In this document: positions 1 to 64,000 of the stretch, in pieces
How positions within the stretch are numbered: position 1 is the stretch's first letter
Layout: each line of letters opens with the position of its first letter
NCBI GenBank assembly: GCA_973895155.1
Contig: OZ316899.1
Location: 4,405,241-4,469,240, forward strand
Length of the DNA: 64,000 nt
Origin: Marsupella aquatica
Taxonomy: Eukaryota > Plantae > Marchantiophyta
Direction: 5' to 3'
Notes under the pieces: generated by a model
The model's input: only the letters and a program-made list of their open reading frames with translations
What the model was told of the DNA's origin: nothing
Databases searched by the model: none
Translations under genes and position numbers: made by a program

Positions 1-3000
1 CGACTCTGAAACTAAAAACCCCCCCCCTTGCCTCTACCGAGGGGTGCACTAAATACTAAGAGCCGAGGAACGGGGTGTCCTCTCGCCGAAGATTCGCTGA
101 CTAAGGTCCTAACTAAGCTGACAGTCAGGCCGGAAAATGGCTGTGTCTTATTAGAAGATCCTAATCTACGCAGGCTGGACAGCAGGGCAGCGCTGCTGTA
201 CCTAAGGCAGGTGCCTGTCCCAAGAGCCTGACTAAGCCAATCCTAATCCTAATCTATTCCTACTCCGCCGCTAATGCCTGGCACGCTTGCCAGAGCCGCC
301 CGAATGGGAGCGGCCATCCCGCTGCCTTCGAAGCCTGTCATTGTCCGCTTTGAGGAGCTGGACCTGGTCCAGCAGAGATTCGTTCTCTCGCCTCGCCGCA
401 TCCGTCTCCTCTGCTGCCTCCTGACATGCCTCCTCCAGCTGCTGGGCGTCGCTCGTCAGTTTACTCGCCAGCTGGTCCTGCTTCTCGGCCTTGGTTTGGA
501 GCCGCGCCATCTCGGCCTGCAGCGTGGCTATCTCCGTCGCGTCCCGCTGGGCTCGCTCCTCGGCCTCCTCCAGGTCTTTCTGCCAGGTGACAGCTTGTTT
601 CTTCAAACTGTCAATCTGGTTCCGGAGTCGTGTAATCTCGGCCTCGTTCCTAGCTTTGGCCTGTTCGGCTAGGGCGGTAAGAGCGTACGCCTTTGCTAAC
701 AACTCATCGGCGGTTGCAACCTTGGGTCGTAGTTGCAGAAGCTCAGCCTCTTGAGCCGCCACTTCGTTCTTTAGGTACACGGACTCCACCCGGTACCGCT
801 CTATCCTCTGAAGGGCCTCCGACTGGGCCCGACCTGCCTTTACGGCGGCAACCAACTCCTGATTGAAGAAACAGGCTACCTTCCGGGCCATGAACTCCCC
901 GGTATCCCGGGCAATTTGATGAGAGAAATCTCCCAGAAGCCCGTTCAGAAATGTACCCTGTACGAAGAGTTCCGGGTGGTCCAAGTTGTGCCTGTCCGGA
1001 TTTGGGCACGGGCAGACATCAACACGCGCAGGGGCCGGGGCAGTGACGTCCAGCCCTGGGGACATAACGTTGGAAGGGGCTGGAGTGTCCTCCTGTAGCG
1101 ATGTCCGGTTCTCCGGAATAACCACCGGCGGGTCCTTGGGAGACCCGGGTTCGGGTAAGACCTCTACCGTACCAACTTCTGTACTTAGCCCGGCTAGTTG
1201 GGTCGCATCAACGGTTGCGACGACCGACCCCTCCGGCGCCTCCTCGGTTATGATTACAGCTATTTGTGGAGGTGGGGTGGGTGAAGCTGGCGTGTCCACT
1301 GGACTTCGGGCCTCGGGTTGGGGCCGTCTCTCCAATGCCGGACAAACCCACCTAGCTGGGACCAGCTTTGTAACGTTGATGCGGGGAAGGGTTCATCGAT
1401 CAAACCGGGCGTACCACTCAAGAATGATTTCGATATGGCTAGCGAAATACGCCTTCCCGCCAATGTACAGCGTCTTCCTTCGCCGCTCCATCTCTTCATG
1501 GAATTTCTTAGCGAAGTACGACGCCCATTTCCTAGGTCGATAGTTCTCGACCTGGATAACCTGGGCGGCGGAGATCTCCCCCCGGGGTTCCATCATGTGG
1601 AGAGCGTACCTCTGGAACTCCAGCCGCTCAGCTATCTCGGGCATGAGGTAGGTCCTCATCACGAACCCGTTGTCTACTGATCCCTCTGAGGGAAAACTTG
1701 AAGATTGGTACTTGGCCCCCTTGCCCCCGGGAGCCCGTGATTCGACTCGATGGTCACCTTCGGGTAACCCAAAGATCATCTTGAGCCGTTCTTCTGTGAG
1801 GGACATATTCCTTCCCCGCAGCCGAGTCTATTGAAGTACGTCGTCATAATTCTTGACGAATTTTGTCATGTCCTCCCCGTAGTACCTGCAAGTGTTCCAG
1901 GGGAGAGAGGGGAGGTGCTCAAATCCCTGAGTCTTCAGGTACACCGCATGCTTGGGATGGAGGATGTTGCTATGAACGTTTTCCCCCATGCGATGCATCG
2001 TCACCTTGGCTACGGCTACCGTGGCCAACGGTAACCCGGATGGAGTGGCGGATTCCTTCCTCTTCTTTCCCCGTGACTGACTCGGGGAAGGTGATACTTC
2101 CCCATCCTCCCGATCGGGCCTGGGGAGTGCCACTGCGGTTGGTAACGGGCCCGGGGCGGCCACGGTCACTATGTTGTCTGCTGGGGCCGCTCCTGGGGTC
2201 AGAGCAGGGGGTGGGGATGATATAGTGTCGGCCCCCCACGCGCTTGTTCCTCTGGGCCGCCTGGTCAAGGGTGGGGTAGCCTCGTCGTCATCGCTAAGAT
2301 CCACAGCGTTGATGACGGAGCGTACCTGTGCTGGCTGGGTGATAGGTGGTGGGGTTTGGCTAGGCTGCGGCTGAGGCTGAAGCTGAAGTTGAGGCTGGGG
2401 TTGCATGGGCACGGGTACGGGTACGGGTACAGGTCCGGCTGAGTTGGTCATGTTGGTTGATGGCCGAGTTCCCATGAAGCTCTGCAGGTGCTGGTAGAAG
2501 TTCTCCGAAGCGAGTGCGGACGCCCTTGTCGAATGGTTGGTACTGGACTCGCCGTTAATGACAGCCCGAACCTGGGCAGGGATGTGGTCGAAGTGATGTC
2601 GCTGCAGGTCGATTGTACCCGGGATATCGAAGACCTCGTCCGGAAGCCGAAGCAATGCTTCCCAGAACCCGATATATTTGTCTCCGTTGAAGAAGTACCC
2701 AGATACCTCATCTGGTCGGTAAAGCTCGCTCTGAGACGGGTAGTCAAAGTTAAGGACGTAGTGGTGTCGTCCTGCTAGGCGGATGGCTCTCTCGTATTCG
2801 CGTTCGATCTCGTATCGACGCGGGTTGGCGTGTTTCAATGAATCGGCCAAGTGCCTTCCGGTAGATAGGAACTGCGTCCAGAATCGAATGGCCAAGCTGG
2901 AGAGGATCGTGTGCGACATTCAGAGGAGATAGTAGTGGCGACCTAGAGAGAATGAGAGAGCTGGGGTCGAAGCTGGCGCGCGGACTGATGGACTGGTGCA

Positions 3001-3385
3001 CTACAAAGGGTTGGCTCCCCTTTTATACTTTGAGGGCTTGTCGATCCCCGACGTCTCCTCGACGCCCATAGGTTGAACCGCTCACGCTTGTGGTGTACCG
3101 GCCACTCCGCCGGTCTGAGTCAGCGTGCGTCAGTGGCCGCTTCCTTAAGTTCGTTATACGGACCCGAGGGAGGGGCCCCTCCATGCTTGTAACCCGGGTG
3201 TGCGAATAGCGACCCGCCGCCAGCCCGAACCTGAAGTCCCCCTTATTGCCTAATGATGTCCTACCCCTAATGATTACCTAAATACTGTCGTTATGCTAAT
3301 AATAGTGGCCTAAGACCCACCTAACGCGCGTGCCGAGCGCAGTTAGACTGAATCACTCATTAACCGCCGTACCGGCGGCGTCACA
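1..3385 (-). mobile_element. 3' LTR of a Gypsy element (giant LTR family A, copy A1), cut off by the window start
   Basis: Minus strand begins TGTGACGCC at 3385, directly after a purine tract and the integrase ORF. It is colinear with the TSD-flanked solo LTR at 18104-22115 (matches about 18104-21485). Confidence 0.9.
271..2919 (-). pseudogene. LTR-encoded accessory gene, 882 codons, two in-frame stops
   Basis: ORFs 1828..2919, 1393..1806 and 271..1335 share one frame. The span is 2649 nt, the same as copy A2, and the stops here are sense codons in A2. TATAAAA at 3021-3027 lies about 100 nt upstream of the ATG. Confidence 0.85.
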
Positions 3386-6300
3386 TAGCTCCCTGCTTAA
3401 TTGTGAAGCGTCCTCGCGAACATCGCTATCGGCGTCGTCATCTTGATGGTGGTACTTTTTTACACGATCGTAGCTGATTCGCGTAGGGAGTAAATCGCCG
3501 GCATACGTCGCAAGCTCCAAAGATCCGTTTCGGTAGATCTGATTGACAAGGAAGGGCCCCAACCACCGGGTATGCAGCTTCCCTGGAAACTGCATGTACC
3601 TACTATCGTACAGAAGGACTAGATCGCCTGCCATGACGTCGACCCTCCGTAGTCCTTTGTCGTGCTGCTTCTTCGAAGTTGCCTGTTTCTTCACGGTGTG
3701 TCGAGCTGCCAGTAGCCGTGCTTCTTCCAAGGCTTCAATCTGATAAGCTCGGTCTGACAGACTTTCAGATTCAGGTAAGCGATCCCGAATGCTGACCCGT
3801 GGAGTGTGCACTTCAAATTCGACGGGCACCAACGAATGTTGGCCGAACACCAGAAAGTATGGGCTGTGACTCGTAGTAGTTTTGTAAGCTAGATTATACG
3901 AGTACACCGCCGCGTACAACTTATCATCCCAATCCGTTTTGTGCGCAGCTACAGTTTTGTTGAGGATCTTCCCAATGATACCATTTGCTCTCTCCGCCAT
4001 CCCGTTGGCTTTAGGATGATATGGGGTAGTCTTGTGGTGCTTGACTAGGTAACGCTCCGTAAGCTGGGCTACGGTGTCATTGAGGAAGTGGGTTCCACGG
4101 TCGCTTACCAATTCTAAGGGCGGTCCGAATCGGGTGAAAATCTGTTCGTATAAGAATCTGGCACTGGTTGCGGCGTCGTCCTTTACCGTAGCCCGCGCTT
4201 CGACCCATTTGGTGGAGTAATCAATAGCTAATAGGATGTACCTGCACCTTCGCCTTCGGGTAACGGGAGTGAACGGTCCGATATAATCAATTCCCCATTT
4301 TTCGAATGGTGCCAATGGAAGCACAGATGTGAGCGGGTGATGATGAGCCCGCCTCGGGGCCCCCGCTCGCTGACACAAGTCACAGCCCTTAATGAAGCGC
4401 TGTACATCCCGATGCAACGTAGGCCACCAATACCCCGAGTCCAGAATCTTTCGGGCTGTCGTAACTGCCGCGAAATGGCCTCCAGCTTCTTCTTCATGCA
4501 GGGCCCGTATCACGATAAGTGTCTCCTTATACTCTAAGCAGCGTCGTAACTTTCCGTTAATACCTTCCTTATGTAGGTGACCCTGTATCATGATGTAAGG
4601 CCCGGCTTTCCGTAAAAACACAGCGGCGGCCTCCTGATTGATGCCGTCAGGGATGCGGCCCGTTAAAAGGAAGGTGATTATTGAGCCGTACCACGTTGGT
4701 GTCCCTTCCCCCACGTGGAACAACTCCTCATCCGGAAAAATATCATCAATTGGCTGATCGACTGGTACGCCGTCCAGTCGTGAAAAGAAATCGGCATTGA
4801 GGTGTACCCTTCCTGGCCGAACCCGAACTTCATAATTAAATTCCTGGAGAAGTAGCACCCACCGGGCTATCCATCCTGTCACATCCGCTTTGTTGACCAT
4901 GTACTTCAGGCTATCATGATCCGTGTGGAAAATGACCTTGTAGCCTAGCAGATAGTGTCGGAACTTTTTACACGAGTAGATTATTCCCAAAGCTTCTCGA
5001 TCAGTGGGGGAATAATTCTTTTCGGCTGCAAATAGTTGACGGCTAGCGAAATAGATGGGGTGATCACGTCCATCCTCATCTAGCTGACTAAGTACGGATC
5101 CGATACAGAACCCTGACACATCGACATACATGTGGAACTCCTTATTCCAGTCTGGGGTGACCATGATAGGCGCGGTGGTGAGTCGTTTACGGAGTTCCTC
5201 AAAAGCAATCCGTCTCCGGGGTGTCTCCTCGACCGCTGCGTCCTTCTTCATCATCTCAGTTAAGGGCAACGCAATTTTAGCAAAGTCTTTAATGAACCGG
5301 CGGTAATACCCTACGCAGCCCAAGAAGGATCGTACTGCTTTTTGATCCAAGGGGAACACCACCGCCATCCAGGCCGCAACTTTCTCTTGGTCCACCTCAA
5401 TGCCCCGTTTGGACACACGATGCCCGAGTAACACCCCCTCCTCTACCCCGAAGAAGCATTTGGCGGGATGTAGTTTGAGGTTAACATCTCGGCATCGTTG
5501 CAACATTCGTCGTAGGTGTTCGGGGTGCATGGCAACGGTTCCGAAGATGGCAAAGTCATCGATAAATATCTCCAAAAATTCCCGTAGGAAATCGTGGAAG
5601 ATATTCATCATAAGGCGCTGAAACATAGCTGGGGCGTTACACAGACCAAAAGGCATCCTCCGAAATGCGAACGTTCCCCACTCCGTAGTGAAAGTTGTTT
5701 TGAGCTGATCCGTGAGACGAATCCAGATTTGGTTATAACCTGAATACCCGTCAAGAAATGTATAGATTTCATTTCGGGCCACCATATCTAGAACCATATC
5801 CGTGAATGGTAATGGGTAATGGTCTTTTCGGGTTGCGTCATTCAGCTTACGGTAGTCCTGACAGATACGAATCTTAGGTTTTCCATCCGTACCTCCCTTC
5901 TTTGGTACAATGACAATGGGAGAGACCCAGTCGCTGGCCATTACCGGGTAAATGATATCGGCGGCGAGGAGACAATCAATTTCCTCCTTCACTAAGATGG
6001 AGTACCTCGGATTCATGCGACATTGTCGCTGTCGTACCGCATGGGCTCCTAGGTTCAGATCGATTGTGTGTTCTCCCAACTCGGGGGAGACGCCTGTTAA
6101 ATCATGATGACTCCATGCAAACACATCTTCATATTCCTTGAGCAAAGCTTGGATGGATTTTTCAGCCTTCCCCGTCAGAGCGTGGCCCAGGTTAAAAGAT
6201 TTGTCCATCCCAATAGTGTACTTCCGGTAGTGCTCCTTCCTGATGACTTCAACCTGGTTTCGCAGACTCGGGTCCAGGCTCGCGTCAAGCTCAGCTAACC

Positions 6301-6694
6301 GAACCCCTCCGTACATGGGTGGGACCGGGATTGGTCTCGGGATGGGGTTTACTTCCTCCAATTGCGGAATGGACGGATCCCATGAGACTCGCTTTTTATG
6401 TCTCGGTCTCGAGTTTTTGGCCTCAGGCGGTTGTTGGGCTGGTTCATGGTTACGAGGCTCTGAAATGGAAGGAGTAGCCTCGGCTCCCTGCTTAGCTGGA
6501 GCCGTGTCCTCCGTCTCGACGAGTTGTTTGTGCGTTTCCTCATCCCCGACAGTAGATGTACTTGGGGTGGACTCAATGGCAGCCCTCGGGTAATTTAGGA
6601 GATGTGTTTCTCGGGTTGCTTCAACTCCGAAGACATCTTCCTCGGATAGGGACGAGATGAGTTCGATCATATTGAGTTCCTCTTCCTCCGAGGT
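3353..6694 (-). CDS. pol: Ty3/Gypsy pol remnant (RT-RNaseH-integrase), non-chromovirus Athila/OTA-like
   Basis: RT motifs QDYRKLN, LDGYSGYNQI, MPFGLCNAP, IFIDDF. RNase H motifs VDVSG, TDHDSL. HHCC zinc finger (GGHF..CDLCQR). DDE core (WGIDYIGP, SDRGTHF, AERAN) and WLGPF. The gag/protease end is replaced by LINE sequence. Confidence 0.95.
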   Translation of the reverse strand, partial: TSEEEELNMIELISSLSEEDVFGVEATRETHLLNYPRAAIESTPSTSTVGDEETHKQLVETEDTAPAKQGAEATPSISEPRNHEPAQQPPEAKNSRPRHKKRVSWDPSIPQLEEVNPIPRPIPVPPMYGGVRLAELDASLDPSLRNQVEVIRKEHYRKYTIGMDKSFNLGHALTGKAEKSIQALLKEYEDVFAWSHHDLTGVSPELGEHTIDLNLGAHAVRQRQCRMNPRYSILVKEEIDCLLAADIIYPVMASDWVSPIVIVPKKGGTDGKPKIRICQDYRKLNDATRKDHYPLPFTDMVLDMVARNEIYTFLDGYSGYNQIWIRLTDQLKTTFTTEWGTFAFRRMPFGLCNAPAMFQRLMMNIFHDFLREFLEIFIDDFAIFGTVAMHPEHLRRMLQRCRDVNLKLHPAKCFFGVEEGVLLGHRVSKRGIEVDQEKVAAWMAVVFPLDQKAVRSFLGCVGYYRRFIKDFAKIALPLTEMMKKDAAVEETPRRRIAFEELRKRLTTAPIMVTPDWNKEFHMYVDVSGFCIGSVLSQLDEDGRDHPIYFASRQLFAAEKNYSPTDREALGIIYSCKKFRHYLLGYKVIFHTDHDSLKYMVNKADVTGWIARWVLLLQEFNYEVRVRPGRVHLNADFFSRLDGVPVDQPIDDIFPDEELFHVGEGTPTWYGSIITFLLTGRIPDGINQEAAAVFLRKAGPYIMIQGHLHKEGINGKLRRCLEYKETLIVIRALHEEEAGGHFAAVTTARKILDSGYWWPTLHRDVQRFIKGCDLCQRAGAPRRAHHHPLTSVLPLAPFEKWGIDYIGPFTPVTRRRRCRYILLAIDYSTKWVEARATVKDDAATSARFLYEQIFTRFGPPLELVSDRGTHFLNDTVAQLTERYLVKHHKTTPYHPKANGMAERANGIIGKILNKTVAAHKTDWDDKLYAAVYSYNLAYKTTTSHSPYFLVFGQHSLVPVEFEVHTPRVSIRDRLPESESLSDRAYQIEALEEARLLAARHTVKKQATSKKQHDKGLRRVDVMAGDLVLLYDSRYMQFPGKLHTRWLGPFLVNQIYRNGSLELATYAGDLLPTRISYDRVKKYHHQDDDADSDVREDASQLSRELCDAAGTAVNE
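3386..3399 (-). other. Polypurine tract (AAGCAGGGAGCTA) abutting the 3' LTR
   Basis: Purine-rich run immediately 5' of the LTR TG on the minus strand, at the end of integrase. Confidence 0.6.
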
Positions 6695-8400
6695 CTCCAC
6701 TCTGTCAAAGGCCTTCTCAAAATCCAGTTTCAAGAAAAGAGCCGGGGTCCTAGTGAAGTTAATCCAGTCTTTAACCAGCCAGGTGAGAGATATTTTCCAG
6801 AATGTGCCGCCCAGGGATAAAGCCTGTCTGTTGTGGACAGATCAGCCTAGGTAGTAACATTTTTAGACGAAGGGTTAGCAGCTTAGCCAAGAGCTTGTAC
6901 ACAATAGTTAATGCTCTCCAGTCCCCCAGTCTTCGCTTATCAGTTTTCTTAGGAATAAAACGAATAACCCCATCTTTGATGTTGAAAGCAAGATGTCCTG
7001 TCCTCCAGAAATCACAGATCATGTCATGAAAGTCAGTCTTCATGAATTCCCAGCAAGCCCTGAAGGTCTCTGCAGTCATGCCATCAATACCAGGAGCTTT
7101 GTCACTAGGAAGAAGTAACAAAGTGTCGTGCAATTCACGTAGAGAAGGCAGCTCTTCAAGCATTCTAACCTCAGCCGCAGTAGGGGAAAAATGTGTGTTC
7201 CTACTCAGAGTGCCGCGTGCTGTTCTCTGCTTCCTCAATTCTTCTCCTTCCAGTAATGGCGGTGAGTACAGCTCCACACAAAAACGTTGTACCTCTCCAA
7301 CAATGAGTCGCTCCTCCCTTAATTCCGTGCCACCATCAACCACAAGATATTCCATCTTTTCTCTGAGCCATTTGGCCTTAATAGTGGAGAAATAGAACTT
7401 AGAGGGTTCGTCGCCTTGGCCCAGCCATTTAATCCTAGATAGCCGGCGACAGTGGTGAGCATCTTCAAGTTCCATTGAACGTACATTATCTTCAGTATCC
7501 ATAAACTCTGTGATACTGTCAGTGGAGTAGTCCTCCATAATGGTTACCTTCAGAAGTCGAAGTTTGTCACGCAGTAGTGCAGCCTCTGCAGCCTTGGGCA
7601 GTGGTGAAGATTGTAGCGTCATGTAGCATTGGCAGAGACGCTGATACGCCAAAGAAAAGCGCAGATGAGGTTCAGCAAGGGGAGCGGTATCCCCAATCCA
7701 GGCAGCCTCTAGAAGTCCCAAGTTTGCAGAGTTCCTCACCACAGCAGGGTTAGCTTTGAAGTAAGAAGTGCATCGTTGATCAGAAGCAGACGTGAGCAAG
7801 GGGGCAATGCGGAAAGAGATCAGCACAGGATCATGGTCCGATAGTGCCGATGTGCCATCATGTTTGAGTTCCACCAGTTCCTCTGTCCACTGGCCTTTCT
7901 CACTAAAATAGAACCTATCAAGGCGGGATTGAGTCAACACGCCGTTACGAATCCGGCACCAGGTAAACCTGGATCCCGATACCTGACCAAGAATAGAAAG
8001 TGCATCTTGCAGGTCAAGTCGAACCTTCAGAAACCTCCAGAATTCCAATTCCCTCCCGTGGATCAACGGGGTCAAGCCAGTGGAATCACATCGGAGCTCA
8101 GTCATGTTAAAATCTCCAGTGAACACCCATCGACCTTGAGGCAATTCATTTTTCAAATCATTCCAGAGAATTGCTCATTCTCCTGGAGAGTTGGGCGCGT
8201 ACACACTGATCAGCCCAAAGGTTCCCTCGGCGTGTTCCAGCTGGGCCCAAACAGCTCTGCCCAGGTCCAGCGTACCTGATGACAGTACCTTAAGTGACGG
8301 GTGCAGTAAAATAGCTGTGCCTCCCCTGCCGTCAACGGGGGCCGAGTAAAAATGTTGATAACCCTAAAATGCTTCTCAATCTTAAATACTGGTGCAATCA
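6695..8400 (-). pseudogene. L1-like LINE ORF2 fragment (APE endonuclease plus start of RT), 3'-truncated
   Basis: SVYAP, GDFN, SRLDRFY, SDHDPV, DKAPGIDG, WRALT, QQTGFIPGR, KLDFEKAFDRV. The sequence stops abruptly after DRVE. Confidence 0.9.
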
Positions 8401-9479
8401 ACTACAACTCACATAACGTTTGCAAAAAGACACACACACTTCCACTCGGGCTTCAATTTTTTTGAAGTATTTACCATCGCATAGTCTTTGCTAATCACGT
8501 ACATTCAATTTGTGACATTGTTTTACATCACAAAGAGCGATATTGTGGGCCTCAGAAGTTTTGGAACCTTTTGTGTTGGGAGGGTCACAGCCTCAAAGTA
8601 TCACAATAAGCAGACATTTTGGAATTGCAAGTTATGAAGGTAATTGACTCCAAAACTGTGAAGTCTTGAGGTTATGTATTGTGAAATGGGAAGGTGTTCT
8701 TAAGGGGTTTGCAACATTATGACCACACAAGATTCAATACATTATTTGCAAGGGTTTTTACTCGGGACCCAATGTGGAAGGCAAAACTAAAATAGGAAAG
8801 CATGAACAAAATTGTAAGGCTTCAAAGAATCCTATACATGTACAAGAGAGGGGGGGCATATCTGATGCCAAATCCGCCCTTCTAAACCTAAGTTATCTCT
8901 TTCTACCCTAAGCTCTGGCATGACGAGTCACTCTCATGCATGTATTGCTACAAAATAACTGGAATGGGCTCTTTTTGCTCCTCTTGGTTGGCTTCTTGCC
9001 CATCAGAGCCAAGGGATCCTGTTGGTGATGGGTCTGTGGTGCTTGTTGGCGCTCCTACTGCTCCTGTTGCTCCTCTGGCTCCTCCTACTCATCCCCTTTG
9101 TCCTCAAGGTCCTCCTCCTCCCCTTGGTCATGATCAACCTGTGCTGATGGCACACGACTACCACCACTACCATGATGGGAAGAACCTACCTCATGACTAC
9201 TCTCCCCCCGAGCATGACTAGTAGGAGGAGTAGCCCCCTCATCCTCATCACTACTGCTCACATCAACACCCAACCCCTTCGGCTCATCCAAATCCTACAT
9301 CCATTACATATGATAAGTTTCTGCAAAACATAAAGGGTCACAATGTTTGCATGCTAATTAAATGGTTCACACTTAGATACTTATAGTAGGCAAACTCTAC
9401 ATTGAGATTTAGATCTAGACTGGTCCCTAGTACGCTCCGTTGATCTGCCTCTAACCACTAAGGTAGCAGACTCATCATC

Positions 9480-10080
9480 ACTAGTAGAGAGATGTTGCTT
9501 GCTCCATTATGCAAGAACGATAGACTTCATCGCATCCAACTTTAATGTAGTCTTGTCATGTCTAATGACCATTACCAATGTCAGAAAGCTCTTTGGAAGC
9601 GACATCAACAAATGCATTGCAAGGTACTCATTGGTCAACTTATCTCCCGCCGTGGTCACCTCATGCACAATCTCATCAAAGAGATTGAGGTGATCACTCA
9701 TGTTGCCACCATCCTCAAGTTCAACCTGAACAGCCGCTCCAACTGGTAAATACAAGTAGTCAACAAAGTACTCTAGTGTACTGAGTAAGCGTATCCCATA
9801 TCTTCTTGGCGTTCCAATCCATCCCCAACACGTTCTTGAGAGTGTTTTTTCAAGAACAACTAAATTGTACTACATGCCTCCATCAACATGTCTTCCCACT
9901 CCTCATTTGTTAGAGTTGAGGGCTTCACTCAGATAGTGATTGTCTTTTCAAGACCCTGCTGGATCAACATGTTAGTCACCTTCCAAGTCCACAGGCTAAA
10001 GTTGACCTTCCTTTCAAAGTAACTTCTCCACCTCAAACTTTGGCGCTACAAGCTTTTGTGAAGTCATGGATGTTGCCACA
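9480..10080 (-). pseudogene. gag: Copia (Tnt1/Tork-like) gag remnant
   Basis: KFEVEK start near 10050 and UBN2-like SDHLNLFDEIV..LLMSLPKSFLTLV. Broken by stops and frameshifts, with no pol downstream. Confidence 0.75.
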
Positions 10081-11267
10081 AACACACAGGAAACACAAAT
10101 ACCAAAATACCTCCACACAAAAATCACCAAAAATTAAAGTTTGTGGAAGTGGAAATTAAAATCACCTCCGTGTAGCTTGCAAGGTAAGATTTCCAAAACA
10201 CCAAGCGACTTTGCAAACATACATTTGAGCTAGGAGTTATTATTTGTTTAGTGCAAGGGTTAAAACATTGTTTTGGAACCCTTGAGAGAATCTTTTAAAG
10301 AAAAACTTCCACAGACCTTTGTTTTCTAAACCAATTTTCAGGCCCCTTCCCTACTCCCTTGGGAACACTTGTGCAAAAGAATCTTGGAAAACAAAACTTG
10401 TTTGCACTTTTGAATCACAAAAATAGTACCAAAAATGGTACCATAACACAAAACTGTTCACATTTTTACACAGCTCTCGTGTAGAGGGTGCGCTCTACAC
10501 AACCCTTGTGTAGAAAAAAGGTCTTTGTCACCTTGAGAAAGATTATTCAGGCCATTTGTCCAAGCCCTATTTGGCAGAACAGACCAAAACTTCTACGCGA
10601 GACACCTCAAGGTAAAATGCACGTAAACCTGTTTGTCCATATCTTTTTGGCCCAAAAAGTCAAGGTCCTACACGAGCCTTGTGTAGAAAAACATCCTCCG
10701 CAATGTGCACCGCTTCTTTCATATCACAAATGGCAGGAACTTTGATCAAACATAACTCCGTAACCGGACCTTTGTTTGATCTCCACTTTACATCATTGGA
10801 ATGAGAACAACAAAAGCTATATCATAACCAGTCTTCCAAAGTTAATACCAAACTTTGATTTCTGCCCTAATCCGATTCAACACAACCGCATCATGCAGCT
10901 CACGGCTATGGCTACCACCAAAAAACTTTTGCTTTTCTAGCCCAGTGTTGCCTCAATCAACATTGCTCCACACTTGTTTGATGAAAAAGCAATGAGATAT
11001 CCACCAAAATATAGTGTGCATTGATGTGCACAAGAAAGTGTAGGATTATTCACCTAATAGTACCTTTAGAAACACATTGACACATACAATACTTCCATTG
11101 AAGTTTTAGTCGGGAAATTGTCACCTATTCCAATTCAAAACCTCCAACGCATAATGACCAGTGACACAATCATATACTCATCAACAACAATCCAATCTGT
11201 CACCCCCCCCGATTTGACACAAAGAATACTCTCACCATTGTCCACGCAACCAAATGTCAAACACAAA

Positions 11268-11579
11268 GCTCTGATACCACTTGTAAGAAACCATTGGCTC
11301 CGGACTTAAGAGCAATGCTGAACATGATGAGAGCAGTCACTCAATCTCACACTACACCACCATAACACCACAATGAAGAAACTTCTAAAGGATCCATAGC
11401 TCATGAGAAAGTAATGTGAAGAATGAGGGAGAGAGTGCTCTCCCTCCAACCTATACCCCCCAAGGGGGCAAGATGTGTGGGCCTAATCTAAGTGGATCTT
11501 ATCCTGCTATAATCCAGGGTTAACTAAACCCTAGTAAGGCCAAACTAACTAATCCGGGAACTTGAGTCAATGCCTAACA
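11268..11579 (-). mobile_element. Copia 5' LTR (11282-11579, TG...CA) with tRNA-iMet PBS (11268-11279)
   Basis: Plus-strand GCTCTGATACCA reads TGGTATCAGAGC on minus, 2 nt from the LTR end. It is followed by a 1.2 kb leader and gag. Confidence 0.8.
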
Positions 11580-12536
11580 TCTTATACGTCTTATCACTTG
11601 ATATATACATGTTACATTGCTCTATGGTAGGTATCTAACCGCCTGATAACGGATATGAGAAATTTATGTTTAACATCATTGATGATGGATATGAGAATTG
11701 TCATTATTTCTTGATAAGTAACATAGTCTGAAACATTCTTAAAATGAATACGTTATTTGTGAGATAAGGATGTTTATGAAGGAAGGGTTAACTAGCCATA
11801 AATTTTTGAATTTTTAAGTTTAAGATCTCAAATGAGGCTAAAGAGGGACCTGAAGACTACTATGAAGTGTTATGAGACTTTCAAGCCCATCTGAGGTCAA
11901 CCCGGATTGATATTAGAGAAGGAGGATCAACCCGGAACTTTTTGTTATAAACCTGGAATGAGATATAAAGCTTATACCGAGACTCTACTCAACAACAGCT
12001 GTCCATTGCCAAAGTTTTTAAAACCATAAGTCAAACACAGGCACGACCACAGCAGAATCCGGATATAAGAAAGGAGAGTCGATCCGGCCTCTCACACCTC
12101 TCAAAGCCGAACTTAGTAGGTTTTGAGTTCCCGAGCGCATTAGGCTGTTAAAGCAGTAGAGTGAGGAGGCTCTACCCTTTTGGTAGAGGATCTTGGGTCC
12201 GGATTATAGGACCAATCTTGAATTTCTTGATGAGAGCCTGGATATGAGGGTACTGACTGATTCGTTGTGAGGGGAATGCCTACTCCGCCGCTGGGAGTGA
12301 AGGCAGGAAGTTTGAGATTCTGATCGTGCCTACATTGGTGATGAGAACGAAGGCCAGGTCGATCCAAACATCCACATTTCAGGCCCGTTTGAGTCTATCT
12401 TTGCCCCACGTTCGATGCACCTGAATTTGGATTGACGGGATCTTGATCAACGTTTCCAGAAGCTCTTGTCAGTTGATCAGAAACGCCGTAGCCAGGTAGA
12501 CCCGGACATTTCTACCATTAGTCAACACCGAAGAGA

Positions 12537-14369
12537 TTGACCATTCTGAAGTCGCAGCATTGTAGAGCTCGCCGACGAGGAGGCAGGCCATTTATTTGGA
12601 ATCCATTTTCTGCTTCGATAAGTCCTATGGAGCAAGGGACGGATCCAGCCGGAATGTCCACTTCTCGCGTCTCTAAGGGGCATTCAACCTCAACATCACC
12701 TGCACCTACTCCGGTTAAAGCCCCTGTGAGACGATCGAAGAGAAAGGAGGTCCCTATTGCCATGAAAATTCTGAGACCAGCTATTCCGGACAGTGAAGCT
12801 GAGAAGGTCAAACTGAGGGAGTCTTTGCTCAGGATGGGCTGTGAGTCTCTGATGGAGCTACCTTGGAGTTATCAGAGTGAAGATATGATCAGAGAGATCC
12901 GATCTAAGGAGTATCCGGCTGAGTTTAAGGATACCTCCAGAGGCCGACCTGAGCGATGGACTCAGATGATGATTGCAGGAGCTTTTGTATTGGAAGATGA
13001 AGGAGAAGGTCCAGTGGGGAGAGCTGTCAACCTAATCCTTCCTTACTTCAAAGGAGCCATCAACAGTAAGGACGGGTTCAATGTTTCTAAGTGTTTGGAT
13101 CCTGATCTGAGACGAGTCTTCAGCTTTCTGCTACCCCTGCTTTACCCTGAGAAGCCAAGAAGAGTTACTGTTGGAGTTGGCTCTACCATTGTTGCTGCTT
13201 ACAAGGGAGAAAGAAAAGTCAACTGGGCTAAGCTTATCTTTGATTTGATAAGGAAGTTGGTACAGAACCTATCCAACAAGAGTCCTACTCCCCTCTCCTG
13301 CTACCTGGTACATCTATATAGCTTTGAAGGAGTTTTGTTCAGAGAGGAGAAGAAATTACTATTGGCCAAGTACAACTTCATCAAGTATGGAGAGACAGAT
13401 CCAGATATCACCCAGGCCACCTCTGATGACAGTGAGGATGAGGAACCAGCAGAGACAAATCCTCGAAAGACCCGGTCTGCTGCCCGGAACCTCGACCCGG
13501 ACTTTTCCGACCCGGCCTTCGTCGACCCGGCTGAATGTCCGGATGCACCCGGCCATGCCTCCCAAGACACCCTAGCTGATTTCCAGATCATCTCAGACAC
13601 ATTCCAGAAGGTGAAGAGGAAGACCACTGTGATGGAGAAGGTCATCACCGACATTTCGCAGAAGCTAGGAGTGAAACCAGGGCAGATTCTTGAGAAGATC
13701 TCCACCATGAGTGATGCTACAGATAAGAAGAAGTTGGAGAAGGAGAATGAGTTCCTCAAGAAGAAGGTATCTGAACTCAAACAGCAGTTGGAAAGGAGTA
13801 AGAAGAAGAATGAGCTTGAGCATACTCTCCAACTCAGTATCACTCAATCTTTGGATCTGATTGAGCCTTTGACTAAGATAGCTTCTCTGGATCTTCTTAA
13901 GGCCCAAATTTATGATGAGTATTTGGCCAAGAACACCACACCCATCCTTTTCTCCAAGATTAACCATTTAGTGGTAGATGTGAGTACCAAGGTGGATGAT
14001 GCACTTACAGGCCTCTCAAAGACCTATGAAGCCTTAAGGGAGATGAGTGACTTGACTACAGAGGAGCTATTAGCTGATACTGAGATTCCTCCCTTTACTA
14101 CCAGATATTTCTCTCCTAGTCCTCATGAAGGAGTCTATTCCACTGGCCCCTCATCACCCCTCAACCCTCCTGGTTTCCCCACTCCCAGTACACACTTCCA
14201 CTCCCATTCTTACACCTATTCTCATGACCCAAGTGCCCATCAGGAGAACATGGACATTGACCCGTCCATCCCTTTTACCACTGGCCAGCAAGGAGTTTTC
14301 CTTCGACCAGAACCCCTTGCCATGGCTAACCCTGAGGAGGTTCCTTCCCAAAAGCTAGGACCAGAATAG
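12537..14369 (+). CDS. Intact 610-aa TE accessory ORF (family E): conserved LPW...NW domain plus coiled coil
   Basis: Open frame with no stops. Clear similarity to 37882..38766 (ELPW/SIPW, RGRPERW/RADPEKW, NSKDGF..KC/NSKAGW..KC, FLLPLLYP/FLVPIFHP, VNW, PTPLSCYL/PTHLSVYL). TATAAA near 11965. Element ends not resolved. Confidence 0.75.
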   Translation: MTILKSQHCRARRRGGRPFIWNPFSASISPMEQGTDPAGMSTSRVSKGHSTSTSPAPTPVKAPVRRSKRKEVPIAMKILRPAIPDSEAEKVKLRESLLRMGCESLMELPWSYQSEDMIREIRSKEYPAEFKDTSRGRPERWTQMMIAGAFVLEDEGEGPVGRAVNLILPYFKGAINSKDGFNVSKCLDPDLRRVFSFLLPLLYPEKPRRVTVGVGSTIVAAYKGERKVNWAKLIFDLIRKLVQNLSNKSPTPLSCYLVHLYSFEGVLFREEKKLLLAKYNFIKYGETDPDITQATSDDSEDEEPAETNPRKTRSAARNLDPDFSDPAFVDPAECPDAPGHASQDTLADFQIISDTFQKVKRKTTVMEKVITDISQKLGVKPGQILEKISTMSDATDKKKLEKENEFLKKKVSELKQQLERSKKKNELEHTLQLSITQSLDLIEPLTKIASLDLLKAQIYDEYLAKNTTPILFSKINHLVVDVSTKVDDALTGLSKTYEALREMSDLTTEELLADTEIPPFTTRYFSPSPHEGVYSTGPSSPLNPPGFPTPSTHFHSHSYTYSHDPSAHQENMDIDPSIPFTTGQQGVFLRPEPLAMANPEEVPSQKLGPE

Positions 14370-15539
14370 AGTCATATTTAGAGAGTTAGAGCCACATTAG
14401 TTTAGACTTAGAAATGGCTATGTAGACTAGTATATGAGTAAGTAGACTCCAGTATTTTGTTGATGTATCCATTGTAGTCTCTACTCTATTTTTGACTAGG
14501 ATAGTTTACTTTTATTTACATACTTCTTTAGACTTGGGTTTTGAACAGGCATGTCTTTTCATAATCTCCACTTTTAGTACAAAAGGAGAAGAACCCAAAG
14601 TCAACCGAGAGAGAAAACATACATTTTGATTTCCTCATTGCCTTTGAAGGAATCTATGTCTTTCTTCCCTTCCTTTTTACCATGGTTGAGTAAAAGGAAG
14701 CAGTTTAGCAACCCTTGAGTTGTTGTGAAATGTTCAATGAATGCTAGAGTGTGCCTATAATAATATTGGAAGATCAATGAGATTTGTGACCAATACATTT
14801 GGAAGATTCACCAAAGAGGAAATTGACATTTGCACAAAACTCAAGTAACCAAGCAATCTTAAGGATTGTAGGAGAAGTAAGCCGATTCGAGTATCCTAGT
14901 ACCGTCCTCAACAGGACCAGAAAAGTGTCCCGGGTTGATTTACGTTCATATCTTCTAAATTCAAGAGATGGAGAAGAGTTGCTATGAGAAATCAAAAAGC
15001 ATATACAATGTTGATTTCCGAATCTTAAATTAGGCCATAATCCTTATTGAAGGAGTGGTGATGGTCAGAAATTCAATTCCCTTGCACTTTGAAAACTCCT
15101 ATCTACTCTCTCTCTAGTTTCAATCTTTGTTAATTCTAGTCTTTATTATTGCACTGTGAATCCTAAGGATTACCCACTTGAGTTTGTGGTTAAACACTTA
15201 TGTTAAGGAGATCATTAGAAATCTCTCCAACCTAAGAATGTTGGTGTAAACTTCTCAAATTGTGTTAATTAGGTCTTTTCGATCTTATCCACTCCTAACC
15301 GGAATGAAATCGAGTTGTTAAGGAATAAATAGTCATTTATCTCTTTATCACCTTGCTACATTATTTTAGGACATTGTAATCAACATCTTGTTTTACGTGG
15401 TAAAGAAAGTATCTTAGGATACATACATAATGTTGCCATGTTCACATCATTGGCCGCAACTTTGCTATGCATCCGACAAACATATTTATTATTTCTTTTG
15501 AGGCTACGTTAAATCACCTCAAATGCAGTTGTGGATGAC

Positions 15540-17620
15540 CCTACATGCATCAAAAACCCTTCAAGGGGGTGTGGGACATGATACTAGTCCATGTCCAAGC
15601 ATTAGTTTGGACACAAAAAACAATTCCATAAGCCATGATGCAACTTTGGAGTGATTTGCCAAAAGGGCTACCATGGAGTGAACCACCTCTCCCAAACCCA
15701 AATCATATTGTTTCTTCTCTTCAAAAGAGGTGGTGTGACACCAATGGATGGAAATTGAGGTGGGGGTTGTCCATCGCTTGCTTAGGTGATATTTGTGGGG
15801 GTGTTCCAAAGAGGAATATCCCTTTTATCCAAGGAATCTACTATGGTCTCTCTTTTGATGCCTTGAGTTGGCTTTGGGTCATTTAGGAGCAGGTGTACAA
15901 TCATAAGTGCCAATGACCAAAATTGGAGTCATTGTGGTAACTGTCATTTATGGGGTTATTAATTCTACCAAATGACCACTTTGGTAGTCAATCAAGTGGT
16001 CACTGTGTTAGTCATCACGGACCGCCAAAAATGACTGTGTGACCCCCTACTCTAGAGGTGGGCCCAAGAGTCTAGGAGACCCCTCCATGCATCAAAACCC
16101 CCTTCACTGGGGTGCGGGACACAACACTTATCCATGTCTTGGCACCAATTCTCTTAGAAATATTTTTTAGCCAAGTTGTTGCATTTACCTAAGCCAAGAT
16201 TTCCCAAAAGTGTCATCGTGGAGGGATGTCCCCTCCTCCAAAGCCAAACGAAACCATTTCTTCTCTCCAGAGGAGGTGGTGGAACACCAATGGATGAGGA
16301 TTGTCCTCGTCCTTGCTTGGGTGATGTTTATGGGGATACACTATCACTTGCATCACCAACAAAGTACTCAATCTCAGCCATGCTCTTGGTAATCAGAATC
16401 ACCTCTGATGACTTCTTCTTAGGACAAATGTCCTTATGATGGCCCGATTTGTAGCAATACAAACACCATAATGATGCATCATCAACAGGAACCTTCTTCT
16501 TAGGTTTCCCCTTGGCAAGTAACAACTTCAGTTGCTCTAAGTTGATCAGGAGGTGCCTTGCTGCCTGCCTCCTTTGATTTGGTCTTTACAAGTGGTTTAT
16601 CTTTTTTCTTGGATTTTTTTGTCTTCATCACCTCCTCACTTGAGTCCGAGGAAGGATCACTCTCACTATTCTCGCTATTTGAGGACTTGCTTCACTCTTT
16701 GTCTTCTTGGAATGCTTCTTCTTCTTATCACCTTTCTTCTTCTTACCCGCTTCATCATCAGACAATGACTCCTCTAATTTGTACTGCTTCTTTTTGCTTG
16801 TAACATCCGCATTGATATATAAATGAACATCATGCATTGCCTCAGATAAGGAATCTAGGCTTGACTTGCAAATTGCAAAAGTCATTTTTTGCGGTAAAGT
16901 GTTGACCAACCATTGCAGTTGCATTTCCACAGACGCATTGGTCTTGGTACGGCGTACCAACTTGTTGAAATGTTATAAGAATTTTTTAAAATTAATTATT
17001 TGTTTTCTCAAAACTAAAGACACCAAGCTTCAGCATAGCTAACTCTGCCGCTCCAATTGGCCTGGACTCCTTCACAAACAAAGCTTTGAAAGTATCCTAG
17101 TTTGATTGTTGTGTCGGAGTCAACCCATTGAACCAGGGTCTTGCTTCACCCTTAAACATGCCTGGCAGACTCTACAACTTGATCGCCAATTCTCCATTTG
17201 CGGAGGCAATAACTTCAAAGTCATCTAACCACTCATCACGATCTTCCTCCGGTTTCCCGTGGAATTTCTTATAGTAAATGTGTGACCTTTGCGTCAATTT
17301 GGCCGTTTGGCAACCAGCTGCATGTCCTTCCTGATCACCCATTCTCCTTCCAAGAAGAGTAGCTTGAGTATGCGGTGTAGCTTCAACCGGGTCCACGCCC
17401 ACCTCCTTCCCTGCAAAAAGAACAAGAGCAACACTTGTGCTACTCTCACTAACAACCACTAGTAGTACTGTTTCTTTGTCCTAGCCGTCAATGCTACAAA
17501 CCCTTTTGTCTCTCAATTGAGCTATCCTATCTCTAGGAGTAACTCTGCTCATTCCCAAACTAGGCTATACCTTGAACACCATCAACTAACCAAAGAGACC
17601 CCCTCATCTAGCACCAAAAA
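15540..17620 (-). pseudogene. gag: Degenerate Gypsy gag with CCHC zinc knuckle and a diverged internal duplication
   Basis: KFHGKPEEDRDEWLDDFE gag N-terminus and CLYCYKSGHHKDIC knuckle. 15540-15800 is repeated at about 16085-16330. Confidence 0.7.
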
Positions 17621-18103
17621 TGTGGTGCAATTCCCTTAGCAAACTCAAAGAAAACACCAAGAATAGACCTCTTCCAGTCGAAATTGGGCTGATCTACTAT
17701 GGATTAAGCAATTGGGAATAGCACTTTTACGTACATTTATCTCAAAGATTCTTTGGTTTGGGGTTTAAAGATAGCACTCACACTTACTACTCTTATATCC
17801 TTTGCATTGGTATGTTTGGATTCTGCCATCGGAATATACCCAGTCGGCTTGATAACTCAAAACCGTTTGAGAGATTCTTTAAAATGCGTACACACTCAAC
17901 CCAACAACCAGCTCCTTGTCTTACAAGTGAATTGAATGGGCAAATTCTAATCACAACCTAGATGCAACACACAACAAGAACTTAGGTAACCTCTATACTG
18001 ACTGAAGCCGACTCTAGTAAAGCACTCAACCACGTACACAATACTTCATGCACACACTCTACGAGCTAAGCTTTGCAATCAACTCAGTTTAGAGAGTATA
18101 AAG
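17621..18103 (-). mobile_element. 5' LTR remnant of the degenerate Gypsy, interrupted by solo LTR A2
   Basis: Minus strand ends ...GCACCACA followed by TTTTTGGTGCTAG (PBS-like TGG) upstream of gag. The other end probably lies just after 22120. Confidence 0.5.
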
Positions 18104-18461
18104 TGTGACGCCACCGGTACGGCGGTTAATGAGTGATTCGGTCTAACTGCGCTTAGCACGCGCGTTAGGAGTGTCTTAGGCCGCTATTATTAGCATAACA
18201 ACAGTATTTAGGTAATCATTATGGATAGGACATCATTAGGCAATAAGGGGGAATTCAGGTTCGGACTGGCGGCGGGTCGCTATTCGCACACCCGGGTTAC
18301 GAGCGTGGAGGGGCCCCTCCCTCGGGTCCGTATAACGTACTTAAGAAGCGGCCACTAACACGCGCTGACTCAGACCGGCGGAGTGGCCGGTACACCACAA
18401 GCGTGAGCGGTTCAGCCTATGGGCATCGAGGAGACGTCGGGGGATCGACAAGCCCTCAAGG

Positions 18462-18468
18462 TATAAAA
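18462..18468 (+). promoter_or_regulatory. TATA box of the LTR-encoded gene
   Basis: TATAAAA about 100-110 nt before the ATG. The same spacing occurs in A1 (3021-3027), B1 (about 28648) and B2 (about 39853). Confidence 0.6.
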
Positions 18469-18569
18469 GGGGAGCCAACCCTTTGTAGTGCACCAGTCCA
18501 TCAGTCCACGCGCCAGCTTCGACCCCAGCTCTCTCGTTCGCTCTAAGTCGCCACTACTATCTCCTCTGA

Positions 18570-21218
18570 ATGTCGCACACGATCCTCTCCAGCTTGGCCA
18601 TTCGATTCTGGACGCAGTTCCTATCTACCGGAAGGCACTTGGCCGACTCATTAAAACACGCCAACCCGCGCCGATACGAAATCGAACGCGAGTACGAGAG
18701 AGCCATCCGTCTAGCAGGACGACACCACTACATCCTTAACTTTGACTACCCGTCTCAGAGCGAGCTTTACCGACCAGCAAAAGTATCTGGGTACTTCTTC
18801 AACGGAGACAAATATATTGGTTTCTGGGAAGCATTGCTTCGGCTTCCGGACGAGGTCTTCAATATCCCGGGTACGATCGACTTGCAACGACATCACTTCG
18901 ACCACATCCCTGCTCAGGTTCGGGCTATCATCAATAGCGAGTCCAGCACTACCCGTTCAACAAGGTCGTCTACACTCGCTTCGGAGAACTTCTACCAGCA
19001 CCTACAGAGCTTCATGGGAACTCGGCCATCAACCAACATGACCAACTCAGTCGAACCCGTACCCGTACCCGTACCCATGCAACCTCAGGCTCAGGCTCAG
19101 CTTCAGCTTCAGCCTTAGCCGCAGCCTAGCCAAACCCCACCACCGATCGCCCAACCAGCACAAGTACGCTCCATCATCAACGTCGTGGATCTTAGCGATG
19201 ACGACGAGGCTACCCCACCCTTGACCAGGCGGCCCAGAGGAACAAGCGCTCAGGGGGCCGACACTATATCGTCCCCACCCCTTGCTCTGACCCCAGGAGC
19301 GGCCCCGACAGACAACATGGTGACCATGGCCGCCCCGGGCCCGTTACTAACGGCAGTGGCACTACCCAGGCCCGATCGGGAGGATGGGGAAGTGTCACCT
19401 TCCCCAAGCTAATCACGGGGGAAGAAGAGGAAGGAATCCACCACTGCATCCGGGTTACCGTTGGCCACGGTAGCCGTAGCCAAGGTGACGATGCACCGCA
19501 TGGGGGAAAACGTTCACAAAAACATCCTCCATCCCAAGCATGCGGTGTACCTGAAGACTCAAGGATTCGAGCACCTCGCCTCCCTCCCCTGGAACACTTG
19601 CAGGTACTACGGGGAGGACATGACGGAGTTCATCAGGAATTATGACAACGCGCGTCAACATACTCGGCTGCGGGGAAGGAGTATGTCCCTCACGGAAGAA
19701 CGGCTCAGGATGATCTTTGGGTTACCCGAAGGTGACCATCAAGTCGAATCACGGGCTCCCGGGGGCAAGGGAGCCAAGTACCAATCTTCAAGTTTTCCCT
19801 CAGAGGGAGCAGTGGACAACGGGTTCGTGATGAAGACCTGCCTCATCCCCGAGATAGCTGAGCGACTGGAGTTCCAGAGGTACGCCCTCCACATGATGGA
19901 ACCCCAGGGGGAGATCTTCGCCGCCCAAGTTATCCAGGTTGAGAACTATCGACCTAGGAAGTGGGCGTCGTACTTCGCTAAGAAATTCCATGAAGAGATG
20001 GAGCGGCGAAGGAAGATGCTGTACATTGGCGGGAAGGCGTATTTTGCTAGCCACATCGAGATCATTCTTGAGTGGTACGCCCGGTTTGATCGACAAACCC
20101 TTCCCCGTGTCAACGTTACAAAGCTGGTCCCAGCTAGGTGGGTTTTCCCGGCCTTGGAGAGACGGCCCCAACCCGAGGCCCGAAGTCCAGCGGACACGCC
20201 AGCTTCACCCACCCCACCTCCACAAGTAGCTGTAGTCGTAACCGAGGAGGTACCGGATGGGTCGGTTGTCACAACCGTTGATGCAACCCAACAAGCCGAG
20301 CTAAGTACAGAAGTCGGTACGGCGGAGGTCTTACCCGAGCCCGGGTCTCCCAAAGACCCACCGGTGGCTATTCCGGAGAACCGGACATTGCTGCAGGAGG
20401 ACACTCCAGCCCCTTCCAATGTTACGTCCCCAGGGCTGGACGTCACTGCCCCGGCCCCCGCGCGTGTTGACGTCTGCCCGTGCCCAACTCCGGACAGGCA
20501 CAACCTGGACCACCCGGAACTCTTCGTACCGGGTACATTTCTGAACGGGCTTCTGGGAGATTTCTCTCATCAAATTGCCCGGGATACCGGGGAGTTCATG
20601 GCCCGGAAGGTAGCCTGTTTCTTCAATCAGGAGTTGGTTGCCGCAGTAAAGGCAGGTCGGGCCCAGTCAGAGGCCCTTCAGAGGATAGAGCGGTACCGGG
20701 TGGAGTCCGTGTACCTAAAGAACAAAGTTGCGGCTCAAGAGGCTGAGCTTCTGCAACTACGACCCAAGGTTGCAGCCGCCGATGAGTTGTTAGCAAAGGC
20801 GCACGCTCTTACCGCCCTAGCCGAACAGGCCAAAGCTGGGAACAAGGCCGAGATTACACGACTCCAGAACCAGATTGACAGTTTGAAGAATCAAACCGTC
20901 ACCTGGCAGAAAGACCTGGAGGAGGCCGAGGAACGGGCCCAACGGGACACGGCGGAGATAGCCACGCTGCAGGCTGAGGTGGCGCGGCTCCAAACCGAGG
21001 CCGAGAAGCAGGACCAGCTGGCGGGTAAACTGACAAGCGACGCCCAGCAGCTGGAGGAGGCATGTCAGGAGACAGTAGAGGAGACGGACGCGGCGAGGCG
21101 AGAGAACGAATCTCTGCTGGACCAGGTCCAGCTCCTCAAGGCGGACAATGACAAGCTTCGAAGGCAGCGGGATGGCCGCTCCCATTCGGGCGGCTCTGGC
21201 AAGCGTGCCAGGCATTAG
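18570..21218 (+). pseudogene. LTR-encoded accessory gene, 882 codons, in-frame stops at 19116 and 19410
   Basis: ORFs 18570..19118, 19185..19412 and 19461..21218 are in one frame. Both stops are Gln codons in copy A1. Layout: N-terminal domain, Pro/Gln linker, LPW...IFGLP...KW domain, Pro linker, coiled coil, basic tail KRARH. Confidence 0.85.
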
Positions 21219-22230
21219 CAGCGGAGTAGGAATAGATTAGGATTAGGACTAGCTTAGTCAGGCTCTTGGGACAGGCACCTGCCTTAGGTACAGCAGCGCT
21301 GCCATGCTGTCTAGCCTGCGTAGATTAGGATCTTCTAATAAGACACAGCCGTTTTCCGGCCTGACTGTCAGCTTAGTTAGGACCTTAGTCAACGAATCTT
21401 TGGTGAGAGGACACCCCGTCCCTCGTCCCTTAGTATTTAGTGCACCCCTCGGTAGAGGCAGGGGGGGTTTTTAGTTGCAGAGCTGGACGTCCGCAGTATG
21501 TGCGGGGAGTCCTGACCTCTGGGAATGAAAGAGTACCAAGGGGAGGGGGTAGGACTAAGCTCGCCGGGCGAGTGCGGAGCCGGGCTCCGTTGTAGTGTGC
21601 ACCCTCGGCCTTGAACCTGTTCATTCCGGGGCTGTCGGGTCAACTAAGTGTACGCATATGTTCCCTTTGTAGTAAAATCCTTTCCCATCATTTTCCTTCG
21701 TGTAAATCGAGATTGTATGCATGTGCGCGTGTATGTGTGTGGGTTTCTCGTATATGGGTGGCAGCGCCAGGCCGAACACACTACCCGAGACGTGCACAGG
21801 GTGCAGCCTGCGGGTAAGTGGTTGCGAGCCCGGGTTGAGGACCTGTATCATCGAATCCGGATCGAAGGCGGACAGCACGAAGGCTTAGAAGCCCTTAAGC
21901 CGGGGTCGATCCTGCTATCGACTAAGGTACGTTCCGGCGGCGGAACACAAACCATACCTAGGAGGTGTCCGTATTTAGCAGTATGCGCACTTAGCGCTAG
22001 TTTACGAGAATAAGGTGCATTACGTGCTTCCCTTCCTGCCCGAACCCTCAGATTTACGAGGGATGTGCCCGTCTAAGCTGAAGTCTGAGTTAAGGCTGCA
22101 GCCGACGACGTGACATAAAGGTATTCCATGTTGCAAGCAAATAGGAGATTTTGATAGCAAGGAGAATTTTATGAGTGAGACACTAATGGTTTCAAATTTC
22201 ATTTGCTTTTTGGTGCCTTTAATACTTTTG

Positions 22231-22600
22231 TGTTTAGTAGAGAATGTAATTCACCATAGCCAAGATGTCTTCAACCACCACACACTCTCATACATTCCAT
22301 TATATGGGAATAGGTTACATATCATGGTATATAGGTGGGTAATGAAGGGTGGTTATCTAACCACCTCCCAGCCTATGTAACCAGTGTTAGGTCTATGTAA
22401 CTAGGGTTAGGGTTTGACTCTTAACACTCCCCCTTGGGTGATTGAACTGTGTAAAATCAACCACTCTAGGAGGGAACCTAACCCTAATATGGTTCTCAAA
22501 TTCTTAGGTTTGGTCTCATTAAAACCATGCTGCTTTCTTCTCATGGAAAGAGTGCCACAACCTTACATATATTGGGATCATTTGTGGATAATGTAAAAAC
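22231..22600 (-). mobile_element. 3' end of a Bianca-type Copia: PPT (22427-22435) and LTR (22231-22426)
   Basis: Minus strand AAGGGGGAG then TGTTAAGAGTC...AAACA. The LTR resembles the Bianca LTR at 48285-48442. Confidence 0.7.
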
Positions 22601-24469
22601 ATATTATTAATATTGTCCCTATAGGTGTTTACAAAAGGCAGCAAAACAGGAAACAGGAGTCAAGAATAGAAACTGGTAACAGGGAAATGGATGGCTTTTT
22701 TGGGGGATGTTTTTTTCAAAATTTTCTTTTGAAATTTTTTTCTGCTAGCGCCCGGCACTGGTAAAACTAGAGCCGACGGCGAGGTGTTTACAAAAGACAC
22801 CAAAACAACAAACAGGAGTTAATATAAGAAACTGGTAGCAGGAATTTTTGCGGTCAAAAGTGTAAAAATATATCGAACTTGTGAATTTTGGCATGGAAAT
22901 GAGCATTATCCTCCACGGCTAATGCTAGCGCCAAGCACTATGAAGAGTCTATAATATATACCAGTTGCACACTCGCACGATATTTAATGAAGGGGGTTAT
23001 GAAATGTTTGGACCCTTTAAGAATTCCAAGACCGACACCAAAGTATACGTCCAAAAAGAAAACAAAAGGCCTATATACAATCAGACTACGTAAACCATGA
23101 TCATGATTGAAGATGTGGGTCCAAGCAATCAAAACTGTATGTACAGTTAACTAGTATTGCAGTGTGTCATCTTTACAAACACATCAAGAAATCCCCTTAG
23201 TTACATGTCGATAAAAAATCCTGACAGATTCAGGGTTCCCAAGAGAAAGTCCTCATGAAAATCTAAAATCTGTCAACAATTGTTTTTTGATCTCGGAATG
23301 CTATTTAACTCAGTAATAGTTCACCAAAACCTTTCACTAGCCCCTGGCGCTACTACTCTAACCCCACTAGAGTTCCAAAAGTACTCCTGAGATTGGTGCA
23401 TAACTATCCACTATTGGTCGATTGACAATCATCGTCTATTCTAACCTCCTCCCGATCAGGGTCTTGCCGGAAACCATCTAGCCAGAACTCCATGTAAGTT
23501 TACGATGGCCGTTGATGAATGGTCTCGTCAAGAAATACCAAACTACCGCAACACAAAGTCTATAAATAAGAGGCAAAGAACCGTGACCGTTGGAAGGCAG
23601 TTCACCAAATACGACAAAATAAAAACGGAAACCAAAACATTTATGTGCAACCAAAACCTAGAGAGAATCCACACCAAAGAACCCTTAGAAAATTGGGGAG
23701 CATACGGCTTTACAAATCAACTTCAAGAATCGGAAATAAAAATACAAGAGTTGTTATAACATGTAGATTACACTCCAAGTGGATTTTACTTTACACTCTA
23801 AGTAACCCTTAGAAGTTAGGACAGTTACCCAACTGCCCTCATATGTAACTCATATATACACTCATTCCTAATAGAAGTGGCATTGGATTGTTGGTGAAGA
23901 TATCGAGTAAAACACGTTATCAGCACGAGCTGGTTGGAGACATAAATTGTTTTTAGGAAGGATGTGGTGAGCAATTCACTTTTGCACAGACTCTATCTTT
24001 GGGGCCAACCGGGACAATGTATGAGGAGAGGATAGGATAATCCATGGGGAGATTCCCAACAAGGACATATCAATTAATAGACGAGTTTTTGATGCCAATA
24101 AAAAGGCGATCGATTTCATTACATTTCTTCTTGATAACGAAGGTTATCAAATCATTCATAATTGCTTAGTATTCACAGGGATTTAGCCATGAATTCCATG
24201 GAGAAATTACACTTCCAAGCACTAGCGATTGATGGAGCAAATTATTTATCATGGTCTTTAGATGTGGAAGCACATCTTGCCTCCAAAAATCTATAGGACA
24301 CTATCTTGACTGATGCAGGGATAGTGTTACAACAGAAAGGCTCAGCCCTTAATACTTATAAGGCATCATCTTGCCGAACCTCTTAAGATACAATATCTAA
24401 ATCATTATAATCCTAGAGTTCTATGGGACAAACTACAATTGAGATTTGATCATATGCGCGCAATCTTAT

Positions 24470-24845
24470 GGTAACCCTATCGACGACCAAGAACAAATGG
24501 GGTACACAACATCATCAGTTATCTCACAAATTTTAGAATCTCAGTTGAGGAGTTGAGATGGGGCCTTCGAACTTCCGCTCATCTCAGCTGGGCAGTCGAG
24601 GTTGATTCAATCTCGGTTGACCTCGCCGAGATGGGCATACGGACCGAAAAAAATCAACCAAAAAAAAAATCAAAAAATTTCCCGAAAAAAAAAAAGTTTT
24701 GCTTCAAATTTTGAAGAAAAATTCAAGAATTTTTTTTCTTCATTTTTTTCTTTTTCGCATCGCAACTTGGCGGTCTCTCTGAGATGAGGTGGTAGCTGAT
24801 ATCAGGTACACTGATGAAAGTGACTGATAATTGATGAGATTACTT
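24470..24845. mobile_element. Small non-coding insertion replacing part of Bianca gag (MITE/foldback-like)
   Basis: gag breaks after RFDH and resumes at EQIEKTLSTFH. The insert has GAGATGRG motifs in inverted orientation around long A and T tracts. Confidence 0.4.
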
Positions 24846-27800
24846 ATCTCAGAACAAATTGAGAAGACTCTATCTACTTTTCACGTAACTAACATAGTTC
24901 TCGCCTCTCAATACCAAAATATGAATTTCACCAGATACTCACAACTGATCTCACATATGCTGCTTGCAGAGAAGCACCAAATCCTCCTACTACATATGCA
25001 AGAACTCAACCACCAGGGAGCGCGGCTCCTCCGCCTAAACCAGAGACTCACCTGGTTGAGTCTACCTATAGATCTAGAGGACGCGGACACGGGAACTTCA
25101 GGGGGAGCAGGGGTCGCCCACTGGGACGAGGATGCTACCAAGTATCAAGTGGCAGAGGGAGAGGTCAAGTGGAATTCCAAGATAATTACCAAGGCAACAA
25201 TTGGAATAGAAAGGGAGGTCGAGGATGGAACCAAGGCAGAGGTTACCCAACATACACCAGAGATAAGTTCTCTCCACCCCCTTGTTTTTGCTGCGGCACG
25301 AAAGGGCATTTACAGAAAGCATGCAGAGCCCCCCAGCACACTTAGTAAAGCTGTATAAAGAGAGCATGAATAGACAAAATCAGGAGGCACAAGGAAATTT
25401 CATGGAAATCCCAGAAAGCATAGAAACATATAGAATCAACCCGGTCATGCCTGAAACACAACTTGCTCACCTAGATATACAGTCGAAACATTCTTCCGAC
25501 CCCTCCAACTGCATAGTAGACAGTGGGACCTCCCACTCAATACTTTTAACCCGTAAATTCTTTGACCAGATTGCCAAGTCCAATAGAGCAATAACCACAA
25601 TTATAGGCCCAAATCATATTGAGAAAGGGAATGGCCCAGCAACTTTTTGATTCCCTCAAGTGACAGTCATCAAAATTGCCTCAGCCATATATGCACCCAA
25701 AGCCACCAGAAACCTGATCAGTGTTAGGGACATAAGAGCAAATGATTTGCACATCTATACCAGTCAAACCGAACAAGGCGAAGTCCTCCATATCATAGAG
25801 AAAACTCCTAGCGGGATGCAAATCCGCGAAACGTTATCAATACACCGACCAGGGCTATACATAACTACCATACAAGCATTACATACAGAAATTGCCATCC
25901 CAAACCTCACAGTGAGATGGCACAATCTCCTAGGCCATCCAGGAACAACAATGTACCATAATATTATTAGAGACATAGTAGGGATCCCACAAGGAGTACA
26001 TCCATCATCATTGAGACAACATTGCCTTGCATGTTCACACGGAAAACTGATTATAAAACCATCTATTTCAAATACACTCAATTCCACAATTCCTTGAACG
26101 ACTTCACGCCGATGTCCGTGGGCCAATAGACCCTCCATCTGGCCCCTTCTGGTTTTTTCTGGCCATTATTGATGCTTCATCAAAATGGTCCCAGGTCTCG
26201 CTCCTCTCCACACGGAACTTGGTGTTTCCTTGTATCCTGTCCCACATTCTGAAATTGAGACAGCAATTCCCTGATAATCCCATTAAAACTATAAGAGTCG
26301 ACAATGTAGGAGAATTTACGTCAAAAACTTTTGACAATTTATGTGAAAAGGCAGGGGTCAATACACAATATTCTGTACCCCGTATACATTTCCAAAATGG
26401 AATAGCAGAATTGTTAATTAAGCGAATACAACTCATAGCGAGACCTCTTCTTATGCAAACTCAACTCCCTATGACTGCCTGGGGGCATGCCATACTTCAT
26501 GCAACAGCATTGCTTCGATATAGACCTTCTGCTTTTAATACACAGACCCCACACTACCTGGCATATGGACTACCACCAAATATTTCTCACCTATGTACAT
26601 TTGGTTGCCTGGTCTTAGTACCAATCTTGGGCCCGAAATGCACCAAGATGGGCCCCCAAAGACAAAGAGGAATATATGTTGGCTTTGACTCACCTTCCAT
26701 TATATGTTTCCTGGAACCATCCACAACGGATGTATTTAAGGCGAGATTTCTTGACTGTGATTTCTTTGAGGACGAATTCCCTAGATTGACCACTGCACAG
26801 ATCACAGAAGATGCCATACAAACATTACAATGGCAGAACACCATTCCAATGGGAAATGACCCACACACTAGACAAGTTGACGAGGAAGTCAGACGCATCA
26901 TTCACCTACATCAATGCTCAAAAAACTACCGGACGCTTTCAATGATGCAGCAGATGTGACATGATCACATACAGAGGCTCCAAATGTACGAGCAAGAATA
27001 CAAGCACCAGGTCAAATCTCGACCGAAGCAGCACCAAGGGCAAAGCGTGGTCACCCCATAGGCTCTTGGGATAGCCAACCTTGCCAGAGAAGGCCCACGG
27101 CTACCCCAACAAATGTATCAAGACCGGTACCATCTATCCAATCTCCTACACAACAAGATGACAATCAGGAAATATCTATAAATTATATGCACACTGGCAA
27201 AATATGGCAAAGAAACATCACTATGATAGATGACATATTTGCATATACAATATCAAAATATATTACCAAAAAAATACCGGATCCTATTACAGTACAAGAA
27301 GCGCAATCAAGAGACGATTGGCCTAAATGGTAAATAGCCATCAATTCTGAATTGGACTCTTTGATCCAGAGAGAGGTATTCGGCCCAATAATACCTGCAC
27401 CACTACACACACCACTTACTGGATATAAGTTTATATTCACAAAGAAAAGAAATGCACAGGGAGAGGTAATAAGATATAAAGTCCGCTTGGTAGCAAAGGG
27501 CTACACTCAAATACCAGGCCGCAACTTTGGTCTTACCTACTCCCCTATAATGGACTCCATTACTTATAGATACATGATAGCATTTGCGCTTACTCATAAA
27601 TTGATGCTTCACATCTTAGATGTGGTCACTGCTTACCTTTATGGAGTACTAGACACCACTATCTATATGAAAGCCCCACTTGAGTTGATCACGAGGATGA
27701 AATTTCATACTCAGGGGGAGCGGGCTATTTGCACATCCCCTGGTCTACAACTTGGGACAACAAGAAAAACTCCTATAGAGTACCATCATATGAATACAAA

Positions 27801-28291
27801 AGAACCTTCAGTGCATCATAAAGAAACTGTGCAACATACATTACCAGATAACTGCAGACCTACAAAGACTTACAACACACTATCTGCTACGCAGACAATA
27901 AGAAAAGCATATGCAGTACAAGTCTTACGCTCTATGTATGGCCTTAAGCAGAGCGGCTGCACATGGTATAAAAGATTTAAAGCAAAAATGTTAGCACTAA
28001 ACTTTGTTAACGATGATATAGCTCCTTGTCTTTTCGTAAAACAAACCGGAACTGAATATATAACTGTCGCTATATATCTAGACGACATCAACATCTTTGG
28101 TATGCCTATTATAGTTAAAGAAACCATAGAAACACTGAAACATATTTTTCAAATGCGGGATCTTGGAGAGCCCAAATACTGTCTTGGACTTCAGTTTGAT
28201 TATGTGCAAGGTGGCATTCTAATCAACCAAACAACATACACGAAGAAGATACTCAAACAATTCAACATGGACTATGCTCATCCGGTGAGTA

Positions 28292-31200
28292 TGTGACGCC
28301 GCCAGCACGGCGGTTAATGATTGATTTGGCCTAGTCGTGCTTAGCACGCCCCATTAGGGGCACCGTAGGCCGTAGTTATTAGCATAATGACACTAAGTAG
28401 GTAGTACTTATGACTAGGGAATCATTAGTTAATAAGGGGCATTTACGTTTGGGATGGCGGCGGAGCGCCATTCGTACTCCCGGGTTACGAGCGTGTAAGG
28501 GGACACTTTGGGTCCGTATAACAAATTCTCAAAGGCAGCTGCTGACACGCTCTGAACCGAACCCGCGAGTGGCCAGTACACTCTGAGCGTGAAAAGCTTA
28601 GCCTATTGGAAGGAAGGAGGGGCCGGTCGGACGATGAGCCCTTAGAGTATAAAAAGAGGGCCATTCTCTTGCATTACACTCACACTCCATTCTGCACGCC
28701 AACTTTGACCTCAACCACTTTGTCCCTCCCTTAGTCGCCCACCGTCACTCCTGGATGTCTGTCACGATATTGTCCAATTCGGCCCTTCAATTTTGGCTGC
28801 AATTCCTATTCGTAGGAAGTCACTTAGCCAAGTCCTTAGCCGAAGTCAACCCACGCCGATACGAGACCGAACGAGCTTACAAGAGAGCCATTCGTTTAGC
28901 CGGCCAAAATCACTATAACCACGACTTTGCCCTCCCTTTTCAGAGTGAGCTTTGCCAAGTCGACAAAATCAGCAAATACTTCTTTGTCAACGAGAAGTAC
29001 GTCGGATTTTGGGAAGCACTTCTTTGGCTTCCGGACAAGGTTTATCATCTCCCGGGCACAATAGACTTGCAGCCACACCATTACGACCATATCCCCGCCC
29101 GGGTTCAAGCCTCCATCGACTGTCAGTTTGGCCCTGCTCAAACAAGTGAGACTCCTATCCTAACATCACTTGACTTCCCCAAGAACTACCTGAATCTCAT
29201 GGCGCCTCCACCAGCCGCAACTGGCACCAACCCATCTATGACCGCACCAACACCGCCTCAGCCTCAGCCAAGTCAATCTCCACCACCGGTAGCACCACCT
29301 CTCCAAGTGCGATCCATGGTAAATGCGGTGAATATTAGCTCCAAAGACGAGGAAGCTCACCCTCCTCTGAATCGACGGCCGTTGGGTACGACTCAACAGG
29401 CGCCAAGCAACCCGACGCCACTCCAGCAAGCCCGAGGGGATAACACGGTGACTCTAGCAAACCCGGCACCAATACTCACAGCAGTAGCACTACCGCCACC
29501 CGACGGGGAGGATGGGGAGATGTCCCCCTCTTCTAGTCACCCCGGGAATCAGTCTCGGGGTAGAAAGAGAAATGAACCCGCAGCTATATCCGGGTTGCCT
29601 TTAGCCATGGTTGCAGTGGCCAAGCTGACCATGCATCGCATGGGGGAGAACATTCACAAGAACATCCTCCACCCCAAGCATGCATGCTACCTGAAGACCC
29701 AAGGGTTTGAGCACCTCGCCTCTCTCCCTTGGAATGGAAGCAAGTACTACGGGCAGGATATGATGGAGTTCATTCAGAACTTCGACGAGGCCCGCCAACA
29801 AACCCGGGCGCACGGGAGAGTGATGTGTCTCAATGAGGCACATTTGAAGATGATTTTCGGCCTACTCGAGGGGATAAACCGGGTAGAGTCTCGAGCTCCT
29901 GGGGGCAAGGGAGCTAAATACCAGTCCTCTAGCTTCCCGACCGAGGGAGCAGTGGACAATGGATTCTTGATAAGGACGTGCCTCATCCCGGAGGTAGCAG
30001 AACACCTGGAGTTCCAGCGGTATGCCCTCCACATGATGGAACCACGGGGTGAAATATCCGCCGCCCAGGTCATACAAATAGAGAACTTTTGGCCTAGGAA
30101 GTGGGCGTCCTTCTTTGTTGAGAAGTTCCACGAGGAGATGTAGCGGAGAAGGAAGACCTTATACCTTGGCGGAAAGGCATACTTTGCAAGCCACATCAAG
30201 ATCATCATCGAGTGGTATGCCCGTTTTGACCGCCAAAGCCTTCCTTGTAGCAACGAGACGGAATTGACTCCGTCAAAGTGGGTGTTCCCGGCTCAGGAGA
30301 GGCAATCGCAGCCTGAAGCCCAAAACCTGGCTGTCGCAAGACCTGCTTCCCCAACCTTGCCACAAGCCGCTACCGCCCCGCCAAGCGTACCCGTGGACGC
30401 AGTTATCGCGACCTGGGAAGCAATCAACCAGGTCAATGCAATCAAAGCGGGCCAGCTGAGGCCAGACCCGAACCCGATACTATAGTGGCCGAGGAAATCC
30501 GGTCACCTCCCACGACTGTGCAGGAGGACCACCCAGCCCCAGTGGAACCAACCCCTTTGATTGACTTACCTCAAAGGTTGGATGTTTCCACTCCTACTCC
30601 CTCGCGGGATGGGGTCTGCTCACGCCCGAATCCAGATGGGCATAGTCTGGATCACCCGAAACTCTTTGCGCTGGGCACATTTCTGAATGGGTTGTTGGGA
30701 GATTTCTCTCAACAAATCACACGGGATACCGGGGAATACATGGCACGGAAGGTGGCCTACTTCTTCAACCAGGAGTTGGTTGCGGCTGTAAAGGCAGGAC
30801 ACGCGCAAGCTGAGACGGCGCAGAGAATAGAGCGGTACTGGGTTGAATCTGTCTACCTGAAGGACAAAGTAGCAGCCCTAGAGACTGAATTCCAGCAACT
30901 GCGACCTCAAGTAACAGCCACGGAGGATCAGGTTGCCGAGGCTAGGGCCCGAGCAGCCTTAGCGGAGCAGGCCGGGCTCGAAAAGGACTCCGAGATTGCA
31001 CAGCTCCGGACCAAGATTGACGGTTTGAAGGGACAAGTCGTCATTTGGCAGAAAGATCTGGAGGAAGCTGACTCTCGGTCTCAATGGGACGCAGCCAAGA
31101 TTGAAACCTTGAAGACAGAGGTGGCGCGGCTTCAAGGAGAAGCCACAAAGCAAGCCTAGTTGGTGGATAAGCTGACGAGCAACGTCCAGCAACTGGAGGA

Positions 31201-32250
31201 GGCATGTCAAGAGGCCGAGGAAGAGACGGACGCGGTGAAGCATGAGAACAAATCTCTGTTGGACCAGGTCCAGCTACTCAAGCAGGATGCCAACAGGCTC
31301 AGGAGGTAGCGGGATAGTTGCTCCCACTCGGTCGGCTCTGGCAAGCGTGCCAGGCATTAGCGGCGGAGTAGGATTAAAATAGAGTTAGGATTAGCTAAAT
31401 CAGGCTATAGGGACAAGCGCCTGCCTAGTTAAAGCGGTGCTGCCATACTGTCCAGCCTGCGTAGATTAGAATCTTCTAATAAGATAAGTCATTTTTCGGC
31501 CTGACAGCCAGCTTAGTTAGGATCTTAGTTAGTGAATATTTGGGCTTGAGGCCACTCCGGTCCTTGGCCCTTGGTATTTAGTGCATCCCTCGGTAGAAGC
31601 AGGGGGGTTTTTAGTCTCAGGGTTGGACATCCGCGATATGTGCGGGGAGTCCTGACCTCTGTGAGTGAAAGAGTACCAAGGGGAGGGGGTAGGACTAAGC
31701 TCGCTGGGCGAGTGCGGAACCGGGCTCCGTTGTAGTGTACATCCTCGGCCTTGGACCTATTCATTCAAGAGCTTTCGGGTCAACTAAGTGTACGTGTATG
31801 TCCCCAATGTAGTAAAATCCTTTCCCATTATTTCCTTCATGTAAATCAAGATTGTATGCTTGTGCGTGTGCATGTGTAAATCTCGTGTATGTGTGCCAAC
31901 GCTTGGCCGAACGCACTACCCGAGCCGTGCACGGGGTGCAGCTTGCGGGTAAGTGGTTGCGAGCACGGGTTGAGTGACCTTATCATCAAATCCGGATTGA
32001 AGGCGGACAACACAAAGGCTTAGAAGCCCGTAAGCCAAGGTTGATCCTGCTATCAACTAAGGTACGTTCCAGCGGCGGAACACAAACCATACCTAGGAGG
32101 TGTCCGTAAATAACAGTAGACGCACTTAGCGCTAGTTTACGTGAGTTAGGTGCATTTCGTGCTTCCCTCCATACCCAAACCCTCATATTTACGAAGGATG
32201 TGCCTATCTAAGCCAAAGCCCGGGTTAAGGCCTAGGCTGACGACGTGACA
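28292..32250 (+). mobile_element. Giant solo LTR, family B (copy B1, 3959 bp), TSD GAGTA, inserted in Copia RT
   Basis: TGTGACG...CGTGACA. GAGTA at 28287-28291 and 32251-32255. Removing it restores RT YAHPVSTPMELR. Confidence 0.95.
28755..31360 (+). pseudogene. LTR-encoded accessory gene, family B (about 870 codons; stops and a frameshift)
   Basis: Colinear and homologous with the A-family ORF from MSVTILS to KRARH. Confidence 0.85.
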
Positions 32251-32468
32251 GAGTACTCCAATGGAACTGAGATTGCTCGATCCTAATAAGGATACCTTCA
32301 AGAAGAGCACAGAAGCAGAGCCAACACTTGGACCGAAAAAGCCATACCTTTCAGCAATCGGGGCTCTAGTGTACCTCGCAAACCAAACACGCCCCAACAT
32401 CTCATTTGCTGTCAATCTTCTAGCAGAGCACAGTTCACAACCAACCAAAAGATATTGGAATGGCATAT

Positions 32469-35400
32469 TGTGATGCCTAGCCAGGAATCACTCGGCCAGT
32501 TAAGTAGGTAAAGCAGGAGTTCACCCTAGAAACACCTTAGTATAGGGACAAAACAAAGAAAATATAAACAATTAGGGGCGACTATGGAACCCGGGCCGAG
32601 GCCGGAGGTAAGGACGCTGGGGGTGAAAACAAGATTAGGGTTAGGGCGCGCTAAGCGTCGGCGGCTAGGAAGGATCAACGGGAGGAAGAACCGGAAGAGG
32701 AGAGAGGTAAGGAGCGCTTGCAGGGAATGGTGGCTCATTTGCGAGCACGAACTAGGCAGACGACTACAGGAGGCCAACTACTGTCAGCTGCTTAGGCAAG
32801 CACTCGGGGAGAGAGTAGATACCGACGATCGACCTAAGGAGGGTATGAGCAACGTCAATCAAGCGGCACATTTCTGGGGATGCCTGTTCGAACGGGCAAC
32901 TGAGTACATCAAGACTTACGAGGACGAAGAATCAGAAAGGGCAGCTCGAGAACGACAGGAGCTTGCTCAATTGTGGGAGTTGCAGAAGACGGCTTTCTTA
33001 GGAGGCGAACTCATCAAGGCCGAGTTCTTGTGGACTCCTACTTCCAATCAGCTCGACAATTTTCTGTTTTGCGAAGATAGAGTCGTCGGCATCCAAGAAG
33101 CCATCAAACGCTGCAACAACATACACTGGGAGTTGAAGGGTAGCACGGAGGGGTGGACAAAGGCAACCGTGCTAGGAGAGACATCCACGGGAGCCGAAAT
33201 GAAGAGGAAGGGAGCCGTCAACGATGAAGCCACCCCGGCAAAAAGAACGAGGTCGGCGGCACCAAAGAAGCCAGCCGAGCAGCCGAGCAGCCGAGCAGCA
33301 GAGCAGGAGGCAGGGAGAAGCCGAAGAGGAGGACGATCCCATCAATGCCATTCCAACCAGGGATGACACCTGGAAGGGCTAGGCGGCAACCCTACCAAAG
33401 GAGGTGCAACTACATTTTGCACGGGAGGAGGATGCATGCTTTACGGCCATGCAGACCAAGAAGTACCAAGGCTTCATGGCCGGATCCGGCTTAGAGGCCT
33501 TTGTAAGATTACCATGGCTGAAGCCGGAGGTGCCGGATTCAGACTTATTAGAATTTGTGGGGTCATGGGAACCCAAGACCAATTCCACGAGGATATATGG
33601 GAAGGATTTCTATCTTACCCCCAAGGTGATTGCCGAAGTGTTTGGCTTGCCGATAGGCAATAAGACCAAAGTTGATACCAGGAAGACCTTGCCTGACAAG
33701 GAGTTCCGGTCGTTCCCCGGGCCATCAACGAAGAATGGCTTCTTCTGGAACACCTGCACCAACCCGCACATAGGAGAGATGATCGACTTCTTGCGGGTGA
33801 CCATGCATTGTAACTTGCCGAGGGCAGAGATCGGCAAGGCACAGGTCTATCTGGCAGAGAGGCCAGACCCAAGCCGGGACTACAACGGGTACCTCCTCAA
33901 CCAATTGAAGAATATCTTAAAGGAGGAGCAGCAGGTAATCGGCATGGGGAGCGTGTTGCGGCTTGGCTATCACATGCCACTGTTGTGCCGGTATGCTAGA
34001 GGTCAGACCTTTGCCCCAGTACTTCCCCTGCAGGTAAGGACACCCGAGGAAGCTCCAGCACCAAGGCCGGTAGCAGAGAAGCCTCAACCACATGTTCGCC
34101 CTACGATTGAGCAGGTGTTTAGGCCAAGGAAGGAAGACTTGCCGATGCAGCAACCAAGCATGCAGAATCTGCTGAAAATGCTGGAGAAGGAAAAGACGGC
34201 ACTGGCACCAGCTTCGGCAGCGGCACCAATACAGGACACTGCCCCAGAGGTCAACCTAAGCAGACTTAGAAGGGAAAACCCCTTTACCGGAAATAAGGAG
34301 AGAATCAGGCCAGAATCCAAGCCGGGTGTTTGAATGTACGTGGGAGTCTCAAGCTCTGAATCTGAGGTAGAATTGCCTGAAGCTCCTACCGGCGAAGACG
34401 AGAGGGAGAAGCCGGAAGTCCAAGGGTTGGAGGAGGCAGTGGAGGACTGCAGCCATGATAACTCCGGCTATGGGTCGGACCATCACGTTCCAGGAGTAAG
34501 GACCTGTGGCCGGTTTATCCCCACACTTCCAAGGGTAGTTCGAGGGAACCCCAACCAGCAGAGTAGCCCCGAGTCTCCCCCACCAGATGTTGCTCCCCCG
34601 AGCTTTGACGGCATAAAGCAGACGGCACAGGAATTCCAGGAGCGACTTAGGGAAGCAGAAAAGGCAGCCCTGGCTAGGGAAAAGGATTTGCCAGGAGGAG
34701 ATTGGCCGGAGGACATCAGGCGGCTAGCCGAAAAAGGAAGCAAACCTCTAGCCACGATTGAAGAGATCCACAAGACGGCTTGGGGGCAGAGGCCGCGATG
34801 GGCGATGCCGATCACTTCTACTTACTCCACCTACGCTAAGAATAGAGCCATGGAGTATGGTGAGATATGTGGGGAACTTGCGCTCGGCATCTTTGGGGAG
34901 GAGTTGGAGGTAGGACCCTTTTTCCATAGGGAGCAGTTGGAGAAGCACCAATTAGAAGAAGCGGTGGCTTTAGAGAGAAGCAAGAAGGACGAGGTCATCC
35001 GGCGGCTTAGGAGGATGGAAGCCGAGATTGAAGATCTAAGGGCGGCCAAGAAAGCCCAAGATGAACTGCGGATTAAGCGGCATGAACTGAACATCATGCA
35101 AGGGCAGTTGGACACCGCGCAGGCTGATAATCAGATTATCAAGGATAAACTGACTCAGACCCAGGAAGAATTGGCCAACGCAATCAACGACAGGGAGAAA
35201 TGGAAGAAGGAGCTGAGAGACGCAGAGGAGGCCCATATAGCAGTCAACAACCGGGTCACGACGGAGACTCAGAGAAGGGAGAGGGCGCTGAAGGAAGAGC
35301 TTGAGGTCATCCGCCGAGCCCTTGAGCAGAAGGAGGCCGAGTTAGGGAAATCCTATCAAGGGATTGTTGCGCTACAGCAGGAGCTTGCGTCCCTGACGGC

Positions 35401-37150
35401 CAGCTTCAAGGCCGACCTGCGGGAGAAGGACGCCCAGCTCGACCAGACTTATGCCAAGATGAATAACATGGAGTCTGAGGTCGTAGCGGAGCTTGACAAG
35501 GAGCTAAGAGCAACCTAGGAGGAGAGGACTACCACCAAGAAGGAATTGGAGGAAGCCCACAGGGAATTGGAGGAAGCCAAAAATGAGCTGGAGGAGGCAC
35601 GTAAGGACCTGGATGAGACCCAGGAGGAGTTGGAAGAAATCACGAGGAAGATGGAGAACCTACAGCGGCGGACCGACAACCAAACAGAGCGGCTGAAGAA
35701 ACAAGCCGCAGTATTTAAATGTTTAGCTGCATCAGGTCCATCTCCAGTTGGGGCAAACCAGTTACCTGGGGTGGTAATTGCCGAAGGACCAGCCGTGACA
35801 CACGGCCCGGTGCCGGACGTTGGCGACAAGGGGAAGGAACCGGCTATGGAGATAGTGAAGAAGAAGAAGCGGAAACCTTCGAGGTCCGGAGGTTATTCGA
35901 CCCCTCAAGCCGTACTCAAACCGGTACCAACCTCCGGCATGAACACGACAATAGATTCCGCTACCACCAAAGGTGGGGATGGCGCGACCCAAGTCGAACT
36001 ACTCAGTAATGAGGCCGGTATCCCAGATCCACCTCTTGAGCAAGCCGGGGAGGCCGTGGCCGATGCTGAGGCCGTAGCCGAGGCTGATGTTGAAGCCGAT
36101 GCCGTTGTCGGGGGTGGACCCAGTCAGGCCGATGGAGAGTTGACTCAGTCAAGGGCAGGTAATCTGTCAGAAAACAAACCTACGGCAGTGGCTGAGGTGG
36201 AAGCGTTGGGGGCGTCCATTGAGGATCCACCACCGGTGTCGTGACGGTGCAAGGGCGCCGTTCCTTTTAGGAAGGGCGGACGTGGAGGGAGGAGGCGTGA
36301 GTGGGCAGGGCGGGCTCAGATCTCTAAGTTTAGGATTAGGATCAGGACCAGGAGGCGGCCCTGACACTTAGCTTAGTGGGATTGCGGTTCCACTGGTAAG
36401 AGCAACACTTGTACTCCTGCCTCGCTGTACATAGGTAGATCCAGTTAGGTAGATTAGGCTTATGCTGCAAAGAATTAGGCGGATCCACTACCAGGATAAG
36501 TACCTGGGCAGCGGGGAGCTCAGGGCCTCTTCTTTAGCAAGTTTTTAGTTTGCACCAGCCGGGCTGGGATCAAGTAGTAAGAGAAGCTCTCGGTTAGTCA
36601 TACAGTGACCCTTGTGTATATTCATATTTCCTCATGCCTAAGAGCTGAATAGAGTTGGCCTCACGGCTTAGTTCGCAGAGCTTGTGTATGAGATGTACTG
36701 TTTGTATGGCAAGTGCATGGTATGACTCAGTCAGAAGGAGTCATTTTGCTATTTGTGTGTCGCATTAACTTGTGTGAAGAGTGCCCACATCAACCAATAG
36801 AGGAAGGAAAGTAAGCAGGGGAGTGAGAGTTGGATGTGTCGAGCTGAGAGAGGTCTTAGCGGCTTAACCAAGCCTATTGGGGATCATTCCGGCGGCGGAA
36901 TCCAAACATACCTAACAAGACGGAGGGGAAGACAAGGGAAGGCCTAGATTAGGCCGGCTACGTATCTCATGACCCGATGAAGGATCTGTCTAGTATATGT
37001 GTGTAAAATATTAATAGTAGTAGTAGAAGGAGGTTAGCAGCGTCCCATGCCGCTAAGCCGCGGAAACGGCCTCGCCAAGCGCGAAACCTGTGGGAATTGG
37101 CTTGCGCTGGGGGGGTTTCTTGGGTTTAGGGAGCCATGGGACGCACCACA
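32469..37150 (+). mobile_element. Giant solo LTR, family D (4682 bp), TSD CATAT, inserted in Copia RT
   Basis: TGTGATGC...GCACCACA imperfect inverted termini. CATAT at 32464-32468 and 37151-37155. Copia RT (WNGI / KQVF.YLQGT) lies on either side. Confidence 0.88.
32584..36244 (+). pseudogene. LTR-encoded accessory gene, family D (about 1150 codons; LPW domain plus long coiled coil)
   Basis: 33404..34333, 34334..35518 and 35546..36244 share one frame separated by single stops. The frameshift from 32584..33366 coincides with an 8-bp CCGAGCAG tandem repeat at about 33276-33300. Confidence 0.8.
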
Positions 37151-39495
37151 CATATAAAGCAAGTTTTTTGATACTTACAGGGAACGGCCAACTTGGGACT
37201 ATTCTTTCCCGACAATGCCAATAACAAACTGACAGGATTTGCTGATGCTGGCTACCTCTTTGACCCCGATGATGCCAAATTGCAAACTGGCTACGTCTTT
37301 CTTCAAGGAAACAGAGCCATATCTGGTGGAGCTCCAAACAAACACTTACAACCACCTCCTCTAATCACGCAAGGATTACTGTGAAAAACTTTAAAATTTT
37401 CAACTTTTTGAGATAAGTAGTGATTCAACTCAAGTTATCTATATTAATTAGGAGCATTAGAGTAGCTAAGCATCCTCAAGTACATCCCTGTAGGTTACTA
37501 AAACTAGTTACTTCTAAAGTCATGTTAAATCGGGAGTCACAATAGACGCTTATGCGCTAATGCGCTCAGACGCATAGACGCTTATGCGCTAATGTGCCCA
37601 GATGCTTATACGCAGCCCACCCTATCGGTAACTGAAAATAGCCGTTGACAACGAGGAAGGGAGAGAGCGACTTACTAGGCCACCTGCTCGCGACCAACAC
37701 TTCCACTTCCTTGTTTTGATACCATACGCCTCAACGACCATACGCTCATACGTAGAGACGCTTATGCGTTGTGGCGCTTCTATGCTTATGCGCGATCACG
37801 CCAATACACCCCAACGTTTTGCAACTTAGAATTCTGTGGCGATAGTGAATCAAACTTCAAGAACCGTAGCTACAACTTGCCATGGCGGGCATGGATGAGA
37901 TAAGTTGCAACTTCCCCGTTCCTAGAGCTGTACCTGTGAAATATCCTGCACTCAAGAGGGATTCAATGTTATTGACTGATGCTCTAGAAGTTATGCACCT
38001 GGGAAAACTTCTATCTATTCCGTGGGCTTTTGTATGCCCAACCTATTTGCGCGAGTTTGCCGATGGATCACAGATACGAGAAGAATTTCAGGATACTGTA
38101 AGGGCAGATCCCGAGAAGTGGAACTTGGAGTTCATTGCAGACGCTTTTAGTTGTCCCTTACAAGGCTGTGGTTTACAATCTGGAAAGAGTACTCTATCCG
38201 ATCCGATGTTTGCTGGAATGAGAAATTCAAAAGCGGGATGGAAGCTTAATAAATGTATTGATTATACCTTCAAGATCATCCTTGAGTTTCTGGTACCAAT
38301 TTTTCATCCCACTCGACCATATATGGTATCTGTATCCTTGGCGAATACGTTTGTTACTTCATGGAAAGGACTTGCTGAAGTTAATTGGAAATTGTTACTG
38401 AGACACACCGTCCTTAGCCAAATCAATGTTGTACAAAATGGAAGGCCTACACACCTCTCAGTTTACCTCAGTCAACTCGACTGGTATGGGGATTGTTTAC
38501 TCCCAGAGGAGAAGGTCGAAAGGATTGCACTATTGGAGGATTTAGATGTGGAACACTCAGAGACTGATTCGAGACCCGATGATCTGAGAATGGAGGAAAC
38601 ATCAAAAGCTGGTCACCAGGAACTATGTCATCTGCTCCGGAACTTATGGATGAGGATATTAATCCTAATATTGAGATTACACCTTACCATACCAATAGTA
38701 GTCCGACCGACCACACTCCTCTTCCTATTATTCTTGCCAGTGAACATAATCATCCAGAGAAATTGATTGATGATGGGAAAACTGTTTTTAACCAGGATAT
38801 AGTAGACAGTTTGTCTAGAATGTTGACTTGTGATCCAGAAGAAATCCTCACTATTGTAGATAAATTAATGACTGCTTCTGTTACTCCATATAGTCTCACT
38901 TCCATTTATTCACCAACCCAGAGTCCTATCCAATCAAATTATCCATCCACTGAAGGACAACCAGAAGCCCCTAGGACTACAGATCACCTTTCTCTGACAG
39001 ACATCCAGATTCCCGATACTATCATGGGATCCCCGATAGATGAGAGATTACCACCGCTAGGAACAGATCTCCAACAAATTGTGAACATCTCGGGGGGGTC
39101 ACTATATGAAGGGTCATACATCACGTGCGACAGTTTGGGTCATTTATGACCCCCCTAAGTCACTTTCTAGAAAGTTGTACGGCACCAATCATGTGATGAC
39201 ACGTATGCATTTTGCAATTAAACAACCCTATATTTCCATAGAAGACTTAATAAGTCTTCCGCCAAAACCATTTAAATGGTCCTATACTTCGTCGCACATG
39301 ATATGCCACTTCCATGGAAGTGAGCCCCCCGAGGTGAACACTTCACCCCGACATTCAGCTGAGTATTACTTTAATCTTGTAGGTGAGATATGCAAGATGT
39401 TGGAGTGTGATCCTGATCATTTGATCGAGGTATTAGATGAGGTTATGTATAGATTATCACAAATTTCAAACCATGACCAGCACTTGGAATACTGT

Positions 39496-42400
39496 TCTGA
39501 CGCCGCCAGCACGGCAATTAATGATTGATTTGGCCTAGCCATGCTTAGCACGCTTGTTAGGGGCACTATAGGCCATAGTTATTAGCATAACAACACTAAG
39601 TAGGTAGTACTTATGACTAGGGAATCATTAGTTAATAAGGGGCATTTGCATTCGGGATGGCAGCGGAGCGCCATTCGTACTCCCGGGTTACGAGCGTGTA
39701 AGGGGACACTTTGAGTTCGTACAACAAAATTCTTGAAGGCGACCGCTGACACGCTCTGAACCGGACCCGCAAGTGGCCAGTACAGTGGGAGCGTGAAAAG
39801 CTCGGCCTATGGGAAGAGAGGAGGGGCCGGTCGGACGATGAGCCCTTAGAGTATAAAAGGAGGGCCATTCTCTTGCATTACACTCACACTCCATTCCGCG
39901 CGCCAGCTTTGATCTCAACCACTTTGTCCCTTCCTAGTCGCCCGCCGTCACTCCTGGATGTCTGTCACGACATTGTCCAGTTCGGCCCTTCAATTTTGGC
40001 TGCAATTCCTATCCGTAGGAAGTCACTTAGCCAAGTCCTTAGCCGAAGTCAACCCGCACCGATACGAGACTGAACGATCTTACGAGAGAGCCATTCGTTT
40101 AGCCGGCCAAAATCACTATAACCACGACTTCGCCCTCCCTTTTCAGAGTGAGCTTTGCCAAGTCAACAAAATCAGTGAATACTTCTTTGTCAACAAGAAG
40201 TACGTTGGATTTCAGGAGGCCCTTCTTCGGATTCCGGACAAGGTTTACCATCTCCCGAGCACAATAGACTTGCAACCACACAATTACGACCATATCCCCG
40301 CCCGGGTTCAAGCCTCCATCAACTGTCAGTTCGGCCCTGCTCAAACAAGTGAGATTCCTATCCTAACATCACTCGACTTCTCCAGGAACTACCTGAATCT
40401 AATGACGCCTCCCCCAGCTGCAACTAGCGCCCACCAATCCGTGTCCGCACCAACACCGCCTCGGCCTCAGCCAAGCCGATCCCCACCACCAGTCGCACCA
40501 CCTCTACGAGTACAATCCATGGTGAATGCGATGAATATTAGCTCCAAAGACGAGGAAGCTCACCCTCCTCTGAATCGACGGCCGCGGGGTATGACTCAAC
40601 AAGCGCCAAGCAACCCGACACCACTCCAGCAAGCCCGAGGGGATAACACGGTGACTTTGGTGGCCCCGGCACCCATACTCACAGCAGTAGTGCTACCACC
40701 GCCTGACCAGGAGGAAGGAGAGATGTTGTCCTCTTCTAGTCACCCCGGGAATCAGTCTCGGGGTAGAAAGAGAAAGGAACCCGCAGCTATATCGGGGTTG
40801 CCTTTGGCCACGGTTGCAGTGGCCAAGCTGACCATGCATCGCATGGGGGAGAATGTTCACAAGAACATCCTCCACCCCAAGCATGCATGCTATCTGAAGA
40901 CCCAAGGGTTTGAGCACCTTGCCTCTCTCCCTTGGAATGGAAGCAGGTACTACGGGCAGGATATGACGGAGTTCATCCAGAACTTTGACGAGGCCCGCCA
41001 ACAAACCCGAGCGCACGAGAGAGTGATGTGTCTCAATGAGGCACATTTGAAGATGATTTTTGGCCTACCCGAGGGGATAAATTGGGTAGAGTTGCGGGCT
41101 CCTGGGGGCAAGGGAGCTAAATACCAGTCTTCTAGCTTCCCTACCGAGGGAGCTGTGGACAACGGATTCTTGATGAGGACGTGCCTCATCTCGGAGGTAG
41201 CTGAACGCCTAGAGTTCCAGCGGTATGCCCTCCATATGATGGAACCACGGGGCAAAATATCTACCGCCCAGGTCATACAAGTAGAGAACTTTCGGCCTAG
41301 GAAGTGGGCGTCCTTCTTTGTTAAGAAGTTCCATGAAGAGATGGAGCGGAGAAGAAAGACCTTGTACATTGGCAGAAAGGCGCACTTCGCGAGCCACATC
41401 AAGATTATCATCAAATGGTATGCCTGTTTTGACTGCCGAAGCCTTCCCCGTTGCAACGAGATGGAATTGACTCCGTCAAAGTGGGTATTCCCAGCTCAGG
41501 AGAGGTGACCACAGCCCAAAGCCCAAAGCCTAGCAGTCGTAGAACCTGCTTCTCCGGCCCCGCAACCAGCCACTACCGCCCCACCAAGCGTACCCATGGA
41601 CGCAGTTATCACGACCTTGGAAGCGATCAACCGGGTCAACGCAATCGAAGCCGGGCCGGCTGAGGCCGGACCCGAACCCGAACCCGACACTATGGTGGCC
41701 GAGGAGATTCTGCCACCCCCCACGGCCGTGCAAGAGAATCGCCCGGTGGAACCAGCCCCTTCGATCGACTTACCTCAAGGGCTGGATGTTTCCACTCCTA
41801 CTCCCTTGCGGGCTAGGGTCTGCCCATGCTCGAATCCAAATGGACATAGTCTGGACCATCCGAAACTCTTTGCGCCGGGCACATTTTTGAACGGGTTGTT
41901 GGAGATCTCACAAGATACCGGGGAATACATGGCACGGAAGGTGGCCTACTTCTTCAACCAGGAGTTGGTTGCGACCGTAAAGGCAGGACATGCGCAGGCA
42001 GAGACAACGCAGAGAATAGAGCGATATCGGGTTGAGTCTGCCTACCTGAAGGACAAAGTGGCAGCCCTGGAGACTGAACTCCAGCAACTGCAACCTCAGG
42101 TAATGGCCACGGAGGATCAGGTTGCCGAGGCCAGGGCCCGGGCAGCCTTAGCAGAGCAGGCCGGGCTCGGAAAGGACTCCGAGATTGCATGGCTCTAGAC
42201 CAAGATTGACGGTTTGAAGGGACAAGCCGTCAGTTGGCAGAAGGATCTGGAGGAAGCTGACTCTTGATCTCAGCGAGACGCAGCCGAGATTGACACCCTG
42301 AAGACAGAGGTAGCATGGCTTCAGGGAGAGGCCACGAAGCAGGCCCAGTTGGTGGATAAGCTGACGAGCAACGTCCAGCAACTGGAGGAGGCATGTCAGG

Positions 42401-42969
42401 AGGCCGCGGAAGAGACAGACGCGGCAAATGCGGAGCCGGGCTCCGTTGTAGTGTACACCCTCGGCCTTGGACCTGTTCATTTGAGAGCTTCCGGGTCAAC
42501 TAAGCGTACGTGTATGTCCGCTATGTAAGTAAAATCCTTTCCCATTATTTCCTTCGTGTAAATCAAGATTGTATGCTTGTGCATGTGCATACGTGTGAAT
42601 CTCGTGTATGGATGCCAGCGCTTGGCCGAATGCACTACCCGAACCGTGCACGAGGTGCAACTTGCGGGTAAGTGGTTACGAGCACGGGTTGAGTAACTAT
42701 ATCATCAAATCCGGATCGAAGGCGGACAACACAAAGGCTTAGAAGCCCGTAAGCCGGGGTCAATCCCGCTATCAACTAAGGTATGTTCCGGCGGAGGAAC
42801 ACAAACCATACCTAGGAGGTGTCCGTAAATAACAGTAGATGCAGTTAGCGCTAGTTTATGTGAGTTAGGTGCATTTTGTGCTTCCCTCCTTGCCCGAACC
42901 CTCATATTTACGAAGGATGTGCTTGTCTAAGCCGAAGCCCAAGTTAAGGCCTAGGCTGACGACATGGCA
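39496..42969 (+). mobile_element. Giant solo LTR, family B (copy B2, 3474 bp), TSD ACTGT/ACTGC, internal deletion of about 0.48 kb
   Basis: Mutated termini TCTGACG...CATGGCA and a 4/5 TSD. Colinear with B1 except for a deletion at about 42425. Confidence 0.88.
39958..42430 (+). pseudogene. LTR-encoded accessory gene in B2, 3'-deleted
   Basis: 516-aa open segment 39958..41508, then frameshift and stops. Matches B1 along its length. Confidence 0.8.
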
Positions 42970-45019
42970 ACTGCAAAGATCTTGTCCACAGATTCACTCA
43001 GATGTTCGGCTGCAACACCAAGCAAGTTTATTCTGCAGTTTGCTATCATACCTCAGCATCAGGCTCTCCCATTTCTTATTCTAGTTCTCCTTCTAGCCAT
43101 TCACCTACCTCTCCTTATAGTCCTTCAAATCAACCAAGCCAACTTTTCCCTAGTTTTCTAGAACCTGAGATCACTCCTGCAGGTGCACATCTTGCCATTT
43201 CTTTCCCTTACACTCTTCCACCTAGTCAAGACAAATCATGCCAAGTCAATTTTATCCCTACCCTACATATTGATCCAAAAACCCCTCAGGAAAGTATTAA
43301 AAAGTTTGCTGAGTTTGTTGGAGTCTCAGGCCTTAGATCTCCTCCTATCTTAGAGTTCTGGAAACATTACCATAAGAAGAGAGTTGAATGCCTTTATATC
43401 TTGAAACTTCATTTGTTAGAGGTCACTCGCTTGGAGATAACAGACATGGATGAGATGTGGACAGAAGCTGAGTATTTTTGCCTTGTTCTCGCTGTCATGA
43501 TCCTCGTTGGACACATTGTATTGGAGAATGGAGATCTGGCTCTAGCTTATTTCGGGAACCTATCTGCTTATGTCCTGGAGTTCATCGTTGTCTTCTTAAG
43601 ACAAACCAAGAGGAGATTCCCGATGAATCACGAAGCTTCTCCAGTCCAACCTAATGTTCTCCAATGATTTGTTACTCTAGTCACTAAGAAGCAGAGGATC
43701 TGGAATAATATTACTTCTCAACGATTAACAGAGTATACTCTGAAGTGACGTGAACTCCTACCTAGAGTTACTTCACTTCTACCACTTGCCAGAGACTCTG
43801 AGATATTCATGGCCAAGTTTCCTCAAAACTACCATGCTACTTGCTGCACTTACAATTTCATTGGTATTTACATGCAAGCTAGCAAGGTAAATACCATGCT
43901 ACACCGGAGGCTACTTCCTGTTCTGGATCTTGAACGACAGCGGAAGTCTTTACCTTTCTATTGGCATCACACTCAAGACATGGATGTAATTCGAGAAGCT
44001 ATGCAGACAAACACCTACACAAGAGCTTAGCAACCAGATCAGACAGCACTACTCTAACAAGATTAATTCTCCTGTGACCATAGTTAAGTTATATAGATTC
44101 ACGTAATTTTAGTTAAATAGTTAAAGTAGTCAGAAAAGTCTCATACTTTTCTAGGAGATAGCCCTTATGTAATAGAACCTACCCTGAAAATCTCAACTCA
44201 AACCTACATGTGGTTTGAAAGTTAAAAATATTTTAGTTTTACTATTTTTTCTTAAACGCGAAATTGCTAATGCGCTTATGCGCCTATGAGCTTATGCGCG
44301 AATGCGCCCAACATTTAGAAAATTTACCAGTTTTCATTTTTTGTAATATTTTTAACACTTTTACCTATTTTATTGAGGCACTTAGACACCTCAAAAAAGT
44401 CTCATATTTTGCTAGCATGAAGAATATACATCATAGACCACTTAAGCAAAGTTTTACCTTTTTATGACTTTTAGTTTAGAAATTAAAACTAGGACATAAC
44501 CCCTATTTATTAGGTTTACCACAATTCCACTTTTACAATAGTTAACCTCTAAAATACTTTTTAGTTAGTTTTTCATTCTAGGAACATTTCACTGAACTTT
44601 AGGTACTCCTGTAGTACAATTTTGTTACTTTTACTTTACCCCATGACCCTTGAGATATATAGTAAACATGTTTCTTACGGATATAGTGAACATGTTTCTT
44701 ACGGATATACCACCTAAATCACATCAAATGAAGTTATGTTGAGGAGTCACCTTGGTTGTTTCCTAACTCCCTCACCATACCTCAAGATTTTTATTGTGTT
44801 TTGTTAATTGTTTCTATTTTGTTATTTTTATTTACAATGTTAAGCAAACATTCAAAACTATGCCTTGCTGAGCAACCATAATAAAAGGCTCATCTTTGTG
44901 TTTTTGTTACTTAAATCATTTATAAGTGCTAAATCATTGAAAATCATTCCTTACATGTTCTTTCATGGGAACGAATACCAAGTTTTGGATTTTAAATGTT
45001 TATTTATGTCCCTAGTGTG

Positions 45020-45607
45020 ATACTACAGTTAGGTGATGATCATAGTCGGATTTTTGCCAATGTTCGCCAGGTGAGGTCTTGGATTGGACCTGCTGTGTTA
45101 TTGGATGTTGCATGTGTGGGTTCTCGGGCACATCGTCCACGTTTGTGGTGGACTAATTTGATCCCATGTGAGGTGCTGAAGTGCGCATTTAATAGCATTC
45201 CACGCTCACCAGCCTTAGTGGTGGATGATATTTTGGATCTAGGGCGTCGTGCACAGGGTGTGACCCAACCTGATAGACCTCCATTAGCAGTGGTCAATGT
45301 AGTTAGGCGCCCACGTTGTGCATTACCCACTCTTGTGAGCCACTCTGCTTCATATGCATTCACGGCAGGTGGTCCTGGACTTGTGTGGGACACAACTCTC
45401 CAGTAGTTAGTGGAACCTACTGCTGATGAGAGGGAGCGTGCTATGATATTTTTGACAGACACCACTGCAGTTGCCTCAGTGTCAGAGAGTTCACACCGCC
45501 AAATCCTTGGTCAAGCCATGGATTTGAATTGCTTGACTTGGATTATCAGCTTGGGAGTAGCTGAACAGTTGCGGATGCGCTCTGTTGGTGTTACTAATCG
45601 TCCATGA
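45020..45607 (+). pseudogene. C5 cytosine DNA methyltransferase (DNMT3-like) C-terminal half within a Gypsy pol
   Basis: LLDVACVGSRAHRPRLWWTNL (motif VIII-like) and EPTADERERAM..SHRQILGQAMDLN (motifs IX/X-like) in one frame with one stop. Motifs I, IV and VI are missing because of 5' truncation. Confidence 0.75.
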
Positions 45608-45851
45608 GTGAGCTTGCGGTCCACTAAGACAATGATGACCACAGTTGGGGGCAAGCAGATAGGCCATGGACCTATGGCAGGATTGGCCAAGGTTGGACAA
45701 ATTGTTGAGCATAAAGAGACTGCTCAATCTACTGCTAAATAGCAATTATCGGCTATCTCTTCTACCCTACAAAAAGACATTAGGGATCTGGTGGAGAGTT
45801 GGAAGCCATAGATTGGTCCTAAGTTGATAGGGGAGGAGAGACGTAGCATGC

Positions 45852-47290
45852 ATGCATCAATTCCTGAAGAGTTATTGGAATTGTTTTGCATTGAGCATGA
45901 AAGATTTGGGGACATTGAAGGGCCCTGGTATTCAAATTGAATTGGCTAGTGATGCGTCAATCTTTCATAGACCATACCATTATAGTGACATGGAGAGAGC
46001 TCTGATTCAAAGCAAAACTCAAGATTTGTTGGAGGCTGGATTGATGGAGATTTCATATGGGGAGTATGCATCTGCCACAATGATGCTAACCAAGAAAGAT
46101 GTGCATAGCAATTACACAAATAAGTGCATGTGGGGTGATTACAGACCTATTAATTGCCAGACAAAATCTGATCGATGCCATGCCCACACGTGAGGAGATC
46201 TTTGATGTTGTGGGGCATGCAAAGGTTTTCAGTTCATTGAATCTGAGGGCAGGGTACCATCAGCTTCCAATTAGGCATGCTGACAGTTCCAAGACAACAT
46301 TCTAGGGGATTGATTCTTATGGCAAAGATTGTTTGTATCAGTGGTTGTTCTTACCATTTGGGTTGAAGAATGCACCAGCTGAGTTCCAGAGAGTCATGGA
46401 TCAAATCCTTGCAGGTTTGAATTTTGTCAAATGTTATATCGATGATATTTTGGTCTATTCTTCTACTATGGAAGAACATCAACAGCACTTGCAGATTGTG
46501 TTGGAGAGATTGAGAGCACATGGATTGAACCTCCATCCTGACAAGTGTAAGTTCTTCCAAGACCAGATTGAGTATTTTGGCCACACTATATACCCAGGGG
46601 GATTGGGTGTACAACAGACTAAAGTGGAGGCCATTACGCAGATTCCTCATCTTACTAATGTGAGCAAAGTTTGTGCATTCTTGGGATTGGCAAGCTACTA
46701 TAGGAGGTATGTTAAAGGATTTAGCCAGCTTGCTAAACCTTTAACCATACTCACTAAGTTGGATCAGGAATGGGGGGCATTGTTGTTGCAGGAGTATGAT
46801 TTCCAGTTGTACATAGACTTGGAAAGATGAACTTGGATGCAGATGGGTTGAGCCGCAACCCATATACCAGTCAACAGGATGAGACTGGAGCCAGATGGCA
46901 TGATGAGTCAGATAAGGAGATGGTGCCAAGATGGCATGCATCTGCCTTTCTTTGTTGGGTGCTAGCATACAATGGATCTGTGGACTCTACCTCATTGGAT
47001 GGAGTGGATGAGGAGTTTTCAGATGTGGATGTTGGTGAGGTAACTTCTAGACAGTCAGCAAGATATTCACAATGATGTGAGAGTGTTGAAATATCTACGC
47101 AGTGGTTCTATTGTTGGCAGTGTTGATGCCAAGGAATGTGACAGGGTTCTACAGAGAGCCAAGAGGTTTTGATGGGAGGAAAACCATCTTTTGAGAGTAC
47201 TGCGTGATGGTAGGGTGTTGGTGGTACCAAAGCCATCACAACGAGTACATTTTGTGCAACATGCGCACAAGGAGTTGGGTCACTTTGGTA
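45852..47290 (+). pseudogene. pol: Gypsy RT with deleted RNase H and integrase N-terminus
   Basis: GDYRPIN, LRAGYHQ, LPFGLKNAPAEFQR, CYIDDILVYS. It jumps from AKPLTILTKLDQEW to LLLQEYDF, then HKELGHFG zinc finger start. Confidence 0.85.
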
Positions 47291-47295
47291 TGAAG

Positions 47296-47690
47296 CTCCC
47301 CCTAGCTGGGAGTAAGGTCCTCTAACTCTAGCTAGCCATGAGTTCTACAAGGCTGATATACACCTTTTTAAGTGTGAAGATCAGGAGGCCAAGTGCAAGT
47401 GAGCCCCATCAATCACCTTCTTGCAATCCATATCTGCCAAGAGAACACAAATGATAAATAATCGGTTTCACCAACACTAAGGACACAACCATGATCCACT
47501 AGGAATTACCTACAATGGTGGTGTCAAACATGACATGTGCCATCCTCTAGAACACTTAACACAAATCAACATAGTAGTTGCTCCCTGAGCATATTCACAC
47601 AACATACATTTCAAGCCAGCACAAACATGTGCCAAGCTTGGATCTATTGTACCATCAATGTTGGGAAGGTGACATGGTGCACAATACTCA
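47296..47690 (-). pseudogene. Inverted Gypsy integrase C-terminus with PHD finger and PPT
   Basis: CAPCHLP then CMLC..MLICVKCSRGWHMSCLTPPL*VIPSGSWLCP*C (C4HC3). AGGGGGAG on minus at about 47296-47303. Confidence 0.75.
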
Positions 47691-48442
47691 TTCAAATATT
47701 GCATCTTCAGGGAGTCGGCCAGGTGATGGCGGATTAGAATCAAGGCCCTGGCCTTTTGTTGGAGGGTAGGACCAGCATCAGAGATAATGGTGTCTTGTAG
47801 GTCCTTGGCCGCAAGGTGTGCTTCAAGTCCAAGACCCATGATAGGTAGTTGGTGCCATCAATTGTCAAGGCCTGAAAGTGTAGCTTTTCTATTGAATTCA
47901 TAGTTGGGTTTCTTGTGGTAGGCCTGTGACTAATATTTAGTGCCGCTCAATTTAGTTTCAAGGTTGAATCCCCCTAGCTGGGGTGGCTCATAGTCTATTT
48001 GCAATCCGGCCAGTTTTCCCACGCCATATTGAGTTTGTGGCAGATGGGCTCAATGTCTACAAATTCAATATTCAATAAAGTGAAATTCAATTTTTGTTTT
48101 GTCGTTTCTCCCATTGCAATTTTGGTGCATCCGTCCCGTTTGAATGGTTTATTTTGAAGTGTTTTCTATCAGGGAAAAAAAATTGTATGCGGTTCCTTGT
48201 CCCTTTGAGAAAATTGTGGCATTCTCCTCAAGCAGCCATAGCCTACAAAACAAATTCAGCCGTTCTAGGCTTGTGCTGATAACGTGTTGAGAGATACATT
48301 CACCATAGCAGAATACACCAACAACATCTATTCTCCCATTAGAGGGTAATATGTATGTGTGGTACATAGGTGGGCAGTTATGTAACTGCCTCCATCCTAT
48401 TAACTAAGGTTGTTAATTAGGGTTAGATTTAGACTTATAACA
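47690..48442 (-). mobile_element. 5' fragment of a second Bianca Copia: LTR 48285-48442, PBS 48273-48284, gag start
   Basis: TGTTATAA...CAACA LTR and CGTTATCAGCAC PBS. EAHLAAKDLQDTI..ALILIRHHL matches the gag at 24200. Confidence 0.85.
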
Positions 48443-49238
48443 CTTAAAACATTTTGGGGGTTTTTAAGTAAACATGGCCAAATTTAAAGAAATAAAGGGT
48501 TTTGCAAAGAAAAATAAAAATTTCACTTCTAAGTTAGGGGGTCAAACCCTAAAATGCTGCACGTGATGTATAGCCCTCCATATAGTGACCCCCCAAGATC
48601 AAGTCAATCAGTTCTCACAATGGGCAAAGCCCGTTACTTACTTGATCGGCAGTCTCGAACAGACAGACATTTAGACCATTTTCCAAACATTTAACAACTC
48701 TCAAGGGTGTTTGTCTTTTCTAACGACAGAAGTACATGCTTGTTTAAAATTTAAAATTTTGTGTTGCCCATTACTAGCTTAGGGCGCTAGTAAAACTGGA
48801 AGATGCAAGGATCCGGAGTTTTGATGTAATAAACCAGGGTCTTGTGTGGAATGACCAATATTTTGTATTGGATTTATGATGGAGTGGTGGGCCCCATTCT
48901 TACAGGCAGTAGATCAATGCTCATGTGCATGTGTAATAGAGGCTTTTTGCTGTTTTGTAACACTAAGATAAAAAATAAAAAATCGTACAAGTAAACAGTT
49001 TCTCGTAACCAGATTTAATGTCATTAGTAAGCCAACTACTCATAACAGCAAATCTGTTTATTAGTTTCTGTCACACTGGTTATACCCAGCCTTACTATGC
49101 AAAGGCAAAAGGATCATATATATATATGGATATCAACTCCACCTTATGGAAACATACCAAAATTTGCAAGAATTTACCTGTGAGTGCAATATGTTTAGTT
49201 CAAGAACAATAATGCAAGAAAACATGGAAAAGCACTAC

Positions 49239-49604
49239 CTTGTGACCACGGATCTTCAAGTGCAACAGCAATCTTGCCAATAATTTCAGTTTACCGCATT
49301 GTTCCAACATTTCCTCAATTGGAGGATACTTAACTGTTTCATAACCACATGGGGGATAAGAAATTGTACAAAAGTTTTCTCATACTCTACCTGCTTCTGA
49401 AAAACCAAACAACAACTTTAAACATTGCTGGACCATCTCCTGTTATTTCAAAAAATAAAATTTTAAAGAACAAGTGTAGTTTTGGTCTAGCATTGGTGTA
49501 AGCTTTACCAGTATCCTCAAAATGAGAGGAAAGGAGATCTGGATGATTTGCATTCTTCCTTAGTTGCATGACTATATTGTTTAGTCTGGTCCTTGAAATT
49601 GGGC
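49239..49604 (-). pseudogene. DDM1: Two exons of a DDM1/LSH-like SNF2 chromatin remodeler (exons 49509-49604 and 49239-49333)
   Basis: AG/GT-bounded exons with a 175-nt intron splice in phase to RLNNIVMQLRKNANHPDLLSSHFEDTVKYPPIEEMLEQCGKLKLLARLLLHLKIRGHK. This matches the DDM1 segment before the helicase C lobe. No other exons were found. Confidence 0.8.
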
Positions 49605-50997
49605 CTGTGCATGGAGATACAAAATTATTAGTTCTTTGCTACTTCTGTCATTGAGATCATAACAACTAGCCAGGTTAAATGAATGTTCAGTTTTTTGGTG
49701 TAACTGTGTGAGACCCATGGGGCATCCCTAATAAGCACCCTGTACTTTTTGGTAATTAGGAATCAAATGATGACATAGTTATTTGAATAAGATAGGATTA
49801 GTGTAGGTAATCATGATAAGAATAGGGATAGGGTAAGGTGCACTATTTCACCGGTTAATGACCAATGTTGGTTACTACTCAGCCCGCCCTAAACTTTTCT
49901 CAACTTGGCAGTTGAGTTGGGCTCCATCTTAACTAAACTTTCCATGTTTGGAGAATGGACCATAAGAATTATTATTATTGTAAAATTGAGGGGAAAGTTT
50001 TGGTCTGTTTTTGTAGTGATATACGGTTCTGCACGGTGTGGAAAGGTCCCATCTTGGCTGACCTTGCAAGATTGGCATCCATATGGCCCCCTCCCCCCTC
50101 CCCTCGGATTTTGGGCCACAACATCTTGGATGCCTCCCTCAATGATGTGGTAACTGAATATATCAGCTGAATAATAGCCTTGAGAAATTTTGATATAGTG
50201 ATACTTGGGTAGATTGGCATTAAATAGGCCAGGATCTAGCTGGACAAGCCAATGAGTTGCAAACATGACTTGCACCTATTCATATCCGCATTGGTGTTGG
50301 GCCCTCTAAGGTTTTCTGTTGGATTGGCCATCCGGGATTTGGATAAGGATGAGGAGACTTTGATGAGCATAAACCTTTATTACATGTACTGTTTGTCGGG
50401 TTTGGCATAGGCGCAAACTTGTGGTAAGACCCTCAAAATCTAGGAGATGGCGGCTGTTGGTACTCGACATTCCCACTCCCAAGCTTTCCTAGGGAATCCC
50501 ATAAATTTGGTGGCTCAAAAACTCATTTTCTACCTCACGCTTTGACATTATCGTCGCCTGATCCCTATCGGTTTGCACTTACACTCTGTTTTTACTCTTG
50601 ATTGAACTCATTTTATCAAAGAAACCCAAAGGATAAGGGCGCATTGTAGTGGGATTTAGTCTAAGCAGCACTAGGGACAATATGAGTTCCCCATGGAAGA
50701 TTGCTGCAACAGCAAAGGTGGCATAGGAGATGGACTTAATCAACGGACTACGAAGGTTAGTATCACCCTTACCGCTCTCGGATTTTGGACCCTATTTGGG
50801 GAGGTAGGAGCCAAGCTATCAGAGACTTACTAATATTCTTGCTCCAAGAAGTCTGTGTATGAATGACGGTACACTAAATTGGTGATTAAGGTAGCGCAGA
50901 TCAACTGCAAAAAGATCACTCTCACCAAGAATTTTGGATACAACAAGATCTAACATTTCACTAACTCTGGAGATTCTTTTGTCCAAAGTTGAAGAAT

Positions 50998-51105
50998 GAA
51001 ATTTCCAAAACATTCATTTCAAAAATCCAAAAACGTGATCTGAAATTTCCAAAACCCAAAATTGAAGTTTCCAAAAGCATACTTTTAAATTTCCAAAACC
51101 TAGTC
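50998..51105 (+). repeat. Spaced AAATTTCCAAAA repeats (about 4), possible subterminal array of the giant element
   Basis: The motif recurs downstream of the FCP1 domain. Confidence 0.5.
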
Positions 51106-51627
51106 CACTGGATGAATTACGAATTCAAAGGCAATGAAAAAAGTACTCCTTCAAATGAATGACTGAAATTACTCTTTATAATAAATGGGACACTAACGGT
51201 GGTGCCGTACATATATTTTGATATCCCTTCATGGGACTTCATTGTTGGGTTTTTTGCTAACTACAACATCGTCTTTCTCTAAAGTGACTACAAAGTTGAC
51301 TAGACAACTACACATATTTGACTAGACAACTACACTAATCATATCAAGAATATTTGTGAACTAACAAATGAAGGATAGCTTGGTCACATACACCCATTTC
51401 TCCTCCTTCCTAAACTGTGTTCATCTTCCAAAACCCCTGCCAAAGCCTCCCCTCTCCCCTCTGCGTTCCGCCATAGTCCAATTGTGTCCGCCTTCAAGCC
51501 AAAACAACTCCTCTCCTCCTCTCCTCTGCTATTGGGCCAAACCGAAAGGAATGATTCCAGGGTTGCGCATTGCCCTTTACCCCTCCATCCAAATGGGGCT
51601 AATTCTAATCTATATGAAACATATTCA

Positions 51628-52672
51628 CTAAATTCTTTCTGTAATCTGAAGTACTAAGTCCTGCCTACTCTTTACTCCTGTGTTTATTCTACAGAATTTT
51701 GACGTTTGTCTGTGAACTTTGCTTACTACTTTCACAAACTCCCTAAAATTTGTGGTGAATAGCCCATGCGCAGCTCCTAGGCCTTTTACGTATTGATTAG
51801 TTTCATGCTCAGTGAAGTCTTCCTTACGAGACATCCACAATATGATCTCTATGTGTCGAGGAGTAAGTTCTGAAGTTGTCAGTTGGAGAACATCATATTT
51901 GCACACTGGCCATGACGCAAAAAGCGAATTAGATTCCCCAAACCCCTGCAGTTGAGTGTATATCTGTTGATACTGTTTCCGGACTTCAGCTAAATTCAGA
52001 CTGGACCATTTTGGAGTGTTTTGCCACAAATACACATGCACGTCTCTTGCCAAGGCCAACTCCTGCAACATTGGTTGAAGTTTGTTGCTTATAAACGTAT
52101 CTGCAAGGAAACCATTATTATTGCCGCTGAAGCAATCACAAAACAACGTCGAGTATTTGGGGTTAAAGAAACTTCTATGAGGTAAATCATCAAGAAGGAT
52201 GGTGTTGCTGTCATTATAAGGTGCGCTTGTCCGATCTCCATTTAAAATGAGGTCATCCCAAATATTTTTCAGTAATTTCACAAAGCAACTTTTCCCTTTG
52301 TTTCTTCTAGCCCCATAAAATATCCCAGTCGACAAGGCTTCCGCTTCAGTTCTCACAAAGACAAATCAATGCTTCTCGTTGGGAAACACTTTCTCCAAAA
52401 TCTCATGCACATTATGATATACGGCACAGGCCCATATCCCCACATCAAATGTCTGAAGACATCATTCAACAAAGCACCGCATTCCCGGTCTTACATAGAT
52501 GATTCTATTCTTTAGAAACAATGTCTCCCCGTTTCAGTATTTATATCTCTAAGAGACTTTTCTCGCACGCCCGATATTTGCACAATATGTAAGACGACAT
52601 TCATGTCAAGTACGAGAAGTTTACGAGGAACGGTGTTTTCTATAATAGTTGCCATATCGTATGTTACAATAT
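51628..52672 (-). pseudogene. FCP1/NIF-like HAD phosphatase domain
   Basis: RKLLVLDMN, YVRPGM..FDVGIW, VKLLKNIW, NTILLDDLPHRSFFNP. The N-terminal part has stops. Confidence 0.8.
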
Positions 52673-52807
52673 CTGTAGAGTGATGAAACAATAAATGAAC
52701 ATCAATATCATAAAGTCAATGCAAGAGCATAACATCAATTACGACGCGTTGCAGCGTATGGAAATCTGACGATAACCTATTCCACACGAGAATTGCGTAG
52801 ATCTAAC

Positions 52808-53408
52808 TCAAATGGTGACGATAAAGGCTTAGAACAATATTCCTCCTTTCAGCATCCATGTCCTTGGCTTTGAAATCAATAGGCTTCTCCCTACTCCGGT
52901 AATCGGCAAATTTCATGACAAACACTCCGCAGTTGTAGTCATCGGTTTGAAGAGGGATGTCATTACAATAGTTTCTCGGCTACGACAAAGCATTCAGTTC
53001 CTTATGAGTTTTGAACATGGCTTCATCATCTAGATATCTTGCTAGGTTCTCAAGAACTTGAGGGTTATCTTCGTGCAAAGAATCCAAATAGTCCAGTTTC
53101 CTAAGACCCATGTTAATGACGACCAGTGCCCAATGGTTATGTCCCTCATGAATAGGGACCATGACCATCTCTACATCAGTCAAAAAGTACTCCAACTTTG
53201 AGGTCCAAGTTTGAACGTCGTCATACTTATATCCACCTCAAGCAAGTTCCAAATAGAACCAAGTATCAGAAAGATGAACCTGCGGGAGGTTGGTACCCGC
53301 GGATTCTGCTCTCGAAGCAATCAGACCAAAATAAGCATCCAAAATTTCAGAAGTTATCCATTGCTCGGGACCTAGACATGCCATCTCGCGACGAGTTATG
53401 ACGCATCC
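52808..53408 (-). pseudogene. Ulp1/Peptidase C48 SUMO protease domain
   Basis: EQWITSEILDAY, DTWFY, YDDVQTWT, VPIHEGHNHWALVVI, YLDSL, IPLQTDDYNCGVFVMKFA. The H/D/Q/C residues are present in one frame with only in-frame stops. Confidence 0.9.
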
Positions 53409-54099
53409 ACTAATTGTTGACAAAACTAAATCCTGATCAAAGTCAGGGTTGAGGCAAAAGTCTATCGCCACATCATCATTCAGGTTGAGAGAAGTGGGAA
53501 AGAGTGAATTGGCACCTGCCTCATTCGCAGGTTCCACTACAAGTTCCATGGCAACATTATCAAAATGTCCGATGATGGGCTTGACCTTGCATGGACCCTG
53601 ATTTTCTGCCCAAGTGTGGGGAGGGGATGGATTGACGATGTTAATGGCCTCTTGAACTCCAGTGACAACTTGAAGGTAATTGGAAGGATACTCAGACACA
53701 ATCGGTGCAATATCATTTACAATTGAGTCCACCTCGCCAAACGACCCCACACGAGGCTCGCGTAGAGATAGAGGTATCCCACCATCATTGTGTTCTTCCT
53801 CCACAAGAGGTCCTTCGGAACTCCCTAAGTGGTGGATTGGTCTTTGGGCCTCACCAAATTCCCATGGACGACGAATCTGTTCCCCAACATTAATCATTCC
53901 AACACAAGGATCAGAAAATCTGTTATCGTCTTGATGGGAGACTGTTCCAATGACATGATAGTGCCTCCCTTCCTTTGCGCCACTTGCATTAGAGTTTTGC
54001 GTTGAGCTGTCCTCCCCTCCTGGAAGTTTCCATAAGGATTTTGCGAATTGTGCGACACCCTCCAACGACTTGAGATTCTCCGCATAAGCCGTGAGGTCC

Positions 54100-54850
54100 A
54101 TCACATCCCCCCTTTCCGAACAAAAAGAGAAACATTCCCTTTCCAGAAGAAGGGCATTCTTTAAAACTTGCCCACCAGTAAAGAAGTCCAACACAATTTC
54201 CTCCTTCTCGGAAAATCAAAGAATGATTGCCTTGATAATTCTGCTGGGCTTAATGTTTGATGTAAAGGTTCTGCCACCGGGGGTCCAGAAAGAATGAGTC
54301 TATACAAGCAATCTCCAAGAGCGGATTTTCGCTTTGCTGCATCCTCTTCCTTGGAAAGGCCAGTATAATCTTCTTTGGCTGGTTTTGCCAGTTCAAGCTG
54401 ATCCATGGATTCCGCCAAGAAATGACCTTGAAACCCTCTAAAATGTTTTTCCCAATCCGGTTCTCGTTCCTAGGAGACTCCAAGGAAAACAATGGACTCA
54501 ATAATACCCGACATAAAATGCGATGACCGGACTTCTTTTGCACTCTTCCAATAGCTTCCATACTCCAGATGAGCAATATAACTAGAAGGTGGATCAATGA
54601 TAGCTTCAATAATTCTGGCTAGCAAGAGACCTGGGTGCACAAAAAACACGACAGTCACCAAGTCATTGGCGGGGACACTCACGACAGTCTTCAAGAAATT
54701 CAGCAGCTCCGATTGTGTCCAAGTATTCTGAATTGAGTGTGTCATATCGACAGTAGCAAGTGACGCATTAATCCTGTCCCTACAACTCGTCAAATTAAAA
54801 GGAGGCTCCGCGGAAGCAAGGAGATTCCCAGAGTAAAATATTCGATATGG
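54100..54850 (-). pseudogene. Beta-class N4/N6 amino-methyltransferase-like domain
   Basis: SAEPPFN (motif IV-like, 54808-54797) precedes KPSRIIKAIIL*FSEKEEIVLDFFTGGQVLKNALLLERECFSF (motifs X-I-II, like KPxxL..S..GD.VLDPFxGSGTT..A..R). One frameshift lies between them. Confidence 0.7.
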
Positions 54851-55599
54851 ATCCATTCTCTCGCGGATAGTTCACCAAAATTTCTTTTGGTAAATATTCC
54901 GCAACCTATTCTTCAAAGGTTCCGGCATATTGGATTTTGGAGAGACCTTGACTAAACTCTTGAAATAAGCATTGTCGACCATTGAGCAACATTGATCCAA
55001 TTCTTCATTTGTGAAATTAAACTCGTGGACCACGTTCGACCAAACGGCCCCAACATTGAAAACACTTTCATAGGTCTCGCGGTAGAACCGCAAGATTGCA
55101 CCTTTCAGCTTTTCCGTATACTTGGCTTTCATGGCAAGATCGGACATTGAAGGTATATCTGTCCTTGCATGTCTTCTCTTCATCAAGAGAACCTCTCCCG
55201 ATTGAACTTTATTCAAGATAGAGGTAATGTCAGATTCTTGCGCCCCCTCAAATACCATGAATGTTGTCCCAGTAAGTTGCTTTGCTTCCCTCTTCTTCCC
55301 AGTCATCTCTCCATTGTTGTCAGGTAAACTACCGGACAACCAACTATTGCAGACCGACATCCACAACTTATAGAGGCTCTCCGATGCAAAAAAAGATCCA
55401 GTTGTATTCGCTGATGCTACTCACTTTCAGTGTGACTTTGGCCAACCCTTCGTAATCTTGAAACCCAACAACAAATGGTAAGAACAACATAATAAACCAA
55501 ACCTTTGGAGAAGGTATCTTAGAGCCAAGCCTCGGATTCTACACGAGGCTCGTGTGGACCACAAAAGAAATTATGGTGTCAACAAGAACGGACCTGGAA

Positions 55600-56194
55600 T
55601 TCCTAGGATTTTTGCCCTGACGGCACTGGCTGAACTGGTCGATTCATTTCCAAATATTGCATTCTCGCATGCCTAACCTGGTCGATGAATGGTGATGAGA
55701 AACGATGTGCTTCAGCTTGCAACTTGTTTGCATGACTGTGAAATCTCAACCAAGACCTTAACAGGTGTTGACCCCTTGAGAATTCTTGCATGAAAGAATT
55801 TGAGGAGGTTGGCAGTCTCAACCAGAGATGGTTATGTTTGAGAACTCCAAATGATTTTCCTCGTGGCCATAGTCGAGTGTTGACCACTTATTGCAAAATA
55901 TTGATACTCGGATAATTGTTTAGAATCTAAATCTCTGACGGAAAGATTGATAAGACTGTAAACACCATTAATCATCTTGTAAGGCACGAGATCTGCAGGC
56001 AAAGGTTCCTGACCGACATTTGAAATCATCAATTGAACAAGATGGTTGACATGGTCTTCGTTGAGTAACGGCTCATTCATTTTTGCCGACGGAGGATAGA
56101 TATTCATCAAAGGAACGAGGAAGAATTTTGACAGCCCACCAGCATCAGTTTTGTTGCAAAGTCTTTTATGCCCTCTCAAGTCTGGCTCAATCAA
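55600..56194 (-). pseudogene. ParB/Sulfiredoxin-like domain plus helical extension
   Basis: IYPP..LNEDHVNHLVQLM..EPLPADLVP..YFAISGQHSTMATRKI resembles the ParB N-domain with a GxHR-like motif (here GQHS). Confidence 0.6.
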
Positions 56195-58179
56195 CGATTA
56201 CTTTAGAACTTGAGTCAGCATTCATCTCTCCCATGTCATCCACGACATCCATCTCCACTTTCTTACGTTGTTTCTTTGGGATTGGGACACCGGTTTCCGG
56301 TGCCTCCTCCTTTCCCTCAGTCTCTCTGTTGCGGCCCCTTCCACGCTTGGACTTCTCCGATCTTGTCACCCCAATGTTTGTGGATACGTCTTGCACTTGA
56401 GTATTGACCTTTTGAGAAGTTGGATTTGGTGCAGATTTTAGGGCACCTTTTGTTTCACGACAACGGAAGGTTTTGCAGTGGAAGCCTTCCGAGACAATTC
56501 CTTCTTAACGACACCTTTTGATACGGGTTTTGCTATCTCTTCCACAATTGCCTACTTCTTTTGAGCCTTCTTCCTGACAACCTTCTTTTGTTCTGGCATT
56601 TTGGTCGCTTTAATCTTCTTCTATGGTTGTTTGGACTTTGCGATATGTGGCCCTTTCACCTCAGTAGAGCTAGTGCGGATTTTTGCTTGAGGGACTTTAG
56701 CTTCCTCAACCTTCTCTGGAAGAGTGATCTTTGAAGACAATCTCTTCTTATTGGAAGGAGGAGCGTCTTCTTCCATTTGCTTTCTTTTCTTTTTCTTCAA
56801 CGAATGCACCTCCATCTCTGTTTTAGAGTCCTTTTCCTCTTTAGTCTCTGAGCCTCCCACCTCCGCAAGTTCTTTATCCACGGCTTGGATCTCATCTTCA
56901 AAGATCTCCTCTGTTCCAACCAACTCAGGACTCAAAGAGTCATTGGGAACAATGCTCGGTTCATCTGATGTACCCTGTGAACTTGATGATCCTAAATCTG
57001 AACTCAACGACAATCCAGGTTCCTGTACAACTTTGCTTGCCTTGAGATTTGGGCCACCACCATGATGTCTGTGCCTTTTCTGATTCAAATTGAAGGCCTT
57101 CACCACAGGATGGGTTGCAACCCAACGTTTAATCCTTTCCTCGTCAACTGGATCTGGGAAAGCAATTTCCGGAATGATCTCAATCTCTTGCCGGAGGTCA
57201 TCTTCCGGTAAAGATAGAGACATGACGTAAACAACATGCCTGGTTGCAGAAAGGTGAGATTGAATTGATAATCTTCAAAGAACAAAAAACTAACCCTTCC
57301 CAACCCTGAAACAATATCCTCAGCAGTGAGAACATTATCTAGATCCATGAAACGATGAGTGGATGGATTAAAAAATCCTAAGGATGTTATGTTCATTGTC
57401 GCATCATTTGGCTCAAGACAATATGCGCAACAATATTGTTCAATGGGAAGAGAGAACTCTCTATATCCACAATCAACGCGGTCCTCCACCGTCACTATCA
57501 GAAAGACCTTCCCCTTCTGGTGCTTTGGTGCTTTTGAAATCCTACAATCGGCAAGCACACCCAAGTACTTCCAAAACCTCTTGGGCTTTGCAATAACGAT
57601 CCCCCGCAACCAACACCTCCAAGCGTCACCCTCCAGACACATTTCAAAAGACCATGAATCGACGATTGGATTTTGGTGGCTAATAGTGCTTTGACTTAGC
57701 GGCTGCGGTAGGCACGGGTGGCTGAAACAAACATACGGGAATCCTAGGAAAGAACCAATACGGAAGTTTAGAACAGAGTCCAAGATGTCAAAACAAATTC
57801 CAAGATTTGATTACTCAAAAAAATGGACAATCCGTCCAAAAAACAACTCATTCGACCAAAATGGAATTTGCCCGCTCGACTACCATCTTCTAAAGTTGGG
57901 GCACATATTCATCTGGGTGCCTTGATCTCCAACTAAACAACTCGTCTAGTACTAAGTCTTGAGAGATGAGTTCTAGGAAAATGTCTCCTAGGCTGCTTCC
58001 TTCTTCAGCCTCTTGATAGTCTGGAGGTGGCCTTCCTCCTGGGCCGTCAAACTAATCTCTTCATCTTTCTCCTTCACAGTTTCTCGCAGGGTCTCAAGTT
58101 CCTCGAGGACATCCTCAGTCATTTGGGACTCCTTCTCATGTTTATCTTTGATCGATTTCAAATGTTTCAAGGCATTGCG

Positions 58180-61100
58180 AAAGGACAGCCATCACCAGGG
58201 ATTCTAGCTATAACGAGCTGCGAGACTACATCACCGAACTATATCTCAGCGAGGAAGGGCTTAGATCGGTAGTAGAGGCGATTCTAGAGGTTCCAGCTAA
58301 GTTCTTTAAGCTGAAGGGCAACCAGCGGCTTACTCAAGCGGAGTTCGACAAGATTCCGGGGTACCTAGACCAGCAGATCGCAACTGAAAAGCGCCAAGAA
58401 GACATCAGCAGACAACGGGAAGCGGCGCGTAATCTCACGTTCCTCGGGGAAAGCTCCAACGCCTTCAACTGGGATAGGGCTACCCCAGCGCCTCAACCGA
58501 TGACCACCGGAGTACCGCCGAACCAGTCCCAAGTCCATCCAGTAATCAACGCGGAGTGTTCTTCGGGTTCCGAGCGAGCTAGTCCGCAACTCGAACAGCG
58601 TCCTCGTAAGCGGTCAAGGACTACGATGGCCCCCGAATCAACACGGACCGACGCCACGCCTGCACCTGCCCCGGCAAACCCCCCGACCAACCAGACCCGA
58701 CGGCCCCTGGATAACCCGAAGTCCAACTTATTACAGGTAATCCGCGTCCCCGAGGTAGTCTGGATCGCGATCAAGAAACTCGAACATGCGGACTATCTCA
58801 AGGAGCATCAGTTGGAGCGGTTCGCCCACTTACTATGGAGGCCGTGCGCCGCCGGGCCGAAGGAGATTTGTGAGTTCATCTCCAATTTTGACACTGATGC
58901 GTCAACCACCAAGGTTTCAGGGCAGACCTTATCACTCACGGAGCATCGGTTAATTCAAATTTTTGGCCTACCAACCGGGCCGGTGCCGGTGGAAATCCGA
59001 ATTCGGGATAAGGAGTATACGCCGCGGCGCTTCAAATCCGAGGGTAAGACGGACAACGGATACAAGCAGGGGGCGTGCACCAACTTAACCTGTATGGAGC
59101 GGCTTAACTTCATACGGACTACCCTACACATGATTGAGCCACGATCCGAGATTTCCCTCTGCACGATAGTGCAGGTGGAACAGTACAAACGACGAAACTG
59201 GGCCCAATTCTTCTACCGAAGATTCTCGGGGGAGCTGAAGCGGGCTCAGGGTGGTATGGCTATTGGAGGGAAGACTTACTTGGGGAGTCATATCGCCATT
59301 ATCCTCGCCTGGTACAAGGCACAGCGGGAGGCCAGAGGAAAGAATACGGCCACCTCAGCCCCGGGTAATGTCACCCCCGCCCCAGAGGAGGCAACCCCAA
59401 CTACGCGGACTACTGACCCTCGGACAAACCCCGAGCCGGAAGCCCCGACTAATACTCCGCAACCGCCCCCTGTGGAATTTCCACCGCCTCCTTCCGTTGA
59501 GCCTCCGCTACCTGCAGTACAACCACCCCCAATCCCTCCACCACCCGAAGAAACCTTCCCCTCCCCAGCGCTGACTACGGAGGAGCTCGTTGCCCCTGCC
59601 GAGGAACCACCGGTACCCGAGAGGATGGAGGACTACCAAGTAGCCCCGGGGACCATGGCCTACGACCTGGTCCAAAAGTTTAGCCAGACTATGTCTGGGG
59701 AGTTGGCGACATACATCGGACAACAAGTCTCGGCGTACTTTTAGCCAGCCTTCTTCATGTTACAGCACCAACCACGGATCGTCAGCCGCTTGGAAGAAGA
59801 ACTCATGGCGAAGGGGAATGAGATCGGGCGTCTCCAGATGCTGGTAGAGCACCTCGAGGAGGAGGCAACGACCCGCCGCGAGGATTTAGTCCGCACTGTC
59901 GAACAGAGGGACGGACTAACCCAGGAGTTAAGCGGAGCGCAGGCCGAACTCAAGAAGCTAGACGACACCGTGCTTCAATTACGCTCAGAATCTTCGGCTC
60001 GGGTTACCAGCCTGACCGACCTCAACAAACAATTCCTACAGGCAGCACAGCAGGTGGCTAGTCTCTCCGCCGAACAAGATAAATTGCTAGCGCAGGACCA
60101 GGTCCATCGCGATGCCATCGACCAGCTCAACTTGGAGGTGGCGCGGCTCCAGACTGAAGCCGACGAAGCTGCAAACGAGGCGGAGGAAGCATTACGGGAC
60201 AACAAGGCTTTGCAGGACCGCGTCACCCTGCTCGTCCTCCAGCGGGGAAAACCTGGGCCCACCTCTGATCAAGGCGGCTCGAGGTCTCGCCCCGACAAGG
60301 GGACCAGCCCTGGTCCAACCACTGCACACACGTAAGGGGTAGTTAGCAAAGGGTAGAAGCAGGCGCCGCGCGAAGCGGTTAAGTCAGCGGCATCTTTTAG
60401 TTAGGCATAACGACAGAATGACTGTCATTAGGCGCCGATTAGCGGCAGTAGGAAGAATTAGGGCCGGTCAGTTAGGATCAGCCAACGTAGGATTGAGTCC
60501 ATCAATGGACTAGAGTTTGTCAGTACGCTTGGCCGCTGCCATTTCGGTTGGCACACTCGTAGTCGACGGTCAACCGGTCAGTGCAGCGCGACCGGTAGTC
60601 AGCAGTTAGTTAGTCAGTAGGTAGTACCCCGGAAGGTAGTATCCTCCGGTTCTCTTCCACTATGGTAGTATTTAGGCTTCCCCTTCCGTGATGGGAAGCG
60701 GGAGAAGGCTTAGTTATCTCAGCAGAAGAAAGGCGAGGCACGGGGAGTCCCGGCCTGAGTACGGTCAGAGCGTACCAAGGAGTGAGAGCCAGAGTCGAGC
60801 TTGCTGGGCAAGTGCGAGGCAGGGCCTCGTAGAGACTGGGCATCGACTGCCGTTGGGCCTGCTGACCCCCTTTGAAGTCGAGTCAACCATGTAAACTGAT
60901 GCTTCGCTGAGTAAATGTAGTCTTTTCCCCTTAATGTTTCTGAGAGTAACTGGTGTTGTGTGTATGCTTTGTCCGGGCAAAGGCGCCATTTTAAGGGACG
61001 TACCGGGTGCGGACTAATGGTAGGGATTGCCGCTCATTGCATGTCACAAGGTCCTGTCACGTCGATGGCTTGAAAAGCCCCAAGTCGGGAGTTAGTCCGC

Positions 61101-61318
61101 GTCACTAACTGAGGGAAAATTCCAGCGGTGGAAAATAAATATACCTATGACAAGTACGAATTATGCGAGTGTTATACCAGTAAGTATAGCGGCTTAGCCC
61201 GACTTAGGGCTATTGAAGGTCACTACACACCTCCTTGCCCGAACCCTCACCCCTACTGGTGGTCGAGGTCGCACCACGACACTAACCCGGATTTAAGGCC
61301 CAGGGTAGGGGTGCGACA
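58180..61318 (+). mobile_element. Giant LTR, family C, 5'-truncated, with accessory ORF about 58180-60335
   Basis: Ends ...GTGCGACA and shares the terminal CCCGAACCCTCA block with A and B. The ORF aligns with A (EAILEVP..FDKIP; IFGLP; DNG; IGGKTYLGSHI..WY). The left end and left TSD are missing. Confidence 0.8.
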
Positions 61319-62139
61319 CACGAGTCTCATGTAGAAAACTTAGTACTGGGTCTCGCATAACACAAAACTAACTACGATAATGTATCTACACAAGACTCGT
61401 GTGGAAGGAACCGCTGAAATTTGAATTAAAAACAAACAAAGAAAAGAAAAACTAAAGATCTACACGACTGTCGTGTGGAAATACCTTCAACCTGGTGAAA
61501 GTTGCGACTGCCATCTCCCGGACCTCCGATTCAGATAGATTCTCCATGAAACCTCTTTGCACGTGTGAAACAATTTGCAAAATAGAGACGGAATTGAGCA
61601 GAACTCATTGGGAGAGATGAATGAGCAAAAGGGCGGAGAATGAGCGAGAGGGCAAAGATGAAGGAATGAGTGAATGAGCGAATGTGCTTGAAATATATAC
61701 CTGACACGAGGAATGTGCGAGCGTGAAAATGGGCTAGCGTGAAGCGTGAAGACATCATTAAGAGTGCCACCAAAAATATCGATGAATCTTACCAAACGAC
61801 AATTGTGCAGAGCTATTTGCCTATCACATTCGAGCATATGTGCTTATTCTTTTGTCATTATCTGACATGATTAATTGCGCCACCAAAAATATCAAAAAAT
61901 TGTACCACACGACAATCTAGTAGAGCGGCCACCCTATCACTTTTGTGCATTATATTTGGGATTTCTATCTAGGAATGGTATTTATCGATTAGTCGTCCTG
62001 ATTCTCTAGTCATTCTCTCGCCAGACGTGAATGCTTCTGAGGACAAGTTCTGGCACGGGTGGTTCCAAGGATAGGTTTTGGCACGGGTTTGAGTCCAAGG
62101 ACTGCTTTTGGGCGCCCAATTGGTACATCCCTTATGGGA

Positions 62140-62255
62140 TTTCATTCCTATGACTGTCTCATTCCTATGACTGTCTTGTTCCTATGACTGTCTCATTCAT
62201 GTGACTGTCTCGTTCTTGTGACTGTCTCATTCCTGTCCGTGTCTCATTCTTGTCA
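62140..62255 (+). repeat. 17-bp tandem repeat CATTCCTATGACTGTCT, about 7 units
   Basis: Head-to-tail degenerate units read directly. Confidence 0.85.
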
Positions 62256-62537
62256 CTCTTGGAGAATGTTTTTTTAGGACAATTATCTGTACCTCATTTC
62301 TTTCAAAAGTTCTACTAAATAGGGGTACTGTAATAGGATATTTAGGATTTCAAAGAGGAATTAGACCTCATTTCTTCCATAACTGCCCTAATTTTAGAAT
62401 TAGACTTCATTTCTTCTTAATTGAGGACAATTGAGGGTCCTGACATGGGTTATGTCTTGGTATTGAGGAATTGGACTTCAATTGTACCACAATTTATCAG
62501 TTGGGTGGTTCCTTAATGTGATATTACATGGGTTGGG

Positions 62538-62625
62538 GATTTGTACCCTGTTGGAATTTGTAGCCTACTGGAATTTGTACCCTGTTGGACCTTTTACCTT
62601 GTTGGAATTTGTACCCTGTTGGACT
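62538..62625 (+). repeat. 17-bp tandem repeat GGAATTTGTACCCTGTT, about 5 units
   Basis: Head-to-tail degenerate units read directly. Confidence 0.85.
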
Positions 62626-62916
62626 CTCCTTCTCTCTTAGAGTGAAGCATCGAATAATAGTGGGTCCTCTCCTTACTTCTTGTGGGACTTTTTGTCATAA
62701 ATGCATATGATTGTGATAATTCCGTGACTTTTGGGAGATGTTTAGACCTAACCTAATGCTCTACACGAGGCTCGTCTAGCCATCAAACCTCCTTGTGTTT
62801 CCTTCCACTAACTATATTCGTTAGTGATTCTACGCGAGCCTTGTGTTGAGGGATACTGACGTGCATGTTTTATTCTGGAAAACCAGGTCTTTTTCTACCG
62901 GTGAATAATTCCCATC

Positions 62917-64000
62917 TTGTGTCCACACGAGAGTCGTGTCAATGTTACTGTCAACCTCGAATCGGTCAAGAATATGTTTTCCCCTGGGGATCGAGTTCAT
63001 CTCTTATTGAACGATGAACTGGTTGCGGGTGGGACGGTTTTCAGCATTACTCCCTCAAACTCTTGCCACAACATTCTGATTGGAGAGCATAGAATCAGTG
63101 TTTCTGTTGAGGATGCATTCTTCCACCTTGTTGAGTTACCTTATCCAAACACAAGGGCGGACCTGGTCAGTGAAAGCTTAAATTTAGTAATTTTGTGGGA
63201 TCGGTCCAGTGTCAGGTTTGCGCAAAGAAAATTTCCAGTTTATCCAAATGAAAACCAAGAAGGCTCGGTTTATCCAGGTGACAACCAAGAGGAGATTCCT
63301 CTGGAGCGAGAAGCAGGTTTTGGGGAGCAAGATGCCATGGGAGACACTATCCATAGTCAGGACAATGTTCTCTTGAGCGAGGACCTGAGCAATCGAAGTA
63401 GGTGGTTCAAGAAGTTTTCTTTGCTTTACGGAGACGATGATGAGACATTACTGGCTTGAGGGTGTATCACAAATCCGTACCCTCAAGCATTGATTAACAA
63501 TGAGAGAGTTGGAGATGATCATGTCGAGATCAATATTCTCACACTGGCCGCCGACAACATCTCAAAGATGACGTTCCCTTATTTTGTTGAGGGAACGCCT
63601 TGCACAGTCAAATGGCCTTTGCAGAGAACTCGGATCGAGCTTGGAATGCAATTTTTAAGCAATCTATTGGATCAAAACAACTTCCGGAATCCCGAGCAAG
63701 AAATTGTATCATATGTTAAACCAAAGCGAGGATATAATAATCAATGTCGCAACCCATAGGCTCCTGAGGAGAAGGAAAGGAAGAAGATTCATAGAAGGCG
63801 TAACAGAAAGAAGACTCGGGAATCTATTGATGCTGTCTTCTAGGTTGAGTGCTGCACAAAGAATTGTTGTAGGAGACAACAGTGGGAAGTGGTCAATCAG
63901 GTTAGAGATGAATTTTATGATCTCTCTCACGCCGATCAATAGACGTACATTTTGAACCATCTACACGGGAGGGATACGGAAACTATCGAGGCTGGGATGA
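62917..64000 (+). pseudogene. Rightward DNA-transposon gene: two En/Spm Tnp1-like domains and the start of a Cys-rich transposase-like domain
   Basis: LVAGGTV..CHNILIG..VSV..LPYP..LVILW, repeated as LLA*GCITNP..INNERVG..VKWP. Then CCTKNCC..VRDEFYDLS..Q*TYILNHL in another frame, resembling DUF7869-type transposase N-termini (tentative). Runs off the window. Confidence 0.55.

Follow-up and report, generated by a model that had tools for sequence, protein, structure and literature searches.

A gene under purifying selection, with a predicted VANC21-like core, in the likely giant LTRs of a probable liverwort Gypsy lineage

The 4-kb units and the elements around them

The window, which is the whole 64,000-nucleotide stretch of DNA that was analysed, contains six copies of a large repeat unit (A to F), together with remnants of the elements that carry or surround them:

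1..3385, reverse strand: unit A, 3' LTR copy whose last 630 nt lie beyond the window edge
271..2919, reverse strand: 882-codon ORF of A, with stops at codons 364 and 509
3386..3415, reverse strand: pre-LTR motif and purine tract, common to other families in public runs
3386..6695, reverse strand: remnant of a Gypsy pol with RT, RNase H and integrase; its nearest named relatives are from Calypogeia fissa
6696..8330 (outer end approximate), reverse strand: LINE endonuclease/RT fragment, replacing the 5' part of element A
16802..17342, reverse strand: degraded gag sequence from element X, a relative of the P0062 gag
17600..18098, reverse strand: 3' part of the element X LTR, which shares homology with the final 510 nt of F and precedes a PBS-like TGGTGCTAGATGAGG
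18104..22115, forward strand: unit B, solo LTR of 4012 nt, TG...CA, TSD TAAAG, in the LTR of element X
28292..32250, forward strand: unit C, solo LTR of 3959 nt, TSD GAGTA, inside a Copia RT; its ORF, starting at 28755, is interrupted by stops and a frameshift
32469..37150, forward strand: unit F, solo LTR of 4682 nt from a distant family, TSD CATAT, inside the same Copia RT as C
39496..42969, forward strand: unit D, solo LTR, TSD ACTGT/ACTGC, TC start; a 475-nt deletion removes the end of the ORF
58152..61318, forward strand: unit E, 5'-truncated, third family, ends in GACA; 3' part homologous to that of B

Unit B was found again as originally described. It starts with TG, ends with CA, has a perfect TAAAG duplication on both sides and shows no gag or pol similarity inside. 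A terminal direct repeat was not found within it (best self-matches of 11-19 nt, E 0.34). An element of the TRIM or LARD type, with short LTRs and an internal ORF, was rejected on comparing the first 800 with the last 1000 nt, which gave no above-chance match in any of four units. The same sequence had been noted to follow an integrase gene and a purine tract at 3385, and a copy with 93.6% identity to B over 3383 nt does lie there. Unit A begins directly after ...GAGGACGCTTCACAATTAAGCAGGGAGCTA, downstream of the RT-RNaseH-integrase frame, although the purine tract is modest (10 nt, including one C). The pol of A runs into the LINE fragment at about 6695, so the gag and the 5' LTR of this element lie outside the window.

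The pol of A has a single RNase H, located between RT and integrase, and a Pfam scan of it revealed neither a chromodomain nor a second RNase H. The element is a non-chromovirus Gypsy, as no chromodomain follows the integrase and the RT is closest to non-chromoviruses, both in the match list and in a tree made without REXdb references. The closest database protein to this RT is P0062. Assignment to Tat, Ogre or Retand was excluded by the absence of the extra archaeal-type RNase H. In the tree, the lineage groups with liverwort and not with angiosperm sequences, and the relatives of both pol and the ORF come from liverworts. The moss clade Phygy also consists of bryophyte Gypsy elements without a chromodomain or extra RNase H; these have been described as short elements without extra ORFs and with an NCGN target preference. 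This assignment was ruled out by the 4-4.7 kb LTR with its ORF and by the TSDs (TAAAG, GAGTA, ACTGT/C and CATAT), none of which is NCGN.

Besides A and B, four units are present, of which three are solo copies with 5-bp duplications and one is truncated, giving three families overall. All units contain a homologous ORF at the same place. The TG...CA ends and 5-bp duplications are perfect in B, C and F, while D begins with TC and has a duplication matching at four of five positions. C and D were considered as the two LTRs of one element, which is ruled out by their separate TSDs. The ORF of F (about 32845-36244) has one frameshift and two stops, and the ORF core of E is 42% identical to that of B. 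Nesting was seen repeatedly, with B in X, and C and F in one Copia.

The homology between the 3' end of F and the LTR of element X reaches Z 22 against shuffles, and this LTR is then followed by the PBS-like sequence and gag. A short LTR lacking the ORF was considered for X, whose upstream piece gives a weak local match to F (Z 5) with a poor global alignment, and resembles an abutting Copia LTR. A tRNA scan returned no genes (0).

In public run X1, the junction at 3320-3424 is bridged by one contig with 13 differences. Loose ends at 3385 are heterogeneous (nine contigs with an agreement of 0.45 in X1, 17 contigs with 0.41 in X4), and in seven contigs of run X2 the beginning of an F-type unit is attached to the same pre-LTR motif. 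The unit start has many different flanks in the public runs, and copies there share the 3385 junction. No junction from a giant LTR to a PBS was found for the A/B family among the 24 of 1338 loose ends listed. Scanning metagenomes with pol yielded 11 loci, all of them distant; the core domain was not among them (best iE 0.034), and neither was a pair of LTRs. Because of the solo copies with 5-bp duplications, the common purine-tract junction and the F-homologous 3' end ahead of the PBS-like sequence and gag in X, the 4-kb unit behaves like an LTR. These repeats of 4-4.7 kb are thus likely the LTRs of a Gypsy lineage, probably one of liverworts.

The LTR-borne gene and its predicted protein

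The ORF of unit B and its surroundings can be divided as follows:

18462..18468, forward strand: TATA box
18570..21218, forward strand: 882-codon ORF of B, with stops at codons 183 and 281
18570..18944, forward strand: N-terminal helical domain of about 125 aa, conserved in the C, D, F and Calypogeia proteins
19485..20123, forward strand: core domain of 213 aa, with a predicted VANC21 fold (DUF1985/PMD type)
20640..21215, forward strand: C-terminal coiled coil and basic tail (KRARH), likely a nuclear localisation signal
21219..22115, forward strand: 3' non-coding part, with a TTAG-rich stretch, a TGTA/TGTG cluster and a hairpin element

Both A and B hold the frame of 2649 nt that had been noticed originally. 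Its stops fall at different codons in the two copies, and there are zero indels between them. Third codon positions account for 91 of the 175 differences. The proposed comparison of dN/dS across copies indicates purifying selection, with values of 0.19-0.31 in all six pairs among A-D (bootstrap upper limits 0.23-0.41) and of 0.07-0.08 for the core domain in the four between-subfamily pairs. The indels of C and D are net in-frame at all but one place (before the deletion of D). The first stop of B is absent from the contigs of four public runs. Within the window, the ORF is broken in all six copies, and an unbroken relative of 906 aa aligns with it from end to end, at 28% identity and with the same architecture. 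A profile search identified 377 relatives. Word-seeded protein searches gave no match (lengths 485-1544 and 1309-3735), and no relatives were found in viral and prokaryote collections. Judged by its sequence, the ORF represents a genuine gene that purifying selection has maintained, and it has a TATA box of its own.

The core domain was modelled with a pLDDT of 95. Foldseek placed VANC21 on top (E 0.14, TM 0.51), and VIA aligned 198-200 of the 213 residues with 9lnj and 9lnk (VANC21) at Z 8.3 and 8.0 and an rmsd of 3.9-4.0 Å. VANC21 is the sole structural match, one of 48,161 PDB chains at Z of at least 5, the next reaching Z 2.3; the sequence identity is 12%, and a Z of 8 lies at the edge of the ambiguous range of the tool. 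A search of the ESM Atlas with the core arrived at clusters of PMD and DUF1985, two domains known to have a common fold, at values of 0.88-0.89. The Pfam families DUF1985, DUF287 and PMD do not match B or any of 87 aligned members, of which two show a weak match to Transposase_32 (best E 0.006). A PDB sequence search with the core alignment gave low-complexity matches only, and the viral fold library contained no real match (best TM 0.23). The core is thus predicted to have a VANC/PMD-type fold. For the N-terminal domain, there was no usable Atlas match and no fold match (best Z 5.6), which does not imply a new fold.

The closest system is the VANC protein of the Arabidopsis VANDAL (MULE) transposons. 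VANC is also an accessory protein encoded by its element, with a coiled coil, and binds short motifs in the non-coding parts of that element; comparable repeated motifs are present here, on weak evidence. VANC has been described as MULE-encoded and specific to dicots, whereas the present protein is encoded by a Gypsy element, inside its LTR and likely in a liverwort. It also differs by its low identity, by the lack of a Pfam DUF1985/DUF287 match and by its additional N-terminal domain; tandem arrays were not seen here, and its activity is a prediction from the modelled fold. Given the predicted VANC21-like fold of the core, the repeat likely brings along a means of its own to resist silencing by the host. 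The fold leaves the direction of the effect unfixed, as MAIN and MAIL1 act both in silencing and against Polycomb silencing. The host PMD-C proteins MAIN, MAIL1 and MAIL2 belong to the same structural neighbourhood, with a PMD similar to DUF1985, and act at short DNA motifs near promoters, but they are encoded by angiosperm host genes with no comparable LTR context, and the Pfam PMD match is absent here.

Promoter, 3' region and repeated motifs

The TATA box that had been noted about 100 nt upstream is a TATAAAA located 108 nt ahead of the start codon; no other exact TATAWAW occurs in the non-coding parts of B. This box is kept in A, C and D, and no upstream ATG is present. The 3'-UTR-like region was likewise recovered; it is non-coding over about 900 nt and includes a TGTA/TGTG cluster at about 380-525 nt from the end of B. 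This cluster would be poly(A)-signal-like. In the conserved hairpin element at 21932, two of 11 pairs are changed on both sides in six sequences, which is too little for a structure claim.

Words of the TTAG type are enriched in the non-coding parts: CTTAG occurs 14 times in B (3.8 expected), AGTTAG seven times in E (0.8 expected) and TTAGG 11 times in F (3.5 expected). The enrichment is modest, with a family-wise p of 0.01-0.04 over 15 tests (five regions by three word lengths). The words are not cleanly family-specific, as CTTAG is found 11 times in F and TTAGG nine times in B.

Possible role of the LTR-borne gene

The reading preferred here, to which we give somewhat better than even chances, is that the giant LTRs of a likely liverwort Gypsy lineage each hold a complete, selected accessory gene, whose product, with its predicted VANC21-like core, is likely a nuclear, sequence-specific chromatin factor keeping its own LTRs unsilenced. 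The TATA box and the downstream TGTA/TGTG cluster would make each LTR a transcription unit. The protein may form oligomers via its coiled coil, and the short TTAG-type motifs that are enriched both before and after its ORF would be its binding sites. Since reverse transcription copies the LTR as a unit, gene and target sites would be inherited together and doubled in each cycle. That the lineage moved a VANC-like anti-silencing gene with its target motifs into the LTR, so that every LTR, including a young solo one, is a self-activating cassette de-repressing the family in trans, is a more tentative proposal, which we consider rather less probable than its opposite.

The original interpretation holds for the LTR behaviour and for a real, selected gene, but is not supported for a gene that multiplies once the element is lost. 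By the known mechanism a solo LTR cannot retrotranspose, as it lacks PBS, PPT, gag and pol, and all window copies are broken. Solo formation turns two gene copies into one, which might be expressed for a time before decaying.

Regarding the layout, the simplest option would place the ORF within a very long R region, which we favour slightly. A substantial but lesser probability is given to an ORF that lies in U3 and is driven by a separate promoter. It would once have been an internal 3' accessory gene, taken into the LTR by an upstream shift of the purine tract, and the genomic RNA would start within the last 600 nt, at a promoter lacking a TATA box. This layout needs no 882-codon ORF ahead of gag, and the accessory gene of Grande has its own promoter. 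The 3' 900 nt are 85% conserved between B and C, versus 70% for the 5' part and a synonymous dS of 1.2. A purine run, GGGGAGGGGG, lies at about 21540 in B and C, 570 nt from the end, but is followed by no TG and is not kept in E. An exact TATA box is absent from the 3' part of B, C, D, E and F, and the TGTA/TGTG cluster there is more like a poly(A) region. The U3 layout differs from the preferred reading in arrangement and not necessarily in function, and the two overlap.

Other explanations concern the function or the nature of the units. The gene might serve the retrotransposition cycle, by tethering the integration complex to chromatin or by exporting or packaging the long genomic RNA. The element has no chromodomain, several units lie inside other retroelements, and nuclear and regulatory roles have been proposed for the Gypsy PMD-A, TRP28 and Athila ORF proteins, which are without proven function. 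Against this, such nesting is expected anyway in a repeat-dense region, the sole structural match is to an anti-silencing factor that is sequence-specific and in its DNA-bound state, and the non-coding parts of the LTR itself are enriched in TTAG-type words. We give this role a minor but appreciable probability. No element with both giant LTRs was seen, which counts against the preferred reading and would suit a separate mobile element with a single gene, either a DNA transposon or a cassette mobilised by an integrase, that stands behind the integrase gene by chance; most window copies do stand alone, and this fold is already known in a protein encoded by a DNA transposon. We consider this very improbable: divergent copies and at least the F family have the same pre-LTR motif at the exact junction, homology links the 3' end of F to an LTR that precedes a PBS-like sequence and gag, and a transposase domain is absent. 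MULEs have long inverted repeats and 9-bp duplications, unlike the TG...CA ends with 5-bp duplications found here. Least credible of all is a captured gene fragment carried as a neutral passenger, which would fit the broken state of every window copy. The low dN/dS, lowest in the core, the almost entirely in-frame indels of C and D, the lack of the first stop of B in the four runs and the shared architecture of the unbroken relative refute it for the active lineage, and it may hold for copies after insertion.

Under the more tentative proposal of a self-activating cassette, this repeat would be a retrotransposon counterpart of VANDAL-VANC outside flowering plants, and the anti-silencing use of the PMD/DUF1985 fold would be pushed back to early land plants. 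Among the extra ORFs of plant Gypsy elements, one is now structurally linked to a characterised anti-silencing protein. The ORF adjoins its candidate target motifs inside the 4-kb unit, making the idea directly testable in a transformable liverwort. The result also bears on the origin of the PMD/VANC domain, from a retrotransposon or a host gene, a point left open by Ikeda et al.

The Ogre PMD ORF, Retand TRP28, Athila ORF-1 and Grande gene23 are likewise conserved extra ORFs of non-chromovirus Gypsy elements from the PMD structural neighbourhood. Such ORFs often have an SMC-like coiled coil and have been described as internal, upstream of gag or in the stretch from pol to the 3' LTR, and LTRs of up to about 5 kb are known in this group. 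Here, in contrast, the ORF occupies two thirds of the LTR, would occur twice in each element and is retained in solo LTRs, a layout that breaks the working rule of non-coding LTRs. An accessory ORF within or overlapping the LTR is found in MMTV (sag) and HIV/SIV (nef); these are animal retroviruses, with much shorter U3 ORFs and unrelated proteins. Annotation pipelines that seek extra ORFs only between the LTRs would miss an LTR-borne one, and gene predictors call its copies host genes, of which the Calypogeia proteins are a putative example.

Giant repeat units and their probable LTR character

The original prediction had read 18104-22115 as a giant Gypsy LTR with TG...CA ends, a TAAAG TSD and no gag/pol, and had placed the same sequence behind an integrase and a purine tract at 3385. 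The sequence features were all borne out. Comparison of the window with itself revealed four related copies (A to D), with a DNA identity of ~68-70% between the subfamilies A/B and C/D. Units E and F represent separate families, and the core domain of their ORFs (the 213-aa central part in B) shows 42% and 27% identity to that of B, respectively.

1-3385, minus strand: copy A, 93.6% identity to B
6696-8330, minus strand: LINE endonuclease-RT fragment, in-frame fusion with the Gypsy pol of A
18104-22115, plus strand: unit B (4012 nt), TG start, CA end, TAAAG flanking both sides
28292-32250, plus strand: unit C, TSD GAGTA, interrupts a Copia RT
32469-37150, plus strand: unit F (4682 nt), TSD CATAT, interrupts the same Copia RT
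39496-42969, plus strand: unit D, TSD ACTGT/ACTGC, 475-nt deletion
to 61318, plus strand: unit E, 5' side cut off

Neither gag/pol similarity nor a direct repeat between the ends was found in unit B. The start of A directly adjoins a GAGGAC...TTAAG-purine stretch, itself downstream of an RT-RNase H-integrase frame. This pol passes into the LINE fragment at ~6695, so that A is without gag and a 5' LTR; a deletion junction is a likelier explanation of the in-frame fusion than a genuine fusion gene. The pol frame also continues across the LTR boundary and stops after 33 nt (3353-3385, minus strand). The solo LTRs C and F inserted independently, at sites ~220 nt apart, into the RT of a decayed Copia element (24800-37400, plus strand) that retains gag, integrase, RT and RNase H sequence.

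Comparison with B and with the junction of A covered contigs from three studies, in four public runs out of the eight listed. In the four runs, the summed contig depth over the unit exceeds that of the left flank by orders of magnitude, which shows a high-copy repeat and not a copy number. The loose contig ends at 3385 are mutually discordant, with an agreement of 0.45 (nine contigs, run X1) and 0.41 (17 contigs, run X4), as expected of an element boundary with many flanks. The junction is common to other copies, since one contig spans it with 13 differences over 105 nt. In seven contigs of run X2, the pre-LTR motif of A leads into the beginning of an F-type unit. In the public runs, several families with differing LTR starts and integrase ends have the 37-nt stretch ahead of the LTR (3386-3422, minus strand) in common.

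The LTR end of element X, the element into whose LTR unit B inserted, can be aligned to the 3'-terminal 510 nt of F up to a common GCACCACA (Z 22 versus 200 shuffles), followed by a PBS-like TTTTTGGTGCTAGATGAGG and a decayed gag. This gag resembles that of P0062, the database protein closest to the RT of A (72% RT identity). Together with the 3385 junctions, this shows the start of the giant unit behind the purine tract and, for its end, a homologous sequence ahead of a PBS-like stretch and gag. No single element with giant LTRs at both ends was seen in the window or the public-run contigs. The giant units are very probably LTRs.

The accessory ORF and its predicted fold

The 2649-nt frame is present in A and B without indels between them and, as predicted, its stops fall at different codons (364 and 509 in A, 183 and 281 in B). 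All six ORF copies in the window are broken. The first stop of B is private to this copy, as all contig depth of the four runs shows another letter at this site. The predicted TATA box was recovered as TATAAAA 106-108 nt upstream of the ATG in B, C and D, with no intervening ATG, and is present in A too. Pairwise dN/dS, proposed earlier as a check, is 0.31 (A/B), 0.29 (C/D) and 0.19-0.21 between subfamilies (bootstrap upper limits ≤0.41), and 0.07-0.08 between subfamilies in the core (codons 296-505). Third positions account for 11 of the 15 listed ORF differences between B and the runs (from the best-supported 40 of 511 rows). An unbroken 906-aa public-assembly protein aligns end to end, basic tail included, at 28% identity. 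The ORF is a gene, and its selection signal most plausibly goes back to full-length lineages that were active. The view of a solo LTR as a self-contained expression cassette stands in part: it has promoter, ORF and 3' region together, yet no means of copying itself, and all copies in the window are decayed. Young solo copies may be expressed.

The protein consists of an N-terminal helical domain, a proline-rich linker, the core, a second linker, a coiled coil and a KRARH tail. No structural match was found for the helical domain (model pLDDT 85). An env-like protein was rejected because no transmembrane segment was found. A profile search with the core gave 377 relatives at E 0.001 or better, and the core matched no Pfam family. 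With the core model (pLDDT 95), Foldseek ranked VANC21, an Arabidopsis VANDAL anti-silencing protein, first (E 0.14, TM 0.51). VIA-align gave Z 8.3 in the Foldseek set and 8.0 in a wide search, with 200 of 213 residues aligned; VANC21 was the sole chain of 48,161 at Z of at least 5, the next reaching 2.3. Independently, PMD and DUF1985 clusters came up in ESM Atlas, as leads that fall short of its 0.9 mark. A fold in common is predicted for the core and VANC21. At 12% identity and an rmsd of 4 Å, this likeness is one of fold rather than of demonstrated function.

LTR layout and a putative role

In the accessible text of PMC5735166, VANC proteins are described as binding short motifs within non-coding DNA of the transposons that encode them, and as removing silencing. 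Excerpts of two reports describe a fold common to PMD and DUF1985 (bioRxiv 2024.09.27.615353; PMC13547354), and part of another describes PMD-A ORFs of unknown function carried by angiosperm Gypsy elements (PMC5418596). In B, C, E and F, the short word most enriched in non-coding sequence contains a TTAG core (family-wise p 0.01-0.04); the flanking pieces of X showed no such enrichment. As 15 tests were run and families partly share the words, this enrichment is a lead. Overall, we lean slightly towards a putative nuclear factor that would bind its own LTR and counter silencing. The LTR location would couple the gene with its target sites through reverse transcription and would double it each cycle.

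Upstream of the ORF lies the sole exact TATA box, and TGTA/TGTG words cluster 360-525 nt before the 3' end. The simplest layout following from these would be a U3 of ~390 nt, an R of 3.2 kb with the ORF and a U5 of ~400 nt; gag-pol would then need read-through plus splicing, or internal initiation. Nearly as likely, the ORF lies in U3, with a TATA-less promoter downstream. The last 900 nt are strongly conserved (85%, against a dS of 1.2, B versus C), which is compatible with the ORF in R as well as in U3.

An element TTCC..GGAA..ATACC, possibly an RNA hairpin for packaging or priming, is conserved in each of the six LTR ends compared, 180-265 nt before the 3' terminus (21932, 32067, 36887, 42786 and 61120, plus strand; 17834, minus strand), across families otherwise of little similarity. 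A splice-donor-like AG/GTA(C/T)GT precedes it in B, C and D.

Accessory ORFs within or overlapping an LTR include MMTV sag and HIV nef. Extra ORFs have been described as internal-region (PMC7264820; also in parts of PMC6317226 and PMC11963269), and LTRs of up to ~5 kb are known (PMC6317226, in part). Among the results listed by full-text literature searches, in which subscription journals are largely missing, none concerned a plant retrotransposon whose LTR encloses a complete gene, and the accessible text of PMC12885004 and PMC7466625 held no mention of such elements. The feature is real, an accessory-ORF Gypsy element whose unusual ORF location comes with a testable functional lead.

Lineage and neighbouring sequences

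The element belongs to the non-chromoviruses, lacks a second RNase H and departs from the published description of Phygy, as far as covered by the accessible part of PMC6317226. Among 120 listed hits, the best named pol relatives are from Calypogeia fissa (64-65%) and Riccia sorocarpa (up to 56%). In a quick RT-RNase H tree of 98 rows (A and 97 covering hits; 23 too-short hits left out), A clusters with two Calypogeia proteins and P0062 (SH-aLRT 100), separate from angiosperm hits. Of 20 ORF relatives looked up, the ten with an organism name are all Calypogeia fissa proteins. These affinities make a leafy liverwort the likely host.

Further features lie nearby:

9400-11650, minus strand: Copia LTR end with PBS TGGTATCAGAGC, of tRNA-Met type, and decayed gag
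12522-14369 and 37870-38766, plus strand: ORFs G and H, with a core-domain version close to Calypogeia proteins
53238-54215, minus strand: ORF ending in motif EQWITSEILDAYF

The core domain recurs in G and H in a distant version, with 30% identity between the two. Internal forms of the gene may coexist, since no recognisable giant LTR was found around either and G is antisense to the gag of X. The motif EQWITSEILDAYF, which had no Pfam match, resembles Ulp1 protease, and its ORF is probably a DNA transposon remnant.

Follow-up and report, generated by a model that had tools for sequence, protein, structure and literature searches.

The window analysed here, a 64,000-nt stretch of Marsupella aquatica DNA, carries on its minus strand a series of domains that spans from about 57810 to 51631 (Table 1). 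The identities and order of these domains agreed with those given in an earlier note made from the sequence alone, which had also drawn the gene out to 61548; its end was placed near 57810 instead, the interval from 57.8 to 61.5 kb being occupied by other content. As that note had stated, the copy is decayed: some ten stops and about seven frame slips make it a pseudogene, and it belongs to a repeat family with hundreds of diverged fragments. On the gene, 600-1850 contigs per run were matched at 85-99% similarity; transitions predominate among the differences between copies, and several stops are private to the studied copy. The neighbourhood of the gene is made up of transposons. Neither a transposase nor terminal inverted repeats were found within the window.

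Table 1. Features of the locus, in window coordinates.
Feature	Position	Strand	Basis or remark
Stop-free piece, 236 aa	57103..57810	-	possible N-terminal region of the protein
K/E/R-rich low-complexity region, upstream of ParB-like domain	56190..57274	-	pieces 56624-57274 and 56190-56504
Putative ParB/Srx-like domain, conserved FAISGQHS	55606..56137	-	tblastn to P0016 74-248 and L002 ORF1
Intron 1, 137 nt, GT..AG, phase 1	55457..55593	-	homology
Helical middle domain, 1-nt slip near 55388	54875..55456	-	tblastn to P0015, P0008, P0016
Beta-class amino-methyltransferase-like domain	54012..54871	-	representative search, profiles, folds
Strand-4 motif VDMTH, where DPPY is expected	54751-54737	-	family comparison
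Linker, no recognisable domain, in frame with both neighbours	53364..54011	-	part of 53241-54215
Ulp1/SENP-type C48 cysteine protease	52815..53363	-	Pfam PF02902
Candidate 135-nt in-phase GT..AG intron 2, or intergenic spacer, before NIF unit	52673..52807	-	
NIF/UBLCP1-like HAD phosphatase-like unit	51631..52672	-	tblastn E 3e-28 to relatives' NIF ORFs
21-nt palindrome TCYACACGAGNNTCGTGTRGA, two clusters of three copies	61315-61479, 62760-62942	.	flank 17-nt tandem arrays

Relatives about 30% identical were found by representative search in other assemblies, and the full-length ones carry the same ParB-like/methylase-like core. At the upstream end of the series, neither the stop-free piece nor the K/E/R-rich region gave a Pfam match. 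The former showed no similarity to the relatives, and 5-nt and 1-nt indels (57259, 57766) distinguish other family copies in this stretch; the latter is similar in composition to the N-terminus of the relative P0018.

The ISGQHS motif reported at about 55880 was located at about 55891-55874, inside a 121-aa stop-free piece. Three pieces tile the ParB-like domain (alignment A7), which is read in frame 1 to about 55737 and in frame 0 thereafter, the frames being separated by a private stop (55832-55834) and a 4-nt slip near 55733. Weak fold matches together with language-model matches suggest that the domain may belong to the ParB/Srx group, a membership not recovered by Pfam, by a profile search against PDB sequences or by hhalign. 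The proposal that the protein loads on DNA like ParB was not upheld, as the domain lacks the P-motif arginine and its fold is weakly supported. A Pfam match to DUF488-N3i (E 0.0035) was rejected, being partly in the wrong frame and repeated in no intact relative.

The first intron, proposed to join the ParB frame to the next one, has GT..AG ends and a pyrimidine tract and is supported by homology: the ORFs of P0016 and P0018 are continuous across this point, and in L002 a canonical intron of 95 nt occupies this position. In the studied copy, the homologous frame runs through the intron only with an extra 1-nt slip ahead of the donor. The helical middle domain had no match in Pfam; in the model, helices make up the part that matches it, with a pLDDT of 80-96.

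The methylase-like part is, judged by profiles and structural models, homologous to the beta-class N6A/N4C DNA methylases. The amino-methyltransferase fold postulated earlier was borne out by Foldseek, whose top 47 matches were all beta-class DNA methylases, and the model of a relative (VIA-align) gave Z scores of 16-17 against CcrM, M.MboIIA and M.RsrI (17.1, 16.8 and 16.5). The family profile matched M.RsrI with an E value of 5.7e-7, hhalign matched the F-plasmid methylase with 2e-5, and the relative P0013 scored above the Pfam cut-off for PF01555. The fold keeps the SAM-loop region (DFFSGG) and the KP helix, and the acidic residue after strand 2 is conserved, as is the motif-I region. In the studied copy, motifs X-I (KPSRII...VLDFFTGG) were found where described, at 54250-54175, interrupted by a stop (54216-54218); further stops lie at 54470-54472 and at the boundary with the preceding domain (54872-54874), and a 1-nt slip lies near 54288.

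The EPPFN stretch named as motif IV is present at the expected position (54808-54794), but it is not motif IV because it belongs to a loop that varies and shows no conservation; it was rejected as a chance match to the catalytic tetrapeptide. At strand 4, the family reads A-I-V-D-F-x-R, with D and R invariant in seven relatives and PPY absent. This replacement of the catalytic (D/N/S)PP(Y/F/W) by D-F-x-R in every relative makes amino-methyl transfer by the domain unlikely, and leaves the claim that the protein marks DNA unsupported.

The motif-I stretch and the start of Ulp1 share a frame, as had been noted, within a 325-codon stop-free piece (53241-54215); no homologues of the intervening linker were found. 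Ulp1 is fused in frame to the core, and its H, D, Q and C residues are all present. Three colinear pieces in one frame cover model positions 1-212 of PF02902 (E 3e-14 and 8e-8), and the match to SENP2 had an E value of 4.5e-11. Stops lie at 53238-53240 and 52980-52982, the latter private to the studied copy and TGG in other copies. Ulp1 was absent from all relatives found; therefore, the function of the core does not need it. Judged from these sequences, Ulp1 is specific to the studied lineage, where it stands in place of the usual small C-terminal domain of the core.

The Ulp1 stop codon (52803-52805) falls within the stretch preceding the NIF unit. The second intron proposed there, leading into the phosphatase, does have GT..AG ends and a pyrimidine tract, and its splicing would be plausible. 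The NIF unit has a possible ATG at 52655 and is damaged by a frame slip near 52531 and two stops. Five relatives (L001, L002, L003, L004 and L006) have, after the core ORF and on its strand, a NIF ORF recognised by Pfam (PF03031, E 2.6e-19), which confirms the linkage of core and NIF unit; in each of the five relatives with this region, a stop codon precedes NIF, which forms an open frame of its own. In L004 and L006, the NIF domain begins upstream of any in-frame ATG, and therefore splicing to an upstream exon is favoured. NIF homology stood, but the FCP1 label did not, the nearest solved relative being UBLCP1 (profile E 5e-14). Motif I reads LVLDMN (D at 52607, N at 52601), and all family members have Asn for the second Asp of DxDxT, which argues against the dephosphorylation proposed.

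Lineages that share only 30-50% identity show the same linkage of core and NIF, in long intact ORFs. The dN/dS values, which the earlier note had suggested determining, were 0.15-0.23 between relatives for core and NIF alike, so both are under purifying selection there.

The 21-nt palindrome gave 23 strand matches, compared with 0.01 expected. One copy lies in intron 1 (55538-55558) and one before the NIF unit (52781-52801), and the two clusters are possible cis sites of the element. Upstream of L002 there is also an array, though a different one.

We consider it probable that a high-copy repeat family has an accessory gene, or a pair of them, of which the locus is a dead copy, and we infer that this family is most likely a DNA transposon, with a product that acted as a DNA-targeting scaffold without methylation. 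The core recurs under selection in other eukaryotes and therefore looks like a DNA-targeting accessory module, not a working methylase. In the core protein, a helical domain would lie between a probable ParB/Srx-like domain and a beta-class amino-methyltransferase fold. The two outer parts, the latter a dead methylase, would form a DNA-binding and targeting scaffold whose target may be the 21-nt palindromes of the element itself. Such a scaffold could recruit two partners to the chromatin of the element, the deSUMOylase and a phosphatase-like or phospho-binding unit, which would there counter silencing or aid transposition; no 6mA or 4mC would be deposited by the module. Polar residues that do not vary and a SAM-loop region that is kept could mean a real, different enzymatic activity and count against a scaffold; the missing transposase and terminal repeats, the weak ParB/Srx assignment and the lack of Ulp1 in the relatives also weigh against this reading.

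The earlier note had envisaged an active toolkit in a single polyprotein of roughly 2000 aa, with loading on DNA by ParB, 6mA or 4mC methylation, de-SUMOylation by Ulp1 and dephosphorylation of the Pol II CTD by an enzyme of the FCP1 type. This seems quite improbable: the beta-class fold and motif order, the conserved motif-I region and post-strand-2 acidic residue, and the intact Ulp1 residues all suit it, as the NIF domains that lack an upstream ATG suit a spliced fusion, but no family member has the catalytic tetrapeptide, the ParB arginine is missing, NIF has DxN where UBLCP1 and CTDNEP1 have DxD, its nearest phosphatase is not FCP1, and it follows a stop in every relative with the region. 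Very improbable is a functionless cargo of host or foreign gene fragments, captured by a transposon (Pack-type) and merely carried. Recurrent linkage with intact ORFs, low dN/dS and the invariance of the non-canonical motif residues themselves speak against it, even though the studied copy is full of stops and slips, its catalytic motifs are degenerate and capture of Ulp1 is common among plant transposons.

An origin other than a transposon is unlikely, whether from a viral module of giant-virus or virophage type that became endogenised or from a host gene family that expanded and turned repetitive. Such an origin would fit the missing transposase and terminal repeats in the window, the short contigs on which the relatives were found and the typical occurrence of ParB and N6_N4 methylase fusions in phages (PMC12704722; Atlas rows). 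However, IMG/VR viral contigs and phage records yielded no relative, a spliceosomal intron position is shared with L002, the surroundings are transposons, and a methylated transposon family would fit the hundreds of diverged fragments in each genome and their transition-biased decay.

Among known systems, fusions of ParB_N and N6_N4_Mtase (PF02195 and PF01555) are enriched in phages (PMC12704722), and the phage-like layout pointed out earlier, with a ParB-type domain at the N-terminus and a beta-class amino-methylase fold after it, is indeed shared with these phage and prophage proteins. The pattern of the X-I region is nearly identical to that of M.RsrI and the F-plasmid methylase. In contrast to the phage fusions, the family is eukaryotic with a spliceosomal intron, has a helical insert of about 200 aa between the two domains, D-F-x-R in place of DPPY, Ser in place of the ParB arginine, and Ulp1 and NIF as additional partners; phage and viral collections gave no sequence match. 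A methylase fold under selection without the catalytic tetrapeptide is also found in METTL14, ciliate MTA9 and the DIRS1 methylase domain (for DIRS1, PMC4738411). METTL14 chains were present among the Foldseek matches, whereas the family is beta-class N6_N4, not MT-A70 or PCIF1, and, unlike in dead-partner systems, no active partner methylase was seen in the loci.

UBLCP1 is the best solved match to the NIF unit, over about 190 residues, but the family has LDxNG and not LDxDxT, lacks the ubiquitin-like domain and is extended at the C-terminus by a long conserved stretch. The plant transposons VANDAL VANB, KI-MULE and CACTA carry C48 (Ulp1) proteases; here the protease, of SENP1/2 type by sequence, is instead fused in frame to the core.

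The best AlphaFold DB fold matches (E 4e-14 and 1e-13), which span the methylase-like part as well as the ParB-like one, are uncharacterised Chara braunii proteins such as A0A388MEC1 and A0A388LX61, compared by fold only and automatically named 'DNA methylase N-4/N-6 domain-containing protein'. The prefix A0A388, which is used for Chara braunii proteins (PMC11982790), occurs in at least 14 of the top 23 rows. In red-algal Plavaka elements (CACTA), PAG2 combines PF01555 with SET and PAG3 a ParB-like domain with a 2OG oxygenase; inverted-repeat arrays adjoin both, and most copies are degenerate (10.1101/2025.02.11.637652). Compared by description, these share with the family accessory-gene PF01555 and ParB-like domains beside repeat arrays, although here both domains are in one protein, partnered by Ulp1 and NIF instead of SET and the oxygenase. 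Another AlphaFold DB match, A0A812S5F4, has the same core in its model together with a SET domain, and hints at a link to PAG2 and PAG3.

The gene on the minus strand is a chain of stop-free pieces whose frames shift, and Ulp1 was the sole domain that Pfam recognised in the window's own pieces. ISGQHS, EPPFN and KPSRII...VLDFFTGG lie where the earlier note had placed them (see the table), and the stretch with motif I does share one stop-free piece of 325 codons with the beginning of Ulp1; because both are within it, their fusion can be read from the DNA itself and does not depend on a gene model. Word-based searches found no homologues of the 182-aa or the 325-aa piece, an ESM Atlas search with the window's pieces returned noise, and a 236-aa upstream piece had neither similarity to the loci of the relatives described below nor a Pfam match. 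A Pfam match to DUF488-N3i was rejected, as half of it was in the wrong frame and no intact relative repeated it.

The state of this copy was judged against Logan contigs from four runs (two organisms), which were compared with 51850-57849. Each run contained 600-1850 short contigs that were 85-99% alike and covered the whole 6 kb of the gene, that is, many diverged genomic copies, as expected of a DNA transposon; among them, transitions were several-fold more frequent than transversions. Three stops were private to the window's copy, and its frame switches were explained by indels relative to the other copies (at 55733, 55388, ~54288, 52531, 57259 and 57766), the total damage amounting to ~10 stops and ~7 frame slips. 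Further copies of the element were not found within the 64-kb window.

When the 133-aa piece 54473-54871 was searched with HMMER against 1.8 billion representatives, it matched 13 proteins ~30% identical to it; full-length relatives were gathered by cluster look-ups and one further search. Among these, P0016 (1009 aa) is a single uninterrupted ORF on a 4.5-kb contig and P0018 has 1219 aa; the others are P0019, P0020, P0015, P0013 and P0008, and none of the relatives carries a name. In five loci (L001, L002, L003, L004 and L006), an ORF for the NIF unit lies ~170-450 nt downstream of the core, on the same strand. Ulp1 was absent from every relative found, and the module has acquired it in one lineage, that of the window. 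The relatives end in a small conserved C-terminal domain (...EYGSF), which an HMM scan did not detect in the window. For the core, dN/dS was 0.23 between loci L001 and L005; for NIF and the methylase-like part it was 0.15-0.20 between relatives, with the caveat of saturated dS in the most distant pairs. The module shows purifying selection in several distantly related eukaryotes. Searches of phage records and IMG/VR turned up no relatives, and a scan of JGI metagenomes added one locus only, the decayed L007. The window's gene is a pseudogenised copy of this conserved, selected and unannotated accessory module.

Features of the element and its surroundings in the window
Feature	Positions	Strand	Basis or detail
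Chain of stop-free pieces	~57810-51631	minus	frames shifting
ParB-like part	56137-55618	minus	tblastn of relatives onto window
Middle and methylase-like parts	55466-54012	minus	tblastn of relatives onto window
Relatives' following ORF (NIF)	52518-51643	minus	tblastn of relatives onto window
ISGQHS	near 55880	minus	
EPPFN	54808-54794	minus	
KPSRII...VLDFFTGG	54250-54175	minus	
Motif-I stretch and Ulp1 start	53241-54215	minus	one stop-free piece
Ulp1 catalytic residues	52983-53237; 52806-52979	minus	HNHW, YLDS, LQTDDYNCG
Intron 1	55457-55593	minus	
Intron 2 (intron or spacer)	52673-52807	minus	
Private stop	55832-55834	minus	removed in other copies
Private stop	54872-54874	minus	GGA in other copies
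Private stop, inside Ulp1	52980-52982	minus	TGG in other copies
Upstream palindrome triplets	61315-61479; 62760-62942		spacing ~70 nt
Distant palindrome triplet	10465-10687		
17-nt tandem-repeat arrays	62125-62260; 62541-62623		
Two ORFs in GC-rich block	58500-60335	plus	414 aa, then 192 aa
Inverted pair	22-3385 / 18104-21467		3.4 kb, 94% alike
Tandem units	18.1-22, 28.3-32.2, 39.5-42.9 kb		~10-11 kb, 65-93% identity
47-nt inverted-repeat pair	39093-39139 / 48548-48594		85% complementary, 9.4 kb apart
Gypsy-type pol ORF	3356-6733	minus	1126 aa

The proposed homology of the methylase-like part to DNA methylases was borne out. One relative, P0013, passed the Pfam cut-off for N6_N4_Mtase (PF01555; 29.2 bits, cut-off 26.7) and four others were just under it, the match always being on the motif X-I part; the window's own pieces gave no PF01555 match, and phmmer with its methylase pieces found nothing in the PDB. 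Searched against PDB sequences, the family profile matched M.RsrI at E 5.7e-7, with KP...VLDFFSGG of the family aligned to HPTQKP...VLDFFAGSG of RsrI, and hhalign matched the corresponding region to an F-plasmid methylase (E 2e-5). An AlphaFold model of P0016 residues 70-760, with a pLDDT of 80-96 in the middle and methylase parts, showed a Rossmann-type methylase fold with motifs arranged as in the beta class (IV-VIII, then X, then I-III). In Foldseek, the 47 best matches of the model were all beta-class N6A/N4C DNA methylases, with METTL14 next, and VIA-align gave Z scores of 17.1 for CcrM, 16.8 for M.MboIIA and 16.5 for M.RsrI over ~200-220 residues. The closest ESM Atlas clusters of this part were all PF01555, from bacteria and phages.

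The catalytic motif fared differently. EPPFN, which had been taken as motif IV, was rejected by the family alignment, where it falls in a non-conserved loop ('...lP..s') before strand 4, 15 residues upstream of the strand-4 motif, and where the relatives have MKPEVFDE, TIPNLVNE and similar. Strand 4 of the P0016 model is CAIVD, followed by F-A-R-R. As VIA-align places RsrI residue 36 at model residue 394, and the DPPY of RsrI presumably lies at ~residue 65, DPPY would fall within a few residues of the strand-4 Asp. At this place the family has A-I-V-D-F-[SAGT]-[RK] (VDMTH in the window); in A-I-V-D-F-x-R the D and R are invariant in the seven full-length relatives, none of which has PP(Y/F/W), and (D/N/S)PP(Y/F/W) does not occur. 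In amino-methyltransferases the loss of PP(Y/F/W) speaks against methyl transfer of the N6A or N4C kind, and with this motif absent throughout the family the proposed DNA-marking activity is not supported. In motif I, the relatives invariably have DFFSGG, for which the window has DFFTGG; compared with FxGxG, this retains the first Gly, and the second Gly position is displaced by one residue and occupied by Gly, Gln or Ile. SAM binding may have been retained, given that DFFSGG and an acidic residue following strand 2 do not vary.

The ParB-like domain was harder to place. The window has in common with four intact relatives the pattern F-x-(I/V)-P-(V/L) ... H-V ... (F/Y)-x-A-(V/I)-(S/T)-G-Q-H-S-A ... 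R-I-L ... F-K-S-x-F ... H-A-R-x-Q, which, together with the predicted order of strands and helices, is compatible with ParB/Srx. A VIA-align scan of 48,161 chains, independent of Foldseek, gave low Z scores (3.0-3.6, and at most 3.8) but had ParB/Srx proteins as 7 of its best 36 (sulfiredoxin, SerK, PadC, SbnI, Atu1540, pNOB8 ParB and KorB), Arabidopsis sulfiredoxin being 29% identical over 73 residues, and language-model features in the Atlas related the domain to ParB_N clusters at up to 0.91. The nearest Atlas neighbours of P0016 residues 72-250 (0.95) were unnamed sponge and cnidarian clusters and an ascomycete cluster with DUF3723, a conserved accessory-gene family of fungal Starship elements. 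In contrast, there was no Pfam match to ParB_N (DndB reached E 0.02 in one member only), a PDB search with the profile detected neither ParB nor Srx chains, the hhalign probability was 0.1% for two F-plasmid ParB proteins, one of them SopB, and Foldseek found nothing with the poor model of the domain (pLDDT 55.6). In addition, the nucleotide-binding arginine of GxxR/GxHR is replaced by Ser, GQHS being invariant in the four relatives and the window. We consider a ParB/Srx fold reasonably probable.

Ulp1, for which the H/D/Q/C residues had been reported, was confirmed on both counts. PF02902 matched three colinear single-frame pieces over model positions 1-212 (E 0.23, 3e-14 and 8e-8), with scores of 53.7 and 32.8 bits above the curated cut-off of 20.7. 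The middle piece matched human SENP2 (E 4.5e-11), its catalytic His and Asp falling on those of SENP2; the catalytic His, Asp and Cys and the oxyanion Gln are all present, the Gln and Cys in the last piece. The domain is probably a SUMO protease of the active type.

For the claimed FCP1/NIF phosphatase, the domain was upheld but its catalysis was not. The relatives' NIF ORFs matched PF03031 with 56-70 bits (cut-off 21.8; E 1e-15 to 3e-19) and the window matched these ORFs by tblastn at E 3e-28, its own pieces being too broken for a Pfam match. The family profile was closer to UBLCP1 (E 5e-14) than to CTDNEP1 (7e-4). Motif I reads LDLN or LDCN in the relatives that include it and LDMN in the window, where UBLCP1 has LDID and CTDNEP1 LDLD, so of the two Asp residues of DxDx(T/V) the second is replaced by Asn. 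As the general-acid aspartate is missing throughout, normal phosphatase turnover appears doubtful.

Whether these domains form the single polyprotein of the earlier note depends on two introns. Intron 1 has GT..AG ends and a pyrimidine tract and is in phase 1; the P0016 and P0018 ORFs run uninterrupted across its point, and locus L002 has a canonical 95-nt intron at most one codon from its position. Its prediction is well supported by these sequence comparisons, and the homologous frame reaches its donor only with one more upstream 1-nt slip in the window's copy. Intron 2 is in phase as predicted, but in 5/5 relatives a stop precedes NIF, which forms an open frame of its own. On the other side, the NIF domain, including the DxN motif, begins upstream of the first in-frame ATG in L004:3117-3272 and L006:4011-4115, and in most loci a good candidate acceptor site precedes the RKLL motif by a few codons; both observations favour splicing of NIF onto an upstream exon, so in these two loci the exon is probably spliced in this way or has a non-ATG start. 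We regard the chances that intron 2 is spliced, giving Ulp1-NIF as one polyprotein, as evenly balanced. Joints matching either intron were not found in the Logan contigs of the four runs, which fits DNA runs.

A 21-nt palindrome, TCYACACGAGNNTCGTGTRGA, had 23 strand matches in the window against 0.01 expected. Nine copies lie within 52781-62942: the two putative introns and the linker hold one apiece, and the other six form two upstream triplets. Three more near 10.5 kb form a distant triplet, where there is otherwise no similarity to the element. This palindrome was not found in the relatives. Upstream of its first ORF, L002 (positions 40-143) has a 23-nt palindrome, AGGCTCGCGAAATTCGCGAGCCT, repeated three times in tandem ~40 nt apart, an analogous arrangement with a different sequence. 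Two 17-nt tandem-repeat arrays between the upstream triplets resemble the subterminal repeats of DNA transposons.

Neither a transposase nor terminal inverted repeats with a target-site duplication of the present element were detected in 48-64 kb, and the element may extend beyond the window's end. Upstream, a GC-rich block (0.56 vs 0.43 around) holds two plus-strand ORFs, an intact one that is Pro-rich at both ends and then a coiled-coil one; they had no Pfam match and no counterpart in the relatives' loci, and the block may be a separate, younger insertion. The surroundings are a transposon landscape. Large nested repeats occupy most of the window, including an inverted pair and three tandem units, with large repeats at 18-43 kb; a 47-nt inverted-repeat pair probably represents the termini of a different DNA transposon abutting the element, and a Gypsy-type pol ORF encodes RT, RNase H, an integrase zinc domain and an integrase core.

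The earlier note was largely correct in what it saw, but its functional reading, one polyprotein that loads on DNA, methylates it, deSUMOylates and dephosphorylates, needs revising. The newly defined module is conserved and unannotated; it consists of a ParB-like domain, a helical part and a methylase fold of the beta class that lacks the catalytic motif, with a UBLCP1-like unit behind them. Canonical catalytic residues have been lost from its methylase and phosphatase parts, and its role would most likely be DNA targeting and recruitment and not DNA marking. It is a clear candidate for a prokaryotic DNA-modification protein repurposed as a DNA-targeting pseudoenzyme. To our knowledge, transposons rarely carry accessory genes that act on chromatin, and few such genes have been studied, examples being VANDAL VANC and the PAG genes of red algae. 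A wider proposal, which we put forward as speculative and rather unlikely, is that eukaryotic mobile elements have long had the ParB-like/dead-methylase/NIF module as an accessory system, that it derives from phage ParB-methylase proteins and that it has spread over streptophyte algae, cnidarians and perhaps dinoflagellates. The pseudo-methylase of the module would read element-specific palindromes as ParB reads parS, and would tether chromatin modifiers, here Ulp1, for escape from silencing.

The literature yielded no paper on the ParB-like/methylase-like/Ulp1 architecture or on its linkage to NIF. In the AlphaFold DB, the best matches spanning both the ParB-like and the methylase-like domains were A0A388 accessions, a prefix used for Chara braunii proteins (PMC11982790); others were A7RT40 and a protein with a SET domain added to the same core. 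Some A0A388 matches are auto-named 'DNA methylase N-4/N-6 domain-containing protein'. The module described here also cautions that annotation of an 'N6/N4 methylase domain' in eukaryotes should not be taken as evidence of 6mA or 4mC. Among known systems, fusions of ParB with an N6_N4 methylase are a phage hallmark (PMC12704722), and inactive methylase domains occur in mobile elements such as DIRS1 (PMC4738411). In red algae, Plavaka transposons carry PAG2 (PF01555 and SET) and PAG3 (ParB-like and 2OG oxygenase) beside inverted-repeat arrays (10.1101/2025.02.11.637652).
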